From an uncultured virus (IMG/VR IMGVR_UViG_2860837431_000002) (taxonomy: Duplodnaviria; Heunggongvirae; Uroviricota; Caudoviricetes), in the IMG/VR virus record IMGVR_UViG_2860837431_000002, positions 1-64,000 of that record: a DNA stretch of 64,000 nt, one strand, 5' to 3'. Positions 1 through 64,000 of this stretch are shown piece after piece. Numbering within the stretch: position 1 is the first letter of the stretch; every line of letters starts with the position of its first letter. The notes below the pieces were generated by a model. That model worked only from the letters and a program-made list of their open reading frames with translations. It did not search any database and was not told the DNA's origin. The position numbers were made by a program, and so were the translations under genes.

Positions 1-468
1 ATGCCTAAACAGCAAACAGCAGAACTAAAACCATTTTTCCATAACAAAACAGTTTTAGTCACTGGCGGAACGGGTTCAATCGGGAGTCAAATTGTCAAAC
101 GCCTTTTGCTGCTTACACCTAAACAGGTGATTGTATTCAGCAAAGACGACAGTAAACAGTATGTCATGAGCCAAAAGTATGCGGAGGATAAGCGGCTATT
201 ATTTGTACTCGGAGATGTACGCGATCACAGAAGGGTGAATCAGGTGATGAAAGGCGTCGATATCGTCTTTCACGCGGCTGCGCTGAAACAGGTTCCGACA
301 TGTGAGGACCATCCATTTGAAGCGATCCAGACCAATCTCATCGGCGGACAAAATGTGGTGGAAGCTGCCCTTTCACACCGAGTGCAGCATGTCATTAATA
401 TCAGTACAGATAAAGCTGTATTTAATGATACTGACTACAAATGCACAAAAAAGAAAGGGCTATTCTGA
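1..468 (+). pseudogene. spsM: 5' half of spsM (spore-crust polysaccharide dehydratase, SDR/CapD family), interrupted by prophage
   Basis: TGGTGSIG Rossmann motif, HAAALKQVP and ISTDKAV motifs. Homology stops at the att core and is followed by a short phage-derived tail. Confidence 0.93.
406..421. other. SPbeta att core (prophage-host junction)
   Basis: ACAGATAAAGCTGTAT is the 16-bp core known for SPbeta integration in spsM. It is an imperfect palindrome, TACAG-ATAAAG-CTGTA. Confidence 0.9.
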
Positions 469-624
469 TTTTCTCAGAGCCCTTTCAAACAAGAATTGTG
501 CGATCTCCTTATAAAACGCTTCTTTGTCATCACTACCCTTTGTTTGCTCGATAAACCTTATTGAATAATTCTTCTTATGAACAACCTTAATTGTTTTCTT
601 CTTTAGTTCTTCATATTCTTCATA
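460..624 (-). CDS. sprB: Recombination directionality factor SprB (YotN), 54 aa from the second ATG; possible 5' frameshift
   Basis: Manual translation [27 protein letters not shown]...RALRKSE; lies next to att, as sprB does in SPbeta. Confidence 0.8.
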
Positions 625-630
625 AGGCAT

Positions 631-1221
631 TTATCGTACCCCCGTTTTCACAGGAGTATTATATGTATGTAGGGGTTTGTCTCTTGACTGTTCTTTCTTA
701 ATTAGTTCCCCGCAAAGCTTGTTTAAATAATATGTATAATTCACTTTCTTTTTCATCGAGCGCACTTCAGTACCGATTTCTTCACAAATCGCAATCGGGA
801 TACTGGCTTTGTTTACTTTATTCTTATATGTATGTTTCAACTGTTTTTCAGCTATGTTCTTATATGTAAGGAAATCATTAATATGTACGAAATAAACTTT
901 GTTTTCCGGCTCTCTAAATTGAAACAGAAATCCTGGAATGATGTTTGGGTATTGTGTTGCTTCCTTTAAATATTTAATCTGCTGCGACTTTATGATCTTC
1001 TCGCTAAAGGAAATAGACTTGTCCTTTGTTGATTTAAGCTCAAAAGGAAACAAGTACCCCTTAAAGAACAGAAAGCAATCATATTTGTTTTTTGATACTG
1101 CTGCTCCCCTTTTCAAAAACATTGGGTTAACGTCTTTAATTCGGTAGAAGAATAACTTCTGATCTATTGCAGATTTTTCAATGTTCGCTTCAAAAACTTT
1201 TCCTTGATTGTTAGCTCCCAA
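631..1221 (-). CDS. yotM: RecU-like Holliday junction resolvase
   Basis: GKVFEANI, YDC and FELKST PD-(D/E)xK RecU-type motifs; synteny. Confidence 0.8.
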   Translation of the reverse strand: MGANNQGKVFEANIEKSAIDQKLFFYRIKDVNPMFLKRGAAVSKNKYDCFLFFKGYLFPFELKSTKDKSISFSEKIIKSQQIKYLKEATQYPNIIPGFLFQFREPENKVYFVHINDFLTYKNIAEKQLKHTYKNKVNKASIPIAICEEIGTEVRSMKKKVNYTYYLNKLCGELIKKEQSRDKPLHTYNTPVKTGVR

Positions 1222-1312
1222 TCAATCACTCTCCTAATCTATATTGAAGGTAAAATATGGTTATGTTAATATTGATCTTGTATTAGTCTTGAATGTTGGA
1301 AAGGTGGTCAAA

Positions 1313-1531
1313 ATGAACCTTTATTTAATTCCAGCGCTCGTTATTTCACTTTGTCTTAATGTTGTTTTATACATTCAATTAGCAAAGAATAAAACTGCTG
1401 AATCCACTAAAATAGGATGGAAAGAAAGGATTGGACTTAACAATCCCTTAACAGCTTTGATATGGGCTTTTCTTTGCATTTCAATAGTGTTAAGTATCTT
1501 TGGCTTATTAGTTGGGCTTTTCAATTTATAA
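1313..1531 (+). CDS. Small two-TM membrane protein
   Basis: RBS AAGGTGG before ATG 1313; two hydrophobic stretches. Confidence 0.55.
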   Translation: MNLYLIPALVISLCLNVVLYIQLAKNKTAESTKIGWKERIGLNNPLTALIWAFLCISIVLSIFGLLVGLFNL

Positions 1532-1924
1532 ATCCCTTAACTTATCCACTAATTTTATTTTCACTCTAAATAAAAGACCGATTTTATTTAGTTGTTTGAC
1601 TCAACTCAATTGGCTCATAATTAGTCCATTCATGAAATATTTCCTTCTGATGTTGGCTTATCTTTATTGGTTTTACCCACTTTATCTTTGAAGATTTAAT
1701 CTTGCAGTCGCTGCTTACATCCTCTGAAAGTTCATGTTTATCTCTTTTCATTGAAATAACCCTCCCCAAATTACTCCTGCAGCTATAGCAGCTATAAAGA
1801 CAGAAACAAATTTCATTATTATGAAGAATTTGATATGCTTTGTTTCATCCTCAGTTAAGTTCAAATCTGATAAAGCGAATAAGCCAAACATTATCAACAA
1901 AATCCAAGCTGTTACAATCATCTA

Positions 1925-2470
1925 CTAAGAACCTCTTTCGACTGTGTAACCACCGGTAATGTCATTTAAGATCGTGCTGCTTGGGGACAGCTTTTCACTC
2001 TTACTATCATTATTTTTAGTGTAATTAATGAAATCATCGAACTGGATCAAATACACTCCGTAAGCTGTGTTATTCAATTTATCGATGGTATCGTCACTTG
2101 GTTTGGAAAACCAGCTTTTAGTACCTTGGCCATACACTTCAAAAATTTGAACAATCTCGTTCTTATACTCAAAATAAGCCAGCTTATTTTCAAATTCACA
2201 TTCCTCATCAACTGGGTTTCCTACATGATTTGTCGCATATTCCATCATTGAAGTAAGCATATAGCCTAATTCTACGTCCGAGAAACTAAGTTGAGGTTTA
2301 GGTGTTCCATAATAAATATCAGCCTCATTTAGTGATCCTCTTTGATTAACTTCTTTAATGATTTCTTCGATAGCTGTGTAGCCTTCATGAATGATGAAAT
2401 CTCTTCGTATCTCGTCCCCTCGTTTATATTCCTCTAGGAAACTTGTTATGTTAAACTCTGCATTCTTCAT
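1925..2470 (-). CDS. Hypothetical phage protein
   Basis: 181-aa ORF with AGGAGG RBS, coupled to the upstream ORF. Confidence 0.7.
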   Translation of the reverse strand: MKNAEFNITSFLEEYKRGDEIRRDFIIHEGYTAIEEIIKEVNQRGSLNEADIYYGTPKPQLSFSDVELGYMLTSMMEYATNHVGNPVDEECEFENKLAYFEYKNEIVQIFEVYGQGTKSWFSKPSDDTIDKLNNTAYGVYLIQFDDFINYTKNNDSKSEKLSPSSTILNDITGGYTVERGS

Positions 2471-2873
2471 TTAACTCCTCCTTACTTAGGTCGATGTATT
2501 GTTGAAGACTATTCACAAACGAAATTATGCAGCTTCTTATTTCCTCTGGATCTGCAAAGTCCATTTCGCTTTTTAAGAAATACTCATCAAGTTCCAACAT
2601 TGCAAGAAAACGGTCATCTTTTGGCAAGTTATTAAAGTTAATACTCTTTAATTTAGGAATTCCTTTATTTATAAACCATTCAACAAAAAGGTTATCCTTG
2701 CTTTGTCTTTTAGCCTGGGACAAAAAATCATAAATATCTTTAGAATTCTTTATATTGAAGTATATGTGCAGGCTCTCTTTCATAAGGTCAAACACTCGCA
2801 GTAAACAACAACTAATTTTAGACTCTGAATCAGTTCTATAATATAAATCAAACCATGTTAATTTGTAATGCAC
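2451..2873 (-). CDS. Hypothetical phage protein (possible paralog of neighbour)
   Basis: 140-aa ORF, GGAGG RBS. Confidence 0.65.
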   Translation of the reverse strand: MHYKLTWFDLYYRTDSESKISCCLLRVFDLMKESLHIYFNIKNSKDIYDFLSQAKRQSKDNLFVEWFINKGIPKLKSINFNNLPKDDRFLAMLELDEYFLKSEMDFADPEEIRSCIISFVNSLQQYIDLSKEELNEECRV

Positions 2874-3270
2874 TTAATCCCTCCTTGTACAAATCGATTA
2901 TTTCTGGCACTCGTTGAAAGAAAGTAATTATGCAACCTCTAGCGTCAAAGGGGTATTCGCAATCAATTTCAGCACTGGATATGTAGATTTCATATTTTAT
3001 GCTGGATATTAGTTGCGGATTATAAGGTAGCTCGAACTGTAAGCACCTCTTCAGAATAGGTAAATGCTCATTGACATACTTTAAGAACTTCTTCTCATAG
3101 CCAGGAACCTGTTCATATAGTTTGTTTACGAGCTCTTCAATTGTATCTGTTTGTACTTTGTAGAGGTTCTCGAACAGTGTTTTGTTGATGTCCATGAGCT
3201 CACTCAAAGCTTTTACGGTTTTCTGATTTCCAGTCATAGTAACTCCCCACCACTCAAAGCATTTATCCAT
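2848..3270 (-). CDS. Hypothetical phage protein
   Basis: 140-aa ORF, AAGGA RBS. Confidence 0.65.
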   Translation of the reverse strand: MDKCFEWWGVTMTGNQKTVKALSELMDINKTLFENLYKVQTDTIEELVNKLYEQVPGYEKKFLKYVNEHLPILKRCLQFELPYNPQLISSIKYEIYISSAEIDCEYPFDARGCIITFFQRVPEIIDLYKEGLSALQINMV

Positions 3271-3554
3271 TGCTGGTTATCCTTCTTAGTCGTTCAACTT
3301 CAGTGATATAAAACTCAGCTTTATAAACTTTCGTCATGCTCTCCTCCTAATTTTTAATCAACTTCATCTGGAAGGACAGGGAATCCATAATCTAGACAAT
3401 AACTGTCAAAGTCTGTTTCCTTTTCATCGCCGCATTTCGCACATTCTTCAATCACAACTGACGAATTATAACAACAAACTTCATATTCGTGCTGGCACTC
3501 CATTTCTCCACCGCCATTCAAGTTCTTTCTATACTAATAAAATCAACATTTTAT

Positions 3555-3746
3555 CTACTTCCAATTGTAGTTCTCCTTTTCTTTCTCTGAATCACCTATA
3601 TGCGAAAGAATCCAATTATGATAACCCTCTTCTCCACAATTAGGGCAATCCATTTCAGATATAACCTTTAATGTGTTTATCATAGGATTTTTAGCAAACA
3701 AGTGATGATTGCATTTTCTACAAAAAAACACAACTTCATTTTCCAT
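3555..3746 (-). CDS. Small Zn-ribbon protein (YotC-like)
   Basis: CxxC...CxxC, 63 aa, RBS; bounded by palindromic sites 3537 and 3766. Confidence 0.65.
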   Translation of the reverse strand: MENEVVFFCRKCNHHLFAKNPMINTLKVISEMDCPNCGEEGYHNWILSHIGDSEKEKENYNWK

Positions 3747-3779
3747 GTCTCCCCTTCCCTTCTGTATAAAATTAGAACT

Positions 3780-4361
3780 TTATTCAGTAATATGGAAGTC
3801 AAAATCCAAATCACTAATGTCAACCTGCTTTTCTTCATCATTAGGTAGCTTTATTTTCACTTCCGTATCAATTCCACAAGATGTATGTATAATTTTTTCA
3901 AGTATCTCCACTTTTTCATTGTTCAACTTTGCTCTATTAAAGTTCAAAATTTGTGCGTTAAACTCTATTTTATACGAGTCCCCGATATCTTCATTAATAT
4001 CACAAATGCTTATATTCAGCTCCTTCTCTTGAGTCAGACTCAACAGGTACTCCCTAACTTTTGTTGCAAACTCCAAGTTAAACCAATGAAAACTCTCTTC
4101 ACACTTTCTACCCAGCTGTATAGAAAAGGCTGCGGGCTCATTATCCAGAAAATAGACTCTGTACCCTACATAGGAATCGGTACAATACCAGTTTCCAACC
4201 CAATAACACTTTAGCCTGTCCTGCTCAACATATGGTACATTATCGAGACCTAATTCGCGCCCAATATCCTGCGTGTCGACCTCACTTTCATTTTGTTTTG
4301 ATTTATCAATTTTATTAACAATATCAATTAGCTTCATTTTGCAATACCCTTTCTTTTCCAT
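3780..4361 (-). CDS. Hypothetical phage protein
   Basis: Long ORF; stop codon lies inside site 3766-3783. Confidence 0.65.
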   Translation of the reverse strand: MEKKGYCKMKLIDIVNKIDKSKQNESEVDTQDIGRELGLDNVPYVEQDRLKCYWVGNWYCTDSYVGYRVYFLDNEPAAFSIQLGRKCEESFHWFNLEFATKVREYLLSLTQEKELNISICDINEDIGDSYKIEFNAQILNFNRAKLNNEKVEILEKIIHTSCGIDTEVKIKLPNDEEKQVDISDLDFDFHITE

Positions 4362-4431
4362 GATTCAGTCCATGCTAATTTATGCTCCATGGCCAATAGA
4401 CATTAAAATCACCCTCTCTTTGTAAAAACGT

Positions 4432-4460
4432 GTATAATCCCTGAAAAAGTCTCCATAATA
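4432..4460 (+). promoter_or_regulatory. Putative sigma-G promoter of sspC
   Basis: GTATA-N17-CATAATA upstream of the SASP gene. Confidence 0.6.
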
Positions 4461-4506
4461 TGATTCAAACAAGCTTGTTTTCATTACACTTTAGGAGATG
4501 AATAAG

Positions 4507-4725
4507 ATGCCTCAACAAAGTAGATCAAGATCAAACAACAATAATGATTTACTAATTCCTCAAGCAGCTTCAGCTATTGAACAAATGAAACTTGAAATAG
4601 CTTCTGAGTTTGGTGTTCAATTAGGCGCTGAGACTACTTCTCGTGCTAACGGTTCTGTTGGTGGAGAAATCACCAAACGTTTAGTTCGCTTAGCTCAACA
4701 GAACATGGGAGGTCAATTTCATTAA
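4507..4725 (+). CDS. sspC: Alpha/beta-type small acid-soluble spore protein
   Basis: [33 protein letters not shown] signature, 72 aa. Confidence 0.96.
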
Positions 4726-5052
4726 TCTTTATGGGAGTGGCTTCTGCTACTCCCTAACACCTTTCTCTTTAAAATACAGATTTTATATTAATTTAAACGT
4801 AATAACTAATTTTTTTATCCATCACTTTTCGGATAATTCGTTCCTGTTGCAATGACTTTCGACATTAGTAGGGTTCCGTAATTCATAATTCATAAGAGCT
4901 CCCCCTCGCATGCGTATTTTCGATAACATCCTTTGCAGTAAACGTATTTGGGAACTTCGATTTTCGGAAACCTCTCTTTACATCCACAGTAAGGGCACTC
5001 GACAACCTCAGTTTCGCGCAAATATAACCCGAGGTTATTCCACTTGTTTACG

Positions 5053-5778
5053 TCAATCATTTGCCACCTCTTCGCGAGAGTCGTCGATGATTTTAAGTTC
5101 GTTTTTTCGAGCATCCTTAAGTTGTATCCATCCTCCAGAAAGAGGTGGCCAACCATTGTCTGCAATAACTAATGCTGTCCATGCTCGCGAATACTGCACT
5201 ATGTCGCCCACACGAACCTCAGTCGGCTGTGGCGCGTTCAAGTATTCGTCCGGCACCGCCAGGCCTAGCGCACGTCTTAGCGCAATTGCTTTACCGATGT
5301 GAACGTTGAAACAGTCGTCAGGTGCGGCTTTGGCGATTCCCTTTGCGTAGACATTCCCGGTGCGGACGCCTTTTACTAGCGCGACAACTGTTCGTTTATC
5401 GCGATTTGCTACGAATTCCACGTTACAGGTAGCTTTGGTAAACACATCCGTTTCATATCGCACGCCAGCACCGTAATTAGACAGCTTCTCAACGTCCATC
5501 TTCGCCTGCTCAACGATCTCATCGCGGCGGGCTTGTGCGGTCTTTTCCGGCTTCCATAAACGTTCCTCTAGCGTCGTACAAACCGGAGTCGTTACCGTAT
5601 TTACATCGCCAGGTACAATAACAACGTCTTGATTCGTTTTTGCATAGTGAACTACGAATCTATAAGAATATGCTCCACCAATAACGATATCTCCAAAACG
5701 AGATTTATAACCGAAATATTTATCGTCCTTCTTTTCAAATACCGTATTCGCATTATTGATCAGCAATTTATTTTCCAA
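5053..5778 (-). CDS. Hypothetical phage protein, GC-rich
   Basis: 241-aa ORF with AGGAG RBS and TTG start. Confidence 0.7.
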   Translation of the reverse strand: MENKLLINNANTVFEKKDDKYFGYKSRFGDIVIGGAYSYRFVVHYAKTNQDVVIVPGDVNTVTTPVCTTLEERLWKPEKTAQARRDEIVEQAKMDVEKLSNYGAGVRYETDVFTKATCNVEFVANRDKRTVVALVKGVRTGNVYAKGIAKAAPDDCFNVHIGKAIALRRALGLAVPDEYLNAPQPTEVRVGDIVQYSRAWTALVIADNGWPPLSGGWIQLKDARKNELKIIDDSREEVAND

Positions 5779-5790
5779 TTCGCCAACTCC

Positions 5791-6147
5791 TTAGATATCA
5801 TTTAATTTTTGTGTCAGATGAATAAATTGATCATTTAACTCTTTGAATTTTTCCTTATTTATGTATGCTTTATTTTCCCTAAACAAAAATATATCCCGAT
5901 ATGCTTTTCTTCTATTCCTGTTAATAATTTTAGTCGCAATAGTTGAGCTTACCCATTCTTCATTTACTATCTGGTTTAGGATTTCACCAAGTTCGAATAG
6001 AATTTCTAGTTTCTCTTTGTTTTGCTGTGTTTCAAGTCTTAACAATTCCCTCTGTGTTTCAAGTTGCATTGTTTCAAATTTGTATTTCTTTTTCTTCAAG
6101 GCTGCTATCTTTTCATTTGCGTTATGTGTTTTATTTCCCGTCTCCAA
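5791..6147 (-). CDS. Coiled-coil phage protein (YosX-like)
   Basis: AGGAGG RBS; synteny. Confidence 0.6.
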
Positions 6148-6253
6148 TGAATCACCTCCTTAAAGTTTGAATAAAATATTAGTTTTATCAAAATGCATAT
6201 TTTTTGTTTTTGTATTTTAAATAAAAAACTATTATCACATAACCTTCTTATTC

Positions 6254-6793
6254 TCATATTATACATATTTTTTGTCTTTGTCTATAATTATTTTCAAAAG
6301 TTATAAAGGAATAATTGTATTTGTTCTTTTCATCGGCTTTATTATGCAGTTTATCAGTCAATTTCCAACGATCATCTAACATAGGAAAATATGAATCTGC
6401 TTCTCTTTGCGCTGAGTCAACAATTGTCAAATACACTTTATCAGCGTAGGGCAAGAATGTTTTGTAAATCATACTTCCTCCTATCACCATCACTTCCTCA
6501 TCAGTGTTAACTTGTCCTTGAATGAGCTTTAAGACCTCCTCAATTGAATGATAAACAAACGACGAATAATCTGGCTTAAAGTTCTGATCCCTAGTAAGTA
6601 TAATATTCCTTCTATTTTGTAGAGGCTTACCTGTCATACCGATAATTGATTCGTATGTTGATCTTCCTTGAATACATATTTTCCCCTCAGTTTTTTCTTT
6701 GAAGTGTTTCATGTCAGCAGGCAAATGATACAGTAATTTGTTTTGATATCCAATGGCCAGAGTTTTATCACAGCAAGCAATAAGAGATAGCAT
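6254..6793 (-). CDS. dfr: Dihydrofolate reductase
   Basis: IG..NKLLYHLPADMKHFK, QGRSTYES, RRNIILT, VIGG and ADSYFP DHFR motifs. Confidence 0.93.
   Translation of the reverse strand: MLSLIACCDKTLAIGYQNKLLYHLPADMKHFKEKTEGKICIQGRSTYESIIGMTGKPLQNRRNIILTRDQNFKPDYSSFVYHSIEEVLKLIQGQVNTDEEVMVIGGSMIYKTFLPYADKVYLTIVDSAQREADSYFPMLDDRWKLTDKLHNKADEKNKYNYSFITFENNYRQRQKICII
6256..6287 (-). promoter_or_regulatory. sigma-A promoter with SPBRE-like operator
   Basis: TAGACA-N17-TAATAT containing the repeated element ATACATATTTTTTGTCTTTGTCTA. Confidence 0.6.
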
Positions 6794-7632
6794 TAAACCG
6801 CTACCTCAAATAAAAGCTTGTCCCCATGTTTATAGTTAATTAACTTGAAGTCATCAATGGTAAAGTCATAAAAATCTTTCACTTCAGGATTGATCCATAA
6901 TTCAGGTGCTTCAAACTGTTCTCTTTCCATTTGAATTTTCAAATTGTATATATGACGTGTGTACACATGGCAATCCCCAATGTTAAAGATATATTCACCA
7001 AGCTCATAACCAGTCACTTGAGCAATCATGCGCTGCAACACATTGTACTGGAATACATTGAATGGATTCCCCAACGCCATATCATTGCTCCGTGCTCTTA
7101 CCTCGAGGTGGAGCTTACCTTGCTTCACATACCATTGAGTTTCGTATACACATGGCGTTAAGGCCATTGCGTCTAAATCATCAGGATTCCACAGCATTGT
7201 AATGTGTCTGCGTGAAGACGGGTTGTTCTTCAATTGATGAAGAAGATAATCAACCTGATCCACTTTTTCTCCATTTAGACTTCTGTTTTTCTTCCCCAGC
7301 TGAAATCCATATGCATGTCCGATGGTGCCGTCTTCTTGTTTCCACTGATCCCAAATATGTACGCCCATCTTGTTTAAATCATTAACATCATTAGATTTCA
7401 GCTGCCAAATCCAGAGCAACTCTTTAATGGCTGTTTTCCAGGCAACCTTTTTTGTCGTTAAAATCGGAACCTCTGAGTTGTCGAATCTTATTTGCTTACT
7501 GATAACGCTTAGAGTATGTGCCGGTGTTCCATCTGAGTCCCACTTGGTTCTTACATCAAACTCTTCATCTGAGATCCCATTATTGATAATATCCTTTATA
7601 ATTGAATTATATTGTTTATCGAATTGAGTCAT
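6793..7632 (-). CDS. thyP3: Thymidylate synthase, phi3T ThyP3/ThyA type, 279 aa
   Basis: MTQFDKQY start; LTPCVY, RSNDMALGNPFN and DCHVY motifs. Confidence 0.95.
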   Translation of the reverse strand: MTQFDKQYNSIIKDIINNGISDEEFDVRTKWDSDGTPAHTLSVISKQIRFDNSEVPILTTKKVAWKTAIKELLWIWQLKSNDVNDLNKMGVHIWDQWKQEDGTIGHAYGFQLGKKNRSLNGEKVDQVDYLLHQLKNNPSSRRHITMLWNPDDLDAMALTPCVYETQWYVKQGKLHLEVRARSNDMALGNPFNVFQYNVLQRMIAQVTGYELGEYIFNIGDCHVYTRHIYNLKIQMEREQFEAPELWINPEVKDFYDFTIDDFKLINYKHGDKLLFEVAV

Positions 7633-7689
7633 GTTTCTCAGTCCTTTTTTGAATTGTATATGCAAAAAACAAAGCATTAATTAAATATT

Positions 7690-8106
7690 TTATAAGAATA
7701 CACCTGCCAAATAAAATACAACAAAAAGAAAATTCCCACAAACAAACACCCAGTAAATATATGTATTTTGCTTAGTTTTTTCACCGTCTAATACATCTAA
7801 AACTTTAAACATGCTAAGTACAACATATATAAGTGAAACTGCTGTCCATGCAAGCATTAGGATGTTATCGTGCATAACTAATCCAATATAAGCCAGAGGG
7901 ACAATGAAAGATATTCCCTTGAGCAAAGTAAACAGGTAAATCAAATTCTTATTTCGTTTCACATTTTCTAATGTTGAATTATCAATCGCACTCTTTACTT
8001 TTCTATATGTATCACTTTCTCCTCGAACAATCAATCTGACCTCATTAATGTTTAATGCAATTAGATAAGCTGCTAGAAATAAAGTTAGATACGCTATAAT
8101 AAACAT
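7690..8106 (-). CDS. Multi-pass membrane protein
   Basis: About 4 hydrophobic segments, RBS. Confidence 0.65.
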
Positions 8107-8347
8107 CTCCTTATTTTATATTTGTCTTTTGATTTATTACTACTCTAATCAAGTGATAATTAAGCATTTAGGCGAGTCATGGAAATCATAATCCCCTACT
8201 TTAAATAAATTAGTCGGTCTTGATCTATTCACTCGGCTATGCTGGTCAGAGTTCCTCATTAATAAACCATCTTGCAGCATATTCTTATATCCATGTAAAT
8301 TAATCAATTCATTTATTTCTTCGGGCGTACCCTCAAATTCAATACCA

Positions 8348-8653
8348 TTAATATTTGCTTTCATCCAAAAAGCTCCCCTTTAATTCATTCACTTGATCAG
8401 CAATGTTTTCTTTAATTGTATATGGCAACTGATCGATCCCTTTTCCAATTCGTTTCTGACCAGTTTTCCTGATTTTTGTTGTCATCTCTTTAAAATACTC
8501 TAAAGCAGTATCTGCAATTTCATCATATAGCCCCTGAATTTTCACTAATACACTTAAATACTCTTCGTCACCTTCTTCAAATAGTGCCAACCCTTCTTCA
8601 AGTTTATTGATCTTTTCAATACTCTTTATTATTTTATTTTTATCCTTAAACAA
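8348..8653 (-). CDS. YosV-like hypothetical protein
   Basis: Recalled similarity to SPbeta YosV; synteny. Confidence 0.55.
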   Translation of the reverse strand: MFKDKNKIIKSIEKINKLEEGLALFEEGDEEYLSVLVKIQGLYDEIADTALEYFKEMTTKIRKTGQKRIGKGIDQLPYTIKENIADQVNELKGSFLDESKY

Positions 8654-8965
8654 TTAATCACCCACCCAGTTTATTTTGGTCATGTATCTTCATGAAGTTA
8701 GCTGCCGCCTTCTTGTATCTCAGGTCTTTCTCGTACTCAGCAACTTGTCTCATATGTTCAATAAATTCATCTTCAAGTCCTTGCAACTGAAGAAATCCAA
8801 AGCAAAGACCATTCCTATAAAGCATGTCGTCATATTTTGCTTGTAAAGCTCTTTCTTTGCTGTTAATGATCTCTTTCCTCCTTAAATATTAGATAAAAAA
8901 ATCTGTGCCATCTCCTTTTCTCTAAATATGTTAAAATGAACCAAAAAGGAAATTGTGGTGTATTT

Positions 8966-9583
8966 ATGCTAGACTCAGCTTTTCTCTTGCAATACTTTAT
9001 GGTTCTTTATTTTTGCTTCATATTTTATAGACTCATTAGACGATTCCTTTACAAAAAAGGTCGGCTGCCAGTACATAAACATATCGTTATCCTCTGTTTA
9101 TTGGTTTACTTTTTCAACTTGATAAGTGTTACACTTTTCCCTATGCCAATAGATGCTAATTTAATTAAGGATATGAAGGATGACACTTATATCCCTTTTG
9201 TATCAGGAAATAACTTTATCCCGTTTTACTTTTTTGTAGACGTTTACCATGAAGGACTGCAATATTATGTAATTAGATCACTTGGAGGAAACCTAATATT
9301 ATTACTGCCAATTGGCTTGTTGTTTCCTTTTTTATTCGCGAAGTTAAATAACGTAAAAAGGATTTTGCTAACTGGATTTTTCATATCTCTATTTATTGAA
9401 CTTATACAGCTTTCGTTTTCAGTGTATATAGGATCGATTTACAGAAGTTTTGATGTAGATGATTTAATCCTTAACACCTTAGGTACTTTAATAGGGTATT
9501 GGTTCTTTTACATTTTAAGAATGCTCTATGAAAAATTGAGTTATCGTATTAAAAATAACTCGTCATCAATAAACATTGAATAA
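8966..9583 (+). CDS. VanZ-family membrane protein
   Basis: GNLILLLPIG, IELIQ and RSFDVDDLILNTLG VanZ motifs. Confidence 0.85.
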   Translation: MLDSAFLLQYFMVLYFCFIFYRLIRRFLYKKGRLPVHKHIVILCLLVYFFNLISVTLFPMPIDANLIKDMKDDTYIPFVSGNNFIPFYFFVDVYHEGLQYYVIRSLGGNLILLLPIGLLFPFLFAKLNNVKRILLTGFFISLFIELIQLSFSVYIGSIYRSFDVDDLILNTLGTLIGYWFFYILRMLYEKLSYRIKNNSSSINIE

Positions 9584-9676
9584 TTTATGCATTCTCTCAT
9601 ATGATAATATGTACCTTGGCTGAAACCTCCATTGTTCAGATCACAGCATGAATACAGCCAAGGTTTTTAATTTTAC

Positions 9677-10105
9677 TTACTTCGTCCCCGTTGAACCGTG
9701 TCCGCCACGATCTTCATTCCCCAAATGCTCAACCTCTACCAATTCAACTTCCGGCATTTTCTTCATAATTCTAAATTGACAAATCCGATCTCCCTTTTTA
9801 ATCTCAGTATCACGTAATGCATAAGCAGGGAAGAACCAGAAATCGTTGTCTCCCTTATATGACTCATCGATTACACCCATTGAATTTGTTTGAATAACGC
9901 CAAAGTTCTTATATGTACTGGAACGAGGAACGACATGTGCTTCGTAACCTTCAGGTAGCTCCATTGCAACACCTAATGGGATAAGCTTAAATTCATCTTT
10001 TTTGATTGTTACATCTTCAGCTGCACGAAGATCAATCCAATCACCTTGCTCCATTTTGTTAATTCTTGTTTGTGCTTCATCTAAGTATTTGATTTTAATT
10101 TGCAT
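9677..10105 (-). CDS. yosS: Trimeric dUTPase
   Basis: [18 protein letters not shown] and RGGHGSTG motifs; 142 aa. Confidence 0.95.
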
Positions 10106-10157
10106 TATGTATTAGCTCCTTTTAATTTAAGTTTGTTTAAAATTACCCTTTTATTGA

Positions 10158-10664
10158 CTATTCAAGATCAATTTTATAATCCTTGGTCACAGTATTTTTC
10201 GGTAAAAAGAAATCGTATGCGCTATCTTTAAACGGTGGAGATTCTCCAAACATGAACCTTACAAATTTATTCGAATATTCATAGACATACTTTTTCACAT
10301 ATGGATTTTTATAATCTCCTTCTTTCACTCTAGAAGCTTCTGCTTTAACTTTATGTACTGATTTAAATCCATGCTTTTCACTAACGAAATAGAAATATTG
10401 TGTATCGTCAATTATTCCTGAACCAAGTACAAAATTACCGCTGACATTCGAGGAGTCTTTAATTGAATAAACATTTACCTTTTCTTTTAATACTGCGTGA
10501 TGATTAAAGGGGAAAAACACCACAATTAGCCCAGCAAAAAATAGTACAACAAATGCAGCAACGAATCCACAGATTATAGATAAAATCAATTCTCCGTATG
10601 TATCTATTAAAACAAATATTGTTGTTATAACAAGCACAATTCCAGCCAATATCAATAATCCCAC
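10158..10664 (-). CDS. Membrane-anchored hypothetical protein
   Basis: Two N-terminal TM segments, 168 aa. Confidence 0.6.
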   Translation of the reverse strand: MGLLILAGIVLVITTIFVLIDTYGELILSIICGFVAAFVVLFFAGLIVVFFPFNHHAVLKEKVNVYSIKDSSNVSGNFVLGSGIIDDTQYFYFVSEKHGFKSVHKVKAEASRVKEGDYKNPYVKKYVYEYSNKFVRFMFGESPPFKDSAYDFFLPKNTVTKDYKIDLE

Positions 10665-10907
10665 TAAATTATCTCCTCCATTTTAACTTCATTTATTGTT
10701 GTTTGCTGAACGATTTCCCACTGTTCTAAATTTAAACTCCTTACTGTATGAGGAGAAATTTCATCACACCAGATAACTGGTGTACCAGTGTTGTCTTCAC
10801 TATCTCCATAAACTGTGTAATTGCAATTGGTTTCAAAACACCAATCGCCTTTTAGACATTTCAGTTTGTCACCAATCTTTATTAAAGACTTTTGTTCTTC
10901 TGTAATT

Positions 10908-11150
10908 TTAAACAACCTCCCTTACTAACTCATCAAGCTCATCAGGCTTAAAACCAATACTTCGGTTTACTTCCTCTCCTTGATCACTCAGCAAAATAGT
11001 TACCGGTACTCCCATAACACCAAATCTAGCTGCCACTTCTGGTTCCTGTGTAACGTCAACTGTCTCAAATTGAATATTTGCTTTTTCTAAGTAATTGGAC
11101 ACCATTTTACATGGATTGCAATTAGGCTGCTCTAATTTAATCAATCTCAT
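10908..11150 (-). CDS. yosR: NrdH/thioredoxin-like protein
   Basis: CNPC active site, GVPVT motif, 80 aa, directly after nrdF. Confidence 0.9.
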
Positions 11151-11537
11151 TGCATACATCCTTTCTCGGTAAAAATGAAATCTGAATCCTTTAATGGTTC
11201 AACCGTTGCTTTTTTGTACCCGTTTCCTTTAGTTGAAAAGAAGTCATGGGATTTAGTCTTTGTACTCAATCCATTGAGAACAATTGGATTAACATCTTCC
11301 TCCTCGAACAGATGGTCGAATCCCAGATTGTTTAAAGCTTTATTTGCATTGTACCTGATGAATTTCTTCACATCTGGAGCTAAGCCAACCTGATCATAAA
11401 CATCTTCTGTATACTCCAATTCATTTTCATAAAGCTCCTGCAGTAAGCTTAGTGCCCATGCATACAGTTCTTTTTGCTTCTGAGGAGTTTGGTTCTTATA
11501 AATCTCCTGAGCTAACAATCCGACATATACGCCGTGT
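11147..11537 (-). CDS. nrdF: Class Ib RNR beta subunit, exon 2
   Basis: HGVYVG...[11 protein letters not shown]; joins exon 1 to give DEAIHGVYVG (334 aa total). Confidence 0.9.
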
Positions 11538-12525
11538 CCTTGATGTTCCCTTAAGTTCGCTATACTTAAAGCGTGGACTAACCACAGCTGCATGTCGCCA
11601 TGCAGAGCAGACTATATCACAATCCTAATTTAGGATTCCTACCGTTTCGATTTAAGGGATTCTCACCCACGCCAATCACTTGCGCCCTACTTCTGTTGCG
11701 GAATTCCACCGCCAATGGAATAGTCGTTGGGCATTTATCTAATCATCATTAAAATTGTTTTTATTTTATAAAGTATATGTTTGTTATTGAATCGTCTGAT
11801 GCAAGCTTTGATATTTTCTTCCTATCTATGCCCGTATGTAATTGAGCTTGCGAACAACTGCTGTATATTTGACCGCCAACGAAGACTTTTTTTGCTCTAG
11901 CATTATTTTCAATCATTTTCTTTATATGACTATCGCTCTTAGGGATACCTTTATTTCTCCCTTTGTTCTTTTTAGAAATAATCATTTTTGTTTTCTCAGA
12001 ATGTCGTCTTCCAAAGAAAGGATTTTTTTCTCCAATTAGCTTAGAGTGAACTTCACTTGCAACCTTTTTTGCATAATCAGATTGCGTGTATCCTTTATTT
12101 GAAAGCCCGCCGTCATTTAGGTTAAATCCACAATATTTACTGTTATAGTATGCAATGAAAAACTTCTCCATTTTTTCAGCAAGTTTGATGCTAGAACATT
12201 TGCATAATAAGTGATGTGTATACATATCAGTGCATTTATGCAAGTTAAAGTCTCTTTGCAATTTATGATTATGATGATAGTTTCCTTTTAAATAGCGAAT
12301 ATGTTGTTTAAATCTATCGTCAGCGTTGTTAACATTTTTGGTTAAGCCAATGTAAATCTTCTTATTTTGTTTATTCATTATCATATAGACATAATACAAG
12401 GCAACACTCCTAAATATTGAATTTAATGATGATTAGAATTTAGCAAAGGATTATCTTAGCTATAAGACTTCCCCTTTTTAGATAGGTTTTCATTTAACAT
12501 TACTGCTAAATGCCACTAGCACTTA
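11538..12525 (-). ncRNA. Group I intron in nrdF (988 nt) carrying a homing endonuclease
   Basis: 5' exon ends in U (GCC AT|) and intron ends in G (|A CAC); contains the GATATAGTCT S element; splicing restores the frame. Confidence 0.88.
11761..12399 (-). CDS. Intron-encoded GIY-YIG homing endonuclease with NUMOD3-like repeats
   Basis: YVY..N..N.KIYIG, R..QH, E, and GFN motifs; NPFFGRRHSEKTK. Confidence 0.88.
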   Translation of the reverse strand: MYYVYMIMNKQNKKIYIGLTKNVNNADDRFKQHIRYLKGNYHHNHKLQRDFNLHKCTDMYTHHLLCKCSSIKLAEKMEKFFIAYYNSKYCGFNLNDGGLSNKGYTQSDYAKKVASEVHSKLIGEKNPFFGRRHSEKTKMIISKKNKGRNKGIPKSDSHIKKMIENNARAKKVFVGGQIYSSCSQAQLHTGIDRKKISKLASDDSITNIYFIK

Positions 12526-13139
12526 ATGGCTTCGTCACGGATAATTAAATTCACAATTTCCCCGCTCTGCATGAGTTTCCCTTGTCCATAAAAGTAAAGT
12601 GGATAATAAAAACCTGAGTAGAAAAGGAAACTCTCCAGAAACACAGATGCAACCATTGCTTTGAATAGGGAAATGTCATCGTTTTTCTCAACTGCTTTAT
12701 AAATTGAAACAATTGTTCTTGCTTTCTTTTGAAGAAACCTATTGTTTTTCACCCATTCGAAGACTTCATTAATCTTCTCGGTTGGAGCCAAAGTTAGAAA
12801 GATGTTGCTGTAGGATTTCGCATGGACAGCGTTCTCCATCATGGCCATAAAGTTTAATACTGCTTTTCTTTGATGCCCTTCTACGTGCTCGGCCACAATC
12901 GGCATGCCAGTGTTCCCCTGCTCTGTGTCCAATAATGTAAGCCCGGCTAAAACTTTCATATAAGTGTCTTGTTCCTTTGTTCCAAGATACTTCCAAGTTA
13001 GAAGATCGCCGTTTAATGCGATCTCTTCCGGAAGCCAAAACTGCTTTACGTTTTGGTTGTAAAACATTTGGGTGAAATCATCTTCATGCTTTGACCAGTT
13101 TGCTGCCGTATACATCTTGTTTTTGTTTAGTTGTGACAA
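12526..13139 (-). CDS. nrdF: Class Ib RNR beta subunit, exon 1
   Basis: [36 protein letters not shown] motifs. Confidence 0.92.
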
Positions 13140-13255
13140 AAATGTGACCTCCTAGATATATTTCCTCCCTTAACACTTGTAAAATGAAGGAAATATTTTA
13201 TAAATGTTGTAAGTTTTATAATGCAACATATTCACTATTAAGGGAGGAATAAAAA

Positions 13256-13690
13256 TTGAAAAAGAAACTGATTATTGGTGCTTTGGTTTTAGGGCTAATG
13301 CCTACTATTGGTAATACTGCTGCTTCAGCTAAGCCGCTTCAAAATCCTCTGAAAGTCATAAATCCTTTAGCAGATGATAGGTGTAAAGGCGGTGGCACTC
13401 TAATTTGTGAAACTGGTATATTTTCAGCTAAAGGAACCTTTTATTTCGATTATTATGGAAGTGAAGACGACCAAATCAGAATTTACATTGCGAATGATGG
13501 AGCCTACCCTTTTGAGTACAGAATTACGAACCCTGACGGCAAGAGAATAGCAGACGGTATTACAGTGAAACCAGGAAAGTTCAAAGAAACAACCTTTTAC
13601 GTAAAAGATATAGAAGGTTCTTATAAAGTCCGTGTAACTAATGATGACGGTGAAGATATTAAGGCTTTTGTTAAAGCAAGGGGACTTTAA
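13256..13690 (+). CDS. Secreted beta-rich protein inserted between nrdE and nrdF
   Basis: GGGAGG RBS, Sec signal peptide ending ASA, downstream hairpin. Confidence 0.75.
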   Translation: MKKKLIIGALVLGLMPTIGNTAASAKPLQNPLKVINPLADDRCKGGGTLICETGIFSAKGTFYFDYYGSEDDQIRIYIANDGAYPFEYRITNPDGKRIADGITVKPGKFKETTFYVKDIEGSYKVRVTNDDGEDIKAFVKARGL

Positions 13691-13741
13691 TTAAAAACCC
13701 AGGAGTCAGACAGAGTTACATATGCTGACTCCTTTATTTGT

Positions 13742-15121
13742 TTAAACAACACATGACAAGCAACTATCCTGCCCAGTATCCTTTGTCCGCGCATAATACA
13801 GCGTCTTAATTCCTTTGTAATGCGCATATAAGTCAATCCGGTTTAAATCTCTTGTCGTCATCGTATCCTTCAAGAACAGCGTAAACGAAATGCCTTGATC
13901 GACGTGCTGCTGAATAGTTGCAATTAGATCAACTACCTTAAACATATCCATGTCGTACGCTTCCTTATAGAAGAACCAATTCTGAGCCGATAAACCTGGC
14001 ATTGGATAATATGTCTTACTGTTTCCGTATGTACGTTCCTCAATTCTCTCCATAATAGGCATTACACCGGCCGTAGATGATTGAACATATGAGATGCTTC
14101 CAGTAGGTGCAACAGCTTGCCTGTATGAATGATACAAGCCATATTTCATAACATTCTCTTTAAGCTTCATCCAATCTTCAATGTTAGGAATATGTTGATC
14201 TCCAAACAGGTTTTTAACCTTTTCATATTTAGGGCTATAATCATTTGTTACGTACTTATCAAAATACGCGCCTGATTTGTAGGTTGATCCATCAAACTTG
14301 TAGTACGTTTCCCCTGTTTCTCTTGCAATTTCCATTGAACGCTGCAGGGAGTAAAAGTTAACCATCATAAAGTATGTATTTGCAAAGTCTTTTGCTTCTT
14401 CACTTTCATAAGCAATTTTATTTTGAGCTAGAAAACCGTGCAGGTTCATCTGCCCTAGACCAATTGATCTCATTAGTGTATTTGCTCTCGCAACTGCTGG
14501 AGCATTTACAATGTTTGTTTTCCTTGTGACAGTTGTCAATGAGTCAATTGCTATTCTTACTGTTGAAGCAATTGATTGATTACTCATTACATTTACAATG
14601 TTCATTGAGCCAAGATTGCAGGAGATATCTAAACCAATTTCATCCTCTTTATCGTAATCCGTATACACTGATACTTGTGATGATTGGAGGACTTCAGAAC
14701 ACAAATTTGAAAACTTCACTTTTGAAATATGTTCATTTGGATGCACTTTATTTACATTGTCAGCGAACATAATATACGGATAGCCTGATTCGCTTCTTAG
14801 AATGGCCAATTGCTCTAACAGCTTTCGAGTATTCCCTTTAGCTTTTCTAACCCTAGGGTTTTCAACAAGCTCATCATACATTTCATTAATATCCATCTCA
14901 TCAAGATACTGCCCATATTCCTTATATACTGAATGCGGATAGAACTTGTAATAATCCTTGTCTTCCCTTGCAAGTTCAATAAATTTATCAGGAACAACTA
15001 CACCAATAGACAGTGTTTTAACTCTGACATCTTCATCAGCACTTATTTTTTTGGTATCCAGGAAGTCTGTAATGTCTGGATGGAATACACTTAGATAAAC
15101 TGCTCCTGATCCTTGTCTTTG
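13742..15121 (-). CDS. nrdE: Class Ib RNR alpha subunit, exon 2
   Basis: QRQGSG, SNLCSE, APTGSIS, KTLYY motifs; C-terminal CLSCVV. Confidence 0.93.
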   Translation of the reverse strand, partial: QRQGSGAVYLSVFHPDITDFLDTKKISADEDVRVKTLSIGVVVPDKFIELAREDKDYYKFYPHSVYKEYGQYLDEMDINEMYDELVENPRVRKAKGNTRKLLEQLAILRSESGYPYIMFADNVNKVHPNEHISKVKFSNLCSEVLQSSQVSVYTDYDKEDEIGLDISCNLGSMNIVNVMSNQSIASTVRIAIDSLTTVTRKTNIVNAPAVARANTLMRSIGLGQMNLHGFLAQNKIAYESEEAKDFANTYFMMVNFYSLQRSMEIARETGETYYKFDGSTYKSGAYFDKYVTNDYSPKYEKVKNLFGDQHIPNIEDWMKLKENVMKYGLYHSYRQAVAPTGSISYVQSSTAGVMPIMERIEERTYGNSKTYYPMPGLSAQNWFFYKEAYDMDMFKVVDLIATIQQHVDQGISFTLFLKDTMTTRDLNRIDLYAHYKGIKTLYYARTKDTGQDSCLSCVV

Positions 15122-15373
15122 CAGACCATTCAAACGTGTTCGCTAAGCACGCCCCGCCATATGGCTGCTTCATGTTACCATGAAGGTTAGACTATATCTT
15201 CACCCTCTAAGGGTGCCTCCTGTTTCGACTGCCAATAGCTTGCAGCCTACGCCTTTCGGCTAGTCGTTGCACGTTCAAGACTTAGTCTTGCTTCGCTCAT
15301 GATTGTCCCTGTAGGAGTTCCCATGAATTAAAGAGGTTTTCGATCACCATTGCTGATGAAAGGGGCCAAATCA
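15122..15373 (-). ncRNA. ORF-less group I intron in nrdE (252 nt)
   Basis: GGT|UGA...CUG|CAA boundaries; AAGATATAGTCT element; splicing gives DQMGQRQG and a 699-aa NrdE. Confidence 0.9.
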
Positions 15374-16093
15374 ACCCATTTGGTCGGCATATCTGAAGGC
15401 ATTATCTAGAAGTTTCATAACACCTACGACACCTTTGGTCGCATTCTCTACGTCTTTAATCGCTTCACCTTTGGCTCTTAGTTTGTTTAGATTTAATGCT
15501 ACTCCTCCACCTAGCTTAGAAAGCTGCATGGAGATATCAATAGCACGTGAAATATCATTCAAACTGTCGCCTACTTCAAGTAAGAAGCAGCTCACCATTT
15601 CACCTCTTCGCTTACGTCCAGCATTAAGGAATGCAGGTGTTGCCGGCTGATACTCTTGTTTCATCATAGTATGTACTTCCTCAACTGCTTTCTCGTAATC
15701 ACCATCCGCGCAATACAAAGCCACAATTGAGACACGATCCTCGTACCTCTCCAGGATCTTTGTTTTATCATTTGTTTTCAATGCGTAGTCATTGTAGAAC
15801 TTAAACGCACTCATAAAAGATGGGAATCTGAATTTGTAACTGTAAGCAATCTTATAAATTGATTTAATCTGTTCAAATGTATATTTGCTTAAGAATTCTT
15901 CTTCGTAATAATCATTTTTAATCAAATAATCAAGTTTCTCTTTTAGATCATGGAAAAAGACTGTGTTTTGATTTATGTAATCAACAAAGTAACTATGTAC
16001 TGCCTCCTTATCCTTCTCAAATTGAAACTTACCGTCTTTCTGAATCATGATCTCATTATTGAGCTTGATCCACTTTGGTATTGTGTTTGTCAA
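15374..16093 (-). CDS. nrdE: Class Ib RNR alpha subunit, exon 1
   Basis: TTG start after AGGAGG; QPATP.FLNAG, VSCF and GGGV motifs. Confidence 0.92.
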
Positions 16094-16451
16094 TAAGTTG
16101 TACCTCCTGAATGATCTTTTGTAAGTCATGTTTCGTTCCACTTAGTTCAAATTTTAATAACAATGGTGTGTGGAACTTAGCTGAAAGCTTGTCTCCAGCT
16201 AAACCATAGTTATCACCCCAAAACTTGTTACCACTAACGACAACTCCTCTTATTTTATTTTTATTCTTATTGATAAAACTCAAAGTCCTTTTAGGTACTT
16301 CCCCAAAGCCTATCGTATATGTAATATGTATGAACTCTTGAGTGATGATCGTATCATCAGTTATTTCAATTGCCTCAATGTCTAACTCTTGTTGCAACGC
16401 TTTTACAAACCTTCTTACATTGCCAGTTTTACTCTCATATGTAATGATCAC
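16056..16451 (-). CDS. nrdI: NrdI flavodoxin
   Basis: YESKTGNV, TYTIGFG, SGNKFWG and KFELSG motifs. Confidence 0.93.
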   Translation of the reverse strand: MIITYESKTGNVRRFVKALQQELDIEAIEITDDTIITQEFIHITYTIGFGEVPKRTLSFINKNKNKIRGVVVSGNKFWGDNYGLAGDKLSAKFHTPLLLKFELSGTKHDLQKIIQEVQLIDKHNTKVDQAQ

Positions 16452-16798
16452 TAATCGTTATATGCTCCTGTAATTAATCTTGTAGTTGCAGATTCAGCTT
16501 CATTTTCAACATGGTAATATGCTTCAGCTATTTCACTATTAATAGCTCCCATCTCAGCATAACCTTTGGCCATTTGAGCCTCATATGGAGACAACTCCTC
16601 TAATTCAACAGGGATATAGTTATCCTTTTGGCTTTGAGGAATAACCATTTGGTATCCTTCTAAGTCAGTTGCAATAAGCTCTCCCTTAAATACTGTAAAT
16701 GATTCACCATTTTGCATATGTATCTTCTTATTTTCTTTTGCTTCTTCCATAGTCACCAGATCATTACGCTTTACGTATAACTGTCTAGCTGCCCCCAT
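16451..16798 (-). CDS. yosL: YosL, MazE-mimic antitoxin-like protein
   Basis: C-terminus MAKGYAEMGAINSEIAE resembles Bacillus MazE (MRRGYMEMAKIN); synteny. Confidence 0.75.
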   Translation of the reverse strand: MGAARQLYVKRNDLVTMEEAKENKKIHMQNGESFTVFKGELIATDLEGYQMVIPQSQKDNYIPVELEELSPYEAQMAKGYAEMGAINSEIAEAYYHVENEAESATTRLITGAYND

Positions 16799-16848
16799 TT
16801 TACATCTCCTTATTATTTGTTTTTATTTTGAATAAAGCTGTGATTTTA

Positions 16849-17049
16849 TCAAGATTTTTTGTTTGGCCATCCTTCGCCAAGAAGCTTTTTAGCCCCTTCA
16901 ACATCTGTGAATCTCTCAATCTTGTGTCTATAATCATCGATCCACCGGTAAACACATACAGCATTTTCTTCTACTTTCATGACAGTGTATTGCTGCATAG
17001 GATCTTCTAAAAGGTGAAGCTTCTGATCTTTATAAAATCCTGGAATCAT
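16849..17049 (-). CDS. YosK-like hypothetical protein
   Basis: 66 aa, RBS, synteny. Confidence 0.55.
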   Translation of the reverse strand: MIPGFYKDQKLHLLEDPMQQYTVMKVEENAVCVYRWIDDYRHKIERFTDVEGAKKLLGEGWPNKKS

Positions 17050-17228
17050 ATAATATCCTCCTCTTCTTTTATTGAATTTCTCTTACTTCATGCGGTACTC
17101 CGCTTTCTTCTTGAGCATAGACAGCATCATTATGAGCCTCAATTGCATCATCATAAGTGTTAACAAGTGTTCCCATGCAAAAAAGTCCGTATTTTTTATT
17201 CATTTTCATCATCCTTTTGATTTATTTT

Positions 17229-17494
17229 TTAAAGTAAACTTCCGTCCATAATCAAAACTCTTTCTTCATTACTTTGAAGTTCTTCGAGAACGTCTGATAT
17301 TGGGGACAGTTCTTGATCCTCGGTTACTGTTCGACTGTGTTTAACTGCTGCGTACAACATACCAACTTCTTTGATCTCATCTCTTAAGTTCCCGTCATCG
17401 TCCGCAACTTCTTCTGTATATAGCTTCAATGCTTTTTCCTTTGTATTAGCTTTAATTAATGCATAATATGGGTCACACACCTCAAAAATTTCAT
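17229..17494 (-). pseudogene. Hypothetical gene with apparent -1 frameshift near the start
   Basis: RBS-linked ATG AAA TTT TT GAG is one T short of the frame of the 83-aa ORF. Confidence 0.45.
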
Positions 17495-17510
17495 GTTATT
17501 ACATCAACTC

Positions 17511-17723
17511 CTAATTTATTTTTGTGAACCTTTTTATCTCTTTTCCATCAACAACAACTGTTCCAAAGAACATGTCTTTAGGCCTTGCCCACAGAATGCC
17601 ATCCATATCTTCATATGTAACAAGTTTCTCTTCTGTCTCAGTATGAATTACCTCTCCAATACCCTTATATAGACCACCTTTATAATGTCTAAACCGGCAA
17701 CCAACCACTTCGTATGTATCCAT
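17511..17723 (-). CDS. DUF1653-family protein
   Basis: FRHYKGGLY...HTETEE.LV.Y...WARP..MF signature. Confidence 0.8.
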   Translation of the reverse strand: MDTYEVVGCRFRHYKGGLYKGIGEVIHTETEEKLVTYEDMDGILWARPKDMFFGTVVVDGKEIKRFTKIN

Positions 17724-17971
17724 TCGATTGCTCCTTATTTAAACTTCTTCCAAGTGAAACAATAAAGCATCCTCATAAAAGTCCACTTGAATCTCATTTC
17801 CAGTATCTTCTCCAGTAATTGTGCACCTAAAAGGAGTATCCCCATAAAAATCAAGTTGCTCCTGTAATACCTTGATAACTTCACTGATTTTTGGATTAAT
17901 TAATTTGCCTTCATTTGCGATATACACCTTATTGTTACTCCTCTCCTTAACTCTTTAAAATCATCCTTTTA

Positions 17972-18289
17972 TTAAAAACTTATAAACTTGACCTTTGGGA
18001 CATAAACTTCAAACTCTAATTTCGAAAATGTATTTGTGCTTAGGTCTTTAACAAATACAACATCGATGGATTTTTCTTCTTTGTTAGTTGCTATTCTTAA
18101 TACATATCTATGATTCTTTTTTAAAAGTGGGCAATTCCCTAACCCTAATATTTGCTTAGTTTCAAGAAAGATGCTTTCTCCTTCTTCAGTCAACTTTGCA
18201 TCTTTAATATCAAAAACAACTTTTTCTTCATCTGGCAAATAGTCATTTTCTTGTAAGTAAGATAATCTAATATTTTTAATCTTCATCAT
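17972..18289 (-). CDS. Hypothetical protein (single-gene cassette)
   Basis: Bounded by sites 17955 and 18313. Confidence 0.6.
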   Translation of the reverse strand: MMKIKNIRLSYLQENDYLPDEEKVVFDIKDAKLTEEGESIFLETKQILGLGNCPLLKKNHRYVLRIATNKEEKSIDVVFVKDLSTNTFSKLEFEVYVPKVKFISF

Positions 18290-18338
18290 TTAAGTTTCTC
18301 TCCTTTTTGTCTATAAAATAAAACTTTTATTTAGATCT

Positions 18339-18761
18339 CTAAATCTCATCGGCTATAATGAATCCCCAGAGACGTTTCCACCAGGATTTTTTACTCACTT
18401 CATTTTGTTCAACGATACGATGATTCTCTTGTCTAACACGCTGTTGCCATTCTTCTTCAAGTTTCGTTTGCTCCTGAATGGCTCTTTCAAGGCTTTCTTT
18501 GTCTTCGATTGTTTTAATGATCTTATCAGTCTGATACGTCCATTCATTATTGGTGTTCCGCTGCCTATCAGTAACAACTACATATTCATTAAAACCAGGA
18601 ATGAATACTTTGCCTCCAATTTCAATCGGCTCTAAATCAATATTCCCTTCGAAGAAACAGTTGAATTCAATTTTTTCGTTTTCAGAAAAACGACCGAGTG
18701 CATCCAATCCATAAGATTTCTTAATTATCTTGCCTTCAAACTTAGCTTGATGTCTGCCCAC
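18339..18761 (-). CDS. YosD-like hypothetical protein
   Basis: GGAGG RBS, GTG start; recalled similarity. Confidence 0.55.
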   Translation of the reverse strand: MGRHQAKFEGKIIKKSYGLDALGRFSENEKIEFNCFFEGNIDLEPIEIGGKVFIPGFNEYVVVTDRQRNTNNEWTYQTDKIIKTIEDKESLERAIQEQTKLEEEWQQRVRQENHRIVEQNEVSKKSWWKRLWGFIIADEI

Positions 18762-18773
18762 TTATTCACCTCC

Positions 18774-19094
18774 TTAAATATAGCTCCCCATTTCATATTC
18801 TGTTATGATTCCTTGTTCAATAAAATCCTTCATAATTTCTTGGACTTTATCATGTATGATATATGGAAATTCAAGCTGTTCTCTTGTATAAGCTTCCATG
18901 TAGTATTGATAATCATATGGCTGTAAGTATCTTTCATCTAATACGTCAATTTCACCCTTGAGGCTCTTTTTATGTATTGTTAAATTAAATGTGAAGTTAG
19001 GTTGAATTGACTTTATGAAGTACCACTTTGATTTCACGTGATTCGTAAAACCAATATCCCTCATTTGTTTATCTTCAAGAATATGAAACTTCAT
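18774..19094 (-). CDS. Hypothetical phage protein
   Basis: 106-aa ORF with RBS. Confidence 0.6.
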   Translation of the reverse strand: MKFHILEDKQMRDIGFTNHVKSKWYFIKSIQPNFTFNLTIHKKSLKGEIDVLDERYLQPYDYQYYMEAYTREQLEFPYIIHDKVQEIMKDFIEQGIITEYEMGSYI

Positions 19095-19530
19095 TATCTT
19101 CCCTCATTGATGATTTTCTTTAATGCTTTTAGAAGCATATTTAGTGATTTCTTGTCACCCATTTCATCCCGATTGACTTCAATAAAGTGAACTGCTGACG
19201 TTAATTTATCCTGCATTTCAGTTGCTCCTTTCACGATAAAAATTGAATTTTATTTAGATTACTTCATAATGCGTTTGTGATATTCCATAATCATTTCCTT
19301 TGCAAAAAACCGTTCCAGTTTCTCGTGCAACCACCTCTTTAACTACCCATTCGCTTCCAACGGGATAGATAATGTGCCCCCAATAACCTTGCACTTCCTT
19401 TGTGACTCTAATTTTGTCTCCTTTTTTGGCACTCATATTGATTCTCTTCCACCCCATTATTTGTTTTGATTTGTCGTATACTGCGCTTGCCCGGGAAATT
19501 ATGAATATTTCTTTGAGATTTATTTCCCTT

Positions 19531-19710
19531 TTATAGATCCACCAACATCAGACCGTCTAACCCATACACCTTGTCTCTTTCAGTTAACTTTCCATTCTCT
19601 CTCATTATCTTCAATGCATTTTCTGCTTGTTTACGGTTTGAATAAATATGTGGGTGGTAACCATAAAGGTATTTCCCCTCACTCTTTGCAGCAATTACGA
19701 ACATGTTCAT
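19531..19710 (-). CDS. YosB-like 59-aa protein
   Basis: Manual translation [17 protein letters not shown]...LVDL; AGGAG RBS. Confidence 0.55.
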
Positions 19711-19836
19711 TTATCATCTCTCCTTATCTCTCTTAAATTTAGACAAAAACTTCATTTTTTCTTATATAGACTTAAATCCATGTCGAAATATATCGTTCCG
19801 CATATCATGTTCTATCTCCCTAAAGGAGGTGGAAAT

Positions 19837-19986
19837 ATGGGATTCTTCGGTGGATACTCTAACGGAAATAGCGGTTACTCAAACGGTTATGGCAGCTCCT
19901 TCGCTTTGATCGTGGTGCTATTCATTTTGTTAATCATTGTTGGAGCTTCTTTCTTTGGTGGTTATCCAGAGGGTGTTCCAATCTAG
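19837..19986 (+). CDS. yosA: YjcZ/SscA-family sporulation peptide
   Basis: Gly/Tyr-rich N-terminus plus [26 protein letters not shown]. Confidence 0.85.
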
Positions 19987-20321
19987 TTTGGTATAAGCAC
20001 CTCCCTGTTCGACAGACGCCATAAGAATTTTTTATGGCGTTTTTAATTTTGAAAACAAATCACGATAAAAGGAATATTTTATCCTCTTATTTTTCATTTG
20101 TTATTTAATCCTAAATGTTCTAATGTCTTCTTAACACTTAAATTGCTGCATTCATTTTTCACTTTATCGGAATAACCCTTTGCACAACCTTCACAACAAT
20201 TGAAGTCTACATAAGTTTTTTCATCGCTGATCCTAAGACAAATTGTTTTTCCGCTTATGTACTCTTTACAGATGTCACATATGTGATTCATTAACACTCT
20301 CCTTTGTCTTAATGTAAATTT

Positions 20322-20350
20322 ATTATATACATATTATTTGTATTTGTCTA
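20322..20350 (-). promoter_or_regulatory. sigma-A promoter with SPBRE-like operator
   Basis: TAGACA-N17-TATAAT with the ATACATATTATTTGTATTTG element. Confidence 0.7.
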
Positions 20351-20540
20351 TCGGTTTTTAAATAATTTCTTTAATATTTTTCAGCTTTGCAAAAACAGAC
20401 ATTATATCTTTATCACACCGCTCCCAAACACGCTTTTCTTCAGGCCTTAAAGTGTTTTCTAAATAAACATAGAGTTTATCTAATACTTCTTCGGCAGCAT
20501 CAATGTCATCAATAACAATATCCTTAATGATATCCTCTCC

Positions 20541-20768
20541 CTATGAAAATATGGTAATGGCTTTTCCATTGTCATTTTTTATGTATGGAGAATATTTTCG
20601 CTCTAGATAATTCCTTGACTTTCCTTCTCCCAGACTTACATTATAAATATCCCTTACCTCATGTACTTCGTATGCTTGTTCTTTTGCATGTTCAGGTGAT
20701 AGCGCCTCAATAACTAGAGACGCATTTTCACCTTTGCTGTCTTTACACCTTACATAATACTTTTTCAA
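20541..20768 (-). CDS. YorX-like protein
   Basis: 75 aa, synteny. Confidence 0.55.
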   Translation of the reverse strand: MKKYYVRCKDSKGENASLVIEALSPEHAKEQAYEVHEVRDIYNVSLGEGKSRNYLERKYSPYIKNDNGKAITIFS

Positions 20769-20807
20769 TAAACATCCCTTTATCCTTTCATTTTTTCTTG
20801 AAACAAT

Positions 20808-21173
20808 TTAATGAATCAAGCCTTGATTTGTATTTGGTTTAATATTGTGTAAATTGATTAGGTTAGTTAACCGCTCGATTTCCTTACTCATCGCATAACA
20901 TTGATCAACATAAAATTTCTTTGGCATAATCACAAACTGGCCATTTTTAAATCCTTCCGCACCTGCTTCTTGCATTGCTGCTGGAAAGATATCAATTAGA
21001 CTCCCTTTTTTAAAGCTCTCAATATACTCATCTACTGAAATAGTGTGCAAAACCCTAGCTAATACTCCATTGGTCTTTTCATCGTTATGTACGTAAATGC
21101 TTTGTGTATGTGGCTCAATAACTACAAAATCAAGAGCGTTTACCAAGTCAATTTTTTCTTGATCAGTTAGCAT
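20808..21173 (-). CDS. YorW-like protein
   Basis: 121 aa, synteny. Confidence 0.6.
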   Translation of the reverse strand: MLTDQEKIDLVNALDFVVIEPHTQSIYVHNDEKTNGVLARVLHTISVDEYIESFKKGSLIDIFPAAMQEAGAEGFKNGQFVIMPKKFYVDQCYAMSKEIERLTNLINLHNIKPNTNQGLIH

Positions 21174-21176
21174 ATT

Positions 21177-21395
21177 TCACTCTCCTTTTAAATACGACTT
21201 GAAAAACTCACTTAAGTTATCAGCCATAGCTGCAGCAACTTCAGAAAAGTATCTATGTCTTTTCTCCTCTGATTTCAAAAACTCAACTGTCGTTTCTGCA
21301 ATTTCTTTAATCCTGTCTTCTTTGATATTTCCATTCCTAACACGCTCTTTAATCTCCTCTGTCTCTCTTTTTAAGGACTCAGGGTAACTTTCCAA
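21177..21395 (-). CDS. YorV-like protein
   Basis: 72 aa, synteny next to the methyltransferase locus. Confidence 0.6.
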   Translation of the reverse strand: MESYPESLKRETEEIKERVRNGNIKEDRIKEIAETTVEFLKSEEKRHRYFSEVAAAMADNLSEFFKSYLKGE

Positions 21396-21442
21396 TCAAT
21401 ACACTCCTCTTATTTTACATTTGTTTAAAAGACAAATTTTAT

Positions 21443-22153
21443 CTAAATTGCTACTTCTGTATGTACACCTTTTGACTCTGAAAAATCAGCGTAGCTTAAA
21501 ATATGAGCTATAACATCAACTGTCCATCCGTCCCCAAGCATATTGTATCTATGACCGTCTGCAACACCTCCTGTATAACCTTCAGGTACAGTTTGCAGTC
21601 TCTCGTATTCCAGAGGAGTAAGTTTTCTAACTCTACCATTATGTATAACTTTCTTTTGCTTATGGCCTCCTCTACATGCTGTTAAGGTTGGAGCTTTAAA
21701 ATGGGGGCTGTATACCCTTTGTAAAATATCATAGTTGTATAAATCAAGCCTTGCAGCTATTCGCTTATGTAGCCCATAAAAATCATAATTAAGATTGTAA
21801 TAATATTTTTCATCAACATTTTCCTCAAGAATATCTGCTAAGACCTGGTGCCTTTCATTAGGTTGTTTAACGTTTGGAATGTTAGTCCAGTAATATCTTC
21901 TTCTTTCTTGTGCAGAAAGTAGTCCACTATCAATCATTATTGGTTCAACGCCTAAGTTTTTAGTAATCGTATCTTTGTCCTTCTCTTTCATACTCTCAAC
22001 ATTTTCATATAGAAAATACTTGGGCTTAACTGTTTTTAACACCCTCACATACTCAAAGAACAATTTTGATTTATCCCCTGCCAAGCCTGTAAAATGCTCT
22101 TCACGATCCGCTACAGTTATAGAGAGGTTCTGACATGGACTCCCGCCTAACAA
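21443..22153 (-). pseudogene. C5 cytosine DNA methyltransferase, 3' part (motifs IV-X), separated from its 5' part by an inversion
   Basis: GGSPCQ (IV), YENV (VI), AQERRRYYW (VIII), RKLTPLEYERLQ (IX), LGDGW (X); has no motif I and no RBS. Confidence 0.9.
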
Positions 22154-22409
22154 AAGATCAATTTTATTCAGAATAAAAATAAAATATATGGAGTGATTTA
22201 GTGAGAGTACTAAGTTTATTTGACGGAATGAGTTGCGGACAAATTGCGCTAAATAAAATTGGCATTACTAATTATGAATATTATGCTAGTGAAATCGAAA
22301 AATCGAGCATCACTGTAACACAAAGGAACTATCCTTCCACAGTTCAACTAGGCAATATTTTAGAATTAGATGAAAGTAAACTAAAAAGATTAAATAAAAT
22401 TGATCTTTT
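22152..22409. repeat. Perfect 17-bp inverted repeats flanking an inverted segment
   Basis: AAAAGATCAATTTTATT (22152-22168) and AATAAAATTGATCTTTT (22393-22409). Confidence 0.95.
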
Positions 22410-22467
22410 ATATAGTTCCAAAGCATATTTTACAGATATTTCTACTCATTTACATTTTTATCCTTAA
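22201..22467 (+). pseudogene. C5 cytosine DNA methyltransferase, 5' part (motifs I-III), on the opposite strand
   Basis: GGAG RBS, GTG start; VLSLFDG (motif I), ASEIE and LGNI; homology ends at NKIDLL inside the right repeat. Confidence 0.9.
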
Positions 22468-22516
22468 GTTCTATACTGAATTTGTAATACATAATTTTAC
22501 AAGGGAGACGGTAATT

Positions 22517-22933
22517 ATGAAAAGAAAGATTTTTTCCACTAGTCTTTTAGCATTAACTATGGTAAGTGCATCATTTACTGGTGCAAGTGCAGCAACTTTA
22601 AATGAAAGCAAAGTAAGTGAAGATGCACCATTTAGTATTAAGAGAACGACAATTTATAATAGCGTTCCTAGCTGGTACCAAGGTTCTGCCTCCGCAAAAA
22701 TTGATGGTGTTTATGATGAAACTAAATTTCTTCTTACTAATTACAGCTCTAAATCAGTAAACTATAAAATTACCAAAGGCTCAACAGATATGAAATCGGG
22801 TACTATTGCTGGTAACGATTCGGTAACTTTCAACCTTAAAAAGCCATTGTTTAATAGTAGTGATTACATTGTTGAACTATATACTAACGATTCTTCTAAC
22901 AGAAGTGTTGGTATTAAGGCAGTTGGTTTGTAA
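22517..22933 (+). CDS. Secreted beta-rich protein
   Basis: GGGAG RBS, signal peptide ending ASAA; terminator AAAGCGCCTATATGGGCGTTTTTT downstream. Confidence 0.75.
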   Translation: MKRKIFSTSLLALTMVSASFTGASAATLNESKVSEDAPFSIKRTTIYNSVPSWYQGSASAKIDGVYDETKFLLTNYSSKSVNYKITKGSTDMKSGTIAGNDSVTFNLKKPLFNSSDYIVELYTNDSSNRSVGIKAVGL

Positions 22934-23109
22934 GTTGTTTAAAGCGCCTATATGGGCGTTTTTTTTTGCGAAATATGTATTCATAAAAATTTTAACTCCA
23001 CTCTATAAAAGAGATATTCTAATCAGTTTCACAAACACTTCACACATTTCAAATATTTTACATGCTAGACTAGAGTTGTATCACAATCAAAACCTGGGAG
23101 GTAATTCTT

Positions 23110-23457
23110 ATGAAAAAGTTTTACAAAGGATTGATTGTTTCTGCCTTATCTCTAACCACTCTGGCTCTCCCTGCTTTCACATCACAAGCCTCAGCTCTTA
23201 CGCCTGTTAAATCAGTTGACCAAGTTAAACAACTAGGTGATCCGATTGGTACAGTTGATTTCCACATGTTAAGGAATTCTAACGTTTCCCTATTAACAGG
23301 TTACACCCGATGGGAAATAGTATCTGGCAGTAACCTCATTAGCATTAGTTCCGGCGGTGTTGTTTCTTCTCATTCAACACTGGGCACAGCAGTGATTTAT
23401 GCATACGATATTAATGATAATTATGTTATTTATAAAATCACAGTAGAACCACGGTAG
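23110..23457 (+). CDS. Secreted protein, possibly Ig-like
   Basis: GGGAGG RBS, signal peptide ending ASA; beta-strand pattern. Confidence 0.75.
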   Translation: MKKFYKGLIVSALSLTTLALPAFTSQASALTPVKSVDQVKQLGDPIGTVDFHMLRNSNVSLLTGYTRWEIVSGSNLISISSGGVVSSHSTLGTAVIYAYDINDNYVIYKITVEPR

Positions 23458-23496
23458 TTAACTAAGGAGTGCTAGTTCACTCCTTCCCTCTTTGTT

Positions 23497-23994
23497 TTAC
23501 TCAAATAATTGAATCAAATCTTCAACAATCTCATCGCTGCCCCATTGTCCTGTATCCCATGAATATGTATGTAATCCAGCACTGCTCATAACTTCTCTGT
23601 ATAACTCCAAAATTGAATCAATGTCTTTTCCTACTATGTACTCATCACCCCGTACGCTTAACCGTTCCTTAATAATGCTTGGATCAGCATGTAAGTATAC
23701 AACCTTCGCTTTTGCTTTAATTTTATCCTCAATAATCCTAAGCTGCTGTTCTGTAAGGATCGAGTAATCTTTGAATTTCTTTGCATAAACCAAGTTAGAA
23801 TAAACAAACCTGTCAATAATCACGTTGTCTTCGTCAGCTAATTTGTTGAAGTGCTCGAATAATTTCTCATTCCCGCTTGTGGCCAACTCAAAGCTTGAAC
23901 CTTTGATAATTGGATACTTCAGTTCTTTGCTTAGCTTTGCTGCAACTGTTGATTTAAAGCAGCAATCAGGCCCCTCCAAGATAATTAATGCCAT
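23497..23994 (-). CDS. yorR: Nucleotide kinase (thymidylate kinase-like)
   Basis: LEGPDCCFKST P-loop, IDRF; 165 aa. Confidence 0.85.
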   Translation of the reverse strand: MALIILEGPDCCFKSTVAAKLSKELKYPIIKGSSFELATSGNEKLFEHFNKLADEDNVIIDRFVYSNLVYAKKFKDYSILTEQQLRIIEDKIKAKAKVVYLHADPSIIKERLSVRGDEYIVGKDIDSILELYREVMSSAGLHTYSWDTGQWGSDEIVEDLIQLFE

Positions 23995-24141
23995 TAATCC
24001 TCCACCTTTCTTATTTTATGAAATCCAACAACCTGATAAGTACCGTCAGGATACTTCACTTCTACCTGGTTGTATCGGTAATCAACTTTCGCAACAGCTC
24101 CAATCTCATCTGTAAAATCAACAATTACCTTTTGACCTTTT

Positions 24142-24378
24142 CTAAACATAAGTTAATCCTCCCCTTAGTGGCGTTAATTCATGTTCTTTAAAGTAAGTAA
24201 CGTCACCTGTTTCATCGCTAACTGCATAGTCATATGTAGCTGAATGTAAATGCTCGATAATCTTTCCTTTTCTCCCCACATGATGTGGGCATCCGTATCG
24301 TGCATTATTGTTAATTTCTACAGCTAGCCCAACAGGATAACTCCAGTATTTAGGCAATTTAATACCACCTCCCCTCAA
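24142..24378 (-). CDS. yorP: YorP-family protein
   Basis: PKYWSYP...GCPHHVGRKG; synteny. Confidence 0.7.
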   Translation of the reverse strand: MRGGGIKLPKYWSYPVGLAVEINNNARYGCPHHVGRKGKIIEHLHSATYDYAVSDETGDVTYFKEHELTPLRGGLTYV

Positions 24379-24389
24379 TAAAAAACCTC

Positions 24390-24587
24390 TTAATCTTCTG
24401 TTACTATTCTAGAAACCTGTTTTTCATTAAACCCAAGGGACGACAAGAACCTCTTAAAATCATCTAACAACAATCCAGGGATTTCCCCTTTATGTTCTTC
24501 AATAATCGACGGTTTATAAGTCTTATTTAATTTGGTTACCTGTCCATATTCGTCTGTGAATGACATTTCAATTTGAATACACTTCAA
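24390..24587 (-). CDS. YorO-like protein
   Basis: 65 aa, synteny. Confidence 0.55.
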   Translation of the reverse strand: MKCIQIEMSFTDEYGQVTKLNKTYKPSIIEEHKGEIPGLLLDDFKRFLSSLGFNEKQVSRIVTED

Positions 24588-24890
24588 TTATCTCACCCTA
24601 TTTTTTAATTTTGTCTTGAAATTTTAACTACTTGATGCCATAACAACATCATCAAAACTCCTTTCATCATAAGTTCCATCATAATAACAAAGTTCCACTG
24701 TCTTTGTTTCAGGGTAAATGGCTTCAATAACCCCGCACTCCCCAGTTGATTTGACCCTGGCCTCTTTATCTAAAATGAACATCCTCTTCACTCTCTCTAT
24801 GTAATAGTTTTCCTTGGGATAAATTTCATGTTATGTATTGCATCGAACGAATTGTTGAAATGTTTATACCTTTCAGTTATTTGGATCGAT

Positions 24891-25613
24891 TTACCAGCTC
24901 ACTCTTACATTTTTACGACCAAATGCATTTGCTTCTTGCTCACTGTCCATTAGAATATCAATACGATTGTTTTTAATATCTCCTCCTGTATCTATTGCAT
25001 ATGCTTGAAAGCTATTCCCTTCATATGAAACTTGCACTAATGAATACAAAGGAATTATTTCTGGATCAACAGCGATTATTCTTTTTCCATTGTAATAGGA
25101 TGTGTTTGATACATCATAGCCGGTTTTTGTTTTCCCTGTGCACCCTGTAGAACAAAACGCTGTGTAAGCAGTGGCAATCACTTCATGACTCTTCACTGCC
25201 TTTACATTAGTACTTTTTGAAGCAGATTTATCTTCACTTCTCTTTTTATTGGTTTTTTGCACTTTTTTTGTCTTTGTATGTTTTGCTGCTTTTTTATTTT
25301 CTTCTGTTAGATATGTAATCGTCGCATTAAGATACTTTTTTCTACTTTCAGCCTGCTTTTCTTCCTCACTCTTTAGCCTGGGAAGGATTCTTGGAACGTC
25401 AATTTCATGAATTAGTTTTTGGGTCACCTCTTTTTTATTTAGATAAAATGACTCTTTTATTGAGACTTGATTGTCCTGATGTGTATACAAGTTTTTAGCG
25501 CTATATACGAGCCCTACTCCTAACAAACCAATTGTAGCAAAAAGTGTCATTTCGTTAATTCTATGATATACATATTTTTTGTGTTTGTCTATAAGTTTTT
25601 TGAAAATTTTCAT
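24891..25613 (-). CDS. yorM: 3D-domain cell-wall protein
   Basis: ATAYT, IAVDP and AIDTGGDIKNNRIDI 3D motif; N-terminal TM. Confidence 0.85.
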   Translation of the reverse strand: MKIFKKLIDKHKKYVYHRINEMTLFATIGLLGVGLVYSAKNLYTHQDNQVSIKESFYLNKKEVTQKLIHEIDVPRILPRLKSEEEKQAESRKKYLNATITYLTEENKKAAKHTKTKKVQKTNKKRSEDKSASKSTNVKAVKSHEVIATAYTAFCSTGCTGKTKTGYDVSNTSYYNGKRIIAVDPEIIPLYSLVQVSYEGNSFQAYAIDTGGDIKNNRIDILMDSEQEANAFGRKNVRVSW

Positions 25614-25635
25614 CTCTCCTATCATCAGCTAAGAT

Positions 25636-28600
25636 TTATATTTCTGCCCTTTTAGTTGTCAAACTCATATTTCCTTCATTATCAACATTGTCTATTCTGC
25701 AGACAGTGTGATTATATATGCTATCTTTATAGACTTTCGGAATAAAATTGTTACCTCTTCTGAAACCAGTAAACATGAGCAATGTTCCTCTGGTATACCA
25801 AGATTTCTCGACTACCTCTTTCTTTCCGCCACCAATGGATCTAGAAATCTGTTTATTGTAATGACTAAAGCTGCCCGACCACTGTTTAACTGTAACCACC
25901 CCTGTTGGTGTTAGAAGAGTAATTGTATGTTTGTTTTTATCCCTATCTAAAACAGTGCCTATAATCCGTGTAGTCTCATATTCATAGAGAGTTTTCCCTC
26001 TCCATTGATAAGGTTTACCTTTGACCGGCTCTGCTGGCAGTTTATAAAAGTCAGCAATATCATACTTGGCAAAGTTTACACCAGAAAGCTCATGGTCATT
26101 ATAATAATAGCTCAATGAATCCATTTCCCACTTACCTAATGATCCATCGGCGTATTTTTCCCACTCTTTTATTAATAAACAATCATTCAATTTCTTCAGT
26201 GGTTCTTCTGTTGTTATCCAGGACTTTATATTAGACATCTTGTTATCATATTCTTTTTTAAAAGCTTTTTCAGAAATGACAAGCTGCCCGTTTAACATGT
26301 CAACAACACTATCCTCACTGAAATACTGGTTATAAAATGAAGCTGATACATCATCCAATAAAAGAAGTTTATCTTTTGGCGACTTTAATGTTTTGTACAC
26401 CTTTTTGCTGATGTAATCTTTAAAGCGAAAGAATCTCACTTCTTGTGCAAATTCTGAAGGAACAATGTTGTTTTCAATTAGCATTTTTAAATTAGACAAC
26501 GTAAGCTTACTTTTTGGTTCTGATATTAAGCTAATAAAGGCCTTCATGATTTCTTGCCTGTCTCCAAAAGAATCAAAGCAGCCTCCTTTTATTAATTGGA
26601 TTACTTGTCCTTTCTTAATAATGCCGCTCTTAAACATTCTTTCAATAAAGTCGTTAAAGTCACTATATGGTCTATTTAGAACTATATGATGAATAACATC
26701 GTCTCCAATTCCATTCATTCCTTTAAGTCCAAATAAAATTGAATTGTTGTTAATATCAGTCCTAAAACCAAAATCAGCCTTATTTATATCTGGAAGGTCT
26801 ATTTTAATCCCTCTTTGTCTGATGTTTCCGATGGCTGAAGCAACTTTTCCGTAGTTTGTAGCAGCTGTCTTTTTGTTGTCTTTTGTATCCTCGGTATCTA
26901 TTCCTCCGCTGTTTACCGTTAAACAAGCAGTATTCCAGTATAAAGGATTATATCGATAATTTAAGTTCAATTCCTGTAATGCAATAATTGAATATGCCAA
27001 GGTATGAAGTAAACTAAAACTGTAGCCAAACTGTCTTTTAAATTGAACATTCCAGACATAATTCAAAAGGTTATTTGAGGTGCCAATTTCCTTTCCTTTT
27101 TTGAAAAACAATTCTTCTACTTCTTTTAGTACATCTTCTTTCTTTTTTGCTATGGATTTCCTAAGATAATTAGATTCTTTAATGTCAAAGTTAGCTATAT
27201 CTTTGTCCATAACCATCTGCATAACCACTTCTTGAGTATCAGCAACACCATAAATGTCCTTAAGGTGCCTCTCCAATACTTTGATTTCCTTTTCGCTTAG
27301 GCTGTACCGCTTCATTTCTTCATACCATTTATTAAGGTCATTTTTGTATTTTACATATGTATCTACAGGCTGTTCTTCACCGTCTGACATAAGTCTCATT
27401 AAAGAATTGGTTACTGCTGCTTCAAGTAAGTTCTTAGGTTTTACTTTGACAACTGATTGATGACCGACTTCAGTTGAGAACTGGAACAAATCCATGATCT
27501 CCCCATTACCAGCCATTTCCCATAGCTTATCAGCTTCGTACTCAATTACGTCTGGATGGATGTATTTGTTGTAGGTTTCCTTTAAGCTTCCTTGCCATTC
27601 AATTTCTTTATTCTCGATTAATTGGTCTAATGTTACTCTAATCTTATCTAAAGCTTCAATTGTAAGAAGGTCAAACTTTACTGAGCCCATGGCTTCACTG
27701 TCACCCATATTAAACTGTGTAATATAAGCTCCTTTAGGAGTTTTCATCATTGCATTCGACTTTGTATATTCATCGTTAAAGATAATTACTCCGGCTGCAT
27801 GAGAAGAGCGCTTATTAGTTAACCCTTCAATTTTTAGAGCTGTTTCTTTAAGATTAGGGTATTGTTCAACCTCCCTAATAAACTCTTTAATCGGCTTCCT
27901 GCCAGTTTCTTTGTCACCATAAAAACAATGTGTTAAAGGCCAGTTAGATCCTCTTTCAAATGGAATCATTCCACTTAAATACTGGGATATATCATTATCG
28001 ATTCCTAAGCCTCTACACGCTGTCTGAAGCGCTGATTTTGAACCCTCAGTTCCAAAAGTAGCAATTTGAAGAACACGTTTGTCTCCAAACCTTTCTCTAA
28101 GTGCCTTAAGAATTTTTTGTCTTTTTGATCCTTCAGTATCAATATCGATATCTGGAAGGTCAGGTCTCGATTTATGTATATGTCTCCAATGTGGTAAATC
28201 ATATTGCATTGGATTAATTTGAGTGTTATCGAGAAGATAATTAACTAAGTAACCTGCAGCACTTCCCCTGGCTGCCCCAACTAAACTGTCTCCTCCACAC
28301 TCATCATCCCAAATAATATTAATGATTTCTCTAACTGTTATGTAATAAGAAGGCATAGACTGGCTCAGCTTTTGGCTGATTTCCCAAAGTTCACCCAGCT
28401 CAACGTTAATCCTATTCAATATTTTATGAAAAGCTTCTCTCGTTAGTTCGCTTGTCTTTAATTTCTCTTCAAATCCGTCCTCAATTAACTTAAGAAGATA
28501 TCTATCTTGTTCATCTGCTGATTCAGACATCTTTTTTATATATTCATATTGATCATATGCTGGTTTAAATAAATGTCTTAATTTAAAGTTTGGAAGCTCC

Positions 28601-29553
28601 ATCTTAGGGATAATTGGTTCGTGCTCTATAGTATAGTCTTCAATCATCTCACCAATGAGCATTGTATTTTTTATGGCCTGATCGATGACTTCTTTATCAA
28701 TGTAATCCATTCTCTCATGAATTTCATCAACGTTTTGAACGAAACAGGCTTCATAAAAGGAATCAACTTCTCTTTCTCCATCCTTAGCGTTTAAAAAGGC
28801 TTGATGAATTGCTCTATCTTCTGGTCTTAGATAGTGAGCATCTGTTGTAACAATCATTTGCAAGTCATACCCGTTGGCTATATCTATCAGCTTCTTGTTA
28901 CAGTAAATCTGTTCTTCACTCAGTGCAGGTTGAAGCTCGATAAAAAACTTATCCTTCCCAAAAACCTCTATACACCAAGTTATAAACTCATGAATCTTTA
29001 GTTTGTGCTGCTTAATTGACTGAGAATCACCAGTTTCTTCAAAAGCCTTTATCTTTAACAGGTGAATGTTTACCTCAGACCCCAGGCAAGCTGTGGTAGC
29101 AATGATGTGGCCTGGATCTTTACTTAATAGCTCCTCTACATCCTTTTTTACTGTCGGCACTCTTTCCATTGTTCCTGTATAAAATGAGTTTTCCCAGGCT
29201 TGAGAAGACAGTATTCTTAACTGCTCATGTCCTTTTGGATCAATTGCCAACATCAAGAAATGCGGAAATTTTGTCACTCCCGATTTATAGTTATCTCGAA
29301 CTTCCTCTAAAGAATCGACTAGGTACGCTTCATTGCCCAATATCAGTTTAAAATCTTCTGGCATATCCCCCTTCTTTTTCATTTCTCTAACTGTTCGAAT
29401 AGCATCTAAATGTGCTGAAAGGACTTCATGGTCTGTTATGGCCAGTCCCTTATATTCCATCTTTACTGCAGTTTTGAGCAGTTCTTTAACTGAGTTTGTT
29501 GAGTCTAGAAGCCTTATGTTACTCCTATCTGTGTGACAGTGACATCCTATCAA
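25636..29553 (-). CDS. yorL: DNA polymerase III alpha (DnaE-type)
   Basis: PHP HCHT/TDH, RGSAAG and PDIDID motifs; 1305 aa. Confidence 0.96.
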   Translation of the reverse strand: MIGCHCHTDRSNIRLLDSTNSVKELLKTAVKMEYKGLAITDHEVLSAHLDAIRTVREMKKKGDMPEDFKLILGNEAYLVDSLEEVRDNYKSGVTKFPHFLMLAIDPKGHEQLRILSSQAWENSFYTGTMERVPTVKKDVEELLSKDPGHIIATTACLGSEVNIHLLKIKAFEETGDSQSIKQHKLKIHEFITWCIEVFGKDKFFIELQPALSEEQIYCNKKLIDIANGYDLQMIVTTDAHYLRPEDRAIHQAFLNAKDGEREVDSFYEACFVQNVDEIHERMDYIDKEVIDQAIKNTMLIGEMIEDYTIEHEPIIPKMELPNFKLRHLFKPAYDQYEYIKKMSESADEQDRYLLKLIEDGFEEKLKTSELTREAFHKILNRINVELGELWEISQKLSQSMPSYYITVREIINIIWDDECGGDSLVGAARGSAAGYLVNYLLDNTQINPMQYDLPHWRHIHKSRPDLPDIDIDTEGSKRQKILKALRERFGDKRVLQIATFGTEGSKSALQTACRGLGIDNDISQYLSGMIPFERGSNWPLTHCFYGDKETGRKPIKEFIREVEQYPNLKETALKIEGLTNKRSSHAAGVIIFNDEYTKSNAMMKTPKGAYITQFNMGDSEAMGSVKFDLLTIEALDKIRVTLDQLIENKEIEWQGSLKETYNKYIHPDVIEYEADKLWEMAGNGEIMDLFQFSTEVGHQSVVKVKPKNLLEAAVTNSLMRLMSDGEEQPVDTYVKYKNDLNKWYEEMKRYSLSEKEIKVLERHLKDIYGVADTQEVVMQMVMDKDIANFDIKESNYLRKSIAKKKEDVLKEVEELFFKKGKEIGTSNNLLNYVWNVQFKRQFGYSFSLLHTLAYSIIALQELNLNYRYNPLYWNTACLTVNSGGIDTEDTKDNKKTAATNYGKVASAIGNIRQRGIKIDLPDINKADFGFRTDINNNSILFGLKGMNGIGDDVIHHIVLNRPYSDFNDFIERMFKSGIIKKGQVIQLIKGGCFDSFGDRQEIMKAFISLISEPKSKLTLSNLKMLIENNIVPSEFAQEVRFFRFKDYISKKVYKTLKSPKDKLLLLDDVSASFYNQYFSEDSVVDMLNGQLVISEKAFKKEYDNKMSNIKSWITTEEPLKKLNDCLLIKEWEKYADGSLGKWEMDSLSYYYNDHELSGVNFAKYDIADFYKLPAEPVKGKPYQWRGKTLYEYETTRIIGTVLDRDKNKHTITLLTPTGVVTVKQWSGSFSHYNKQISRSIGGGKKEVVEKSWYTRGTLLMFTGFRRGNNFIPKVYKDSIYNHTVCRIDNVDNEGNMSLTTKRAEI

Positions 29554-29565
29554 CTTTTCTCCCCC

Positions 29566-31296
29566 TTAAAACACAAGTTCTTTTTGTTTTGTGCGAACCA
29601 CCTCCAATTCATAAATCTCGATTTGAGGTGTTTTCTTGCCTTTGTATTCATTTGCCTTTGCTTTACCAATTACATTAATGACTAACGTTCCATTTGATGC
29701 AGTAATCTGATTAAAGTAGTTCTCATCACTTTTAAACCTTATGTATTCAATATCGCCATGCTTAAATTTAACAGTTGTCTTATTCTTTTTCCCTAAATGC
29801 TCAATTTGTTCGACATCAATTTCAAGATCCGTTATAGCTATTAATGGTTCTTCTACTTTGTAACCCCAATAGTCTTTGTAACCATCAAGTTGAAGGATAA
29901 ATTCTTTTCTCAATCGTTTTGCTGGTATCTCAAAATCAACATTCTGAATATCTTCTTCGATATCTATGTCTTTAAATTTTTCATTCAGCACTTTGTTCAC
30001 CAGGATTAAGTTCTGTCGTTTAATTGCAAAGCCAGCTGCATTCGGGTGACCTTCAACAAACTCAAATAATCCAGTATCTATAAGCTCTTTCTTAAAATCC
30101 TTTATAAACCCTTTATCATATCCTCGTATAGAGCCACTCAAGATATCTTTACCTTTTTCGGGATCGTTTCTGGCTAACAAGACCGGCTTTTTATATTCTT
30201 CTGCAAGCTGATTGGCCACCAGTCCAGTTAGGCTTTTATCTAGAATTCCTTCAATGTAAACAATCAGTACTTTATTCGCTGTTAAACTTTTCTCCTCTAT
30301 TCTATTTTTAATTTCAGCTCCAGCTGCATCTGCAATCCGTTTCTGCTTTGCTTTTAGATTTCCTAGAATCCTAACTGTGTCATCATGTATTGACACAAGC
30401 TCAGTTTCACTTTGTCCACGTTTTTTGTAGGGTACCTTTTCTTTAGAAAGGAGGAATGCTCTCATCATTTGATCTTTTTCTTCACTGCTTCCAACCCTAA
30501 TGGCAGCGTTAATTAAAGGGTTAATAAAGAACTGTGTATTCTGTATGCTCTTGTCACCCTTGGTTGAAAACTCTTGCTTCTTAAACAGCTTCTTTAATAA
30601 TGGATGTTTTATTTTCTTCAAGCCTTCATTCATAAAATACCTGGTTTCAAGGTTTCTTGAATCAGCCGAATCAGCAATGTTACCAATAGATACAAGGTCT
30701 AAGAATTGTTCGGCTTCATTTTTATTTAGCTTTTCATCAATTGCCTGGCAAAATTTATAGGCCATTCCTGCACCTGTCAGAGTTTTATTCGAATAATTAG
30801 GCGAAAGTTGATTATTTACTACGATCGCATGTTCAGACACTCGTTCACATTCATGGTGATCAATAACAATTATTTCTGTGCCTCTCTTATTAAGAGCCTC
30901 ATGTTCCTCAAATTGACTTGAACCTGCATCTGGGATTATGACTAAGTCAACATCATCAGGAATTGTATCAATAAAAATCCCATGCTCTTTCCCATCTTGA
31001 ATTCTGTAATGTATATTAGCTTTCGGACAAATCTTCTTTATGTAATTTATAATGATTGAGCTGGATGTGTATCCATCAACATCACTGTCTACCTGAACAA
31101 ACAATTTATTTTTATTATTTAAATGCCTGATAAGACAATCTGCAGCTTTATCAATATTATTAAGCTTTGAATAATGAATAACTGAATTGTGATCAACATT
31201 AACAAACAACTTTGGATCTTCTATGCCTCTATTTTTTAAGATAGTAGCTAAAGGATCGAAATTATAATCATTGTCGCCAATTAGTCTATACTCCAT
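29566..31296 (-). CDS. yorK: RecJ-like ssDNA exonuclease (DHH)
   Basis: DSDVDG, IDHH and GHPNAAG motifs; 576 aa. Confidence 0.93.
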   Translation of the reverse strand: MEYRLIGDNDYNFDPLATILKNRGIEDPKLFVNVDHNSVIHYSKLNNIDKAADCLIRHLNNKNKLFVQVDSDVDGYTSSSIIINYIKKICPKANIHYRIQDGKEHGIFIDTIPDDVDLVIIPDAGSSQFEEHEALNKRGTEIIVIDHHECERVSEHAIVVNNQLSPNYSNKTLTGAGMAYKFCQAIDEKLNKNEAEQFLDLVSIGNIADSADSRNLETRYFMNEGLKKIKHPLLKKLFKKQEFSTKGDKSIQNTQFFINPLINAAIRVGSSEEKDQMMRAFLLSKEKVPYKKRGQSETELVSIHDDTVRILGNLKAKQKRIADAAGAEIKNRIEEKSLTANKVLIVYIEGILDKSLTGLVANQLAEEYKKPVLLARNDPEKGKDILSGSIRGYDKGFIKDFKKELIDTGLFEFVEGHPNAAGFAIKRQNLILVNKVLNEKFKDIDIEEDIQNVDFEIPAKRLRKEFILQLDGYKDYWGYKVEEPLIAITDLEIDVEQIEHLGKKNKTTVKFKHGDIEYIRFKSDENYFNQITASNGTLVINVIGKAKANEYKGKKTPQIEIYELEVVRTKQKELVF

Positions 31297-32432
31297 TAAA
31301 CTCCCCCTTCATCTGTACCAATCTCAATTTTCCTTCTCATTAGCTCCTCTAGAGTTTCCTTTCCCTTGTCAGCTGGGCTGTCCTTGTAATCCAGTAAGCC
31401 TTCATAATCCCACAAAACATACACACGAACATAAGGAGTAAATTTTGCTGCGAGCTTTAGAATTTTCTTCTGATATTTAACCAATTTTTCTTGATATTTC
31501 TCCTCTGTCTCATGTTCTTTTGGTGGTCGGTATTTATCAAGAGCAATAAAAACTTCTTCAACACCAAGAGACAATAAAATGTCACGGTGAAAATTAGAAA
31601 TATTACTTGAACAAACAGCACAGGTGAAGTTTGATTCACCGTAAAAGTCTTGGCATTTTAATACTGATTTTTCTGATTCGAAAATCAATACTTTCTTGAA
31701 CCTTTCTATCGAATTTTTTGTTTTATGTAATCCATATAGATTCATCATTGTTTGATGGTTATATAAGATATTGCCAACTTTTAAAGGCATATATTTATAG
31801 CCTGCATCAACTTCTTCTTTAATCATTGAGCGCCTACGTATACCAATCAACCTATTATTTAAATCTCGATGGGGAATGGTAATCCCTTCTGTATGTGGTC
31901 TAAAATAGTACCCAATCTCAAACTCTTTTAATGTCTTATGACTTATTCCCTCACCTAGCCACAATTGGTGAGGATAAGGCACAAACACATCTAGAACAGT
32001 TTCATTAAAGCTGGGGAGCTCAATATGTATTTTTTTCTTCTTTTTGAACTTCCCCATCCATTCCCAGTCATCAATCAAATCATTGTTTATGTATGTCTCT
32101 CTATTCCCGAATCCAAATGTTCTTCCTGCTATTTTGGCAACATATTCGATAGCCTGGTTAAAAGAAATATTAATTCCTTTTTGGCTTTTTGCTCTTATAA
32201 CAAGTTCAAATACATCAAAATTATCTCCACACTCTGTATAACAGTGAAACTGTTTTGCTTCATGATAGTAATACAGCTTATAACTTCCACCAGCAGCATT
32301 GTGACAAACGGTTCTGTAGATTGGGTTTCCTTGTTGATCCCACTGATTGTTCTCACTACCTAAATCTTTTAAAATCTTATGTATATCCTCAATGGTCAGG
32401 CTTTCTTTTACTCTGTCTTTATCATACTTCAA
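31296..32432 (-). CDS. yorJ: DNA primase-like protein
   Basis: Zn finger (CH...CYTEC), TOPRIM-like FESEKS/ALD. Confidence 0.85.
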   Translation of the reverse strand: MKYDKDRVKESLTIEDIHKILKDLGSENNQWDQQGNPIYRTVCHNAAGGSYKLYYYHEAKQFHCYTECGDNFDVFELVIRAKSQKGINISFNQAIEYVAKIAGRTFGFGNRETYINNDLIDDWEWMGKFKKKKKIHIELPSFNETVLDVFVPYPHQLWLGEGISHKTLKEFEIGYYFRPHTEGITIPHRDLNNRLIGIRRRSMIKEEVDAGYKYMPLKVGNILYNHQTMMNLYGLHKTKNSIERFKKVLIFESEKSVLKCQDFYGESNFTCAVCSSNISNFHRDILLSLGVEEVFIALDKYRPPKEHETEEKYQEKLVKYQKKILKLAAKFTPYVRVYVLWDYEGLLDYKDSPADKGKETLEELMRRKIEIGTDEGGV

Positions 32433-32447
32433 AGGGCGCTACACCCC

Positions 32448-33962
32448 TCATCCTGCTTTTATATTCAATTTCTCAACTGTGATTAGTTCATTGTCAAGAT
32501 TTGTTGTGAAACAGTCCTTTATCCGCATGTTGCCCATATTGATATAAGAGAAGACTTTAACTTTGTCATACTCATTTCCCCTATTTTTAAATACATGTGT
32601 AACAAAATTTGGCTCTGGATAAAATCCTTCTTTTAAAATTGGATCAATTGCATCCTTCTCTTTTTTACTTAAAGGAAGAATAATCATTGCAGCATCTGTT
32701 TTATCTGCGATAGCCTTACTTCCTCTCAAATAAGAAGCATCTATTACTTGTCCTTTTAACCATGCTTCTTTCCAATCACCATTCAACTGAGTTGCGCTCA
32801 TCATATAGACATCATATTTGTTACATAAGCCCTTTAACTTATCCGACATAAGCAAAAGAATTTGGTCTTCCCTTAAATTGACCCCACTTTTTTTGCTCAT
32901 CTCTGAAAAAATGGTTACTGATGAGTGTATATAATCGAAATAAACGTACTCTACATTGTTTTTAATGACGTTCTTTTCAATGGTTCTTTCAATCTCCTGA
33001 ACATTAAAATCAGGCAGATGTTCAAACCATATGTTAGACTCCTGAAGAACTTTAGCAGCCTTACGCACAAGTTGTTTTTCTTGTTCATTGATTGTGTTTC
33101 TAAGGATTTTTTTCTCTTCTACACCACTAATGTAGGCAAGTGCTAAGCTTTGCAATTCTTCGGCCATCATTTCTGTTGAAATAACCGTAGAACTTTCACT
33201 CCATGGGTTTGATACCCATTCCTTCTTTTTAGGATCATAAAGTTCGGTTGCACTTAAGCGACAAGCGTCAGCGACCATGTTTCTTGTTTTACCGCCACCT
33301 GTAATACTTGAGCGCAGATAGAACTTTTTCTTCCGTGATCCACGAAATATTGAGGTGAGCATTTCGCTATTTAATGGAACTCCAATATCCGGGGATTCTT
33401 CGAATGAATCCAATAATTCATTAATACCTTCTCCCCCCTGGATTCCTACACTTTCAGATGAAGTTCTGAATTTTTCTTTTATGTCTACAATCTTCATTTC
33501 ATAAGCTGCTAAAATCTCATCAATCGACTTCTTATCAAACTGTTCTTGCATCTTTTCCTGTTCTTTTGGGTCAATCAGAGATTCATCATATATTTCCTTA
33601 ATATCGAATCCCAATCCATCCATTTCTCTAAGCAGACTAAACTTTTTTAATCTTTTATAGTGGTAATCAAAGTTTTCGACAACTGCCAACTCTTGAATTC
33701 TTTCTATATATTCAAGACCGTTATTATCATGGAAAATTTTATACTGAATATCGTAATCCTTAAGATATCCATCTATTTCAACCTCATTCAATACTTCAGT
33801 TCCTTGATGAAATAGATTGCTCATAGCAAAAAACAATATTGAATGAAACCTTGAAGGAAAATCATCCGAAGTTATCTTATATTTATTGCTCTCTGACAAG
33901 ATTGTGGGATCTTTTAAAATGCTCCCTAAAACTTGAATTATTGCCTGTTTGTCTTGTAGCAA
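32448..33962 (-). CDS. yorI: DnaB-like replicative helicase
   Basis: TGGGKT, ISTEM, FDYI, ATQLN and RGS motifs. Confidence 0.9.
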   Translation of the reverse strand: MLQDKQAIIQVLGSILKDPTILSESNKYKITSDDFPSRFHSILFFAMSNLFHQGTEVLNEVEIDGYLKDYDIQYKIFHDNNGLEYIERIQELAVVENFDYHYKRLKKFSLLREMDGLGFDIKEIYDESLIDPKEQEKMQEQFDKKSIDEILAAYEMKIVDIKEKFRTSSESVGIQGGEGINELLDSFEESPDIGVPLNSEMLTSIFRGSRKKKFYLRSSITGGGKTRNMVADACRLSATELYDPKKKEWVSNPWSESSTVISTEMMAEELQSLALAYISGVEEKKILRNTINEQEKQLVRKAAKVLQESNIWFEHLPDFNVQEIERTIEKNVIKNNVEYVYFDYIHSSVTIFSEMSKKSGVNLREDQILLLMSDKLKGLCNKYDVYMMSATQLNGDWKEAWLKGQVIDASYLRGSKAIADKTDAAMIILPLSKKEKDAIDPILKEGFYPEPNFVTHVFKNRGNEYDKVKVFSYINMGNMRIKDCFTTNLDNELITVEKLNIKAG

Positions 33963-33976
33963 ATGGACTCTCCTTC

Positions 33977-34447
33977 CTATAGCGTTGAGATATCAACTAG
34001 TCTTCTTTTCTTTCTCATTCCTTTTTTTATGACTAACGTAATTTCTTCTCTTTTATGATTCTTTGGATCTTCAGCTGATTTTCGGATGGCTTTTTGTCTA
34101 ATGTAATGCCGCTTTGCTTCATCATAAACAAATGGAACGATTCCAATGCCATCACCTTCTCTGGGTTGATTATCTAAAGTTTCATAAAAGTACCTAAGCG
34201 CTAGTTCAATGCCTTTAAGCTTATACTCATATTCCTCTTGAAACTCTTTAATTTGTTTCAACATCATGCCAGTTGGAGATGTAAGACCATATAAATTGCA
34301 TATGTATTGAATTAACTCTTTTCTGTGATCTGATTCTTGCTTCCAGGTATTAAAACACTTTTCATGGTAATATCTTTTTTTATAAGGAATTGCTGAGTCT
34401 TTGTCTAACTTGGTCTCGCAATAAGGACATTTAACTTGTCTCCCCAA
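33977..34447 (-). CDS. yorH: YorH (Zn-finger, putative helicase loader)
   Basis: CPYC...HEKC; 156 aa; synteny. Confidence 0.7.
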   Translation of the reverse strand: MGRQVKCPYCETKLDKDSAIPYKKRYYHEKCFNTWKQESDHRKELIQYICNLYGLTSPTGMMLKQIKEFQEEYEYKLKGIELALRYFYETLDNQPREGDGIGIVPFVYDEAKRHYIRQKAIRKSAEDPKNHKREEITLVIKKGMRKKRRLVDISTL

Positions 34448-34489
34448 ATAATCACTCCTAATAAGGAGGAGAGAATAATCCCTCCTCTT

Positions 34490-35461
34490 TTATTCTGCTA
34501 GAAGGTCTTTTAGATCATCTAGAATTACAGACATGACACCTACTTGCTTACGGCTGCACTCAGTAACTTTTACACCCTTACCTAAATGTTTCTCTGTAAT
34601 CTCATTAACTTCTTCTAAACGGCCTTCTTCATTAAGCTTCATACCAATTTCTTTAATTTGATCCATTAATGAGTTGAAATCAAGTTCTTCTGAAGCGTTG
34701 TTTTGTTTTTGCTCTTCGTATGTAACAGCAACAATTCCTTCTGCTTGCTCCTGTCTTTCGACTGCCTCAATAATTGCTTTTTCTAAGTTTTCTGCAGTAA
34801 ATTCAGGAAGGTATGTGTCAATATAATCAAATCGGCTACGAGCAAAATGCTCTTCAGTTTCAGCTAACCAAGCACTTGATTTGATTACTTTTCTATCTTC
34901 ATCAACACCATTAGAACTTAGATAAAGAACAATATCGCTGTTATCAATTACTGGAGCTAAAACTCGTTTATCCCCCTTCGGATATACTTTGCCTTTTTTG
35001 TCTTCAGCAGCATGAGCAATAAAGATAACCGTAAATCCTACGCCAATTAATTTATTGATTTCTTCCCATACTTCAGTTTCATACTCTTTCCAAAGGCCAA
35101 ACCCATCATTACCATCTTTAATCCGTTCTACATCATATTGCTCACATACATATCTAGTCGCGTATTTAGCAAAAGCGTCTACTTCATCAACAATGATTGT
35201 CTGATACATTTCTTTGGCCTTTTCAGCATTTTTAGTTAACTGTTTGTTTACCTTTTTAAAATCAGCCCAACTATTGATAGGCATGAATTGGACACCGGCA
35301 ATGGCATTTAATCCTTTTTCGAATGGCAGATATAACGGTTTCTTCATCCGAGTGCTTTGCTTAGTTTTACCTAAGTTGTTAGGACCGTAGATTGTGATAA
35401 CTTTTCCTTCTAATCCTTTTGCTACTACAGAAACTTGTGGGTTGAAAATATCGATTGCCAT
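34490..35461 (-). CDS. yorG: AAA_24/Sak4-like ATPase
   Basis: YGPNNLGKT Walker A, IIVDE Walker B, FIAH. Confidence 0.8.
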   Translation of the reverse strand: MAIDIFNPQVSVVAKGLEGKVITIYGPNNLGKTKQSTRMKKPLYLPFEKGLNAIAGVQFMPINSWADFKKVNKQLTKNAEKAKEMYQTIIVDEVDAFAKYATRYVCEQYDVERIKDGNDGFGLWKEYETEVWEEINKLIGVGFTVIFIAHAAEDKKGKVYPKGDKRVLAPVIDNSDIVLYLSSNGVDEDRKVIKSSAWLAETEEHFARSRFDYIDTYLPEFTAENLEKAIIEAVERQEQAEGIVAVTYEEQKQNNASEELDFNSLMDQIKEIGMKLNEEGRLEEVNEITEKHLGKGVKVTECSRKQVGVMSVILDDLKDLLAE

Positions 35462-35539
35462 TTTAGCTCTCCTTTTATTTTGTATTTGGTGGGTGAGTCA
35501 AAGCTCACCCCAGTTATGTATTAGATGATCTATTTTATT

Positions 35540-36454
35540 TTAGAAAGGGAGATCATCATCTGAAATTTCAACCGGCTTTGAAGGCTTGTTATTAGGAGCA
35601 CTTCCACCAAAGCCAGACTTTTTATTGTTTTCATTGCTGCTTTCGTTCTTAAGTCCTTCTAGATAAGTCTCTCTTTCAGTCAATGCTTTTTTAATTACTT
35701 CTGGATTAAAAGCATTTTTACTATCTTCATCATAAGGATCGTTCCCACCTGTAACTAGATACTCTCTTTTTGTAATGGAGGTGATTTCTTTTTTGTCTTC
35801 TCCAAATGCAGCAGTTTTGGTTGTTACTTTTTGTTCTTTATAATTAATAATCTTTCCGAAGACATTAACCGTAGATCCTTTTTCATAATTATTTTCAACA
35901 TATTGAGAACCTTCCTTAGTTACTACAAATGTAAAAGGAATGACTTTCCCGCCATACAAAGGGATATAACCATTTAAATTAACTCTTCCTGTTTCTTCTC
36001 CTTTTACTTTTTCTTCAGTTACATTTTTAACAAATAGTTCAACATCAAATTCAGCTTTAGGATTAAATTCTTCATTAGCATCGAGTCTGTTTACAAAGTT
36101 GGTAGTTAACTGTGGATACGCCTTTAAAATCCCTTGAGAGTAATATTCATTTAATCCAATCTTCCCTTGGGTGATTCTCACTTTATCAGCTTGATCTCTC
36201 CCATGTTCTGCAATGGACTTATAGTCACTTATAATAGTTTGATACCCTTTTGCAATAGCATTATCTGTACCATCAGCTTTCTTATATTTTGAAAAGCCTT
36301 TAACTGTATGCACTTCGTTAGGTGCAACCTCAATATCTAATTCAATATTTAGTCCATTTCCATTTTTCCACTCAGTGTGTCTTACTTCTGCCAGGGTTCC
36401 TTCAATTGTTACAACGTTTGATGCTTCACGTAATACCGTTTTGTTTTCTGTCAT
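35540..36454 (-). CDS. yorF: Putative ssDNA-binding protein
   Basis: Acidic tail DDDLPF; 304 aa. Confidence 0.75.
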
Positions 36455-36476
36455 ATATTTTTATCATCCTCTATTT

Positions 36477-36848
36477 TTATTTTTGTCTATTGTGATTTTT
36501 CTTTGAATATGTAATTTTGCTAAACTCGCAGTCTTTGATTCCAAGTTCTTTACTAAGTTCTATGTACCTTCTTTTTGGGAACTTCCAATCATTTTGGTCA
36601 GAAAAACATCCTGACTTATTTACAATTTCAAATACCTGCTTTTTTCTGTTAACTTTGATTGTCATGTTTCCGTAAGCATACTCTGTGAAGAATAAACGTT
36701 TTTTAACTCGCTCAGGATGAGTTTCTTTGACAAGTGAGACATTCCTTATCATCTTTAACAGTGCCTGATCAGGAGTAATTGTCTTGTTGCCTTTAACGTT
36801 TTCTCTGTAATAGCTTAATGCCTTCTCTGTTATCCCAAGTACCTCCAA
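36477..36848 (-). CDS. yorE: YorE-like protein
   Basis: 123 aa; first gene of the replication operon. Confidence 0.65.
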   Translation of the reverse strand: MEVLGITEKALSYYRENVKGNKTITPDQALLKMIRNVSLVKETHPERVKKRLFFTEYAYGNMTIKVNRKKQVFEIVNKSGCFSDQNDWKFPKRRYIELSKELGIKDCEFSKITYSKKNHNRQK

Positions 36849-36880
36849 GTAATTCGCCTCCTTCCCCTTAACTTGATTTT

Positions 36881-36909
36881 ATTATATACATATTTTTTAT
36901 CTTTGTCTA
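36881..36909 (-). promoter_or_regulatory. sigma-A promoter with SPBRE-like operator for the replication operon
   Basis: TAGACA-N17-TATAAT with ATACATATTTTTTATCTTTG. Confidence 0.75.
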
Positions 36910-37161
36910 CATGTTTTATAAACTTTTATATTTTTTATTTTTGTATTTCATTGCGATCTTTCTAATTCGAATAAAATTATCATTTTATTGAGTTACAAGG
37001 GTCAAGGAGCCACACAATGGCAGCTCCTGAGTTGATCAGCCTCCGACTCTAACTTCCATATTAGCTCATCCCCCAATAATATTAATCACTTTTCAACCCC
37101 CAAAACCATTTTAATTCTCTCCCTTAGGATTAAAGAGAATTATATCATGGATTTATAATAA

Positions 37162-37542
37162 TTAAACAATTTCACTCCATAACCATACATCCATTGTTTG
37201 CAATGTAAATCCGTCGGGTAGCTGCTTCATTTTCACATTTACATTGTATCTTCTGCCGGTTGTTTTATGTACAATAGCCAGTTCTTCTCCATTAAAGAAT
37301 CGCACAATGGCCTCATCAAATGCAATTGGCTGATTAACCACATAACCTTCCTTTAAAGCTCTAATAAATAAATAGGGATCATTTTTATACAGCTCATAAA
37401 GAATGTTCGCATATTGTTCGTTCTTGTCTCTAAGTAGTTCAAAATTAATCAACGGTATGTATAAGTCTTTGTCTGATAAATTTAATTTGTTTCTAAAGTA
37501 TTTAATTGCTTCATCTTGCTCTTTAGAAATGGTGTTTGACAT
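37162..37542 (-). CDS. yorC: YorC-like protein
   Basis: 126 aa, synteny. Confidence 0.65.
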   Translation of the reverse strand: MSNTISKEQDEAIKYFRNKLNLSDKDLYIPLINFELLRDKNEQYANILYELYKNDPYLFIRALKEGYVVNQPIAFDEAIVRFFNGEELAIVHKTTGRRYNVNVKMKQLPDGFTLQTMDVWLWSEIV

Positions 37543-37604
37543 TCAGTTAACCCCTTTATTCGTATGATAACTAGGCTAATCTTAGAGACTAGCCCAGCAT
37601 TGCC

Positions 37605-37901
37605 TTATAAATATTCTACTAGACCATCGTCTTTAGCCCCTTCTGCTATTAGACTATAGGCAGCCAGAAGATGCTCTTTGATTTTCTCTTTTGTTTCTTC
37701 CCCGAATGCATCAAAACCAATTTTAACATCGCTTGAGTAATTAATTTTCCTATTCCCTACTTGAACTACATTTTCCTTTTTAATTTGAGCAATAAAATAA
37801 GCATTTGCTAGGTTCTTTCCCAAATACTCCTCTGTTAATGGATCATAATCATCGAAAACCTCATACCGTATTTCTCCGATTCTAAGCTTCTGCTCACTCA
37901 T
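37605..37901 (-). CDS. yorB: YorB-like SOS-induced protein
   Basis: 98 aa, upstream LexA box, synteny. Confidence 0.65.
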   Translation of the reverse strand: MSEQKLRIGEIRYEVFDDYDPLTEEYLGKNLANAYFIAQIKKENVVQVGNRKINYSSDVKIGFDAFGEETKEKIKEHLLAAYSLIAEGAKDDGLVEYL

Positions 37902-37962
37902 ACTCTCATCCCCTGTTTTGAAATTTTTGGTACTACTAAATTATATACCAAAACCCATAAAG

Positions 37963-37976
37963 GGAACAAGTGTTCT
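37963..37976. promoter_or_regulatory. LexA (Cheo) box
   Basis: GGAAC-AAGT-GTTCT. Confidence 0.65.
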
Positions 37977-37988
37977 TGTTGAGATATT

Positions 37989-39749
37989 TTATTTATAATC
38001 GATTACTGTATCATCTAATGCTAATCTAGGTGTGCCGCTGTCGTATGTATTATGAATTAAAGTTGTACTGGAAGCATTAAACGTTGCATATGGATGTGAA
38101 AGCACTCTTGTGCCAATACCTTGAACATCATTCCTAATTAAACGAACCTTTTTTGTCCCGTTTAAATATATCCCATAGCCTTGATCTGAATCTCTGTTAA
38201 ACATAATTTCATTTCCCCTTACCATATGCTCAGAACCACCTATTAAGTGGATTGCAATAATTGCTTTGCAATTATATATCTGGTTATCACTTATTCTGAT
38301 ATTGTACATATCAGCTGCACCCATAATTGCAACATTTCTTGGTTCAAATATCTCATTCCTTGTTAGGAAGACTTCTGAATCTTTATCCCAATATATCCCG
38401 TAACCTTTTCCACTCAATAAGAAATCGTTTAGCTTAATTCTGACTGCCTGAGATCTCTCACAATATAGACCTCCGTAAAGATTGGAGAACGTATTATTTA
38501 AGAATTTAACGTCATTCGAATCCATCACTTTAATTGCATATGTTGAGGTTGTCCCTTTCCCTTTATTATTGCTTACTTTAATATCTGATGAATTCCTCAC
38601 CTGGATCTGAATACAATCGCTGTCCTGTATTCTGTTGTTTGAAATGGAAACATCTTCGGCCATATGTGTTGCTATCGCACAATTTGAAGCGTTCTTTACG
38701 GTATTATTATCAACCGATACGCCTTTTCCTCTAATCATCATGCCTATTTTAAACCCTTGAATATTGTTATCAGTTATTTGAATTCTGTTGCTAGTCTCAG
38801 TGCTCGAAACGCCTACAGAGTCTATTCCATACTCTTTAGATTCCCCTTCATTTATTATCTTGTTACCCTTAATACTCACATCTGTACTGTAGCCATATGA
38901 AATAACATTGTCACAGTAGTTATCTTTGATGGAAACTTTACCGCTTGTATGAGCAGTAACCGAACCACGACCATTTTTTCTAAACCTGCAATCCGATATC
39001 GTTAACTCATAAGGATGATCATACTTTCTTCCGTTTTCTCCGTAGCCCTCTAAATCAATACCTAGTTGAGGGCCAATTGTATCTCCTCCAGCTTCCTCTA
39101 TATCACAGTCTTCAACCAATAATCCTTCACAACCGTTAGTAGCTAAATTGTTCCGTCTCCCTCTTTTCAGTTCGCATTTTCTTACGGTCACACTTTTGGA
39201 AGGCGTATAAACCATCCCTGGGTAATTCATCATTCCGTGAGCTGCAATCCAAATGTTGTCTCCAATACAATCTGAGATTTGTACATTTTCAATCAAAACA
39301 TTTTTGCTTCCATGAACATGTATTCCAAATCCCCATTCATGTGTTTTTCTATTGGTATCAATTAGAGAATAATCATGTTGATACCGGTCACCTATAATAC
39401 GACCTCCTCTAATTATTACGTTCTCTGCAAGCCCAATATAAAAACAAGAATAGCCCTGATACCCATTAGGGTTAACTTGAAACACTGCTTCTGGATCCAA
39501 AAGGAGCTCCGTATTTGATGGGATTTTAATTCCCCCACCAATTTCAGGATTTCGTTGATTTAATGTATTTACTGAATCAATAATAAAATTCCCTTTTGGA
39601 ATTTCAACAATAGAAAAGTTGTTCTCTGATGCATATATAAGAGCTTCATTAAATCCTTTAGTTGTTTCAATTGGATTCGAGTTAAATGCATTTATTCCCC
39701 ACTGATCAAAGTCAACATAGTATCGTATGGATTTATTCAACAATGTCAT
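37989..39749 (-). CDS. yorA: Right-handed beta-helix (pectin-lyase-like) protein
   Basis: Repeated I.I..N.I motifs, 586 aa. Confidence 0.85.
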   Translation of the reverse strand: MTLLNKSIRYYVDFDQWGINAFNSNPIETTKGFNEALIYASENNFSIVEIPKGNFIIDSVNTLNQRNPEIGGGIKIPSNTELLLDPEAVFQVNPNGYQGYSCFYIGLAENVIIRGGRIIGDRYQHDYSLIDTNRKTHEWGFGIHVHGSKNVLIENVQISDCIGDNIWIAAHGMMNYPGMVYTPSKSVTVRKCELKRGRRNNLATNGCEGLLVEDCDIEEAGGDTIGPQLGIDLEGYGENGRKYDHPYELTISDCRFRKNGRGSVTAHTSGKVSIKDNYCDNVISYGYSTDVSIKGNKIINEGESKEYGIDSVGVSSTETSNRIQITDNNIQGFKIGMMIRGKGVSVDNNTVKNASNCAIATHMAEDVSISNNRIQDSDCIQIQVRNSSDIKVSNNKGKGTTSTYAIKVMDSNDVKFLNNTFSNLYGGLYCERSQAVRIKLNDFLLSGKGYGIYWDKDSEVFLTRNEIFEPRNVAIMGAADMYNIRISDNQIYNCKAIIAIHLIGGSEHMVRGNEIMFNRDSDQGYGIYLNGTKKVRLIRNDVQGIGTRVLSHPYATFNASSTTLIHNTYDSGTPRLALDDTVIDYK

Positions 39750-40570
39750 GGTGCTACACCAGCCATACAATACACATTTTCATTAATGAATTTAGTTAGA
39801 ACAGCAATATAGTCATAAAAAACTTGATTCTGCGTTCCATTCCGTCCAGCTAGTGTAAAAGTATTAAACATTTCTCTTCGTTGTTCAGTGCTTATTTCAA
39901 GTTGAATACTCATACCAGTGCTATTTTTATTAGCAATGTTCTGCTCATTTGTGCCAGCTAAACGGGAATCTTCAGACAGCAATTCTGCAGAAAAGCCTGC
40001 ATCAGTAAGCAACGATGTAATCTTTGCTGCTTTTTCTCTGTCTGTCCCACCAACTAAAGTGTGTTTCTTACTTGATGCATACCCATGAATTGAGATTGTT
40101 AAATCATGCTTACTTAATAAATCTAAAGCTTGAGGATCATCAAAATTCGTACTTGTAATATGCAACTCAGAAGCTCCTGGTATTCTTAAACCTTCAAATA
40201 GATAGGTAGAATAAGACTTACTTAGTTCTTTTGCAAGCTCGCTAGTCCCTCCTTCAATACCTCCACCATGAGGAGCCAAAATAAGCACACGCCTATCAAC
40301 ATCGGTAGTTAGAATGTTATAGCTCAAAGGTGACTCATTTGCTTTCAACTCTTTAAAATTACTATACTTATCTGCAGCTAGAACTGAACTTTGATTAAAC
40401 AATGCAAACAGTGAGGTAACTAGGATTGGAAAAGACTTCTTGGCTGTGATATACTTATATAGCTTCGTAACCTTGCGAAGTGTGCGGTAGAGAAGGTCAG
40501 GCCCGCCAAAGCTAGCCTTCTCTGCCCCCTTAATCTCTTTTTCCTCTATTCTGTTTTTGAACTTCAACAA
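39746..40570 (-). CDS. pghZ: Poly-gamma-glutamate hydrolase
   Basis: APHGGGIEGGTSE, LHITST.FD, SIHG and QLEIS motifs (YoqZ). Confidence 0.9.
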   Translation of the reverse strand: MLKFKNRIEEKEIKGAEKASFGGPDLLYRTLRKVTKLYKYITAKKSFPILVTSLFALFNQSSVLAADKYSNFKELKANESPLSYNILTTDVDRRVLILAPHGGGIEGGTSELAKELSKSYSTYLFEGLRIPGASELHITSTNFDDPQALDLLSKHDLTISIHGYASSKKHTLVGGTDREKAAKITSLLTDAGFSAELLSEDSRLAGTNEQNIANKNSTGMSIQLEISTEQRREMFNTFTLAGRNGTQNQVFYDYIAVLTKFINENVYCMAGVAP

Positions 40571-40668
40571 TTAACAACTCTCCTTATATAATTTTATATT
40601 TATTCCCTATTTTCATCTTATAAGCAGTCACATTAGTACCACCCCCTTATCCGAATAAAAAATTACTT

Positions 40669-41046
40669 TTAACTGATTTGTCTTAACTGTTCACTCATAT
40701 AACCAACCCATTCAGTAAAAGCACTAATTATAGGTTGTCTATTGCCTGAATCTGCCCACCCTGCGAAACCAATAAAACCATCTGGATTAAAGCTAATTGC
40801 TTCTCTTTGAGTAAAATAGTGACTGTTTATGTAAAGATAACAACTTTTTAAAGTTCCATTTGTTTTGTATTTGCTTTTTATTTTCTGACTCATTCTCATT
40901 GTATCAACAGACATTGTATGTGCTTTAACTGCCTGTTTAATATGCTTATTGAGCAGCATAACTAAAGCACAAATATCTCCCTCCGTAATGTCTTCATAAC
41001 TAATTCCCTTTTGTATAAAATAATTTCTTGCTTCTTCTGAAGTCAT
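40669..41046 (-). CDS. Hypothetical protein (single-gene cassette)
   Basis: Bounded by sites 40655 and 41067. Confidence 0.65.
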   Translation of the reverse strand: MTSEEARNYFIQKGISYEDITEGDICALVMLLNKHIKQAVKAHTMSVDTMRMSQKIKSKYKTNGTLKSCYLYINSHYFTQREAISFNPDGFIGFAGWADSGNRQPIISAFTEWVGYMSEQLRQIS

Positions 41047-41103
41047 TTAAACATCTCCCTATCTGGTTAAAATATCGTTTTTATTGAATGTTTAATTTTA
41101 TTT

Positions 41104-41808
41104 TTACTCCAGTGCTATTTTATAATCTTCATTAAGCCATTTGAGTAGTAAATCATATCTTTCTTGTCTATAAAAGGACTTGTTTAAGTACCAGCTATAA
41201 AGTGAATTAGTTCCTTTGCTTGAATTGCAAGATTTACAAGCAGGGACATTATTACTTAAATCGTTTGCACCATTAGGGTCAACATGGTCTAAATGGAGTT
41301 TTTGATTGTTAACTTTAAAATGGTCTATCTCCGATAATCCACAATAGGCACAACTGTAGTTAAAATATGATTTACACCTGTCTCTCTCAACTTCAGAAAT
41401 TTTGTGTTTTTTCTCTTTCCTTTTCAACTGGTAAAACTTTATTTTTTCTTTATTTAACCTTTGGTATTCTCTTATATAACCGTTTTGAGTTCTCTTCTTC
41501 CAAGCAATATTGTTCCGTTCTCTTCCTTTGTCACTCTTAGCATATTTTTCTTTCAAGATCCTAGAAGATTCTCGATTATTAATGGCCCATTTATGGGCTT
41601 TATTGATAGCGCATGATTTGCAATATGGGTATAATCCATCTATGTTATTACTTTTATTTTTATAGTACACATCTGTTAACAGCCAATCATTACATATCGA
41701 ACAAAGCTTGTATTCAACACCATTGATTATTTTGTGCGTTTTATTGTATTTGTCCTTTTTCCTTTGAATTGCTCTTCTAACTTTCTCTTCTTGTGTTAAT
41801 CCGATCAC
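41104..41808 (-). CDS. HNH endonuclease
   Basis: CAYCG...LDHV...NNVPACKSCNSSK. Confidence 0.85.
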   Translation of the reverse strand: MIGLTQEEKVRRAIQRKKDKYNKTHKIINGVEYKLCSICNDWLLTDVYYKNKSNNIDGLYPYCKSCAINKAHKWAINNRESSRILKEKYAKSDKGRERNNIAWKKRTQNGYIREYQRLNKEKIKFYQLKRKEKKHKISEVERDRCKSYFNYSCAYCGLSEIDHFKVNNQKLHLDHVDPNGANDLSNNVPACKSCNSSKGTNSLYSWYLNKSFYRQERYDLLLKWLNEDYKIALE

Positions 41809-41810
41809 TT

Positions 41811-42032
41811 TTACCCTCTTCTAATTTTATTTTTATCCAACAAATCAATAATGTAAGTCTCATACATGTCATCCCAATAAGGATCTGTTCTCGCTATGTA
41901 TTTCTTTGTTCTTCCGTTCTCCTCAATCTTAAAGGTTTGTCCCTTTTGAATATCGGTGAACTTTTTCTTTCTCCATATTCCCCTGATCAACACATCAACT
42001 TCTTTAACCTCAATTGTTTGCTGCAGCATCAC
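41811..42032 (-). CDS. YoqX-like protein
   Basis: 73 aa, synteny. Confidence 0.55.
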
Positions 42033-42099
42033 ATTCCTCCTTTTTGATTTTCATGTACCAAGCCTGTACAATATTCAAAAACCCTAAAGGATGATGAAC

Positions 42100-42774
42100 A
42101 TGTGTGGCAGGTTCACTTTATTTTCTGAGTTTGATGACATCATTGAGCAATTCAATATAGATCAATTCTTACCCGAAGATGAATATCACCCTAGCTATAA
42201 TGTCGCTCCTTCACAAAACATCCTGACAATCATCAATGATGGATCAAATAATCGCTTAGGCAAGCTTAGATGGGGCCTTATCCCTCCTTGGGCTAAAGAC
42301 GAAAAGATCGGCTATAAAATGATCAACGCTCGAGCTGAAACATTGGCTGAGAAACCAAGTTTTCGAAAGCCGCTCGTCAGCAAACGTTGTATCATACCCG
42401 CTGACAGTTTTTATGAATGGAAACGCCTAGATCCAAAGACTAAGATTCCTATGCGGATTAAGCTTAAATCATCTAATATCTTCGCTTTTGCCGGCTTATA
42501 TGAAAAGTGGAACACGCCAGAAGGCAATCCGTTGTACACTTGCACAATCATCACAACAAAGCCTAATAAGCTTATGGAAGACATTCATGATCGGATGCCA
42601 GTTATCCTTACTGATGAGAACGAAAAGGAATGGCTAAACCCTAAAAATACTGACCCTGATTACCTACAAAGCTTACTGCAGCCTTATGATGCTGATGACA
42701 TGGAAGCATACCAGGTTTCATCTTTAGTGAATTCACCTAAAAACAATTCACCTGAGCTCATAGAATCCCATTAA
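42100..42774 (+). CDS. yoqW: SRAP/HMCES abasic-site protein
   Basis: MCGRF start; NARAE, FYEW and IHDRMPVIL motifs. Confidence 0.93.
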   Translation: MCGRFTLFSEFDDIIEQFNIDQFLPEDEYHPSYNVAPSQNILTIINDGSNNRLGKLRWGLIPPWAKDEKIGYKMINARAETLAEKPSFRKPLVSKRCIIPADSFYEWKRLDPKTKIPMRIKLKSSNIFAFAGLYEKWNTPEGNPLYTCTIITTKPNKLMEDIHDRMPVILTDENEKEWLNPKNTDPDYLQSLLQPYDADDMEAYQVSSLVNSPKNNSPELIESH

Positions 42775-42843
42775 GTACCACTGCCATATCGCTTTATATA
42801 TCACCTTCTCTTAGCTAATATGTTCTAAGTAGGAGGTGATATT

Positions 42844-43656
42844 TTGTTTGTATCGCCAATGCTATTGCATTCAATAAAAGAGCCATTTGACGACGAGAAC
42901 TATATCACTGAGCTCAAATTTGATGGAATCAGACTCATCCTTTCTAAATTTGATAATCAGATTAAGCTATACACTCGTCACAACAACGAAGTAACAAACA
43001 AGTTTCCAGAACTCTTGGACTTAGATATTCCAGATGGAACAGTACTCGATGGTGAAGTTATTGTAGCTGCCCCAGGTGGTGCTCCTGACTTTGAAGCTGT
43101 AATGGAACGTTTCATGTCCAAAAAGTCAGCTCATAAGATTGTTTACTGTGTTTTTGATGTTATCTATAAAGACGGTCAGTCAATAGCAGCTAAGCCAATC
43201 ACTGAGCGTAAGATAACTCTAAACTCACTTGAGCTAAATCATCCTAATGTCTTTGTAATCGAAGGAATTCAAGGTAACGGACTAGCTTACTTTAACCTGG
43301 CCAAAGAAAAGAATTTAGAGGGAATCGTACTCAAGAAAGCTGACTCCCCTTACGAGATCAATAAACGTTCACATAATTGGCTGAAAGTGATCAATTACGA
43401 TTACACCGAAGTTCTTATTACCGGCTACACCAAAAAGGATATAAAATTCCTTTTGTCTTATCCTGATGGAACTGCAGCTGGATTTATGGAATTCATGCCC
43501 AATGCAGAACGTGGTAAATTTCATTCTATGAAACAAGTAAAGTCTGAATCTGATGAATATGTATTTATTGAACCTATATTATGTAAGGTTAAGCACAGAT
43601 TTAAGACTAAGCACGGCAAACTCCGCATCCCTTCCTTCGAATCCTGGAGAGTATAA
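42844..43656 (+). CDS. ligB: ATP-dependent DNA ligase
   Basis: ELKFDGIR, LDGE, VFD, EGIVLK and WLKV motifs. Confidence 0.93.
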   Translation: MFVSPMLLHSIKEPFDDENYITELKFDGIRLILSKFDNQIKLYTRHNNEVTNKFPELLDLDIPDGTVLDGEVIVAAPGGAPDFEAVMERFMSKKSAHKIVYCVFDVIYKDGQSIAAKPITERKITLNSLELNHPNVFVIEGIQGNGLAYFNLAKEKNLEGIVLKKADSPYEINKRSHNWLKVINYDYTEVLITGYTKKDIKFLLSYPDGTAAGFMEFMPNAERGKFHSMKQVKSESDEYVFIEPILCKVKHRFKTKHGKLRIPSFESWRV

Positions 43657-44046
43657 ACTCTCCGTTACATAACTCCTTAGCACCAAGTAATTAAAAAGCT
43701 AATGAAAATTTAGTACATTGGTCATTTAGTGTTTTCTAACGGAATTATATTCACTTCTCTCTGTACTAGGTGTTTTTGATGGCAGCTTGGACATGAAACA
43801 GTTGTTTCAATCGAAGGTGGATAGAAAATCACTTCATTACAGCTTCTGCAAGTAAAACAATCCTTTTTTATTACCATAACTAGATCACCCACTTCCTTTA
43901 AAATAAATATTTTATTTTGATTGTAATGTGATTTTTTTAAAATCCTTTTTAGTTTCCCATATTTCATTTCACTTTTTAATAATGAAAGGCATTTCATAAG
44001 TATGCCTTTCAAGAGATTGTACATTTTGTCTCGGAGGTGAAATGTA

Positions 44047-44196
44047 ATGAGATTTCTACTGGATTTTTTTGCGAATTGGACTTTCGATAAAGTCATGGAT
44101 TATACACTAGCTGCTGTAATTTGGTTTGTATTCAACAAATCAAAACAGACTGAGTATCCAGATCACTTCGAAGAAAGACGCCGCCATAGAAACTAA
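44047..44196 (+). CDS. YoqT-like 49-aa peptide
   Basis: GGAGGTG RBS; MRFLLDFFANWTFDKVMD...; downstream hairpin; between sites 43898 and 44263. Confidence 0.6.
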   Translation: MRFLLDFFANWTFDKVMDYTLAAVIWFVFNKSKQTEYPDHFEERRRHRN

Positions 44197-44276
44197 ATCA
44201 TCCTTCTATGATCGTTATCGATACGTGTGTTTTTTCCGATAACGATCCATCCTCATGTTTAGTTAAAAACTATCTT

Positions 44277-44627
44277 TTATTCAATCTCTATATTCAACCC
44301 AGTTGCTCCCACTTTAATTTCCTTCATCTCTCCAATCTGTGGCATATATAAATGTTTCTTTTCATTCACCGAAACAATTTCACCCTTCCAACAACCGTTT
44401 TGCACAAAGAATTTTGTCCCAATTGGTAAAGTTCGAAGATCTGCGTTCTCTATGTATTCTCCTTCCTCTCTATACACCTCTCCTTGTTCAGCAACCCTCC
44501 TTTTAGAAACTTTAATATCGATTTTGTATAGTGAATTTTCATCTTCAAGCATTAATTTATGTAACCAATCAGTTACTTTTGATTGCCCATCAATAACGTT
44601 AACCGTATCGAAAATCTTTCTGTACAT
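44277..44627 (-). CDS. Hypothetical phage protein
   Basis: 116 aa; stop codon inside site 44263-44280. Confidence 0.6.
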   Translation of the reverse strand: MYRKIFDTVNVIDGQSKVTDWLHKLMLEDENSLYKIDIKVSKRRVAEQGEVYREEGEYIENADLRTLPIGTKFFVQNGCWKGEIVSVNEKKHLYMPQIGEMKEIKVGATGLNIEIE

Positions 44628-44628
44628 G

Positions 44629-44985
44629 TCATTCCTCTTCTCTTGAAAAATACTTATCTACCACTTGTTTTTCTAAGTAAACGACACCGTCTATTAATAT
44701 GCCTCTATGTACATCTACATCTTCAACAGTAACGGTTCCGCCTTTCCAGAAGTTATTTAGGCAATCTTCTTTAACAGTTAATGTTTGACCCTTATAATAA
44801 TCATTCGAATCTTCTTTATTACTATTCAATTCAAGAATCTGGTCATTAAATTGAATTGTCACACCATCAACAATTATCTTATCTCGCCCAACTTTACTTA
44901 GCGAATCCGCTAAAATAACAAACTCCTGATTATATTCTCCTCCATTAACATCCACTGTAATTGAGTATTGATTTCTTTTATTCAT
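44629..44985 (-). CDS. Hypothetical phage protein
   Basis: ORF starting MNKRNQ, coupled to the upstream ORF. Confidence 0.55.
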
Positions 44986-45286
44986 TGATTTCCCTTCCGA
45001 CTCCATCAGCTTGTCTAATAGTGTCTAACAACTCTTTCTTCTTGAAATAGGTCTTTTCCAAACGATCTACTTCCTTTTGCAATTCAGTTGCAGCATCATA
45101 CTTCAGAATCCATTCTCCTACTCCACAGGCTTCTCTTTGCTCTTTCTCAAACGTTTTTATGTGATGGCCTTCGAACCAAACCCTTACTCTTGTTCCATAT
45201 TCAAATTCATCATTAAAAGCTGCTTCTTTTTCGGATCCCGCATAAATGCATTTAAATTTACTGTTATCGACTACATATGTATTCAT
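44978..45286 (-). CDS. Hypothetical phage protein
   Basis: 102 aa, AGGAG RBS. Confidence 0.6.
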
Positions 45287-46152
45287 TAATTTAACTCCTT
45301 CACCTAGACTAATGCTTTTTCTTTCTGTCTTTCGATCAACTTTCGAGAAAATTTTTGAGTTCTTATTTTGCGTTTCTCCTCAAGTATCTCTCTATCGTTG
45401 GCTTCTAACATCTTCTTCAGACTCAGATTTTTTCTAATAAGCTCTTTCATTCTGTCCAATTTCTCATCCCCCTTTAAGCAAGATATTTCTTTCTATGCGG
45501 TCTTTTATGTATGAAATCAAATGCTAAATCAACTTTCTCCGGTTCCCTTTCCTCTGGTACTCGGTGCATAACAACAATTAGTTGACCATTTTCTTGGCGA
45601 TCAATATCCTGAACTGAATATCCTTTAGCAGCGTAATATTCTCCGATAATCTCATCAACGTGGTTGCTAAGCAGATTCCTCTTTATCATTTCTGTAACCT
45701 CCACTTATTTTATTTTTACTCTTTAAACATTTATATGTATTCCATCCGCAGCCATCAAATACGCTTATGTCCGCTCCTAGGTGCCATTTAAACCAAACTA
45801 TGTTAAAGCAAGCTGTTTCAATTATATATTTAATGTAGCCTATCCTCTTGTCCTCCGTTCTGAATAAAATAATCCTTTTATTGTGATTCTGTAGCCTTAA
45901 TTAAAAATCCCATTCTTTCCTTCTTTGTTTTAGTTAAATCTCTGCTTTCTTTTAAGATGTCCTGAAACAAGTGAAATGGAATTGGGTTTAAACCAAGGCT
46001 TCTGACTTTATTACAATAGCCTCCGTAATAGGCTTGCTCGTATTCTCTCTGCTCTGATCTAAAATTAAATGGATTCATTGGCTGTCTCCCTTCCTCTAAA
46101 TATCTTAATATCATTCTTTCAAACTAAAATGATTTTTTTATTTTGTTTTTCA

Positions 46153-46770
46153 TCAAAATAGCTTACTGTATCTATTCATTTTCTCAAGTCCACAAATCTC
46201 ACAAACGCATTCCTGCTCGTAACTGTTGCTTCCAACTTGTTCTTCGTCATTCTTATACCATTCATGCTTACATTGTTTTTGCAGTTCACTTTTTTGTTTA
46301 ACTAATGGTTCGATTTTTTTCTTTTTAATCTCTCTAATTTCTTTTTCAAACTGCTCGATTTTCTCGTTAACTTCTTCTAATTCATCAATTAAAATTTCTT
46401 CGTCTTTAAATGGATTTTCAGATAGTAGTTCCCAGTCTTGCTCTAACTCTCCTAACGTTTCATTGTCATAACCATTAAATACATTGTCATATAGTTTAAG
46501 CTTATAATACATTTCCCCAAGCATATGAGTGTAACTTACAAGCTCAGCAAAGCTTCCAGTTCTTTTATTTTTAAAATATAACTCTAATGGTAAGACAGGC
46601 ACAACAGGACGTTTGTCTGTGTAAATAATCTCTATACCATCTTGCTTTTGTTTTTCTAAAACATGTCTACCGTCTTCAGAAACTCCTCTATACGTATATT
46701 TTTCCTGATTTAAATAGCATTTTTTTCCTGTAGTTAATTTGTTGTCTAACAACGCTTCTTGAATTTTCAT
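46153..46770 (-). CDS. Hypothetical coiled-coil/Zn-finger protein
   Basis: 205 aa; C-terminal CKH...CEICG. Confidence 0.6.
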   Translation of the reverse strand: MKIQEALLDNKLTTGKKCYLNQEKYTYRGVSEDGRHVLEKQKQDGIEIIYTDKRPVVPVLPLELYFKNKRTGSFAELVSYTHMLGEMYYKLKLYDNVFNGYDNETLGELEQDWELLSENPFKDEEILIDELEEVNEKIEQFEKEIREIKKKKIEPLVKQKSELQKQCKHEWYKNDEEQVGSNSYEQECVCEICGLEKMNRYSKLF

Positions 46771-46788
46771 TTGATAATGGCTCCTTTT

Positions 46789-47460
46789 TTAATTGAGATA
46801 AGTAATATCTAGTTCAAAATTAATATTGGGATGAAGTCTCCATAGTTGATGTCCTAAGTAAGTTTTTTTGGCATAATTTAAGCAGTTTCTTGTGCCACTT
46901 TTAGTTCCATCATAAACAGCTACTATTGCCTCACTGTGATCAATCATGTATTCATTTCGCTTTTGCATCTTAGCTGGCGAAAACTCTCCTGGTTTCTCTC
47001 CACTAATTTTATATTTATCTAATTCTTCAACATTAATAATCTCATCTGCCACATTAAGCATACGTTTGTACCACATTTTTTGGTCTGCAGACCAAACTTT
47101 ATCTTGTCCTTTGAATGGTGTAGCAATTATGTTTTTTATATGGGGATATTTCTTCTTTAGAATATGTACACACCAGCAAGCAGCCTGATCAGTTCCTAAC
47201 GCTCCTCCAGTTATAAACCTGGACTTCTCTTCTTTTATGATTAACTCCTCAATCACTTCAAGCAGCTTATCTTTGAGTTTGAGCATTGTGGGATTTTTCA
47301 TATCATAGCCACCCAATTTATTTGGTCTATGACCGGTAAAGCAAACTGTCTTCTTCCTCAGTGTTTCTTGTTCTTCTAATAACCGCTCACGTTCTTTTCT
47401 TTCATCAGCCCACTGCTTTTTCCATTCTGGATCATTTAGCTTTGCAAAATCAATTGCCAT
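46789..47460 (-). CDS. SLOG/YspA (DUF1273)-family protein
   Basis: CFTGHRP, ITGGALGTD, RNEYMID and SGT motifs. Confidence 0.85.
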   Translation of the reverse strand: MAIDFAKLNDPEWKKQWADERKERERLLEEQETLRKKTVCFTGHRPNKLGGYDMKNPTMLKLKDKLLEVIEELIIKEEKSRFITGGALGTDQAACWCVHILKKKYPHIKNIIATPFKGQDKVWSADQKMWYKRMLNVADEIINVEELDKYKISGEKPGEFSPAKMQKRNEYMIDHSEAIVAVYDGTKSGTRNCLNYAKKTYLGHQLWRLHPNINFELDITYLN

Positions 47461-47503
47461 AGTTCAGCTCCTTTCTCTTTAAAACAGTCTTTTTATTTTA
47501 ATT

Positions 47504-48163
47504 TTATTCATAAATCCCTAATCTTCCCCAGCAAGATTCCCATTTAAACTTTATTCCTAGAATATCATTAATGTCATCATGAAACTTATTCATCATTCTA
47601 GTCGCAAAGTGTCTTGCATCTCGCTCGCTTTTCTGTGCAAAATAGCCAGGTTGACCTCCATCTACATAATTCGAATATTTAATCCAAGTCATAAACTCAT
47701 CTTGGTAAGTGTGTCTAAGTTCATGGTACAGCGTTTCGAGAATAAAGAGCTTTATAGTCTGCTTGTAACAAGTTAAATCGTTTGGATAATTGAATGGATA
47801 AATGTGAATAATTCCAAACCCATTTAAACCAACCAGTTGTTTTCTAAAGATGCTTCTTATGGTTTTTAAGCAAAAAGGTGCTCCAAGGGGATTCAAAAAA
47901 TTAAGTACTGCTTGAATTTTATTTTGAAACACAAATATTCTAATCCCTAGGTTATGATAATCTTTATGTAGCAGCTGTATACAGTTCTCAATCTCTTTTG
48001 CACTTATTACAGATGATTTATTCTCTATCAAATTACTATTTAGGTTTTGCCCCGTTATCAATCGAAAGTGATCTTGATATAACCTTGCTATATCATCCTC
48101 TAGATACATCTTTACTGAGGCATTAGTTTTTTCAGCAATCACTGATCCCCTCCTGTATTTCAT
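47504..48163 (-). CDS. HExxH zincin-like protein
   Basis: LYHELRHTYQ...ERDA; bounded by sites 47479 and 48164. Confidence 0.65.
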   Translation of the reverse strand: MKYRRGSVIAEKTNASVKMYLEDDIARLYQDHFRLITGQNLNSNLIENKSSVISAKEIENCIQLLHKDYHNLGIRIFVFQNKIQAVLNFLNPLGAPFCLKTIRSIFRKQLVGLNGFGIIHIYPFNYPNDLTCYKQTIKLFILETLYHELRHTYQDEFMTWIKYSNYVDGGQPGYFAQKSERDARHFATRMMNKFHDDINDILGIKFKWESCWGRLGIYE

Positions 48164-48194
48164 TTAAAACTTCAATTTTAATTAGATTCTGTTT

Positions 48195-48398
48195 TTAATC
48201 CCAATTAAAATGTTTGGGTCTAGCGACAAATTCGTAGTTCTCCTCCCAATCAAATTGTTTCAAACCGTCTTCTTCAAATTCCCAGCATTCGCCAAGTAAA
48301 GGATCATCTAATTCAGGTACTCTTTTTTTTAAAGTTCGAAGTTTGTTGAAATGACTAGCTGTTTTAAATTGAACTTTATCCATTGGTGCAAATTTCAT
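48195..48398 (-). CDS. YoqK-like protein
   Basis: 67 aa, synteny. Confidence 0.5.
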   Translation of the reverse strand: MKFAPMDKVQFKTASHFNKLRTLKKRVPELDDPLLGECWEFEEDGLKQFDWEENYEFVARPKHFNWD

Positions 48399-48816
48399 TT
48401 TTCCATCTACTTTCTTTTAATTTTTCTAATTTCAAAACGCCATTTGTACGCATCTGTACCAATTCGATTGAATAGCTCTTTTCTTGCTTTTGTTTTTGAA
48501 GGCTCCTCAATTCCAAAACAAAACTTTCGTGATCTAGTACTGTAAATTCCGTATAAAACATTATTCTCCATCTTCCATCCTCCGATTCTCTTTAAAAATA
48601 CTATTTTTATATAAACTGTACACAAGTTATAGGGTTTTCATCTTTATAAATCCTTCTATAACAATCTTTATTGTTGCTCCTCAATAGCACCCTTCAATCC
48701 ATTTTCCCTAATCATTGTTGAACATTTATTCACAAAAATTCTACATTTTTTTACAGGTGATAAAGTCCAAAATGTCGAATATTTAAAAATTATGTTAAAA
48801 ACAAGGAGTGTGTAAA

Positions 48817-49191
48817 ATGAAAAAGCTTTTCGTTTTAATTTTTTCCGTGATTTTTACTTTGACAGCTTTTGTTTCTTCTGCTAGTGCAGCTACAACTGGA
48901 AGTGTAACTTCATCTTCGGGAACCAGTTCTAAGATGATTACTGGTGCAGGCAAGTATATGAAATTCACTTGCAAATATGTTGGAATCACTGAGGCATATG
49001 CAGGAGCATGCCAGATAACAAGACAAGGTGAAAATGTCGCTGTTCTAAATGTTGGGGGCGGTAATCTTAATAAACCATTTAGATCAACCGATGTATGGTT
49101 GAATAAAAACGAAACTTATGTTCTTTCGAGTAATTTTTTAACTGATTCTTGGTCTAGCGGATCCATTACTGCCACTATTAGCGAAAGATAA
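48817..49191 (+). CDS. Secreted beta-rich protein
   Basis: AAGGAG RBS, signal peptide ending ASAA; between sites 48593 and 49285. Confidence 0.75.
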   Translation: MKKLFVLIFSVIFTLTAFVSSASAATTGSVTSSSGTSSKMITGAGKYMKFTCKYVGITEAYAGACQITRQGENVAVLNVGGGNLNKPFRSTDVWLNKNETYVLSSNFLTDSWSSGSITATISER

Positions 49192-49318
49192 ATTACAGAA
49201 TAGCAACAACTTATCAGGTCATCGAGAGGACTCTTGGTGACCTTCTATAATGTTTTATTCACCCATTTCCCTTTTCCACTCTCTATAAAATTTTACTTTT
49301 ATCTAAAAGTTTTCAAAT

Positions 49319-50074
49319 CTATGATGCTATTTCTCTTTTGTGCCCATGTTTCATTAGAAGATCAGCAATAAAATCGGCACCTTTAGGAGTAACAAGAGTA
49401 ATTGTCTTAATTCCAACACTTGTCTCCTGGGTCTTCACTTGAAAGAATCCTCTTTCTACATATTTTTGATATGGAGCGTTTTTGTTTGTTCCATCAATAA
49501 GAACTTTATTTTCTCTCAAAAAGCGAAATAAATTGTTTTGACCCATTCCTTTTATGCCAATCGCTTTTGCCACTTGTCCTATTTTCATTAATCCATCTGT
49601 ATTAAGAAAGCGATCATATTTCTCTACTTTTGGTTCAGCTAACTTGAGTCTCTCTTGATATTCTCGCTTCTCTTTTCTTTCAGTGAAGTAGGCTATTGCT
49701 CTTTCATCCTCATTCATGTCTAGATATGTATCAACTAATAAAGGTCTTGTTTTTAATGTCTTCTCCATCTCTTCAAAGCGAGTAACGTATTGTGCTGTGA
49801 AGATTATTCCCTTAGTACCAGTCATTTTATTAGCGACCATATCACACCCTTTGCGTGTGAGGAAGAAATGTTTCGCTGACTTATTTTGCTTTGTTTTATA
49901 TGTACTCTCAATGAAGAAATCGGTAAGTCCAAAATTGGACTCTCCTAGAATTTTTAAATATCCATCGATATCTCTAAGAAGATGTTTATGTTCTTTATCA
50001 ACCATCTCAGCTACATCTCTACTGTCCACTAAAAGTTGCCCATTCTGCTCAATTACCTTTAAATTATTTTCCAA
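49319..50074 (-). CDS. yoqD: Rha-family/antirepressor (KilAC) protein
   Basis: DSRDVAEM...HKHLLRDI Rha domain plus ANT C-terminus (TLVTPKG); 251 aa. Confidence 0.88.
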   Translation of the reverse strand: MENNLKVIEQNGQLLVDSRDVAEMVDKEHKHLLRDIDGYLKILGESNFGLTDFFIESTYKTKQNKSAKHFFLTRKGCDMVANKMTGTKGIIFTAQYVTRFEEMEKTLKTRPLLVDTYLDMNEDERAIAYFTERKEKREYQERLKLAEPKVEKYDRFLNTDGLMKIGQVAKAIGIKGMGQNNLFRFLRENKVLIDGTNKNAPYQKYVERGFFQVKTQETSVGIKTITLVTPKGADFIADLLMKHGHKREIAS

Positions 50075-50579
50075 TAAAGTTCCTCCATTTAATTTGTTTA
50101 AAATGCATCTTTTATTTAGACTATGATCTCAATACTTCTCAGCAAGGTTACCAACCTTCTTCATAGAAAATATCATCATATAAAACATTTGATTCATCGG
50201 TCATTTCTCTCTCTTCTTGGTATTCATCCATATGATTAGTAATAAACTCACTCGCTTCTCTAATTGTATTACCGGTGAATCTTGCACTTATATATTGCTC
50301 CATGCGTCCGATCAGTCTCAACTGTTTTTCTGTTGCTCTAATCACTCCACGCCCTCCTTCTGACAGTCAGGGCATAGAGTTGCAAAACCGTTCCCCTTCT
50401 CCGTTAATATCTCCTTGAATGTGTAATCATAGTGCAAAGCGCCATTCATATGACCTTCCCACGATAACGGATTCCCTATGTTTAAAACCTTTTCCTTACC
50501 GCACTTATCGCAAATAACAACCGTTTTGTATATAGTCTTGACCACTTCTTTATGAAATGCCATCACTCCGCGCCCTCCT

Positions 50580-50858
50580 TTACTCTTTCCATTGGAACCC
50601 GATATTTAAATTCACCTGTTTCGGACTTAATATCTTGATTCGGCTCCAATCTTCAAATACATATTTCAACTCTTCTATTGATGCGACAGTTTTAACATGG
50701 AACGTCTTTAAATCGATTAAATGTATCTTATTTCTATTTGTAACATCCATTTTCACAATCCGAACATGGTCATTTTTTAAAATGAAAAATCCATCTTGGA
50801 TATCATTAATTGATAACCCTTTGCGCTTCTCTTGTTTCACTTTCAAATTGATTGTCAT
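50580..50858 (-). CDS. YopY-like protein
   Basis: 92 aa, synteny. Confidence 0.55.
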   Translation of the reverse strand: MTINLKVKQEKRKGLSINDIQDGFFILKNDHVRIVKMDVTNRNKIHLIDLKTFHVKTVASIEELKYVFEDWSRIKILSPKQVNLNIGFQWKE

Positions 50859-51209
50859 TCCACACCCTCCAATAACTCAGGATTTTCAAAAGTGTTTCCA
50901 CCGATCTCGCATTCTCCCCAATCCAATGAATAATCGAAGTAGGCACTATCATCAGGGAATTTAAGTCCATAATGACCATTTTCCTTAATGACTATCATCG
51001 GTTCATCTTCTGTCATGTCAATATCTTTTTCATAAATATCTTTGCCTGTCTGTATTTTTTTGAGTACTAGACGCAATACGGATGGGATAAAGAGCTCCAA
51101 CGATATTGCGATACAGCCCCCATTCTCCACCCGAGATAATAAGACTCAGCCCTTCATCATCCCAATTATGCATTTGGCTGCCGTCCCAAACTCTGTATGT
51201 TGTGTTCAT
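50855..51209 (-). pseudogene. yopX: YopX-family gene, frameshifted
   Basis: N-terminal YRVWD and C-terminal GKDIYEKDI...IGGNTFENPELL lie in different frames; the linking MxxTGLKD segment is missing. Confidence 0.7.
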
Positions 51210-51712
51210 TGTGCATCCTCCTCCAATACTTTTCCTTCAAGAAGTTCCTTTGCATATCGGGAATATCTTTGGATTACTAACTCAGGTGCCGTTCTAACTG
51301 TTTTCATATTTACGAACAAATGAAAGGCTTTTCTTAACCTGTCATTCTCATTTGTAAGTCGCTGAATTTTTTCCTGGGCCTGCCGGAGTTCCTTTGTATT
51401 TGCTTCCTGTATGGCTTTGGCTTCACCTTCATGACTCCAAGTTTCATATGAAATTAACTGCCCTTCATTAATGTTTAAATCAGGTCTATTTCTTTTTATA
51501 TATTTAGCGAAACCTCCTCACAAAACCGTCTCATTGCTATGACAAGCCCAATTATGGCCACTCTTTTCCTTCATCTCTACAATTTGCTGGGGTGTGGGCA
51601 AACATCCATAATTTTGAGCCATTTCAGCTTCATCACTGTGCGAGAAGGGACAACTCATACATCCTCCACTTCCACAAAAAGAACGTTCAATCATATTTAT
51701 TTCTTTCAACAT
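51206..51712 (-). pseudogene. Cys-rich hypothetical gene with an in-frame TGA
   Basis: Frame continues open for 103 codons after TGA 51518-51520 and ends in an ATGA overlap with yopX. Confidence 0.6.
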
Positions 51713-51795
51713 ATATCCCCCTTATCTGAATCTCGATAAAACTTACATTTTATCCACTAATTTTATTTTTGTTACCTTAGTGAAAATTACACAAT

Positions 51796-51990
51796 TCAAT
51801 ATGTACTTACTTCTTTGCCCTTACTTTCTTCTTCTCTTAACATATCTTCAGCTATATACATCCCCTCGTAAGCATAATCAATTATTGAATGAAATTCTCC
51901 GATGACTCTTCGTAAATTTCCCTCTTCTTTGTATGCTTTTAATCGCAGAATCGTTTTCATTAATTTATCGAGCTTTTCATCAAGCAACAT
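51796..51990 (-). CDS. yopV: YopV-like protein
   Basis: 64 aa, synteny. Confidence 0.65.
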   Translation of the reverse strand: MLLDEKLDKLMKTILRLKAYKEEGNLRRVIGEFHSIIDYAYEGMYIAEDMLREEESKGKEVSTY

Positions 51991-52065
51991 AGCTCCCTTT
52001 ACCATCTCCTATATACATATTATTTGTATTTGAATAAACTATAACCCATCATTTAATATCTGTCA

Positions 52066-52100
52066 ATTAGATTCGGCCAATTTATGTGACCGAATCTAAT
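52066..52100. terminator. Intrinsic terminator-like hairpin
   Basis: ATTAGATTCGG...CCGAATCTAAT inverted repeat. Confidence 0.55.
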
Positions 52101-52101
52101 T

Positions 52102-52299
52102 TTAATCTGAGAACATAAAGATCAATTCATTGATGTCATCCCTAAGCTTAACGAGGCTTTGTGGTGTAACTGAAATTGTAATATCTAATTTCTCTCCCTT
52201 GAAACCAAGTAGGAATTGATAATGTTCTGAAGTCAGCAATTTTTTTGTAAGTCTTAGACTAACCTCTTTGTAATTATCTTGATCAACAAATATATTCAA
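52102..52299 (-). CDS. yopU: YopU-like protein
   Basis: 65 aa, synteny. Confidence 0.6.
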   Translation of the reverse strand: MNIFVDQDNYKEVSLRLTKKLLTSEHYQFLLGFKGEKLDITISVTPQSLVKLRDDINELIFMFSD

Positions 52300-52367
52300 A
52301 ACAATACCTTCATTCTCCTCTTGCTGCTGATTACATTATGTTTAATGGAGTCTTTCTTTTTTTATTT

Positions 52368-52586
52368 TTACTCAGGCAATTCTTCTGTATTTGTTATTTC
52401 ATATTCCATATCACTTAATTTAAAATTTTCAACTGATCCGTCAGCTTTTAAAAACGAGACTTCTTTAGATAAAAGTAAATTTTCACAAATCCTGGTTACC
52501 AATGTTTCAGAGACTTCTGGACTATCTGCTTTGTTTTTGAGTACAATCTCCAGATTCAGTGCAATATTGTTTAAATAACCTGCCAT
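52368..52586 (-). CDS. yopT: YopT-like protein
   Basis: 72 aa, synteny. Confidence 0.65.
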   Translation of the reverse strand: MAGYLNNIALNLEIVLKNKADSPEVSETLVTRICENLLLSKEVSFLKADGSVENFKLSDMEYEITNTEELPE

Positions 52587-52636
52587 CCTCATTCTCCTAT
52601 GTTCAATTTTCTGTGATAAACCCTTAAGGTGTTAAG

Positions 52637-52650
52637 GGAACGTGCGTTCT
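52637..52650. promoter_or_regulatory. LexA (Cheo) box upstream of yopT
   Basis: GGAAC-GTGC-GTTCT. Confidence 0.6.
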
Positions 52651-52768
52651 GTTTTGTATAATCATTATACATAGAAAGTAGGTGTTATGCTAGTGGTTAT
52701 TTATCGGCTTCGTATGGTATGATATGTATTATGTCTTTCCATAACAGAACGCAGGAGGATGTCCGATT

Positions 52769-52993
52769 ATGATTAAAGTTGAGATCGGGCAATGCTTGAT
52801 ACCTGAATTATGTAGAAAGAAAGACATTACAATCAATGAACTTTCAGAGATAACTGGGATTAAGAAACAGCAGCTGAGCGACTATAATCGATTAGTTAAA
52901 GTAGATATGTCTATTCGAACTGCAAAAAGAATTGCTGCTGCTTTAGATTGTAATGTCGAAGACCTCTATGAATTCAAGGTTGAAAGGCATTGA
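52769..52993 (+). CDS. yopS: XRE-family HTH regulator
   Basis: ITINELSEITGIKKQQLSDY HTH; 74 aa. Confidence 0.85.
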   Translation: MIKVEIGQCLIPELCRKKDITINELSEITGIKKQQLSDYNRLVKVDMSIRTAKRIAAALDCNVEDLYEFKVERH

Positions 52994-53182
52994 AACGACT
53001 AAGACTTTGGTCTTGGTCTCCTCCTTAGTAAACCATATGGTTTACATGACCATCTTACTACATTTAAACATGTATTTAAAGTGATTATTTTGTCTATTTT
53101 TGTCGAAATGCGAATTTTTTCACAATTTTTTTGAGATAAAAGAAAAATCCATTTAACCAAAATAGTCAAATGGATTTCATAT

Positions 53183-54160
53183 TTAAATGGTCGTCTCTTT
53201 TAGACCTAGTTCTTCTGCGTAATATTTATTAACTTCTTCCTCATTAATATAATCTTGCATTGAATAAACTGCTCGATATTTGGATTTCACTCTTAAATTA
53301 AAGTCATCTATAATCTGATACCTTACAGAGTTATCAATAACCCCTTTTTCTTTATAAAGCTGATATGCTCTATACAAATGACCAGATCTAACAATAGTAT
53401 TTGGTGTTAAAAAGTTAATTTTAAAGAACTCAGATATATCAGTAATTAGATTAGTTATGACAAATTTACTTGCTTGGCCGTCTCCTTTGTTGGATGTTCT
53501 TTTTGTTTTAACTACATAATCATTTTCAACTAAAAAGACTTCTTTTGTTTGGCCTTTTGCCTTCCCATTCTTTAATTTATATTTAGTTTCCTGAGCTGCA
53601 TTTAAGGCAATAACAAGACATTCACTACTAACTTTTAGTTTTCGTTCACCGTGCTTTGAATCATAGAGGGTTAAAACGTTACCATTTAGCATCGCATCCT
53701 CAACTTGCTTTTTCGTTAAACTTAGCAATTCAGAATGAGCTAAACCTGAAACCCCTTCAAACAACAGCCTTAATACAGCCTTTGATTGATAATTAACTAA
53801 TTGACTTTCCATTTCTTCTAATTCACTATAGGTAATATATAATTTTTTATCCCCAAGACACTCATAAAGCTCTTCTTCTGAAATAGTTCTTGCTAAATTG
53901 GTTAATCCTTTACTTAACTTATATGAAATTGCCCAATCAATATACAATGACAATAATGCTAAGGTTCTCCGAACACTACCGATAGTGGTTTGATCAAATG
54001 ATCGTATAAGTTCTAAAATTTGCATTGATGTGAAATCATAAATGTCCTTATTATATAAAGTCTCAGTAATCTCTGCTTTAGCAAAAATAGGCCTCATCTG
54101 CAAAACCATACCCTCAGATAAGGTATCTAAATATTTTTCCTTAATCTCACTATTGAACAT
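53183..54160 (-). CDS. yopR: Master repressor MrpR/SroF (degenerate tyrosine-recombinase fold)
   Basis: 325 aa, last gene of the yopM-R operon; catalytic Arg/HxxR not evident. Confidence 0.85.
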   Translation of the reverse strand: MFNSEIKEKYLDTLSEGMVLQMRPIFAKAEITETLYNKDIYDFTSMQILELIRSFDQTTIGSVRRTLALLSLYIDWAISYKLSKGLTNLARTISEEELYECLGDKKLYITYSELEEMESQLVNYQSKAVLRLLFEGVSGLAHSELLSLTKKQVEDAMLNGNVLTLYDSKHGERKLKVSSECLVIALNAAQETKYKLKNGKAKGQTKEVFLVENDYVVKTKRTSNKGDGQASKFVITNLITDISEFFKINFLTPNTIVRSGHLYRAYQLYKEKGVIDNSVRYQIIDDFNLRVKSKYRAVYSMQDYINEEEVNKYYAEELGLKETTI

Positions 54161-54183
54161 TGCAACAAACAACTCCTAAGTAA

Positions 54184-55566
54184 TTACTCGTCTATTTTTA
54201 AATTATTGAAGAAATTCCATATCTTTTGTGGTGATTTAGCATTTCCATTCTTGTCTACTACACCTAATTCATCCCACAACTTATTTTTCTTACTAAAGTC
54301 TATAGAGCCTAAAACATCAGTAATCTTACTTTCCAACTCGTCCAGGCTTACCCCATCTAATTGCAATTTCTTAGCTAATCCCACATAACCATTAAAGAAC
54401 AAATAGTTGTTTACAAAACTTCTCTTCCGTTCTTTTGCTATATCACCTAAGAACTCATCTACATATTGTGTAGCTAAAGCATCAAAGAAAGATGTAAGGT
54501 ATCTTGCAGTTTTTAAGATGTCTGCCTGAGTAGAAAAATCTTTTTTAGAATAGCTTCTTTCAATTGCCTTTTTGAAGTCAGAAAAAGTTATAAGTAAGTT
54601 TTGATTCTGATTTATCCAGTCTCCATTTGTCTTTATATAATCACCAATTATGCTATTATCCTGAATAAACTTAACAATTTTATTTGAATAAACATTTTGA
54701 CTCATCTCAGCTACTTTAGATTTCTTCACTGGATTTATTGTATTTTGTTGCCCAAAATGCTCTCTCGCCCTTTTTTGAGTGTAGTTATAGATGTCCACTT
54801 TAAAGGTTTCTTCAAACAAATGATCTAACTCAGGATGCTGTCTTATAGCCATAGTAATGCCTATTAGCCGGTGATACCCGTCTAAAACGTCTAAAATGGT
54901 GTCTTCAGTCACTGTAAGCGACATAGTGTCGTCATCATATTTTAATTCTTCGCCACAACTTGCGCTTCCAACACGTGCATTAAACGTAAAAACTGATTTA
55001 ATTAATTTCCCATCTAAGAACAGTTCCTTTATTTCTTCAACCGATTGTTTATTGAGCTGCGGTACAGGTATCTCAATATCTGAGCCCTCTAGTTTTTTCG
55101 TTTTGTTCGTTCTTTGAGCATTAGGATTATAGTGCAATAACTTATTTTCAAATAGCATAAACAACTCTTTAGCAGTGATGGGGAAGAAATAATTATCATC
55201 CGAATACTTTACAACTTGTTTGAATGTATACGGAAATTTTATATCTTCCTCCACAGATCCTTCCCATAACGTTTCAATTTCTCTCATATCCGTTTCTGTG
55301 AAGTAATTTCGTGGATTAAACCTTTCACTTTCAAGAACTGAGTATAGGGACTTGGCTAAAAAGTACATATATTCTTTAGAAATTTCGACTTCTGGATTTT
55401 CTATATCATAAATTAATTTTTGTGTTGTCCCTGGAGTAATTTTATTTTTAGCCATCTCTAATTGAATATCGTTAATAAAAGATCTTATGTGTTTATTTTT
55501 CGAGATAGCATCTTTCATTTCTGAAAGCAGTTTCTCATTTGCAGACTGATCAAAGATCACTGTCAT
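54184..55566 (-). CDS. yopQ: YopQ/SroE, DndB/ParB-like (DGxHR) protein
   Basis: VLDGYHR motif; 460 aa. Confidence 0.8.
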   Translation of the reverse strand: MTVIFDQSANEKLLSEMKDAISKNKHIRSFINDIQLEMAKNKITPGTTQKLIYDIENPEVEISKEYMYFLAKSLYSVLESERFNPRNYFTETDMREIETLWEGSVEEDIKFPYTFKQVVKYSDDNYFFPITAKELFMLFENKLLHYNPNAQRTNKTKKLEGSDIEIPVPQLNKQSVEEIKELFLDGKLIKSVFTFNARVGSASCGEELKYDDDTMSLTVTEDTILDVLDGYHRLIGITMAIRQHPELDHLFEETFKVDIYNYTQKRAREHFGQQNTINPVKKSKVAEMSQNVYSNKIVKFIQDNSIIGDYIKTNGDWINQNQNLLITFSDFKKAIERSYSKKDFSTQADILKTARYLTSFFDALATQYVDEFLGDIAKERKRSFVNNYLFFNGYVGLAKKLQLDGVSLDELESKITDVLGSIDFSKKNKLWDELGVVDKNGNAKSPQKIWNFFNNLKIDE

Positions 55567-55672
55567 ATAGCCTTTCACCTCATGTCATGTTGCTAAATTT
55601 AAAGTTACCAAAGGCAATCTGGTTAATCAAGAAGAATTATCATTTGAACTGAGTAATATACCGAAAAAATGA

Positions 55673-56749
55673 TTATCGCTCATTTACATGCTTTATAAAC
55701 TTTTTTAATGTAACAAGATCAGCGTTTTCAAAAAAACTAATAAAATCCTCTTGGGTTGCTTCATATAGTGGATTTAAATCGATTTTTTCATCCATTGTTA
55801 CACCAGCAGAGTTCTCTATGTTAATCTTTCTGCTCATATATCTCTCTGTTGTTAATGTGTTTTTATGATTTCCTTGTTCTTTTGCTGCAAGTAAATCGTG
55901 ACCAGAATTCTCATAGACATAGTCAATTCCTACACCCTTAAATGAGTGTAAGACTAATTCTCTTTCAGGAGGTATTCCTAATCTTTTTTTCGACCTTTTT
56001 AAGGAGTGTCGTAAAGATTGTTCCGAAAGCCCCTGAAAAACCAATTCAGTTTCGATGTCATCCTCTTCCTTCAGCTGCAACAATTCCTCATAAAATACCT
56101 GGTTAATGCCTGTAGACACAACCTGAGATCCTTTATCAATAACTGTTACTATATAATGGCCTGTACTTTCATCAAGCTGTATGTCTTTCCATCTTACTCG
56201 CAAAATCGCACTTACACGAAAAGAAGTTCTGATGGCGAATTTAACAAACAGCTTTTTCATTAAAGGTTTCTGTCTTTCATTTATATACATATCCTGAGCG
56301 ATTCTTTCGGCTTCTGTCTGGGTTGTTTTATCCCAGTTTTTAGTTACTGTTTTAAGCCTTTCGACAGTATTAAACACCGACAAGTCAATATAGTCCTTAT
56401 AATCATGCTCCAAATATGTATAGAGCATCTTCAGGGAGGTCATTTTTCTGTTAATACTATTATTAACTAATCCCTTTTCCTGAAGATACTTCACATAGTT
56501 GCTTAATTCGCTTTTACTTACAACTAAATCATCGGGAACTAAACTTTTGACATCTTTACCTTTAATCACACTAAAGAACTGCTTAATATCCCCTTCATAA
56601 TTCTTTCTGGTGTTCGACACCCTTCTAGTTGATGAAGGCATCATATAGTTAGAATTCCCTGAGCTACTTCTTATATCTTTATTGATTAAAAAGCCCTCGA
56701 TATCATCGTAAACCGCATAATTTTTTAATTGTTTAACTTTATTTTGCAT
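55673..56749 (-). CDS. yopP: YopP/SroD tyrosine-recombinase-family protein
   Basis: SAM-like N-domain; SFRVSAI, DKG, LHSFK, GNH and TERY motifs; 358 aa. Confidence 0.85.
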   Translation of the reverse strand: MQNKVKQLKNYAVYDDIEGFLINKDIRSSSGNSNYMMPSSTRRVSNTRKNYEGDIKQFFSVIKGKDVKSLVPDDLVVSKSELSNYVKYLQEKGLVNNSINRKMTSLKMLYTYLEHDYKDYIDLSVFNTVERLKTVTKNWDKTTQTEAERIAQDMYINERQKPLMKKLFVKFAIRTSFRVSAILRVRWKDIQLDESTGHYIVTVIDKGSQVVSTGINQVFYEELLQLKEEDDIETELVFQGLSEQSLRHSLKRSKKRLGIPPERELVLHSFKGVGIDYVYENSGHDLLAAKEQGNHKNTLTTERYMSRKINIENSAGVTMDEKIDLNPLYEATQEDFISFFENADLVTLKKFIKHVNER

Positions 56750-56951
56750 TATCTTCTCCTCCTTTCTCATCCAATAACTCATCAATAGAGACATTCAATA
56801 CCAGAGCGATAAGCTTTATGGTTGTAACATCTGATTCATCTGGCATTTCAATGATTTTGTTTAATTTCTGAATATCAATCATTGTCTCCCTCGACAATTC
56901 CTCTATTGTGATGCCACGTTTGACCATTAGCTGTTTTATTCGCTCTGACAT
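56739..56951 (-). CDS. yopO: XRE HTH regulator SroC
   Basis: 70-aa HTH. Confidence 0.8.
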   Translation of the reverse strand: MSERIKQLMVKRGITIEELSRETMIDIQKLNKIIEMPDESDVTTIKLIALVLNVSIDELLDEKGGEDNAK

Positions 56952-56998
56952 GTCAACCTCCTATTTTTATGTATACTATAGACTGTAGTGCGTATATG

Positions 56999-57316
56999 TT
57001 ATGGTTGATAAATAAACTCTTCAAATTCAATTGCAATGTGTCGTTTTAAATTCTTCACAAAATGTATTAGGGATCTAAAATGCGGATTATTTTCAATGCT
57101 TCTTTTTAATCCATCTCCACCTAATAATACTCTATTTAGATCTTTTAATAATGCTGCTATCTCTATTTTTGCACCATGTAGATCATCTTCAGTTTTTGCA
57201 TTAACAATCATATTTCTTATGTTTAGTACACTCTCTATGTAAGTTTGTTTCGCATTTAAAACAAAATCGGCATCAATATCTTTATGATTTGTAGACCTAA
57301 GTTCTACAACATGCAT
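56999..57316 (-). CDS. yopN: YopN/SroB
   Basis: 105 aa, synteny. Confidence 0.75.
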
Positions 57317-57318
57317 TA

Positions 57319-57519
57319 TTAATCCTCCTTGTATTCACTTAGCAATTTCATGTATCCTTTAGTTAGTTGTTTTCGAACATTTTCATTCTTCATTATTTTT
57401 GACTTTTCAATGCTTTTTTCATGAAAAAACAAATCATTTTTAACTAAGCTTTCAACTTTCTTTTGGTAAATGGTTTTATGCATTGTCATACTGTTTTTTA
57501 AGTAACTAATTGCGGACAT
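57319..57519 (-). CDS. yopM: YopM/SroA
   Basis: 66 aa, synteny. Confidence 0.75.
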
Positions 57520-57696
57520 ACCACCAACCTCCTATATACATATTTTTTATCTTTTGCATCTATAGCAATTGTAATGCATTACAAAAGGGAAGTAAAGATT
57601 TTTTTAACGACAAATAGCACATTCTACGCAATTTTTTTGCGAATGTGCTGCTTTGTAATGCATTTCATTTAATTAGGGTGTATGTATTTGAAGTTG

Positions 57697-57733
57697 ATCA
57701 CTAGATGTTATTAAAACCTAATATTTAAGTGAT
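57697..57733. promoter_or_regulatory. AimR operator (aimX region)
   Basis: ATCACT-N25-AGTGAT downstream of aimP. Confidence 0.85.
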
Positions 57734-57750
57734 GGCCTTAAAACTACAAA

Positions 57751-57782
57751 AGACGCTTAGCTCAAAAGAGCCAAACGTCTTC
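57751..57782 (-). terminator. Terminator after aimP
   Basis: AAGACG...GCTC AAAA GAGC...CGTCTT hairpin. Confidence 0.6.
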
Positions 57783-57845
57783 CTTTTCTCTGTTTAATTT
57801 AATTAAATAAATAATAATACTAATAACTTTATGTGTCAATGGATT

Positions 57846-57971
57846 TTATGCTCCACGTGGCATTCCAGCAACCTCATAATCACCTGAAGCTTGTTGGATT
57901 GAAGAATCTGCACTTATGTAAGAAGTGCCTAGTGCGCCCAAGATAACTAAAGCCATAATAAGTTTTTTCAT
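57846..57971 (-). CDS. aimP: Arbitrium pro-peptide (mature GMPRGA)
   Basis: Manual translation MKKLIMALVILGALGTSYISADSSIQQASGDYEVAGMPRGA. Confidence 0.95.
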   Translation of the reverse strand: MKKLIMALVILGALGTSYISADSSIQQASGDYEVAGMPRGA

Positions 57972-57984
57972 TGTCTCACCTCCT

Positions 57985-59145
57985 TTAAAGTAAAAGTAAT
58001 TCTAAAAGTTTTTGATTTTCACCCATCTTTTGCAGTTCTAACAGTGGCAGCCTAATAAGGAATTTGTCATTAGACTTTTTAAAATACTCGATTGAAGAAT
58101 AGAAACATGCTTTATTTTGTTCGAGTCTTCCTTTCAAATAATAATGCATTGCAAGCTCATTATCGTTGTGAACTAAAAGATCTAGTTTATCCAAAACTTC
58201 TTTTGCTTTGGAAATTTCATTAAAGTTGATAAAACAATGAGCTTGCTCCTGCAAATCCATAATTGAATCAGATTCAAAATTAATCCACTTATTTTCTTTG
58301 CGCCATACATTATTTAAGAAGCACAAAGCCTGCTGGAAAATCATGTTGTAATTTTCATTTTGAACAGAAACGCTTAGCCCTTTTAAAAAGTTTTCTTGAG
58401 CCAATTCATAATTCGAAAATAATAGAGAGTTGCCAATAGTTAAGTAGCTGAAAACCTGAAATCTCAGGATATTTGTACTTTCCAATGCCTTTTTAGAGTA
58501 CTCTCTGCACTCCTCTAATGAATTTTCATTTAACTTTATATTAGACATTAGAACATGAACTCTTGTTTGATATGTATTTCTAATGTACATGTTCTCAGAA
58601 ATCTCACTTAGGTCAATTTGTTTTATAAGTTGGGCCATCGGAGAAAAGTTACCAGTGCTTAAATAATGATAAAGCAGCAAGAGTCTTGAGAAAGAATTCA
58701 TTTCAGGTGTTTTTATATTTAATTTGCCGAGTCTTTTCACTGCCTCAAATTCAGTAATAACACTGTTAGACAGTTCTCTATGTATTTTATACACTTTTCC
58801 ATATTCTTTACTTTTCATATTGCTGCAAGAAATCATTGAATCTATTAAAACATCTTCTATTTCAAAAAACATATTTGCATCAGCATACTCCAATGCACTT
58901 CTTGCTGCCTTTGTCTTAACATCTAGGTTTAAACAGTAATCTTTCATTAATTCATATTCACGGTCTGGATACTGACTCTTAACAATGTTGACTATTGAAG
59001 AAAATTCATTAAATGTTTTCCCATCATGGTTTAAGAAGTCATAAAGAGGATTGGGGTTTTTAAGGCCAGCTACTGTTGCCCATTTATTCATTAAAGAGTT
59101 GTCATTTTCCAAGTCTTTCTTCATAGCTATCCTTATTAACTCCAT
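57985..59145 (-). CDS. aimR: Arbitrium receptor (RRNPP family)
   Basis: 386 aa, MELIRIAMKKDLENDNSL start, TPR repeats, directly upstream of aimP. Confidence 0.95.
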   Translation of the reverse strand: MELIRIAMKKDLENDNSLMNKWATVAGLKNPNPLYDFLNHDGKTFNEFSSIVNIVKSQYPDREYELMKDYCLNLDVKTKAARSALEYADANMFFEIEDVLIDSMISCSNMKSKEYGKVYKIHRELSNSVITEFEAVKRLGKLNIKTPEMNSFSRLLLLYHYLSTGNFSPMAQLIKQIDLSEISENMYIRNTYQTRVHVLMSNIKLNENSLEECREYSKKALESTNILRFQVFSYLTIGNSLLFSNYELAQENFLKGLSVSVQNENYNMIFQQALCFLNNVWRKENKWINFESDSIMDLQEQAHCFINFNEISKAKEVLDKLDLLVHNDNELAMHYYLKGRLEQNKACFYSSIEYFKKSNDKFLIRLPLLELQKMGENQKLLELLLL

Positions 59146-59286
59146 TATTTCCCCTCATTTCTTTTTGTTGTCTTTATTGGTTAACTTAATAATACTATAG
59201 ATCACATTACGAGTCAATTATTTTATACATATTTTTTGTATTTGTATTCTCTTTAAAATTCCTATTTTATATAAACACAATGAGGG

Positions 59287-60381
59287 TTAATCCTCATTGT
59301 GCATAATTGGCCATATACAGCTTTCAACTTTTATCTTAAATTCATTTTGTGTTTTATGATCCAGCTTTTTATAAAGTTCTTTCATAAGTTGCCTTTGGTA
59401 TTGAATATGTTCTATTAGTTCGTCTTTCTTTTTCTTCCCAAGTCCTGGTCGTGTTGGCAACCATTCGTCCTCATAACCAATAAATTCAAGTAAGAGAGAC
59501 TTAAAGGCCTCATTTTCTTTTTCCAGTACTTTAAGACGCTCTTTTGTTATATGATTAGACTTTTTAACTTCTATTAGTTCTTGAACTTTACCTTGTGCTC
59601 TTACTTTATCCTCATTGGTCAAAATGCTTAAAAAGTTCATTACTTGGTTAAAAAACAAAATGAGTTTTAATGAATTACTAGGTGTACCATAAGTTTTTAA
59701 GTACCCATGTGATAATGCATGACGACTTAGCTCAGAGGTTGTCTCACTCCCATAAAATTTTTCTAAAACAACATCTTTATAATAAGTCCTCATTTTATAA
59801 TTGAAAGTGAAATAATCAACTTGTTGATCCTTTTCTTCTTCTGTTTCAAATAAAACATTTAAATAAATGTTTAAAAACCTCTCTTGGTAAAAATTCCTAT
59901 GATTAAATACCTCAAAAATTATTCCTTCCATTTGAGGCATTAATGTTGCTATCGATGAATAGTACAAACCTGAATTGTGACACTTGATTGCTGATTCCAA
60001 TATTTTGAATCTCTCAGCTAAAAATTTTTGTTTGCCCCAATTTACCAGTAATCGCTGCATTTCATCTTGATTTAATAATCCAAACAGAACTTGGTATATT
60101 TCTTCTTCAATATCTGTTTCCATACTATCTTTTGCATTATACTGATTGATTTTATCATCTATCTTGTTAATTAGATGTGAATCCCACATTGGCGGATATC
60201 CCATTTCAACTAAATATCCGTTAACCCGCTCTCTCTTATCATTTGATTGTTTCAATTGAGTTAAAGTATCATATATTGGTTTTATTTGTTTTATCGAGTA
60301 CATTTGAACATCATTAAGAGAAACACTAATTGGTTCCATAGATTGAACTATCATTTGTTCAATATTATTAGGTTTTTTCAT
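59287..60381 (-). CDS. Putative HEPN-domain protein
   Basis: LSRHALSHG Rx4H motif; bounded by sites 59253 and 60402. Confidence 0.6.
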   Translation of the reverse strand: MKKPNNIEQMIVQSMEPISVSLNDVQMYSIKQIKPIYDTLTQLKQSNDKRERVNGYLVEMGYPPMWDSHLINKIDDKINQYNAKDSMETDIEEEIYQVLFGLLNQDEMQRLLVNWGKQKFLAERFKILESAIKCHNSGLYYSSIATLMPQMEGIIFEVFNHRNFYQERFLNIYLNVLFETEEEKDQQVDYFTFNYKMRTYYKDVVLEKFYGSETTSELSRHALSHGYLKTYGTPSNSLKLILFFNQVMNFLSILTNEDKVRAQGKVQELIEVKKSNHITKERLKVLEKENEAFKSLLLEFIGYEDEWLPTRPGLGKKKKDELIEHIQYQRQLMKELYKKLDHKTQNEFKIKVESCIWPIMHNED

Positions 60382-60415
60382 TTGTTCCCTCGCTTAATTC
60401 CATAAAAGGATTCTT

Positions 60416-60748
60416 TTATCTCAATGGATCTCCTGAAGCTATATGCCAATGCAGATGCTTTGAGTCCTGATAATCTCCTAAGTTTGTAAGCACCCTGCAA
60501 GATCCACTTTCTTTTGTCACCTTCGCTGCAACCTTTTTAATCACACCCATCAACTCGAGTAAAAGTTCGTTGTCGTCTTCTTCCAAAGTGATTAAAGAAG
60601 AGATATGTTTTTTAGGAATAGCAACAATATGCACCGGCCAAAAAGGTCTTGTATGATGATACGCCAATACATTATCGGTTTCTAAAACTTTATTTACTTT
60701 TGTTTTTCCGCTTAATACTTCATCGCAATAAAAGTCTTCTGTCATCAT
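60416..60748 (-). CDS. HIT-family nucleotide hydrolase
   Basis: HIVAIPKKH and HLHWH histidine triad; GGGGG RBS. Confidence 0.88.
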   Translation of the reverse strand: MMTEDFYCDEVLSGKTKVNKVLETDNVLAYHHTRPFWPVHIVAIPKKHISSLITLEEDDNELLLELMGVIKKVAAKVTKESGSCRVLTNLGDYQDSKHLHWHIASGDPLR

Positions 60749-61019
60749 TAATCCCCCCTTACTTTTTAGCTTTGGATCATCATAATCAATATACAGATTA
60801 ACCCAATGCTCTGCTTTATATTTCACCTTTATCATTAAAATAAGAGAACCACAATAAACTAATGAACCCAGCAGCTCCTATAATTGTAGATATAATGTAA
60901 GTCCAATTAAGTAAATCCATAAGCTTACTCCTTTAAGAAATAATGTCTAAATAAAATGATTATTTTATTACTATTATACTACAATTTTCCATAGATACAC
61001 TAAACAAAAAGCAGTCTAT

Positions 61020-61313
61020 TCAGATCTGCTTTTTATTGTTTTCTTCTTTTAACTTTTTATTTAGTTTGAACCCAATTAAGATATTGACAATAGCTGCTGG
61101 AAGATATAAAACTCCTGCACCTATTATTCCTAATGCAGTACTTGAACTCACTATAAATGTCTGCATTTCTGTGTTTCTTGACTTCAAGCTAAGTAATACT
61201 AGAAGGCCAGCTAAAACTCCCATAAGCCGTGCAATACCTGGAACAAAAAAATCTGTTAGGACTCCAAATAATTGCCCTATAATTGATAATGTAATCCCCA
61301 AAAAGCTGGACAA
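61020..61313 (-). CDS. Small membrane protein
   Basis: Hydrophobic ORF; start uncertain. Confidence 0.45.
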   Translation of the reverse strand: MSSFLGITLSIIGQLFGVLTDFFVPGIARLMGVLAGLLVLLSLKSRNTEMQTFIVSSSTALGIIGAGVLYLPAAIVNILIGFKLNKKLKEENNKKQI

Positions 61314-61489
61314 TAAGGCTAAATTTTTAATGGCGTTTCACCTCTTTTCAAAGCCGCTTCCATTCCACGTATTCAAACTGCTTTTGATAAAGGTCTTCCA
61401 GTATGGCAGCCCATTCAATCCAACCTTCTGCAACAATGCTTTTCTTGTCCCCATCCTCAATCCACTCTATCCAATACACCTGAGCACTC

Positions 61490-61705
61490 CTAACGTTTTA
61501 CGACTTGTATTTCCCTTACCTCACATTGCACATTACACTTCGTTTTGAGCTCACTTGCTACCTCAATGACTTCTAACATATTATGCATTTTAGAAGCACC
61601 GTGGAGGTCGCTAGATGTCAAATAACCGCTCTCATCTAACTTAAATGATTTGAAGTATTCATTGTTTTCAAACTGCAATACATAAAAATAATCAATCAAA
61701 GGCAT
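61490..61705 (-). CDS. YopF-like protein
   Basis: 71 aa, synteny. Confidence 0.6.
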   Translation of the reverse strand: MPLIDYFYVLQFENNEYFKSFKLDESGYLTSSDLHGASKMHNMLEVIEVASELKTKCNVQCEVREIQVVKR

Positions 61706-61708
61706 AAA

Positions 61709-61960
61709 TCAACCTCTTTTAAATAATTTTGTAATCCTCATTGCCAATGGCAGTAAACCAATTAGCATAAAAAAAGCAATCACATTAAGCTTATTTTTGA
61801 AAAACAGGCTGGCCAAATTCCTTTCCATGCCCGCTGCTGTTTCTTTATCCATGAGTTCTTTAAACTCTTCATCATAGACCTGATCAACAAAAATAAACTT
61901 AATGTCGGTCAATAATCCAACTCCAAGCCAGATAATTAAAAAATAAGCTAATCCAATCAT
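61709..61960 (-). CDS. YopE-like membrane protein
   Basis: 83 aa, two TM segments. Confidence 0.6.
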   Translation of the reverse strand: MIGLAYFLIIWLGVGLLTDIKFIFVDQVYDEEFKELMDKETAAGMERNLASLFFKNKLNVIAFFMLIGLLPLAMRITKLFKRG

Positions 61961-62030
61961 TTGTTCCCTCCCTATATCGAACGAAATTTGCTATTCTTGA
62001 GTATGTTGAATAAATTATGTGGGTGATCTT

Positions 62031-62210
62031 GTGGAAGAGAAGTTTGAAACAAACGGGTATGATACTTCAATCGTTTATGATTACAAAGAATATCCAGATG
62101 TAAAATACGGACGCTGCGACAACTGTGATTACACACTGTTCAAAAGCTCTGTGAAGAGTGGAATATTCTTGCGTGAATGCCGGCGTTGCGGTATGAAAAA
62201 GAGCATATAG
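62031..62210 (+). CDS. Small Zn-ribbon protein
   Basis: CDNC...CRRC; downstream hairpin AAAAAGAGCA...TGCTCTTTTT. Confidence 0.6.
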   Translation: MEEKFETNGYDTSIVYDYKEYPDVKYGRCDNCDYTLFKSSVKSGIFLRECRRCGMKKSI

Positions 62211-62247
62211 ATTAATGCTCTTTTTTGTAATATTGAACCCTTAATCA

Positions 62248-62883
62248 CTAGTTATGATGGTATTCTTTAATTCCATCAGAAGATATCACAACAGAATAAG
62301 CTGTTTTACCAATCATTTCATCGTCTGCCCGCTTTATTGCTTTAAAATTAAGTCGTGCAAAGTTTCTCGGATTTTTATAATAGTGATCTCGCTTTAACAC
62401 TTCTGCAGATATAAACCTTATAGCTTCTTTCTCTGCATCTCCGTTGCTGTTTGAGTTCAATTTTACACTTAATTCTTCAATTTCTAGACCACTATAATCA
62501 TCATCTGATGAAAAACCAAATAATTTTGGTTCGTGTTGTCGCATGAACCCGACATAAAATACAGATACTGGTTTGATTCCAGGATAGACCGCTTCGAAAT
62601 GTGCTTTCCCGTATTTAAATGAGTCTCTAAAAATACCAAGTGGGTCAATGCTATGCAGATTTAAAACATCAACATTTTGATTTAGCAATTCAAATGCCTT
62701 TTCTGCTATTAGAGTGGATCCAGCAAACGAAACAATGTACTTATTGTCTATTATTTTTATCTTAATATAGTCATCTGATTTAATTTTTAACAATTCACCA
62801 GAGCAGCTGTCTGTTTCTGTCTGTCTTTTATCAGCAGTCATTATTATGTTATTGCTCCATTTTACTGCTACAATCATCGTCAT
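62248..62883 (-). CDS. Putative Ntn-hydrolase (proteasome beta/HslV-like) fold protein
   Basis: M-T-hydrophobic strand, ADKRQT, K33-like IKI, FAGS. Confidence 0.55.
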   Translation of the reverse strand: MTMIVAVKWSNNIIMTADKRQTETDSCSGELLKIKSDDYIKIKIIDNKYIVSFAGSTLIAEKAFELLNQNVDVLNLHSIDPLGIFRDSFKYGKAHFEAVYPGIKPVSVFYVGFMRQHEPKLFGFSSDDDYSGLEIEELSVKLNSNSNGDAEKEAIRFISAEVLKRDHYYKNPRNFARLNFKAIKRADDEMIGKTAYSVVISSDGIKEYHHN

Positions 62884-63025
62884 TTATAAATTCAAATCTC
62901 CCTAATATTAAAAATAAGAATTACTGATACACCCTTACTCTTGGAATCTGAATAAAAGTACGATTTTATGCAGACCTAGAAAACTTGTAATTCCTTCCTA
63001 TGCTTGTAACTTTAGTATACCATTT

Positions 63026-63253
63026 TCATCCTGAGTGATCGATATGGTTATGATCTTTTTGGAAAATCAATAACTCATGCAGCTCGATGTTTAGGTATGT
63101 ACATACCTTATCCAACAGCTCTCTCGGATACCGCTCCATTTCATCTCTGTATAGCTTTCTGACAGTCGGATACTCATGATCAATATCTCTGGATAGCTGC
63201 CTAATACTGATCTTCCTTTCGTCTAATATGGGCTTTAAATTAGATTTAATCAA
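63026..63253 (-). CDS. yopB: XRE HTH regulator (YopB-like)
   Basis: [11 protein letters not shown]...TVRKLY HTH; 75 aa. Confidence 0.75.
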
Positions 63254-63506
63254 AATTCCACTCTTTTCATTTGTCTTTTATTGATATCTTATAGTAATCA
63301 ATTGATTCATAAAAAAGACCAAGATAAGACTTGGTCAATAATGCATAAATCTAAGTGTTTTTCGTTCTTATGCGTGAACCAAACCGAAAACCGTTTAAAC
63401 CTTTTTAACTTTTTACAACATAGATACTTAGTCAAAAGCAAATGTTTTTTTTACGGCAACTCCGAGAAATTTTTCTCGCTAACTGTAAATCCTTATAAAG
63501 ACGTTT

Positions 63507-64000
63507 TTATGTTTGATTGTCTCTTGTTTTCCAAGGGACAAGTTCATACACTCCTTCTATTATAGGTACCTTCAAACGGTTTACATAACTTCCTTCATAC
63601 CCCAATATTCCAAGTGTTAGTAATTCAAGATACCAAACACCAAGATAAAGTACATGGAGCTTATCTGTCGGATTGTCAAAATCAAGTTCCCTTGTAGGAT
63701 GGACTATATTATTCCTAAATACAGTAAAAAGGTGTGGTCCATCGTCATAATAATCCTTATTGTCAATAAAGAGTTTTGGTATTGATAAGTCAATTGAAAA
63801 TCTAGATAATATTTCTCTAAATTTCTCTGCTGCATTCATAGACTTATATTTAGATTTACTAATCTTGGATTTTCCATCTACAATAAGATATACCCATGCC
63901 AAAGTTTCCAATGCAACCTGAACAGATACCACCTTGTTTTCCACTATACTTGATGAATGTGCTTGGGAGTACCAACTCAATACTTCCCATAAAACCTTAT
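63507..64000 (-). CDS. YopA-like protein with HEPN-type C-terminus (5' part outside the window)
   Basis: Frame open to the window edge; ALE...FRNNIVH Rx4H motif. Confidence 0.6.
   Translation of the reverse strand, partial: KVLWEVLSWYSQAHSSSIVENKVVSVQVALETLAWVYLIVDGKSKISKSKYKSMNAAEKFREILSRFSIDLSIPKLFIDNKDYYDDGPHLFTVFRNNIVHPTRELDFDNPTDKLHVLYLGVWYLELLTLGILGYEGSYVNRLKVPIIEGVYELVPWKTRDNQT

What the first reader, a model, noticed from the sequence alone, without database searches (positions are those of the whole stretch)
1570..62969. Integron-like cassette architecture: ~31 palindromic WTAAAA-N6-TTTTAW sites punctuate the accessory genes
Seen: 26 exact and 5 one-mismatch copies of an 18-bp dyad (6-bp arms, 6-bp spacer). 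Nearly all lie between the stop codon of one gene and the RBS of the next. In six cases the TAA of the arm is itself the stop codon, in identical register (1584, 3780, 40669, 44277, 45878, 60416), and five more stops abut the site. Many units between two sites hold only one or two genes, including reverse-oriented morons. I found no copies in the replication block (~24.9-36.9 kb), inside nrdIEF or in the yopU-aimR block. A rough base-composition estimate gives about one chance copy per window, though A-tract bias would raise that. Established: inverted arms around a 6-8 bp overlap is tyrosine-recombinase site geometry, and integron cassettes likewise place stop codons in their att sites. Inference: a site-specific system captures and shuffles accessory gene cassettes in this phage family. 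I know of no description of it; it is distinct from the SPBRE operator.
Basis: partly seen in the sequence, partly recalled or inferred. Interest (0 to 1): 0.92.

Follow-up and report, generated by a model that had tools for sequence, protein, structure and literature searches.

The report
Address-labelled recombination joints between phage genes
An SPbeta-like Bacillus phage carries about 38 copies of a short palindromic DNA site between its genes, each copy with its own 6-base "address", and related phages have repeatedly swapped neighbouring genes, including an anti-defence gene slot, exactly at these sites without changing gene order.

Summary
The window holds 29 exact WTAAAA-N6-TTTTAW sites, against 0.57 expected. 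The whole 131.6-kb phage holds 38, and only the 6-base spacing is enriched.

The site is not a hairpin: flank positions do not covary. It shows no sigma-A promoter or terminator features. It is not the SPBRE operator.

Across 11 Spbetavirus genomes, 382 sites carry only 69 spacers, in the same order in every genome. The same 18-mer, spacer included, is joined to many unrelated left and right flanks. Almost every flank family goes with one spacer. Crossovers map inside the central 16 bp. Spacers diverge less than flanks.

The same core is enriched in distant large siphophages of Paenibacillus, B. cereus, Psychrobacillus and Staphylococcus. It is at background in SPO1, SPP1, phi105, phage K, Sundance, Lactococcus phage 949 and a Paenibacillus chromosome.

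So the sites are precise, slot-specific mosaic joints. This is allelic module exchange, not integron-like shuffling.

The catalyst is unknown. I favour (about 0.4) a phage tyrosine recombinase, YomM or YopP, acting on heterospecific sites. Nearly as likely is a conserved operator used by short-homology recombination. I found no prior description.

The parts
1570..1587 (.). dyad site 1 (spacer GACCGA on + strand); its TAA is the stop of gene 1584-1751(-); lies between convergent genes
   Evidence: the same 18-mer sits with 3 left and 4 right flank families in 11 genomes
3537..3554 (.). dyad site 2; abuts the stop of gene 3555-3746(-)
4769..4786 (.). dyad site 3; between convergent genes
6171..6188 (.). 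dyad site 4; between an SPBRE-like promoter region and the RBS of the yosX-like gene 5791-6147(-)
10137..10154 (.). dyad site 5; upstream of the dUTPase-like gene 9677-10105(-); homology blocks to relatives end exactly at 10154
17955..17972 (.). dyad site 6
18313..18330 (.). dyad site 7
19236..19253 (.). dyad site 8; abuts the stop of gene 19254-19436(-)
20065..20082 (.). dyad site 9; between convergent genes; its ortholog overlaps a stem_loop annotated in SPBc2 (116406-116431)
21425..21442 (.). dyad site 10; homology blocks to 9 relatives end exactly at 21442
22394..22411 (.). dyad site 11; inside a called + strand ORF (22201-22467)
25443..25460 (.). dyad site 12; inside the called yorM-like ORF, upstream of an internal RBS
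32619..32636 (.). dyad site 13; inside the replicative helicase gene; both flanks conserved in most relatives, so it may be a chance or non-functional copy
36971..36988 (.). dyad site 14; after the yorD-like terminator region and upstream of the SPBRE/yorE promoter; spacer inverted in BUCT082, phi3T and BUCT083
40655..40672 (.). dyad site 15; its TAA is the stop of gene 40669-41046(-)
41067..41084 (.). dyad site 16; downstream boundary of the slot holding an HNH gene here (41104-41808), Gad1 in SPbetaL1 and Gad2 in SPbetaL6
43898..43915 (.). dyad site 17
44263..44280 (.). dyad site 18; its TAA is the stop of gene 44277-44627(-); a reverse-oriented small gene follows
45864..45881 (.). dyad site 19; its TAA is the stop of gene 45878-46078(-)
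47479..47496 (.). dyad site 20
48164..48181 (.). dyad site 21
49285..49302 (.). dyad site 22; 3' boundary of the yoqD (Rha/ANT) module; the phi3T homology block spans exactly 49285-50115
50098..50115 (.). dyad site 23 (coding-strand spacer GATGCA); 5 left x 8 right flank families and 10 combinations in 11 genomes
51736..51753 (.). dyad site 24
53407..53424 (.). dyad site 25; inside yopR/mrpR; flanks concordant wherever the relative has this module
59253..59270 (.). dyad site 26; directly after a terminator-like hairpin and upstream of the SPBRE/aimR promoter
60402..60419 (.). dyad site 27; its TAA is the stop of gene 60416-60835(-)
60951..60968 (.). dyad site 28
62952..62969 (.). dyad site 29; homology blocks begin exactly at 62952 (SPBc2) or end exactly at 62969 (phi3T)
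55673..56749 (-). yopP/sroD, a tyrosine-recombinase family protein of unknown role; candidate enzyme or binder (inference only)
   Evidence: PF00589, E 8e-10. R, K, H-x-x-K, H and Y are kept; phi3T-type and Paenibacillus homologs have H-x-x-R. It is only 31-33% identical between SPbeta-type and phi3T-type phages, which share the same sites.
54184..55566 (-). yopQ/sroE, a DndB-family (ParB-like) protein; weaker candidate binder
   Evidence: PF14072, E 7e-16; found in 4 of 5 distant motif-bearing genomes and 0 of 2 motif-poor ones.
53183..54160 (-). yopR/mrpR, the master repressor that binds SPBRE; not the dyad binder according to the published motif

Best explanation
What it is. The 18-bp dyads have an invariant core TAAAA-N6-TTTTA. 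In Bacillus subtilis phages this extends to about 11-6-11 bp. They are protein-recognised module-boundary sites, and related phages exchange neighbouring genes at them.

How it works. Each genomic slot has its own 6-bp spacer. Exchange happens only between sites that carry the same spacer. A co-infecting phage or resident prophage can therefore swap the module on either side of a site. Gene order is kept and the genome avoids self-deletion. It works like cassette exchange between heterospecific lox or FRT sites.

The catalyst I think most likely is one of the phage's orphan tyrosine-recombinase-family proteins. These are YomM in the late operon (outside the window) and YopP/SroD in the window.

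Shown:
- The sites exist and are specific to this phage lineage.
- They are not hairpins, sigma-A promoters or terminators.
- Crossovers lie inside the central 16 bp.
- Spacers are slot-specific, collinear and better conserved than flanks.

Inferred:
- A protein binds the arms.
- The exchange is enzymatic and site-specific rather than short-homology annealing.
- Which enzyme does it.

The confidence of 0.4 is for the whole statement, enzyme included. That the sites are precise, address-specific recombination joints by some mechanism I hold at about 0.85.
For: Enrichment and spacing:
- 29 sites against 0.57 expected in the window.
- 38 in the whole genome at N6, against 0-2 at other spacings.
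- 30-43 sites at N6, against 0-3 at other spacings, in 10 relatives.

Joints:
- 23 of 123 early-region breakpoint clusters lie within 15 bp of a site. Expected: 1.7 for random positions and 9.4 for random intergenic positions (maximum 20 in 500 draws).
- Homology breaks at 66% of informative genome pairs at site junctions (95 of 143), against 34% at other gene junctions (216 of 634).
- Per junction the medians are 0.68 (n=18) against 0.20 (n=80), Mann-Whitney p=0.002.

Addresses:
- 382 sites carry 69 spacers.
- 64 of 74 left and 73 of 82 right flank families go with a single spacer. The exceptions are mostly 1-nt variants.
- A single spacer can have up to 9 left or 8 right families, and up to 10 combinations in 11 genomes.
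- The order of addresses is collinear in all 11 genomes.
- No spacer is palindromic (0 of 69), and no spacer is duplicated within any of 16 genomes.

Precision:
- In pairs with the same spacer but discordant flanks, identity is at background within 0-5 nt of the 18-mer in 131 of 144 right-side and 111 of 143 left-side pairs.
- Position 1 travels with the left flank (93% against 75%). Position 18 travels with the right flank (95% against 72%). The exchange point is therefore inside positions 2-17.
- That 16-18 bp core is shorter than the minimal efficient pairing segment quoted for RecA (31-34 bp) and Red-beta (23-27 bp) (De Paepe 2014, PMC3945230, passages read).

Spacer constraint:
- In 128 orthologous non-identical pairs, spacers are 97.4% identical against 89-93% for flanks.
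- A phage only 78% identical in aligned DNA keeps 13 of 23 addresses (1.1 expected), several with both flanks unrelated.

A binder is implied:
- The identical core is enriched at N6 only in a Paenibacillus prophage (25), PBC2 (23), Perkons (17) and Staphylococcus SPbeta-like (15).
- It is at background in Sundance, phage 949, SPO1, SPP1, phi105 and phage K. About 4 copies lie in roughly 7.7 Mb of Paenibacillus chromosome.

Candidate enzymes:
- YopP keeps R-K-HxxK/R-H-Y.
- By my reading of its sequence, YomM keeps R, K, HxxK, H and Y. It is 56-61% identical in Perkons and the Staphylococcus phage.
- Site 34 lies 26 nt after the yomM stop in Goe13 and 402 nt after it in this phage.
Against: - No recombinase activity, excised circle or hybrid site was seen.
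- In SPbeta-type YopP and in YomM, the second catalytic arginine is lysine.
- YopP is only 31-33% identical between SPbeta-type and phi3T-type phages that use identical sites. MrpR at a similar distance has changed its operator.
- In PBC2 and Perkons the inverted repeat next to the YomM-like gene has a different sequence. The Tyrovirus paper calls the PBC2-type repeat a putative attP (PMC9703825, passages read).
- Phyletic patterns are imperfect. YomM was not found in the 78%-identity phage that has 23 sites, yet it is present in phage 949, which lacks enrichment. YopP and YopR homologs are also present in motif-free Sundance.
- In 4 laboratory phi3T x SPbeta hybrid records, 8 of 19 parent switches lie in shared blocks of 1.4-18 kb. 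The other 11 are 3-68 nt patches away from dyads. None needs a dyad alone.
- About 80% of breakpoint clusters are not at dyads.
- The gad1/gad2/HNH slot has a dyad at only one of its two boundaries.
- Other regulatory elements (SPBRE-like repeats, a LexA-box-like sequence, the yopS palindrome) also survive as identity islands. 129 of 191 unbiased islands are not dyads.
- The constant position, just after a stop codon and a few bases before the next Shine-Dalgarno sequence, also seen in distant phages, would equally fit a gene-expression role.
Confidence: 0.4

Rival explanations
1. The dyad is an operator for a conserved dimeric DNA-binding regulator or architectural protein. Candidates are YopQ/SroE, the HU-like YonN, a small HTH protein, or a host factor. 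It would insulate, block or time expression of early genes. Mosaic joints at the sites would be a by-product. The sites are the only identical patches between unrelated neighbouring genes, so phage annealing recombinases (Sak4/YorG) or rare illegitimate events, followed by selection, place viable crossovers there. This is what is proposed for PeSLs in T4-type phages.
For: - The half-sites vary independently and there is no hairpin signal, as expected for a double-stranded DNA dimer site.
- The position next to a stop codon and the Shine-Dalgarno sequence is constant across distant phages.
- Other regulatory repeats also persist as islands between discordant flanks (129 of 191 islands).
- All resolvable laboratory hybrid crossovers lie in ordinary homology.
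- YopQ is a DndB/ParB-like protein. It is called a second repressor of unknown mechanism in the SroF preprint (passages read).
- YopQ's phyletic pattern is 4 of 5 motif-bearing against 0 of 2 motif-poor genomes.
- PeSLs show that regulatory repeats can drive module exchange (PMC2839356, passages read).
Against: - The identity core of 16-18 bp is below the quoted minimal pairing lengths. Yet reassortment is very frequent relative to 2-10% sequence divergence.
- A regulator that reads only the arms does not explain why spacers diverge 3-4 times less than flanks, or why addresses survive at 78% genome identity.
- No sigma-A promoter or terminator features appear at the sites.
- Five window sites lie between convergent genes, with no main-strand gene start following them.
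- No regulator is known to sit between every one to six cistrons of an operon (this last point is recalled, not tested).
Confidence: 0.35
2. The element acts in the polycistronic early mRNA. It would be a short AU hairpin or a protein-bound motif just 5' of the ribosome-binding site, controlling processing, stability or translation of the next cistron.
For: - Sites lie within long co-oriented operons.
- In the subset where a downstream start could be assigned, the site end is 14-33 nt from the start codon in 127 of 152 unique oriented sites.
- In PBC2 and the Paenibacillus prophage the Shine-Dalgarno sequence follows within a few bases.
- There is a mild strand asymmetry: position 1 is A in 127 of 152 sites, while position 18 is T in 77 of 152.
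Against: - A 6-bp A-U stem is not stable on its own (recalled thermodynamics; not folded here).
- The stem does not extend. Watson-Crick pairs at flank positions equal the chance expectation, for example 66 against 64.5 of 152 at -4/+4.
- Arm mismatches are not compensated.
- Reverse-complement symmetry is what a double-stranded DNA dimer reads, not a single-stranded RNA binder (established knowledge).
- Five window sites sit between convergent genes.
- When the intergenic gap is long, the site stays by the upstream stop and not by the next start.
- An RNA role does not explain the recombination pattern.
Confidence: 0.08
3. An integron-like system. Folded attC-like sites would let a recombinase capture circular cassettes and shuffle their order.
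For: - The sites punctuate accessory genes.
- Stop codons lie in the site.
- Tyrosine-recombinase genes are present.
Against: - No change of cassette order in 11 genomes.
- No cassette was seen at two different addresses. Flank families are faithful to one spacer.
- There is no hairpin covariation, and 6-bp arms are far shorter than attC.
- There is no attI/Pc-like platform. Sites are spread over the whole early region and also occur in the late region.
Confidence: 0.04
4. The motif is a promoter or initiation site for a phage-specific transcription system, such as YonO or a phage sigma-like factor.
For: - It is a conserved AT-rich element upstream of many genes.
- The YonO promoter sequence is unknown (PMC5467207, passages read).
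Against: - YonO is reported to transcribe only the late operon, from one start site upstream of yonK. No dyad lies in the yonK-yonN gap of SPBc2; the nearest is at 57147, between yonH and yonI.
- tblastn found no YonO in the Paenibacillus prophage, which has 25 sites.
- There is no conserved element at promoter spacing.
- Sigma-70-like hits are at the shuffle level, 57 against 49.7.
- Some sites lie between convergent genes.
Confidence: 0.04

Closest known systems
PeSLs (promoter-early stem-loops) of T4-type phages (Arbiol et al. 2010, PMC2839356; abstract and passages read)
   Same: - Short repeated intergenic elements concentrated among non-essential genes.
- Insertions, deletions and replacements between close relatives break at them.
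- The authors themselves compare them with integrons.
   Different: - PeSLs are composite: a sigma-70 promoter plus a G/C stem-loop terminator. They have measured promoter and terminator activity.
- They recombine with neighbouring, non-allelic copies to give deletions and mini-circles.
- The dyads here are 18-28 bp and show no promoter or terminator features.
- Each dyad carries a slot-specific spacer and shows only allelic, order-preserving exchange.
Heterospecific lox/FRT sites used for recombinase-mediated cassette exchange (recalled knowledge, no call)
   Same: - Invariant inverted arms around a short asymmetric spacer.
- Only sites with identical spacers exchange.
- Different spacers within one molecule prevent self-deletion, so exchange keeps order and orientation. 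This matches.
   Different: - Those are engineered sets of 2-3 sites with 13-bp arms and a known enzyme.
- Here there would be about 35 natural sites with 6-11 bp arms, and no enzyme has been shown.
Integron attC / cassette arrays (recalled knowledge)
   Same: - Sites lie between promoterless accessory genes.
- A tyrosine recombinase is suspected.
   Different: - attC acts as a folded single strand of 57-141 nt.
- Integron cassettes change position and order, and are inserted at attI.
- None of this is seen here.
Xer/dif-type 28-bp core sites (11-6-11), and the putative 11-6-11 attP next to Tyrovirus gp50 (PMC9703825, passages read)
   Same: - Same 11-6-11 geometry.
- Tyrovirus gp50 is the homolog of YomM (32% identity to the PBC2 protein).
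- In Goe13 a dyad lies 26 nt after the yomM stop.
   Different: - The arm sequences are unrelated. The PBC2 repeat is AAGATTAAGA-N6-TCTTAATCTT.
- dif and attP are single-copy sites, whereas this site occurs 30-43 times per genome.
SPBRE, the MrpR/SroF operator of SPbeta (PMC10516654 and bioRxiv 10.1101/2025.11.27.690993, passages read)
   Same: - A repeated intergenic element of the same phages.
- It is bound by a protein with a tyrosine-recombinase fold.
   Different: - SPBRE is asymmetric, 24-26 bp, and bound by a monomer.
- It occurs at about 10 promoters.
- It differs between SPbeta and phi3T.
- The dyad is symmetric, occurs at 30-43 places, and is identical in both phage types.

Membership tests
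Integron attC cassette array | The site folds as an imperfect single-stranded hairpin (paired R''/L''-L'/R' boxes) | tested here: not met
   Only the 6-bp A/T arms are complementary. Flank pairs are Watson-Crick at the chance level (109 vs 110.1, 66 vs 64.5, 82 vs 86.1, 31 vs 39.2 and 28 vs 35.8 of 152). Arm mismatches are uncompensated.
Integron attC cassette array | Cassettes move between positions or change order | tested here: not met
   Address order is collinear in 11 of 11 genomes. 64 of 74 left and 73 of 82 right flank families are tied to one spacer.
Integron attC cassette array | IntI-type integrase with an adjacent attI and Pc promoter | not tested
   YopP and YomM match only general phage-integrase domains. 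I did not search for the IntI-specific insertion or for an attI platform.
Tyrosine-recombinase core site (lox/FRT/dif type) | Two inverted binding arms around a 6-8 bp spacer | tested here: met
   The arms are invariant and the spacing is exactly 6: 38 sites against 0-2 at other spacings. The extended consensus is TYTRR-ATAAAA-N6-TTTTAW-NSARA.
Tyrosine-recombinase core site (lox/FRT/dif type) | Exchange occurs inside the site and needs identical spacers in the partners | tested here: inconclusive
   The pattern fits. Crossovers lie within positions 2-17, each flank family has one spacer, and spacers are conserved above flanks. Short-homology recombination would leave the same pattern.
Tyrosine-recombinase core site (lox/FRT/dif type) | A cognate active recombinase binds and cleaves the site | not testable with these tools
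   Candidates are YopP (PF00589; R-K-HxxK-H-Y) and YomM. Neither binding nor cleavage has been shown. Arg II is Lys in both.
PeSL-type mobile regulatory cassette | Contains a consensus sigma-70-type promoter | tested here: not met
   There is no conserved -35/-10 around the sites. Promoter-like hits number 57 against 49.7 in shuffles over 40-53 kb.
PeSL-type mobile regulatory cassette | Contains a stable stem-loop terminator | tested here: not met
   Terminator-like hits number 5 against 6.0 expected, and none is at a dyad. No stem extends beyond 6 A-T pairs.
PeSL-type mobile regulatory cassette | Gene gains, losses and replacements between relatives break at the element | tested here: met
SPBRE (MrpR/SroF operator) | Matches the 15-bp MEME motif / 24-26 bp asymmetric operator at about 10 promoters | tested here: not met
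   This is a different architecture and copy number. SPBRE-like repeats appear as separate islands, for example 20318-20351 and 52010-52032. The published logo itself is a figure and could not be read.
ComK box (AAAA-N5-TTTT; recalled) | A 5-bp spacing between the A4 and T4 tracts | tested here: not met
   Spacing 5 gives 0 sites in this genome, against 38 at spacing 6.

The most novel reading that the evidence does not exclude
Large Bacillales siphophages run a natural recombinase-mediated cassette exchange system. Each genome holds about 20-40 heterospecific sites that share one arm sequence, and each site has a private 6-bp address. A conserved orphan tyrosine recombinase (YomM or YopP) acts on them. 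Co-infecting phages and prophages can then trade accessory modules, including anti-defence genes, slot by slot without scrambling the genome.
Probability: 0.35. Interest if true: 0.92.

Novelty: new variant of a known kind. Interest (0 to 1): 0.8.

Why it matters
- Phage mosaicism is usually put down to rare illegitimate events followed by selection, or to homology inside genes. Here a defined 18-bp element marks the joints to single-base precision in a model phage family, SPbeta/phi3T, that is genetically tractable.
- The slot bounded by site 16 holds the Gabija inhibitors gad1 or gad2 in sister phages and an HNH gene in this one (bioRxiv 10.1101/2023.05.01.538930, passages read). The element therefore bears directly on how counter-defence genes are exchanged.
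- If an enzyme is behind it, this would be a new class of multi-address recombination system. It would also be a ready-made toolbox of orthogonal sites.
- If not, it is the clearest case I know of the 'linker' sequences that the modular theory of phage evolution predicted (recalled).
- It also gives testable roles for the orphan recombinase-like genes yomM and yopP.

Tried and rejected
- **RNA evidence.** In read laying on 36500-56499, two raw-read RNA runs laid 0 reads. A Ribo-seq run laid 938 partly fitting reads in a few patches. One RNA run's contigs cover the stretch but cannot show RNA ends. Nothing can be said about transcript starts or ends at the sites.
- **YonO promoter idea.** Dropped.
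- **Hairpin, terminator and sigma-A promoter readings.** Tested and not met.
- **Laboratory hybrids** (Hyb1-3 phi3Ts-SPbeta and the phi3T-SPBeta hybrid). Crossovers cannot be placed more finely than shared blocks of 1.4-18 kb, whose ends are often dyads. The hybrids neither show nor exclude exchange at dyads.
- **Phyletic profiling** of 198 proteins against 5 motif-bearing and 2 motif-poor distant phages. No protein fits perfectly.
- **Unbiased island search.** At 14 nt it was swamped by chance matches and was redone at 18 nt.
- **Relatives of the window's genome.** These cannot be drawn for a virus record.
- **Genome-contig scan** with the DNA polymerase. It returned only 2 loci.
- **Literature.** Searches found no description of this dyad. 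So did term searches (passages only, not whole texts) of the YonO paper, the Kohm review, the Kohm preprint, the MrpR paper, the SroF preprint, the anti-defence preprint and the Tyrovirus paper. Lazarevic et al. 1999, the original SPbeta genome paper, is not held and may mention such palindromes. Its GenBank features mark only one dyad, as a stem_loop, and the two features labelled 'palindrome' are other sequences. The supplements of the YonO paper hold no list of start sites.
- **The search of earlier findings.** Returned nothing.

Full report
**1. What the window is**

The window is the first 64 kb of a 131,607-bp phage genome. It is 90-95% identical, in mosaic blocks covering 28-63% of a 12-kb probe, to SPbeta (SPBc2), phi3T, Goe11-14, the BUCT082 and BUCT083 phages, SPbetaL1-8 and SPR. 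Most genes run on the minus strand. Gene coordinates below come from my own simple ORF, codon-usage and RBS caller (198 genes). They are not curated.

**2. The observation**

- One search finds 29 exact WTAAAA-N6-TTTTAW sites in the window. Shuffles expect 0.57 (largest 3 of 100).
- The whole genome has 38 at a spacing of 6. Spacings 3, 4, 5, 7, 8, 9 and 10 give 2, 1, 0, 1, 0, 1 and 0.
- Ten related genomes, fetched whole, have 30-43 sites each at spacing 6 and 0-3 at any other spacing.
- SPBc2 has 33, against 2 for the reversed control pattern.
The count is 29, not 26.
- The claim of no copies in the replication and yopU-aimR blocks is not quite right: 25443, 32619 and 53407 are exceptions.

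**3. Anatomy**

- On the coding strand the consensus widens to TYTRR-ATAAAA-K....A-TTTTAW-NSARA (152 unique oriented sites).
- In this phage the site starts between -4 and +19 nt from the upstream gene's stop in most cases.
- Where a downstream start could be assigned, the site ends 14-33 nt before it in 127 of 152 sites. That subset was chosen by having such a start.
- When the gap is long, the site stays next to the stop.
- Five window sites (1570, 4769, 20065, 44263, 49285) lie between convergent genes. The site is therefore not simply a leader of the next gene.

**4. What it is not**

- *Not a hairpin.* Beyond the six A-T pairs, the symmetric flank positions are complementary exactly as often as independent columns predict: 109 vs 110.1, 66 vs 64.5, 82 vs 86.1, 31 vs 39.2 and 28 vs 35.8 of 152. 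Orthologs with one arm mismatch are not compensated.
- *Not a sigma-A promoter or intrinsic terminator.* Promoter-like hits number 57 against 49.7, and terminator-like hits 5 against 6.0, over 40-53 kb. None of the strong hits is at a site.
- *Not SPBRE.* SPBRE is an asymmetric 24-26 bp operator read by monomeric MrpR/SroF at about ten promoters, and it differs between SPbeta and phi3T (passages read).
- *Not the YonO promoter.*
- *Not a ComK box.* Spacing 5 gives 0 sites.

Independent half-sites with strict spacing point to a dimeric protein on double-stranded DNA. This is an inference.

**5. The sites are mosaic joints**

- BLAST of the genome against 10 relatives gives 123 breakpoint clusters in the first 66 kb. 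Of these, 23 lie within 15 bp of a site centre. Random positions expect 1.7 and random intergenic positions 9.4 (maximum 20 in 500 draws). So about four in five breakpoints are elsewhere.
- I tested 120-nt flanks on each side of all 38 sites against 10 relatives, giving 380 pairs. Of these, 86 keep both flanks together, 147 keep only one, 5 keep both but apart, and 142 keep neither.
- At early-region gene junctions with a site, 95 of 143 informative pairs show a break. At junctions without a site the figure is 216 of 634.
- Per junction the medians are 0.68 (n=18) and 0.20 (n=80), p=0.002.
- Many homology blocks end on the first or last base of an 18-mer: 10154, 21442, 50115, 62952 and 62969. 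Others end within one base of it: 36989, 40671 and 47497. The phi3T block 49285-50115 is exactly site 22 + yoqD + site 23.

**6. Addresses**

- Across the 11 genomes, 382 sites carry only 69 distinct spacers.
- Written in this phage's numbering, the spacers occur in the same order in every genome once the records are rotated. Some are present or absent, but nothing is moved. Site 14 is inverted in three genomes.
- The same 18-mer, spacer included, sits between unrelated sequences. For spacer GATGCA there are 5 left and 8 right flank families in 10 combinations among 11 genomes.
- Conversely, 64 of 74 left and 73 of 82 right flank families seen at least twice always go with one spacer. Most exceptions are single-base variants.
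- In pairs with the same spacer but a discordant flank (144 right, 143 left, 405 both, all unique), identity falls to the background of unrelated sites within 0-5 nt of the 18-mer. This holds in 131 of 144 right-side and 111 of 143 left-side pairs.
- The variable outermost bases segregate with their own side. Position 1 is shared in 93% of same-left/different-right pairs but 75% of the converse. Position 18 is shared in 95% against 72%. The exchange point is therefore inside positions 2-17.
- Of the 29 window sites, 28 have the same spacer in at least one relative. In 25 at least one relative is discordant on a flank, and in 21 on both flanks.

**7. Spacers are constrained, or homogenised**

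- In 128 non-identical orthologous pairs with both flanks homologous, flanks are 89.4% and 92.9% identical. Spacers are 97.4% identical.
- An SPbeta-like genome found as a 133-kb contig in an assembly labelled Streptomyces is only 78% identical over the 57 kb that aligns. It has 23 sites. Thirteen carry addresses of the B. subtilis set (1.1 expected, none of 5000 simulations reached 13), in the same order. Several have both 60-nt flanks unrelated.
- No spacer is palindromic (0 of 69). No genome of 16 has the same spacer twice. Neither figure is significant alone.

**8. Range**

- A Paenibacillus prophage whose polymerase is 65% identical shares only 29 of 198 proteins with this phage. It has 25 sites in about 120 kb. 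A second low-GC region has 5, and the remaining roughly 7.7 Mb has 4. The reversed control pattern gives 20 genome-wide.
- There the flanks differ, but the 18-mer core and the position between stop and Shine-Dalgarno are the same.
- Other phages:

| Phage | Host | Sites at N6 | Other spacings |
|---|---|---|---|
| PBC2 | B. cereus | 23 | 0-3 |
| Perkons | Psychrobacillus | 17 | 0-2 |
| SPbeta-like | Staphylococcus | 15 | 1-2 |
| 949 | Lactococcus | 2 | 0-2 |
| Sundance | Brevibacillus | 0 | 0-1 |

- SPO1, phi105 and SPP1 have 0. Phage K has 2, both copies of one sequence in its terminal repeat.
- The core is thus an old, lineage-specific feature of large Bacillales siphophages. It is not a property of AT-rich DNA or of the host chromosome.
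- Addresses are not shared at that distance. PAE, PBC2 and Perkons are at chance. The Staphylococcus phage shares 3 against 0.7 expected (P = 0.03).

**9. Who acts on it?**

- These phages carry three proteins with a tyrosine-recombinase fold.
  - YopR/MrpR is the SPBRE repressor.
  - YopP (window 55673-56749) matches PF00589. It keeps R, K, H-x-x-K, H and Y, with H-x-x-R in phi3T-type and Paenibacillus homologs.
  - YomM (genome 97486-98487, outside the window) is annotated 'site-specific integrase' in SPBc2.
- YomM identity to this phage's protein:
  - 98-100% in 7 of the 10 relatives and 64% in the other 3.
  - 61% in Perkons and 56% in the Staphylococcus phage.
  - 29-32% in PBC2, the Paenibacillus prophage and phage 949.
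- Site 34 lies 26 nt after the yomM stop in Goe13 and 402 nt after it here.
- The Tyrovirus paper describes the PBC2-type homolog (gp50) in the structural module, with an 11-6-11 inverted repeat after its stop as a putative attP (passages read). I found that repeat and it is a different sequence. So is the one in Perkons.
- Points against each candidate:
  - YopP is 31-33% identical between phage types that share identical sites.
  - YomM was not found in the 78%-identity phage, and it is present in motif-poor phage 949.
  - YopP and YopR homologs exist in motif-free Sundance.
- YopQ/SroE is DndB/ParB-like. It has the best, though still imperfect, phyletic fit: 4 of 5 against 0 of 2.
- The binder is not identified.

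**10. Mechanism**

Two readings fit the pattern.

(a) *Site-specific exchange between sites with matching spacers.*
- Explains the invariant arms and the exact spacing.
- Explains spacers that are arbitrary yet slot-faithful and conserved.
- Explains the preserved order.
- Explains a crossover zone of 16 bp. That is below the minimal efficient pairing lengths quoted for RecA (31-34 bp) and Red-beta (23-27 bp).

(b) *A conserved operator that merely offers the only shared patch for short-homology recombination.*
- This is the mechanism proposed for PeSLs.
- Other regulatory repeats also appear as isolated identity islands: 129 of 191 islands of 18 nt or more are not dyads.
- In four laboratory hybrid records, all 19 parent switches lie either in 1.4-18 kb shared blocks (8) or in 3-68 nt patches away from dyads (11).
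- Several of the shared blocks are themselves bounded by dyads, for example 104631 and 106011 in Hyb2. Exchange at the dyads is therefore not excluded.

I put (a) at about 0.4 and (b) at about 0.35.

**11. An example that matters**

- The slot next to site 16 (41067-41084) holds an HNH endonuclease gene here. It holds Gad1 in SPbetaL1 and Gad2 in SPbetaL6.
- The published study noted that gad2 sits at the same locus as gad1 (passage read).
- The SPbetaL6 homology block ends at 41085 and resumes at 41817. One boundary is the dyad and the other is a plain stop/start junction.

**12. Verdict**

- The system is order-preserving and address-specific. It is not integron-like shuffling, and the enzyme is unproven.
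- I found no description in the papers I could search or read (see Tried and rejected). The 1999 genome paper could not be checked.

Noticed in passing
window 1542-1569, 51750-51770, 8629-8649, 16249-16271, 22170-22193, 41821-41840: A second repeated element lies just upstream of ribosome-binding sites of several genes. On the coding strand it reads roughly AAAAATAAAAT(T/A)AGTGGA(G), or TAAGAATAAAAATAAAATAAG. It is sometimes directly beside a dyad, as at sites 1 and 24. It survives as an identity island between discordant flanks.
   Followed up: no
Staphylococcus phage K record NC_005880.2, 8376-8393 and 148207-148224: The only two dyad matches in phage K are one sequence, ATAAAATCCCTCTTTTAT, near the inner edge of each long terminal repeat copy. 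It is letter for letter the 18-mer of this phage's site 34, the one downstream of yomM. It may be chance, or a shared SD-like GAGGGA spacer.
   Followed up: no
window 36971-36988 (site 14) and genome 128281-128298 (site 38): In BUCT082, phi3T and BUCT083 the spacer of site 14 is present in reverse complement relative to the homologous flank. In SPR and BUCT083 site 38 carries TACCCA where the others have TGGGAA. That is its reverse complement with one change. Flipped addresses are unexplained.
   Followed up: partly
genome 97486-98487 (outside the window); SPBc2 yomM 40301-41302: A tyrosine-recombinase-like gene sits inside the late structural operon. It is one of the best-conserved proteins between this phage, Psychrobacillus phage Perkons (61%) and a Staphylococcus SPbeta-like phage (56%). 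Its role is unknown. The Tyrovirus paper notes the same odd placement for gp50.
   Followed up: partly
window 54184-55566 (yopQ/sroE): The 'second repressor' SroE matches the DndB family (PF14072, E 7e-16). This is a ParB-like fold linked to DNA-sulfur modification systems. In the passages I read, the papers on SPbeta lysogeny control do not mention this.
   Followed up: no
window 53028-53045: The palindrome GTAAACCATATGGTTTAC lies between yopS and yopR and is annotated 'palindrome' in SPBc2. It persists in 7 relatives whose 50-nt flanks are under 50% identical. It is probably the operator of another regulator.
   Followed up: no
G001 (assembly labelled Streptomyces sp.), contig C23, 133,358 bp: A complete-looking SPbeta-like phage genome at 36% GC sits in a Streptomyces assembly. 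It is most likely a contaminant or a co-cultured Bacillus phage rather than a Streptomyces prophage.
   Followed up: no
window 36876-36917 and around 59220-59250; RNA-run contigs: Contigs of an RNA run that holds this phage branch at the SPBRE-like repeats. They also reveal a second, related SPbeta-like sequence in the same sample. Relative to the window it skips 42758-45473 and 45723-52010. Those joints are not at dyads.
   Followed up: no

Follow-up and report, generated by a model that had tools for sequence, protein, structure and literature searches.

A methyltransferase gene on two strands

The window – the whole 64-kb stretch of DNA analysed here – is an SPbeta-like Bacillus provirus. 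Within it, as the initial annotation had recognised, the gene for a C5 DNA methyltransferase has its parts on opposite strands: a 258-bp block (22152–22409), containing the ribosome-binding site, the start codon and codons 1–69 of a 305-aa cytosine-5 DNA methyltransferase, is inverted relative to codons 70–305 (21443–22153, minus strand). The perfect 17-bp inverted repeat that had been described as flanking the flipped piece was borne out, with arms at 22152–22168 (AAAAGATCAATTTTATT) and 22393–22409 (AATAAAATTGATCTTTT) and 224 nt between them. The two arms are the only exact copies of this 17-bp sequence in the 64-kb window; at up to three mismatches there are 11 matches against 2.94 expected, a count reached in one of 100 shuffles.

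Between the arms lies an invertible core of 224 bp (22169–22392, plus strand) – the leader, the ribosome-binding site GGAG (22190–22193), the GTG start codon (22201) and codons 1–64 – in the OFF orientation. The N-terminal open reading frame (ORF) that begins there (22201–22467, plus strand) encodes 88 aa, of which 69 are methyltransferase residues and the last 19 an unrelated tail; the same fragment (P0137) is present on 8 contigs. The listed ORF on the minus strand (21443–22153) holds the C-terminal 236 codons, from GGSPCQ (motif IV) to the stop codon, and matches PF00145 with an E-value of 8.9e-24. As the plus-strand ORF covers PF00145 profile positions 1–67 and the minus-strand ORF positions 66 onward, the two are complementary halves of one enzyme, broken exactly at the arms. 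In the window's orientation the C-terminal fragment is without a ribosome-binding site – there is no GGAGG upstream of 22153 – and its start region is merely a TTG inside AT-rich sequence.

Both arms are copies of a palindromic site, as had also been proposed. The left arm, which lies inside the gene when the gene is intact and encodes NKIDL(L), forms with its flanks a one-mismatch copy (22150–22167); the codons of the conserved peptide NKIDLL constitute an inverted copy of the boundary site, some 225 bp downstream of the 5′ boundary. The right arm lies inside a perfect copy (22394–22411, ATAAAATTGATCTTTTAT), the conserved site at the 5′ boundary of the slot that the gene occupies. The 3′ boundary site of this slot, a further one-mismatch copy (TTAAAAGACAAATTTTAT, 21425–21442), follows directly after the stop codon, and the homology that the window shares with SPbeta, phi3T and a further 18 phage records stops at position 21442 or 21448.

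On the other side, the block adjoins a cassette (22410–23020, plus strand) that carries a 138-aa ORF (22517–22933) with a signal-peptide-like start and its own promoter-like and terminator-like sites, and that ends at a degenerate copy of the motif (23005–23021). A profile search placed the ORF in no Pfam or NCBIfam family, and the cassette is found neither in X7, a close relative introduced below, nor in the intact relatives. The idea that it travels with the OFF state was rejected, the OFF locus L005 having a different neighbour. The idea that a promoter within the block serves the plus-strand genes next to it was also rejected: the promoter scan returned 12 promoter-like sites against 8.9 expected, with none of note inside the block and one belonging to the 138-aa ORF itself.

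The enzyme restored by flipping the block

Against PF00145 (cut-off 22), the halves taken separately score 24.5 and 84.9 bits. Their translations contain FDGMSCG, GGSPCQ and YENV, which represent three catalytic motifs of C5 methyltransferases: the AdoMet-binding loop (FxGxG), the nucleophile motif PCQ, and ENV. Flipping the block joins 64 + 5 + 236 = 305 codons, reading ...KRLNKIDLLLGGSPCQ..., and places TGAATAAAATTGATCTTTTAT upstream of the ribosome-binding site. Two further proposals thus hold, namely that the flip would restore an in-frame methyltransferase of about 305 aa and that it would leave a canonical site ahead of the ribosome-binding site. The restored product also exists in nature: P0125, a 305-aa protein found on 8 contigs, shows 0/235 and 0/68 differences to the window's halves, and this identical intact allele scores 120.3 bits against TIGR00675 (cut-off 100.65). 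The nearest solved relatives of the 305-aa enzyme are the catalytic domains of Dnmt3A/3B (E 2.5e-29), with M.HhaI a weaker match (E 7e-12).

Annotation pipelines, for their part, report two proteins for the split form, of 85–92 and 236–239 aa, each under the name 'DNA cytosine methyltransferase'.

Both orientations in natural isolates

Related prophages, in which the initial annotation had suggested comparing the orientation, contain both forms with the same arm-to-arm boundaries. Against four intact relatives (L003, L004, L006 and L007), blastn shows an inversion of exactly 258 bp, from arm to arm, and both arms are present and identical in 7/7 close records. An even closer comparison is offered by X7, a phage about 99% identical to the window that comes from another isolate and another study, and is represented by Logan contigs: it matches 20800–22151 with 11 differences and 22152–22409 on the opposite strand with 0 differences, and is therefore in the intact orientation. 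Two further sets of Logan contigs, X9 (about 2% divergent) and X1, have the orientation of the window.

The orientation in four runs was read from Logan contigs, which drop rare variants; each isolate's contigs run straight through the locus in one orientation. Five runs (3 samples) of what may be the source strain each contain every sampled word (100%) of the OFF form, so the majority state is stable in that strain. A metagenome run, X6, whose contigs stop at 22168 and begin at 22152, was considered as a case of both orientations together and rejected, as other SPbeta-like phages share the arm and the leader. Metagenome contigs otherwise yielded no relative above 70% identity and no extra ON/OFF cases, and a collection of isolated phages held no close copy of the methyltransferase, one record standing at 60–80% identity and the others below 60%.

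How common the two forms are can be gauged from the 90% protein cluster of the enzyme, which has 47 member sequences, 40 of them read and 15 listed and counted here. Among these listed members there are at least 8 intact forms of 303–305 aa, on at least 49 contigs, and at least 5 C-terminal fragments of 236–239 aa, on at least 22 contigs, which gives the split form 22 of 71 contigs. The listed C-terminal fragments come from the window's organism and from B. velezensis, B. rugosus and the B. amyloliquefaciens group. A 213-aa protein in a second cluster is a shortened gene call for a split copy in B. subtilis J24/J26. All truncated forms among the listed members correspond to the inversion, with no nonsense or frameshift truncation among them. 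The tails of the N-terminal fragments vary between records.

Three split alleles are identical to intact ones, each with 0/235 differences (P0122 = P0125, P0129 = P0126 and P0131 = P0124), and these three allele lineages are 8–12 residues apart from one another. On a tree of 13 alleles, the 5 split rows require 5 state changes, the state label not being clustered (shuffled mean 4.2). At least 3 independent inversion events have thus taken place.

Selection on the split gene and on its repeat

Between split copies, dN/dS is 0.12–0.15 at a dS of 0.14–0.16 (binomial p about 1e-9), within the range of intact–intact pairs (0.06–0.18), and no split copy examined has a disrupted frame. The split copies are under purifying selection.

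The inverted repeat is specific to this methyltransferase clade. In the window its arms are perfect over 17 bp, and in 3/3 intact clade members tested its length is 19 bp, whereas in 19 more distant intact relatives (at most 73% aa identity) no repeat exceeds 9 bp; a 62%-identical relative has 13 bases of the in-gene arm in common by chance. With a conserved peptide encoded in one arm and the other conserved in phages with unrelated methylase genes, conservation of the arms is not in itself evidence of selection for the repeat. By our own estimate, some 1.5 synonymous changes would be expected in the arms and 0 are observed, a difference that, with so few sites, is not significant.

Palindromic boundary sites

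The right arm is part of an intergenic palindrome found throughout the phage, ATAAAA-N6-TTTTAT, with 22 exact copies and a spacer of 6 nt in 22/22. In a symmetrised profile of 39 sites, conservation extends from −4 to +6 in each half, giving 11-bp arms around an almost free centre of 6 nt. In the core site of Xer/dif systems, a central region of 6–8 bp separates two inverted arms of about 11 bp each, and the geometry of the palindrome fits this description. As single strands the sites fold weakly (mean −2.9 kcal/mol). That the sites are recombinogenic, as the initial annotation had supposed, is supported in part: among the ends of homology blocks shared with SPbeta and phi3T, 15/44 fall at such sites against 10.3% expected (p = 1.9e-5), an excess that stems partly from alignments stopping at a conserved motif.

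We found no described function for this phage-wide palindrome at gene boundaries. Its identification with SPBRE, the operator of MrpR/SroF – defined as a 15-bp motif by ChAP-seq or as the 24–26-bp box of the SroF–DNA structure, with about 10 promoter regions bound by MrpR – was rejected, the motif upstream of seven SPBRE genes in SPbeta being another A/T-rich word. In the part of the SroF study covered here, moreover, the box has no palindromic symmetry, and a monomer binds it (bioRxiv 10.1101/2025.11.27.690993).

Candidate catalysts

There is no recombinase next to the inverted locus; the provirus has an SprA-like large serine integrase, a YopP-like enzyme and an inactive MrpR only. A small serine invertase of the Hin type is not among its genes, the single PF00239 match being the 549-aa SprA-like integrase at about 129.4 kb. 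The MrpR/SroF homologue (53183–54172, minus strand; PF22823 + PF22822), the master repressor, was set aside as the flipping enzyme: in the portions of the two reports covered here, this protein has a recombinase fold without recombinase activity (PMC10516654; bioRxiv 10.1101/2025.11.27.690993).

One enzyme that might act on the sites, though this is speculative, is the YopP-like tyrosine recombinase of the XerC superfamily (55673–56794, minus strand; PF00589 + PF02899), the sole PF00589 match in the provirus, encoded about 33 kb from the locus and 99% identical to SPbeta YopP. Read by eye, the protein of this phage has HSFK and RVSA where its phi3T homologue has HSLR and RKSE, with the second catalytic Arg replaced by Lys and the acidic residue by Ala. 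A phmmer search of the PDB gave no match, and the part of the literature source covered here assigns the XerC-like YopP protein no known function (PMC8612738).

As a rough estimate, short-homology or replication-based recombination, possibly involving the phage's Sak4-like annealing protein together with its RecJ-like exonuclease, has somewhat less than an even chance of being the catalyst, and a site-specific recombinase that recognises the 11-6-11 site about the same or slightly less; the phage's own YopP-like enzyme would account for about half of the latter share, or a little less.

A more far-reaching proposal, which we consider doubtful, is that the ATAAAA-N6-TTTTAT palindromes are working recombination sites of a phage-encoded Xer-type tyrosine recombinase – YopP or a partner – serving, in SPbeta-like phages, the integron-like insertion, swapping and flipping of single-gene cassettes, with the methyltransferase switch as a programmed output. 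Each provirus carries some 40 of these elements in 11-6-11 geometry, nearly all of them between genes; differing central spacers would keep most of them from recombining with one another, and the switch would have arisen when a sequence inside the gene gained the same spacer in inverted orientation.

A probable inversion switch and its alternatives

We consider the locus a likely 'partial intergenic inverton': an element that inverts recurrently, by a mechanistically reversible process, and in doing so switches the phage's anti-restriction methyltransferase on and off. If the two copies of the site recombine, the leader, the ribosome-binding site, the start codon and the first 64 codons would be flipped together. 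In the ON orientation the 305-aa enzyme would be made and, in its presumed role, would methylate phage DNA before packaging, guarding the progeny from restriction; in the OFF orientation, that of the window, the 88-aa N-terminal stub alone would be translatable, the catalytic part having no ribosome-binding site. Since the arms are still perfect after the flip, the same process should be able to flip the block back. Switching may take place on short time scales within a lineage, and a bet-hedging benefit, for example against methylation-dependent restriction, is conceivable. The term 'intragenic', used in the initial annotation, does not hold: the inversion itself stands, yet one arm lies upstream of the ribosome-binding site in the intact arrangement, so the element is partial intergenic rather than strictly intragenic.

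The same pattern could in principle reflect recurrent accidental inactivation, which we judge unlikely. The repeat would then be a mutational hot spot at which RecA-independent, template-switching or phage-annealase recombination, across a 17–19-bp repeat with its arms 224 bp apart, breaks the gene in one direction, leaving young dead-end prophages that are carried vertically, without any programmed or adaptive switching. Such an account would sit well with a provirus that has no dedicated invertase, with Logan contigs that give a single orientation per isolate and with a possible source strain that is OFF in five runs; the in-gene arm might simply be AT-rich coding of NKIDLL, and a low dN/dS would likewise be expected if all split copies were recent. 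Flipping at a perfect inverted repeat, however, works both ways, which makes a strictly one-way process mechanistically unlikely, and the split forms, besides their share of the listed contigs, have arisen at least 3–5 times, with no other type of truncating mutation among the listed members. The initial annotation had left the choice between a reversible switch and a one-off event; the data favour the switch and effectively exclude the one-off event. A single historical inversion, producing a dead pseudogene that is common by descent, would agree with the window, L082 and L005 being slightly closer together than to the four intact loci, but it is rendered extremely improbable by the three lineages with identical alleles in both states, by the intact orientation of X7 at about 99–100% identity to the window, by the 5 state changes on the tree and by the purifying selection (dN/dS 0.12–0.15) between split copies.

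It is also highly improbable, if a shade less so, that both orientations are functional, with the 88-aa and 236-aa fragments made separately and coming together as an active two-part enzyme. C5 methyltransferases made of separate, complementing parts are known, and both halves are open and constrained here, so that such assembly would explain the purifying selection on both; against it stand the C-terminal fragment's lack of a ribosome-binding site and the differing tails of the N-terminal fragments, and repeated inversions would still be needed. An assembly artefact, finally, is next to inconceivable. The 17-bp repeat is shorter than assembler word sizes, the independent Logan contig X1 (possibly from the same sample as the window's source) shows 0 differences over the stretch, and the same arrangement recurs in X9, L005, L082 and records of four named species. 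The misassembly that the initial annotation had allowed for can thus be set aside.

Should the inversion switch be real, its heritable and reversible off state would let a temperate phage release both methylated and unmethylated progeny, hedging against hosts of either kind, those that cut unmethylated DNA and those that cut methylated DNA. It would be a new way of regulating phage self-methylation, unlike the tail-fibre inversions of Mu and P1, and would suggest a possible function for the phage-wide boundary palindrome and for the XerC-like YopP. The system also sits in the genetically easiest Gram-positive phage–host pair, and natural ON and OFF alleles of identical sequence are already present in public genomes.

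Comparison with known systems

The methyltransferases of SPbeta-group phages are textbook anti-restriction enzymes. The present gene sits in the same slot, between the yorV and yorR homologues, as those for MtbP (M.SPbetaI), M.Phi3TI and M.SPRI. In all of these the slot begins with the conserved 5′ palindromic site, followed by a leader and a ribosome-binding site; ahead of mtbP (SPbeta), phi3T_150 and M.SPRI both arm and leader are conserved, and the 3′ boundary site likewise follows mtbP, the phi3T methylase gene and M.SPRI. Unlike these enzymes of 439–443 aa, the one described here is different and smaller (305 aa), and the classical genes are without the full in-gene arm: SPR has a 4-mismatch copy only, and the mtbP and phi3T genes have none at up to 4 mismatches. 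MtbP, according to the part of the source covered here, methylates phage DNA before packaging, by which host restriction is escaped (PMC8270828).

Programmed inversions that alter genes, including 'partial intergenic invertons', have been described by Milman et al. 2023 (PMC9881135) and Chanin et al. 2023 (PMC10028968). Like the examples in the portions of these papers covered here, the present element has a short inverted repeat with one arm in the gene and one outside, and its flip changes the encoded product; restriction–modification and phage genes are typical targets there as well. Unlike them, it would turn an orphan C5 methyltransferase of a temperate phage plainly ON or OFF, with no domain swap and no linked invertase, and one of its arms is a copy of a phage-wide gene-boundary motif. 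Published invertons are, moreover, defined in those portions by both orientations occurring in one clone, whereas ours are known from contigs of separate isolates. One supplement of PMC9881135 gave no match to Bacillus names or 'cytosine', and eight supplement files of PMC10028968 none to 'velezensis', 'subtilis' or 'methyltransferase'; one of the eight was covered in part, so absence from it is not proof.

As in phase-variable methyltransferases, the capacity to methylate would be switched by a heritable, reversible change in DNA. Phasevarions are switched by simple-sequence repeats, and no repeat-tract mechanism operates here. Type I hsdS invertons also count as phase-variable methyltransferases in the part of the source covered here (PMC7672463). 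Such systems belong to host restriction–modification and alter specificity or host gene expression, whereas here the enzyme would serve the self-protection of a phage.

Among phage-borne invertible segments, the G segment of Mu (Gin) and the C segment of P1 (Cin) flip the ends of tail-fibre genes by means of a dedicated, adjacent serine invertase and an enhancer. They resemble the present element in being carried by a phage and, in their case, diversify the progeny for infecting different hosts; they differ in that the target here is a methyltransferase and the provirus has no such invertase. Conserved gene-boundary sequences of mosaic phages are known, too, from the boundary sequences of lambdoid phages and the promoter-early stem-loops of T4. 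These are likewise short conserved intergenic elements at the junctions of exchanged modules, but the SPbeta-type element differs from them in being a strict palindrome with a fixed 6-nt spacer, and in pairing with a copy inside a gene and inverting part of that gene.

A methyltransferase gene divided by an inversion

The C5 DNA methyltransferase gene is divided between the two strands: a plus-strand ORF (22201-22467) matches positions 1-67 of the Pfam profile PF00145, and a minus-strand ORF (21443-22153) matches it from position 66 on. This agrees with the initial annotation, which had placed the two gene halves on opposite strands – the profile splits at 66/67 – and had also noted a perfect 17-bp inverted repeat, found here at 22152-22168 (left arm) and 22393-22409 (right arm) with no further exact copies within the window. 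An intact enzyme of about 305 aa had been expected from flipping the intervening piece, and reversal of the 258-bp block 22152-22409 indeed joins 64 + 5 + 236 = 305 codons. The intact protein need not be constructed, because a natural 305-aa protein (P0125; 8 contigs) matches both halves exactly, with 0/235 and 0/68 differences.

The provirus (131,607 bp, the window being its first 64 kb) is an SPbeta-group Bacillus phage. On either side of the inversion locus the sequence is 95-98% identical to SPR, Goe11, Goe14, SPbetaL4 and others, and none of the 27 phage records matching a 2.7-kb query reached 80% query coverage. The locus itself is a variable slot between a yorV homologue (21177-21395, minus strand) and a gene for 115 aa (23110-23457, plus strand), occupied by mtbP in SPbeta, by the 439-aa M.SPRI and a small ORF in SPR, and by a 156-aa hypothetical protein in Goe11.

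Both orientations among relatives

A search with the C-terminal half returned 205 loci, in 189 of which the match starts within the first ten residues; by tblastn, 78 of these 189 carry the N-terminal part immediately upstream on the same strand and two (L005 and L082) carry it on the opposite strand; it was not found in 109, mostly distant or short ones. A close clade (at least 93% aa identity) has seven members. Three of them, the window, L005 and L082 (Bacillus rugosus), hold the split form, and the other four, L003, L004, L006 and L007, the intact one. According to blastn, split and intact loci differ by inversion of exactly the arm-to-arm block, and both arms are unchanged in all seven. 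In 19 more distant intact relatives, no repeat longer than 9 bp was found between the corresponding regions.

Sequencing runs, compared as Logan contigs, also contain both states. Run X1, possibly the source of the window itself, has 20800-23600 in a single contig without a difference. X9 comes from another study and runs colinear with the window over 20800-22647 (37 differences), so it too is split. In X7, from a third study, 20800-22151 is matched with 11 differences and 22152-22409 on the opposite strand with none, after which the match jumps to 23021; this run thus holds a phage whose gene is virtually the same but intact, and which lacks the neighbouring cassette. Contig breaks at the arm edges in metagenome X6 were not counted as evidence, because other SPbeta-like phages share the arm and leader.

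The 90% protein cluster has 47 member sequences (40 read, 15 listed). Among the listed members are eight intact forms (303-305 aa) on 49 contigs and five C-fragments (236-239 aa) on 22 contigs, counts that do not equal independent strains; N-fragments of 85-92 aa match the C-fragments of split forms, and a second small cluster is made up of split copies whose gene calls are shorter. Named sources of split forms are B. velezensis, the B. amyloliquefaciens group, B. rugosus and B. subtilis J24/J26. Each of three split alleles equals a different intact allele in protein sequence, those intact alleles being 8-12 residues apart. In a 13-allele tree the five split rows need five state changes, and split and intact states do not cluster. 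P0123, an intact 303-aa allele in the cluster of P0002 (12 contigs, B. velezensis), has another C-terminal tail after SYADF, which suggests a frameshift near the 3' end with all motifs kept.

A pseudogene shared by descent is ruled out. Both halves are open in all split copies. By the Nei-Gojobori method over 304 codons, with halves counted separately and then summed, split-split pairs have dN/dS of 0.12-0.15 at dS 0.14-0.16, compared with 0.06-0.18 for intact-intact pairs, and the non-synonymous deficit in split-split pairs is marked (binomial p ~1e-9). The split copies are either all young or intact for much of the time.

A palindromic site at gene boundaries

The right arm sits within a perfect copy of the palindrome ATAAAA-N6-TTTTAT, of which 15 exact copies occur in the window, where 0.41 would be expected. 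The palindrome is seen for example at window positions 1570, 6171, 25443, 45864 and 62952. In the whole provirus there are 22 exact copies, each with a 6-nt spacer; no other spacing between 0 and 14 yields more than 1 copy. At up to one mismatch there are 40 copies, 34 of them outside ORFs, which take up 91% of the sequence. A symmetrised profile extends the half-sites to 11 bp with a nearly free centre – an 11-6-11 layout – and no sites other than the two methyltransferase arms have a spacer in common. The palindrome sits in the gap from one gene's stop codon to the next gene's ribosome-binding site; folding of the single-stranded sites is weak (mean -2.9 kcal/mol).

No function for this palindrome was found in the literature. 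Identity with the SPBRE/MrpR operator was rejected: seven SPBRE promoters of SPbeta share a different word, and the SroF box is given in bioRxiv 10.1101/2025.11.27.690993 as 24-26 bp, non-palindromic and monomer-bound.

Homology with SPbeta, phi3T and 18 further records breaks off at 21442, the end of a site after the stop codon, or six bases further at 21448. The cassette missing from X7 and the intact loci (22410-23020) has the right arm at one edge and a degenerate motif copy at the other. Against SPbeta and phi3T, 15 of the 44 distinct homology-block ends in gene-boundary zones fall within 10 nt of a site (10.3% expected, p = 1.9e-5), an enrichment that supports rather than proves junctions at the sites, because a conserved motif tends to be where an alignment ends.

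The arm with its GATCAA centre, leader and ribosome-binding site is conserved upstream of mtbP, of phi3T's methylase gene and of M.SPRI, in the last case with one mismatch; this conservation upstream of classical methylase genes marks the right arm as the ancestral boundary of the methyltransferase slot. A smaller methyltransferase would then have come into the slot, its NKIDLL in AT-rich codons nearly reproducing the boundary site. In a 62%-identical relative, 13 bases of the in-gene arm are present and there is no upstream partner. Chance, selection or conversion in the course of earlier flips may have supplied the last few arm matches.

Candidate flipping enzymes

Three candidates are encoded by the provirus: one large SprA-like serine integrase, the MrpR repressor and one tyrosine recombinase, a YopP homologue 99% identical to SPbeta YopP. 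MrpR no longer acts as a recombinase, as stated in an excerpt of PMC10516654, and the part of PMC8612738 consulted describes YopP as having a XerC-superfamily domain and a role not known. By eye, box II of the provirus YopP reads HSFK and box I RVSA, compared with HSLR and RKSE in the phi3T homologue, and this deviation makes its competence as a recombinase doubtful. The differences fall at positions resembling tyrosine-recombinase catalytic residues; overall, YopP of SPbeta and the window (55673-56794, minus strand) is 34% identical to the phi3T homologue (L212:9285-10355). Short-homology flipping events could be supported by two further phage products, a Sak4-like annealing protein and a RecJ-like exonuclease.

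The methyltransferase and its neighbours

P0125 scores above the TIGR00675 cut-off. Its closest solved structures are the eukaryotic Dnmt3A/3B catalytic domains (E 2.5e-29), with bacterial M.HhaI (E 7e-12) and M.HaeIII well behind; many relatives are named 'methyltransferase 3A' by JGI. SPbeta MtbP, in the account given in part of PMC8270828, methylates GGCC before packaging and so protects the next infection, and by analogy the 305-aa enzyme probably has the same kind of protective role. A 63%-identical relative in L011 (IMGVR_UViG_2832702071_000001, ~1735-3000) carries an insertion of ~350 aa precisely at the catalytic motif, GGSP-[C...VHN]-CQ, with the look of an intein at the PCQ cysteine.

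Gene-altering and partial-intergenic invertons are already established, as seen in sections of PMC9881135 and PMC10028968; the literature and the inverton supplements consulted, one of them in part, yielded no account of a phage C5 methyltransferase, from the SPbeta group or otherwise, that is switched by inversion. What sets the present case apart is a simple on/off flip, probably of an anti-restriction gene of the phage, which differs from established invertons in having no linked invertase and in using a genome-wide boundary element as one arm.

Beside the split gene, a 138-aa ORF (22517-22933, plus strand) with a signal-peptide-like N-terminus and no family match in Pfam or NCBIfam forms a single-gene cassette, missing from close relatives, with its own promoter-like (22449-22477) and terminator-like (22941-22962) sites. 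The 115-aa ORF matches NCBIfam NF053514 (44.6 bits, cut-off 40), the BLB8/JUQZ-1 family, whose model name ends in 'ocin'; its product may be secreted and bacteriocin-like. Elsewhere, the ribonucleotide reductase genes are interrupted (11147-16141, minus strand): the nrdF halves (11147-11593 and 12516-13139) lie either side of a GIY-YIG endonuclease ORF (11761-12399), and nrdE is likewise broken in two (13742-15133 and 15371-16141), an arrangement likened to the intron- and intein-bearing bnrdE/bnrdF of SPbeta.
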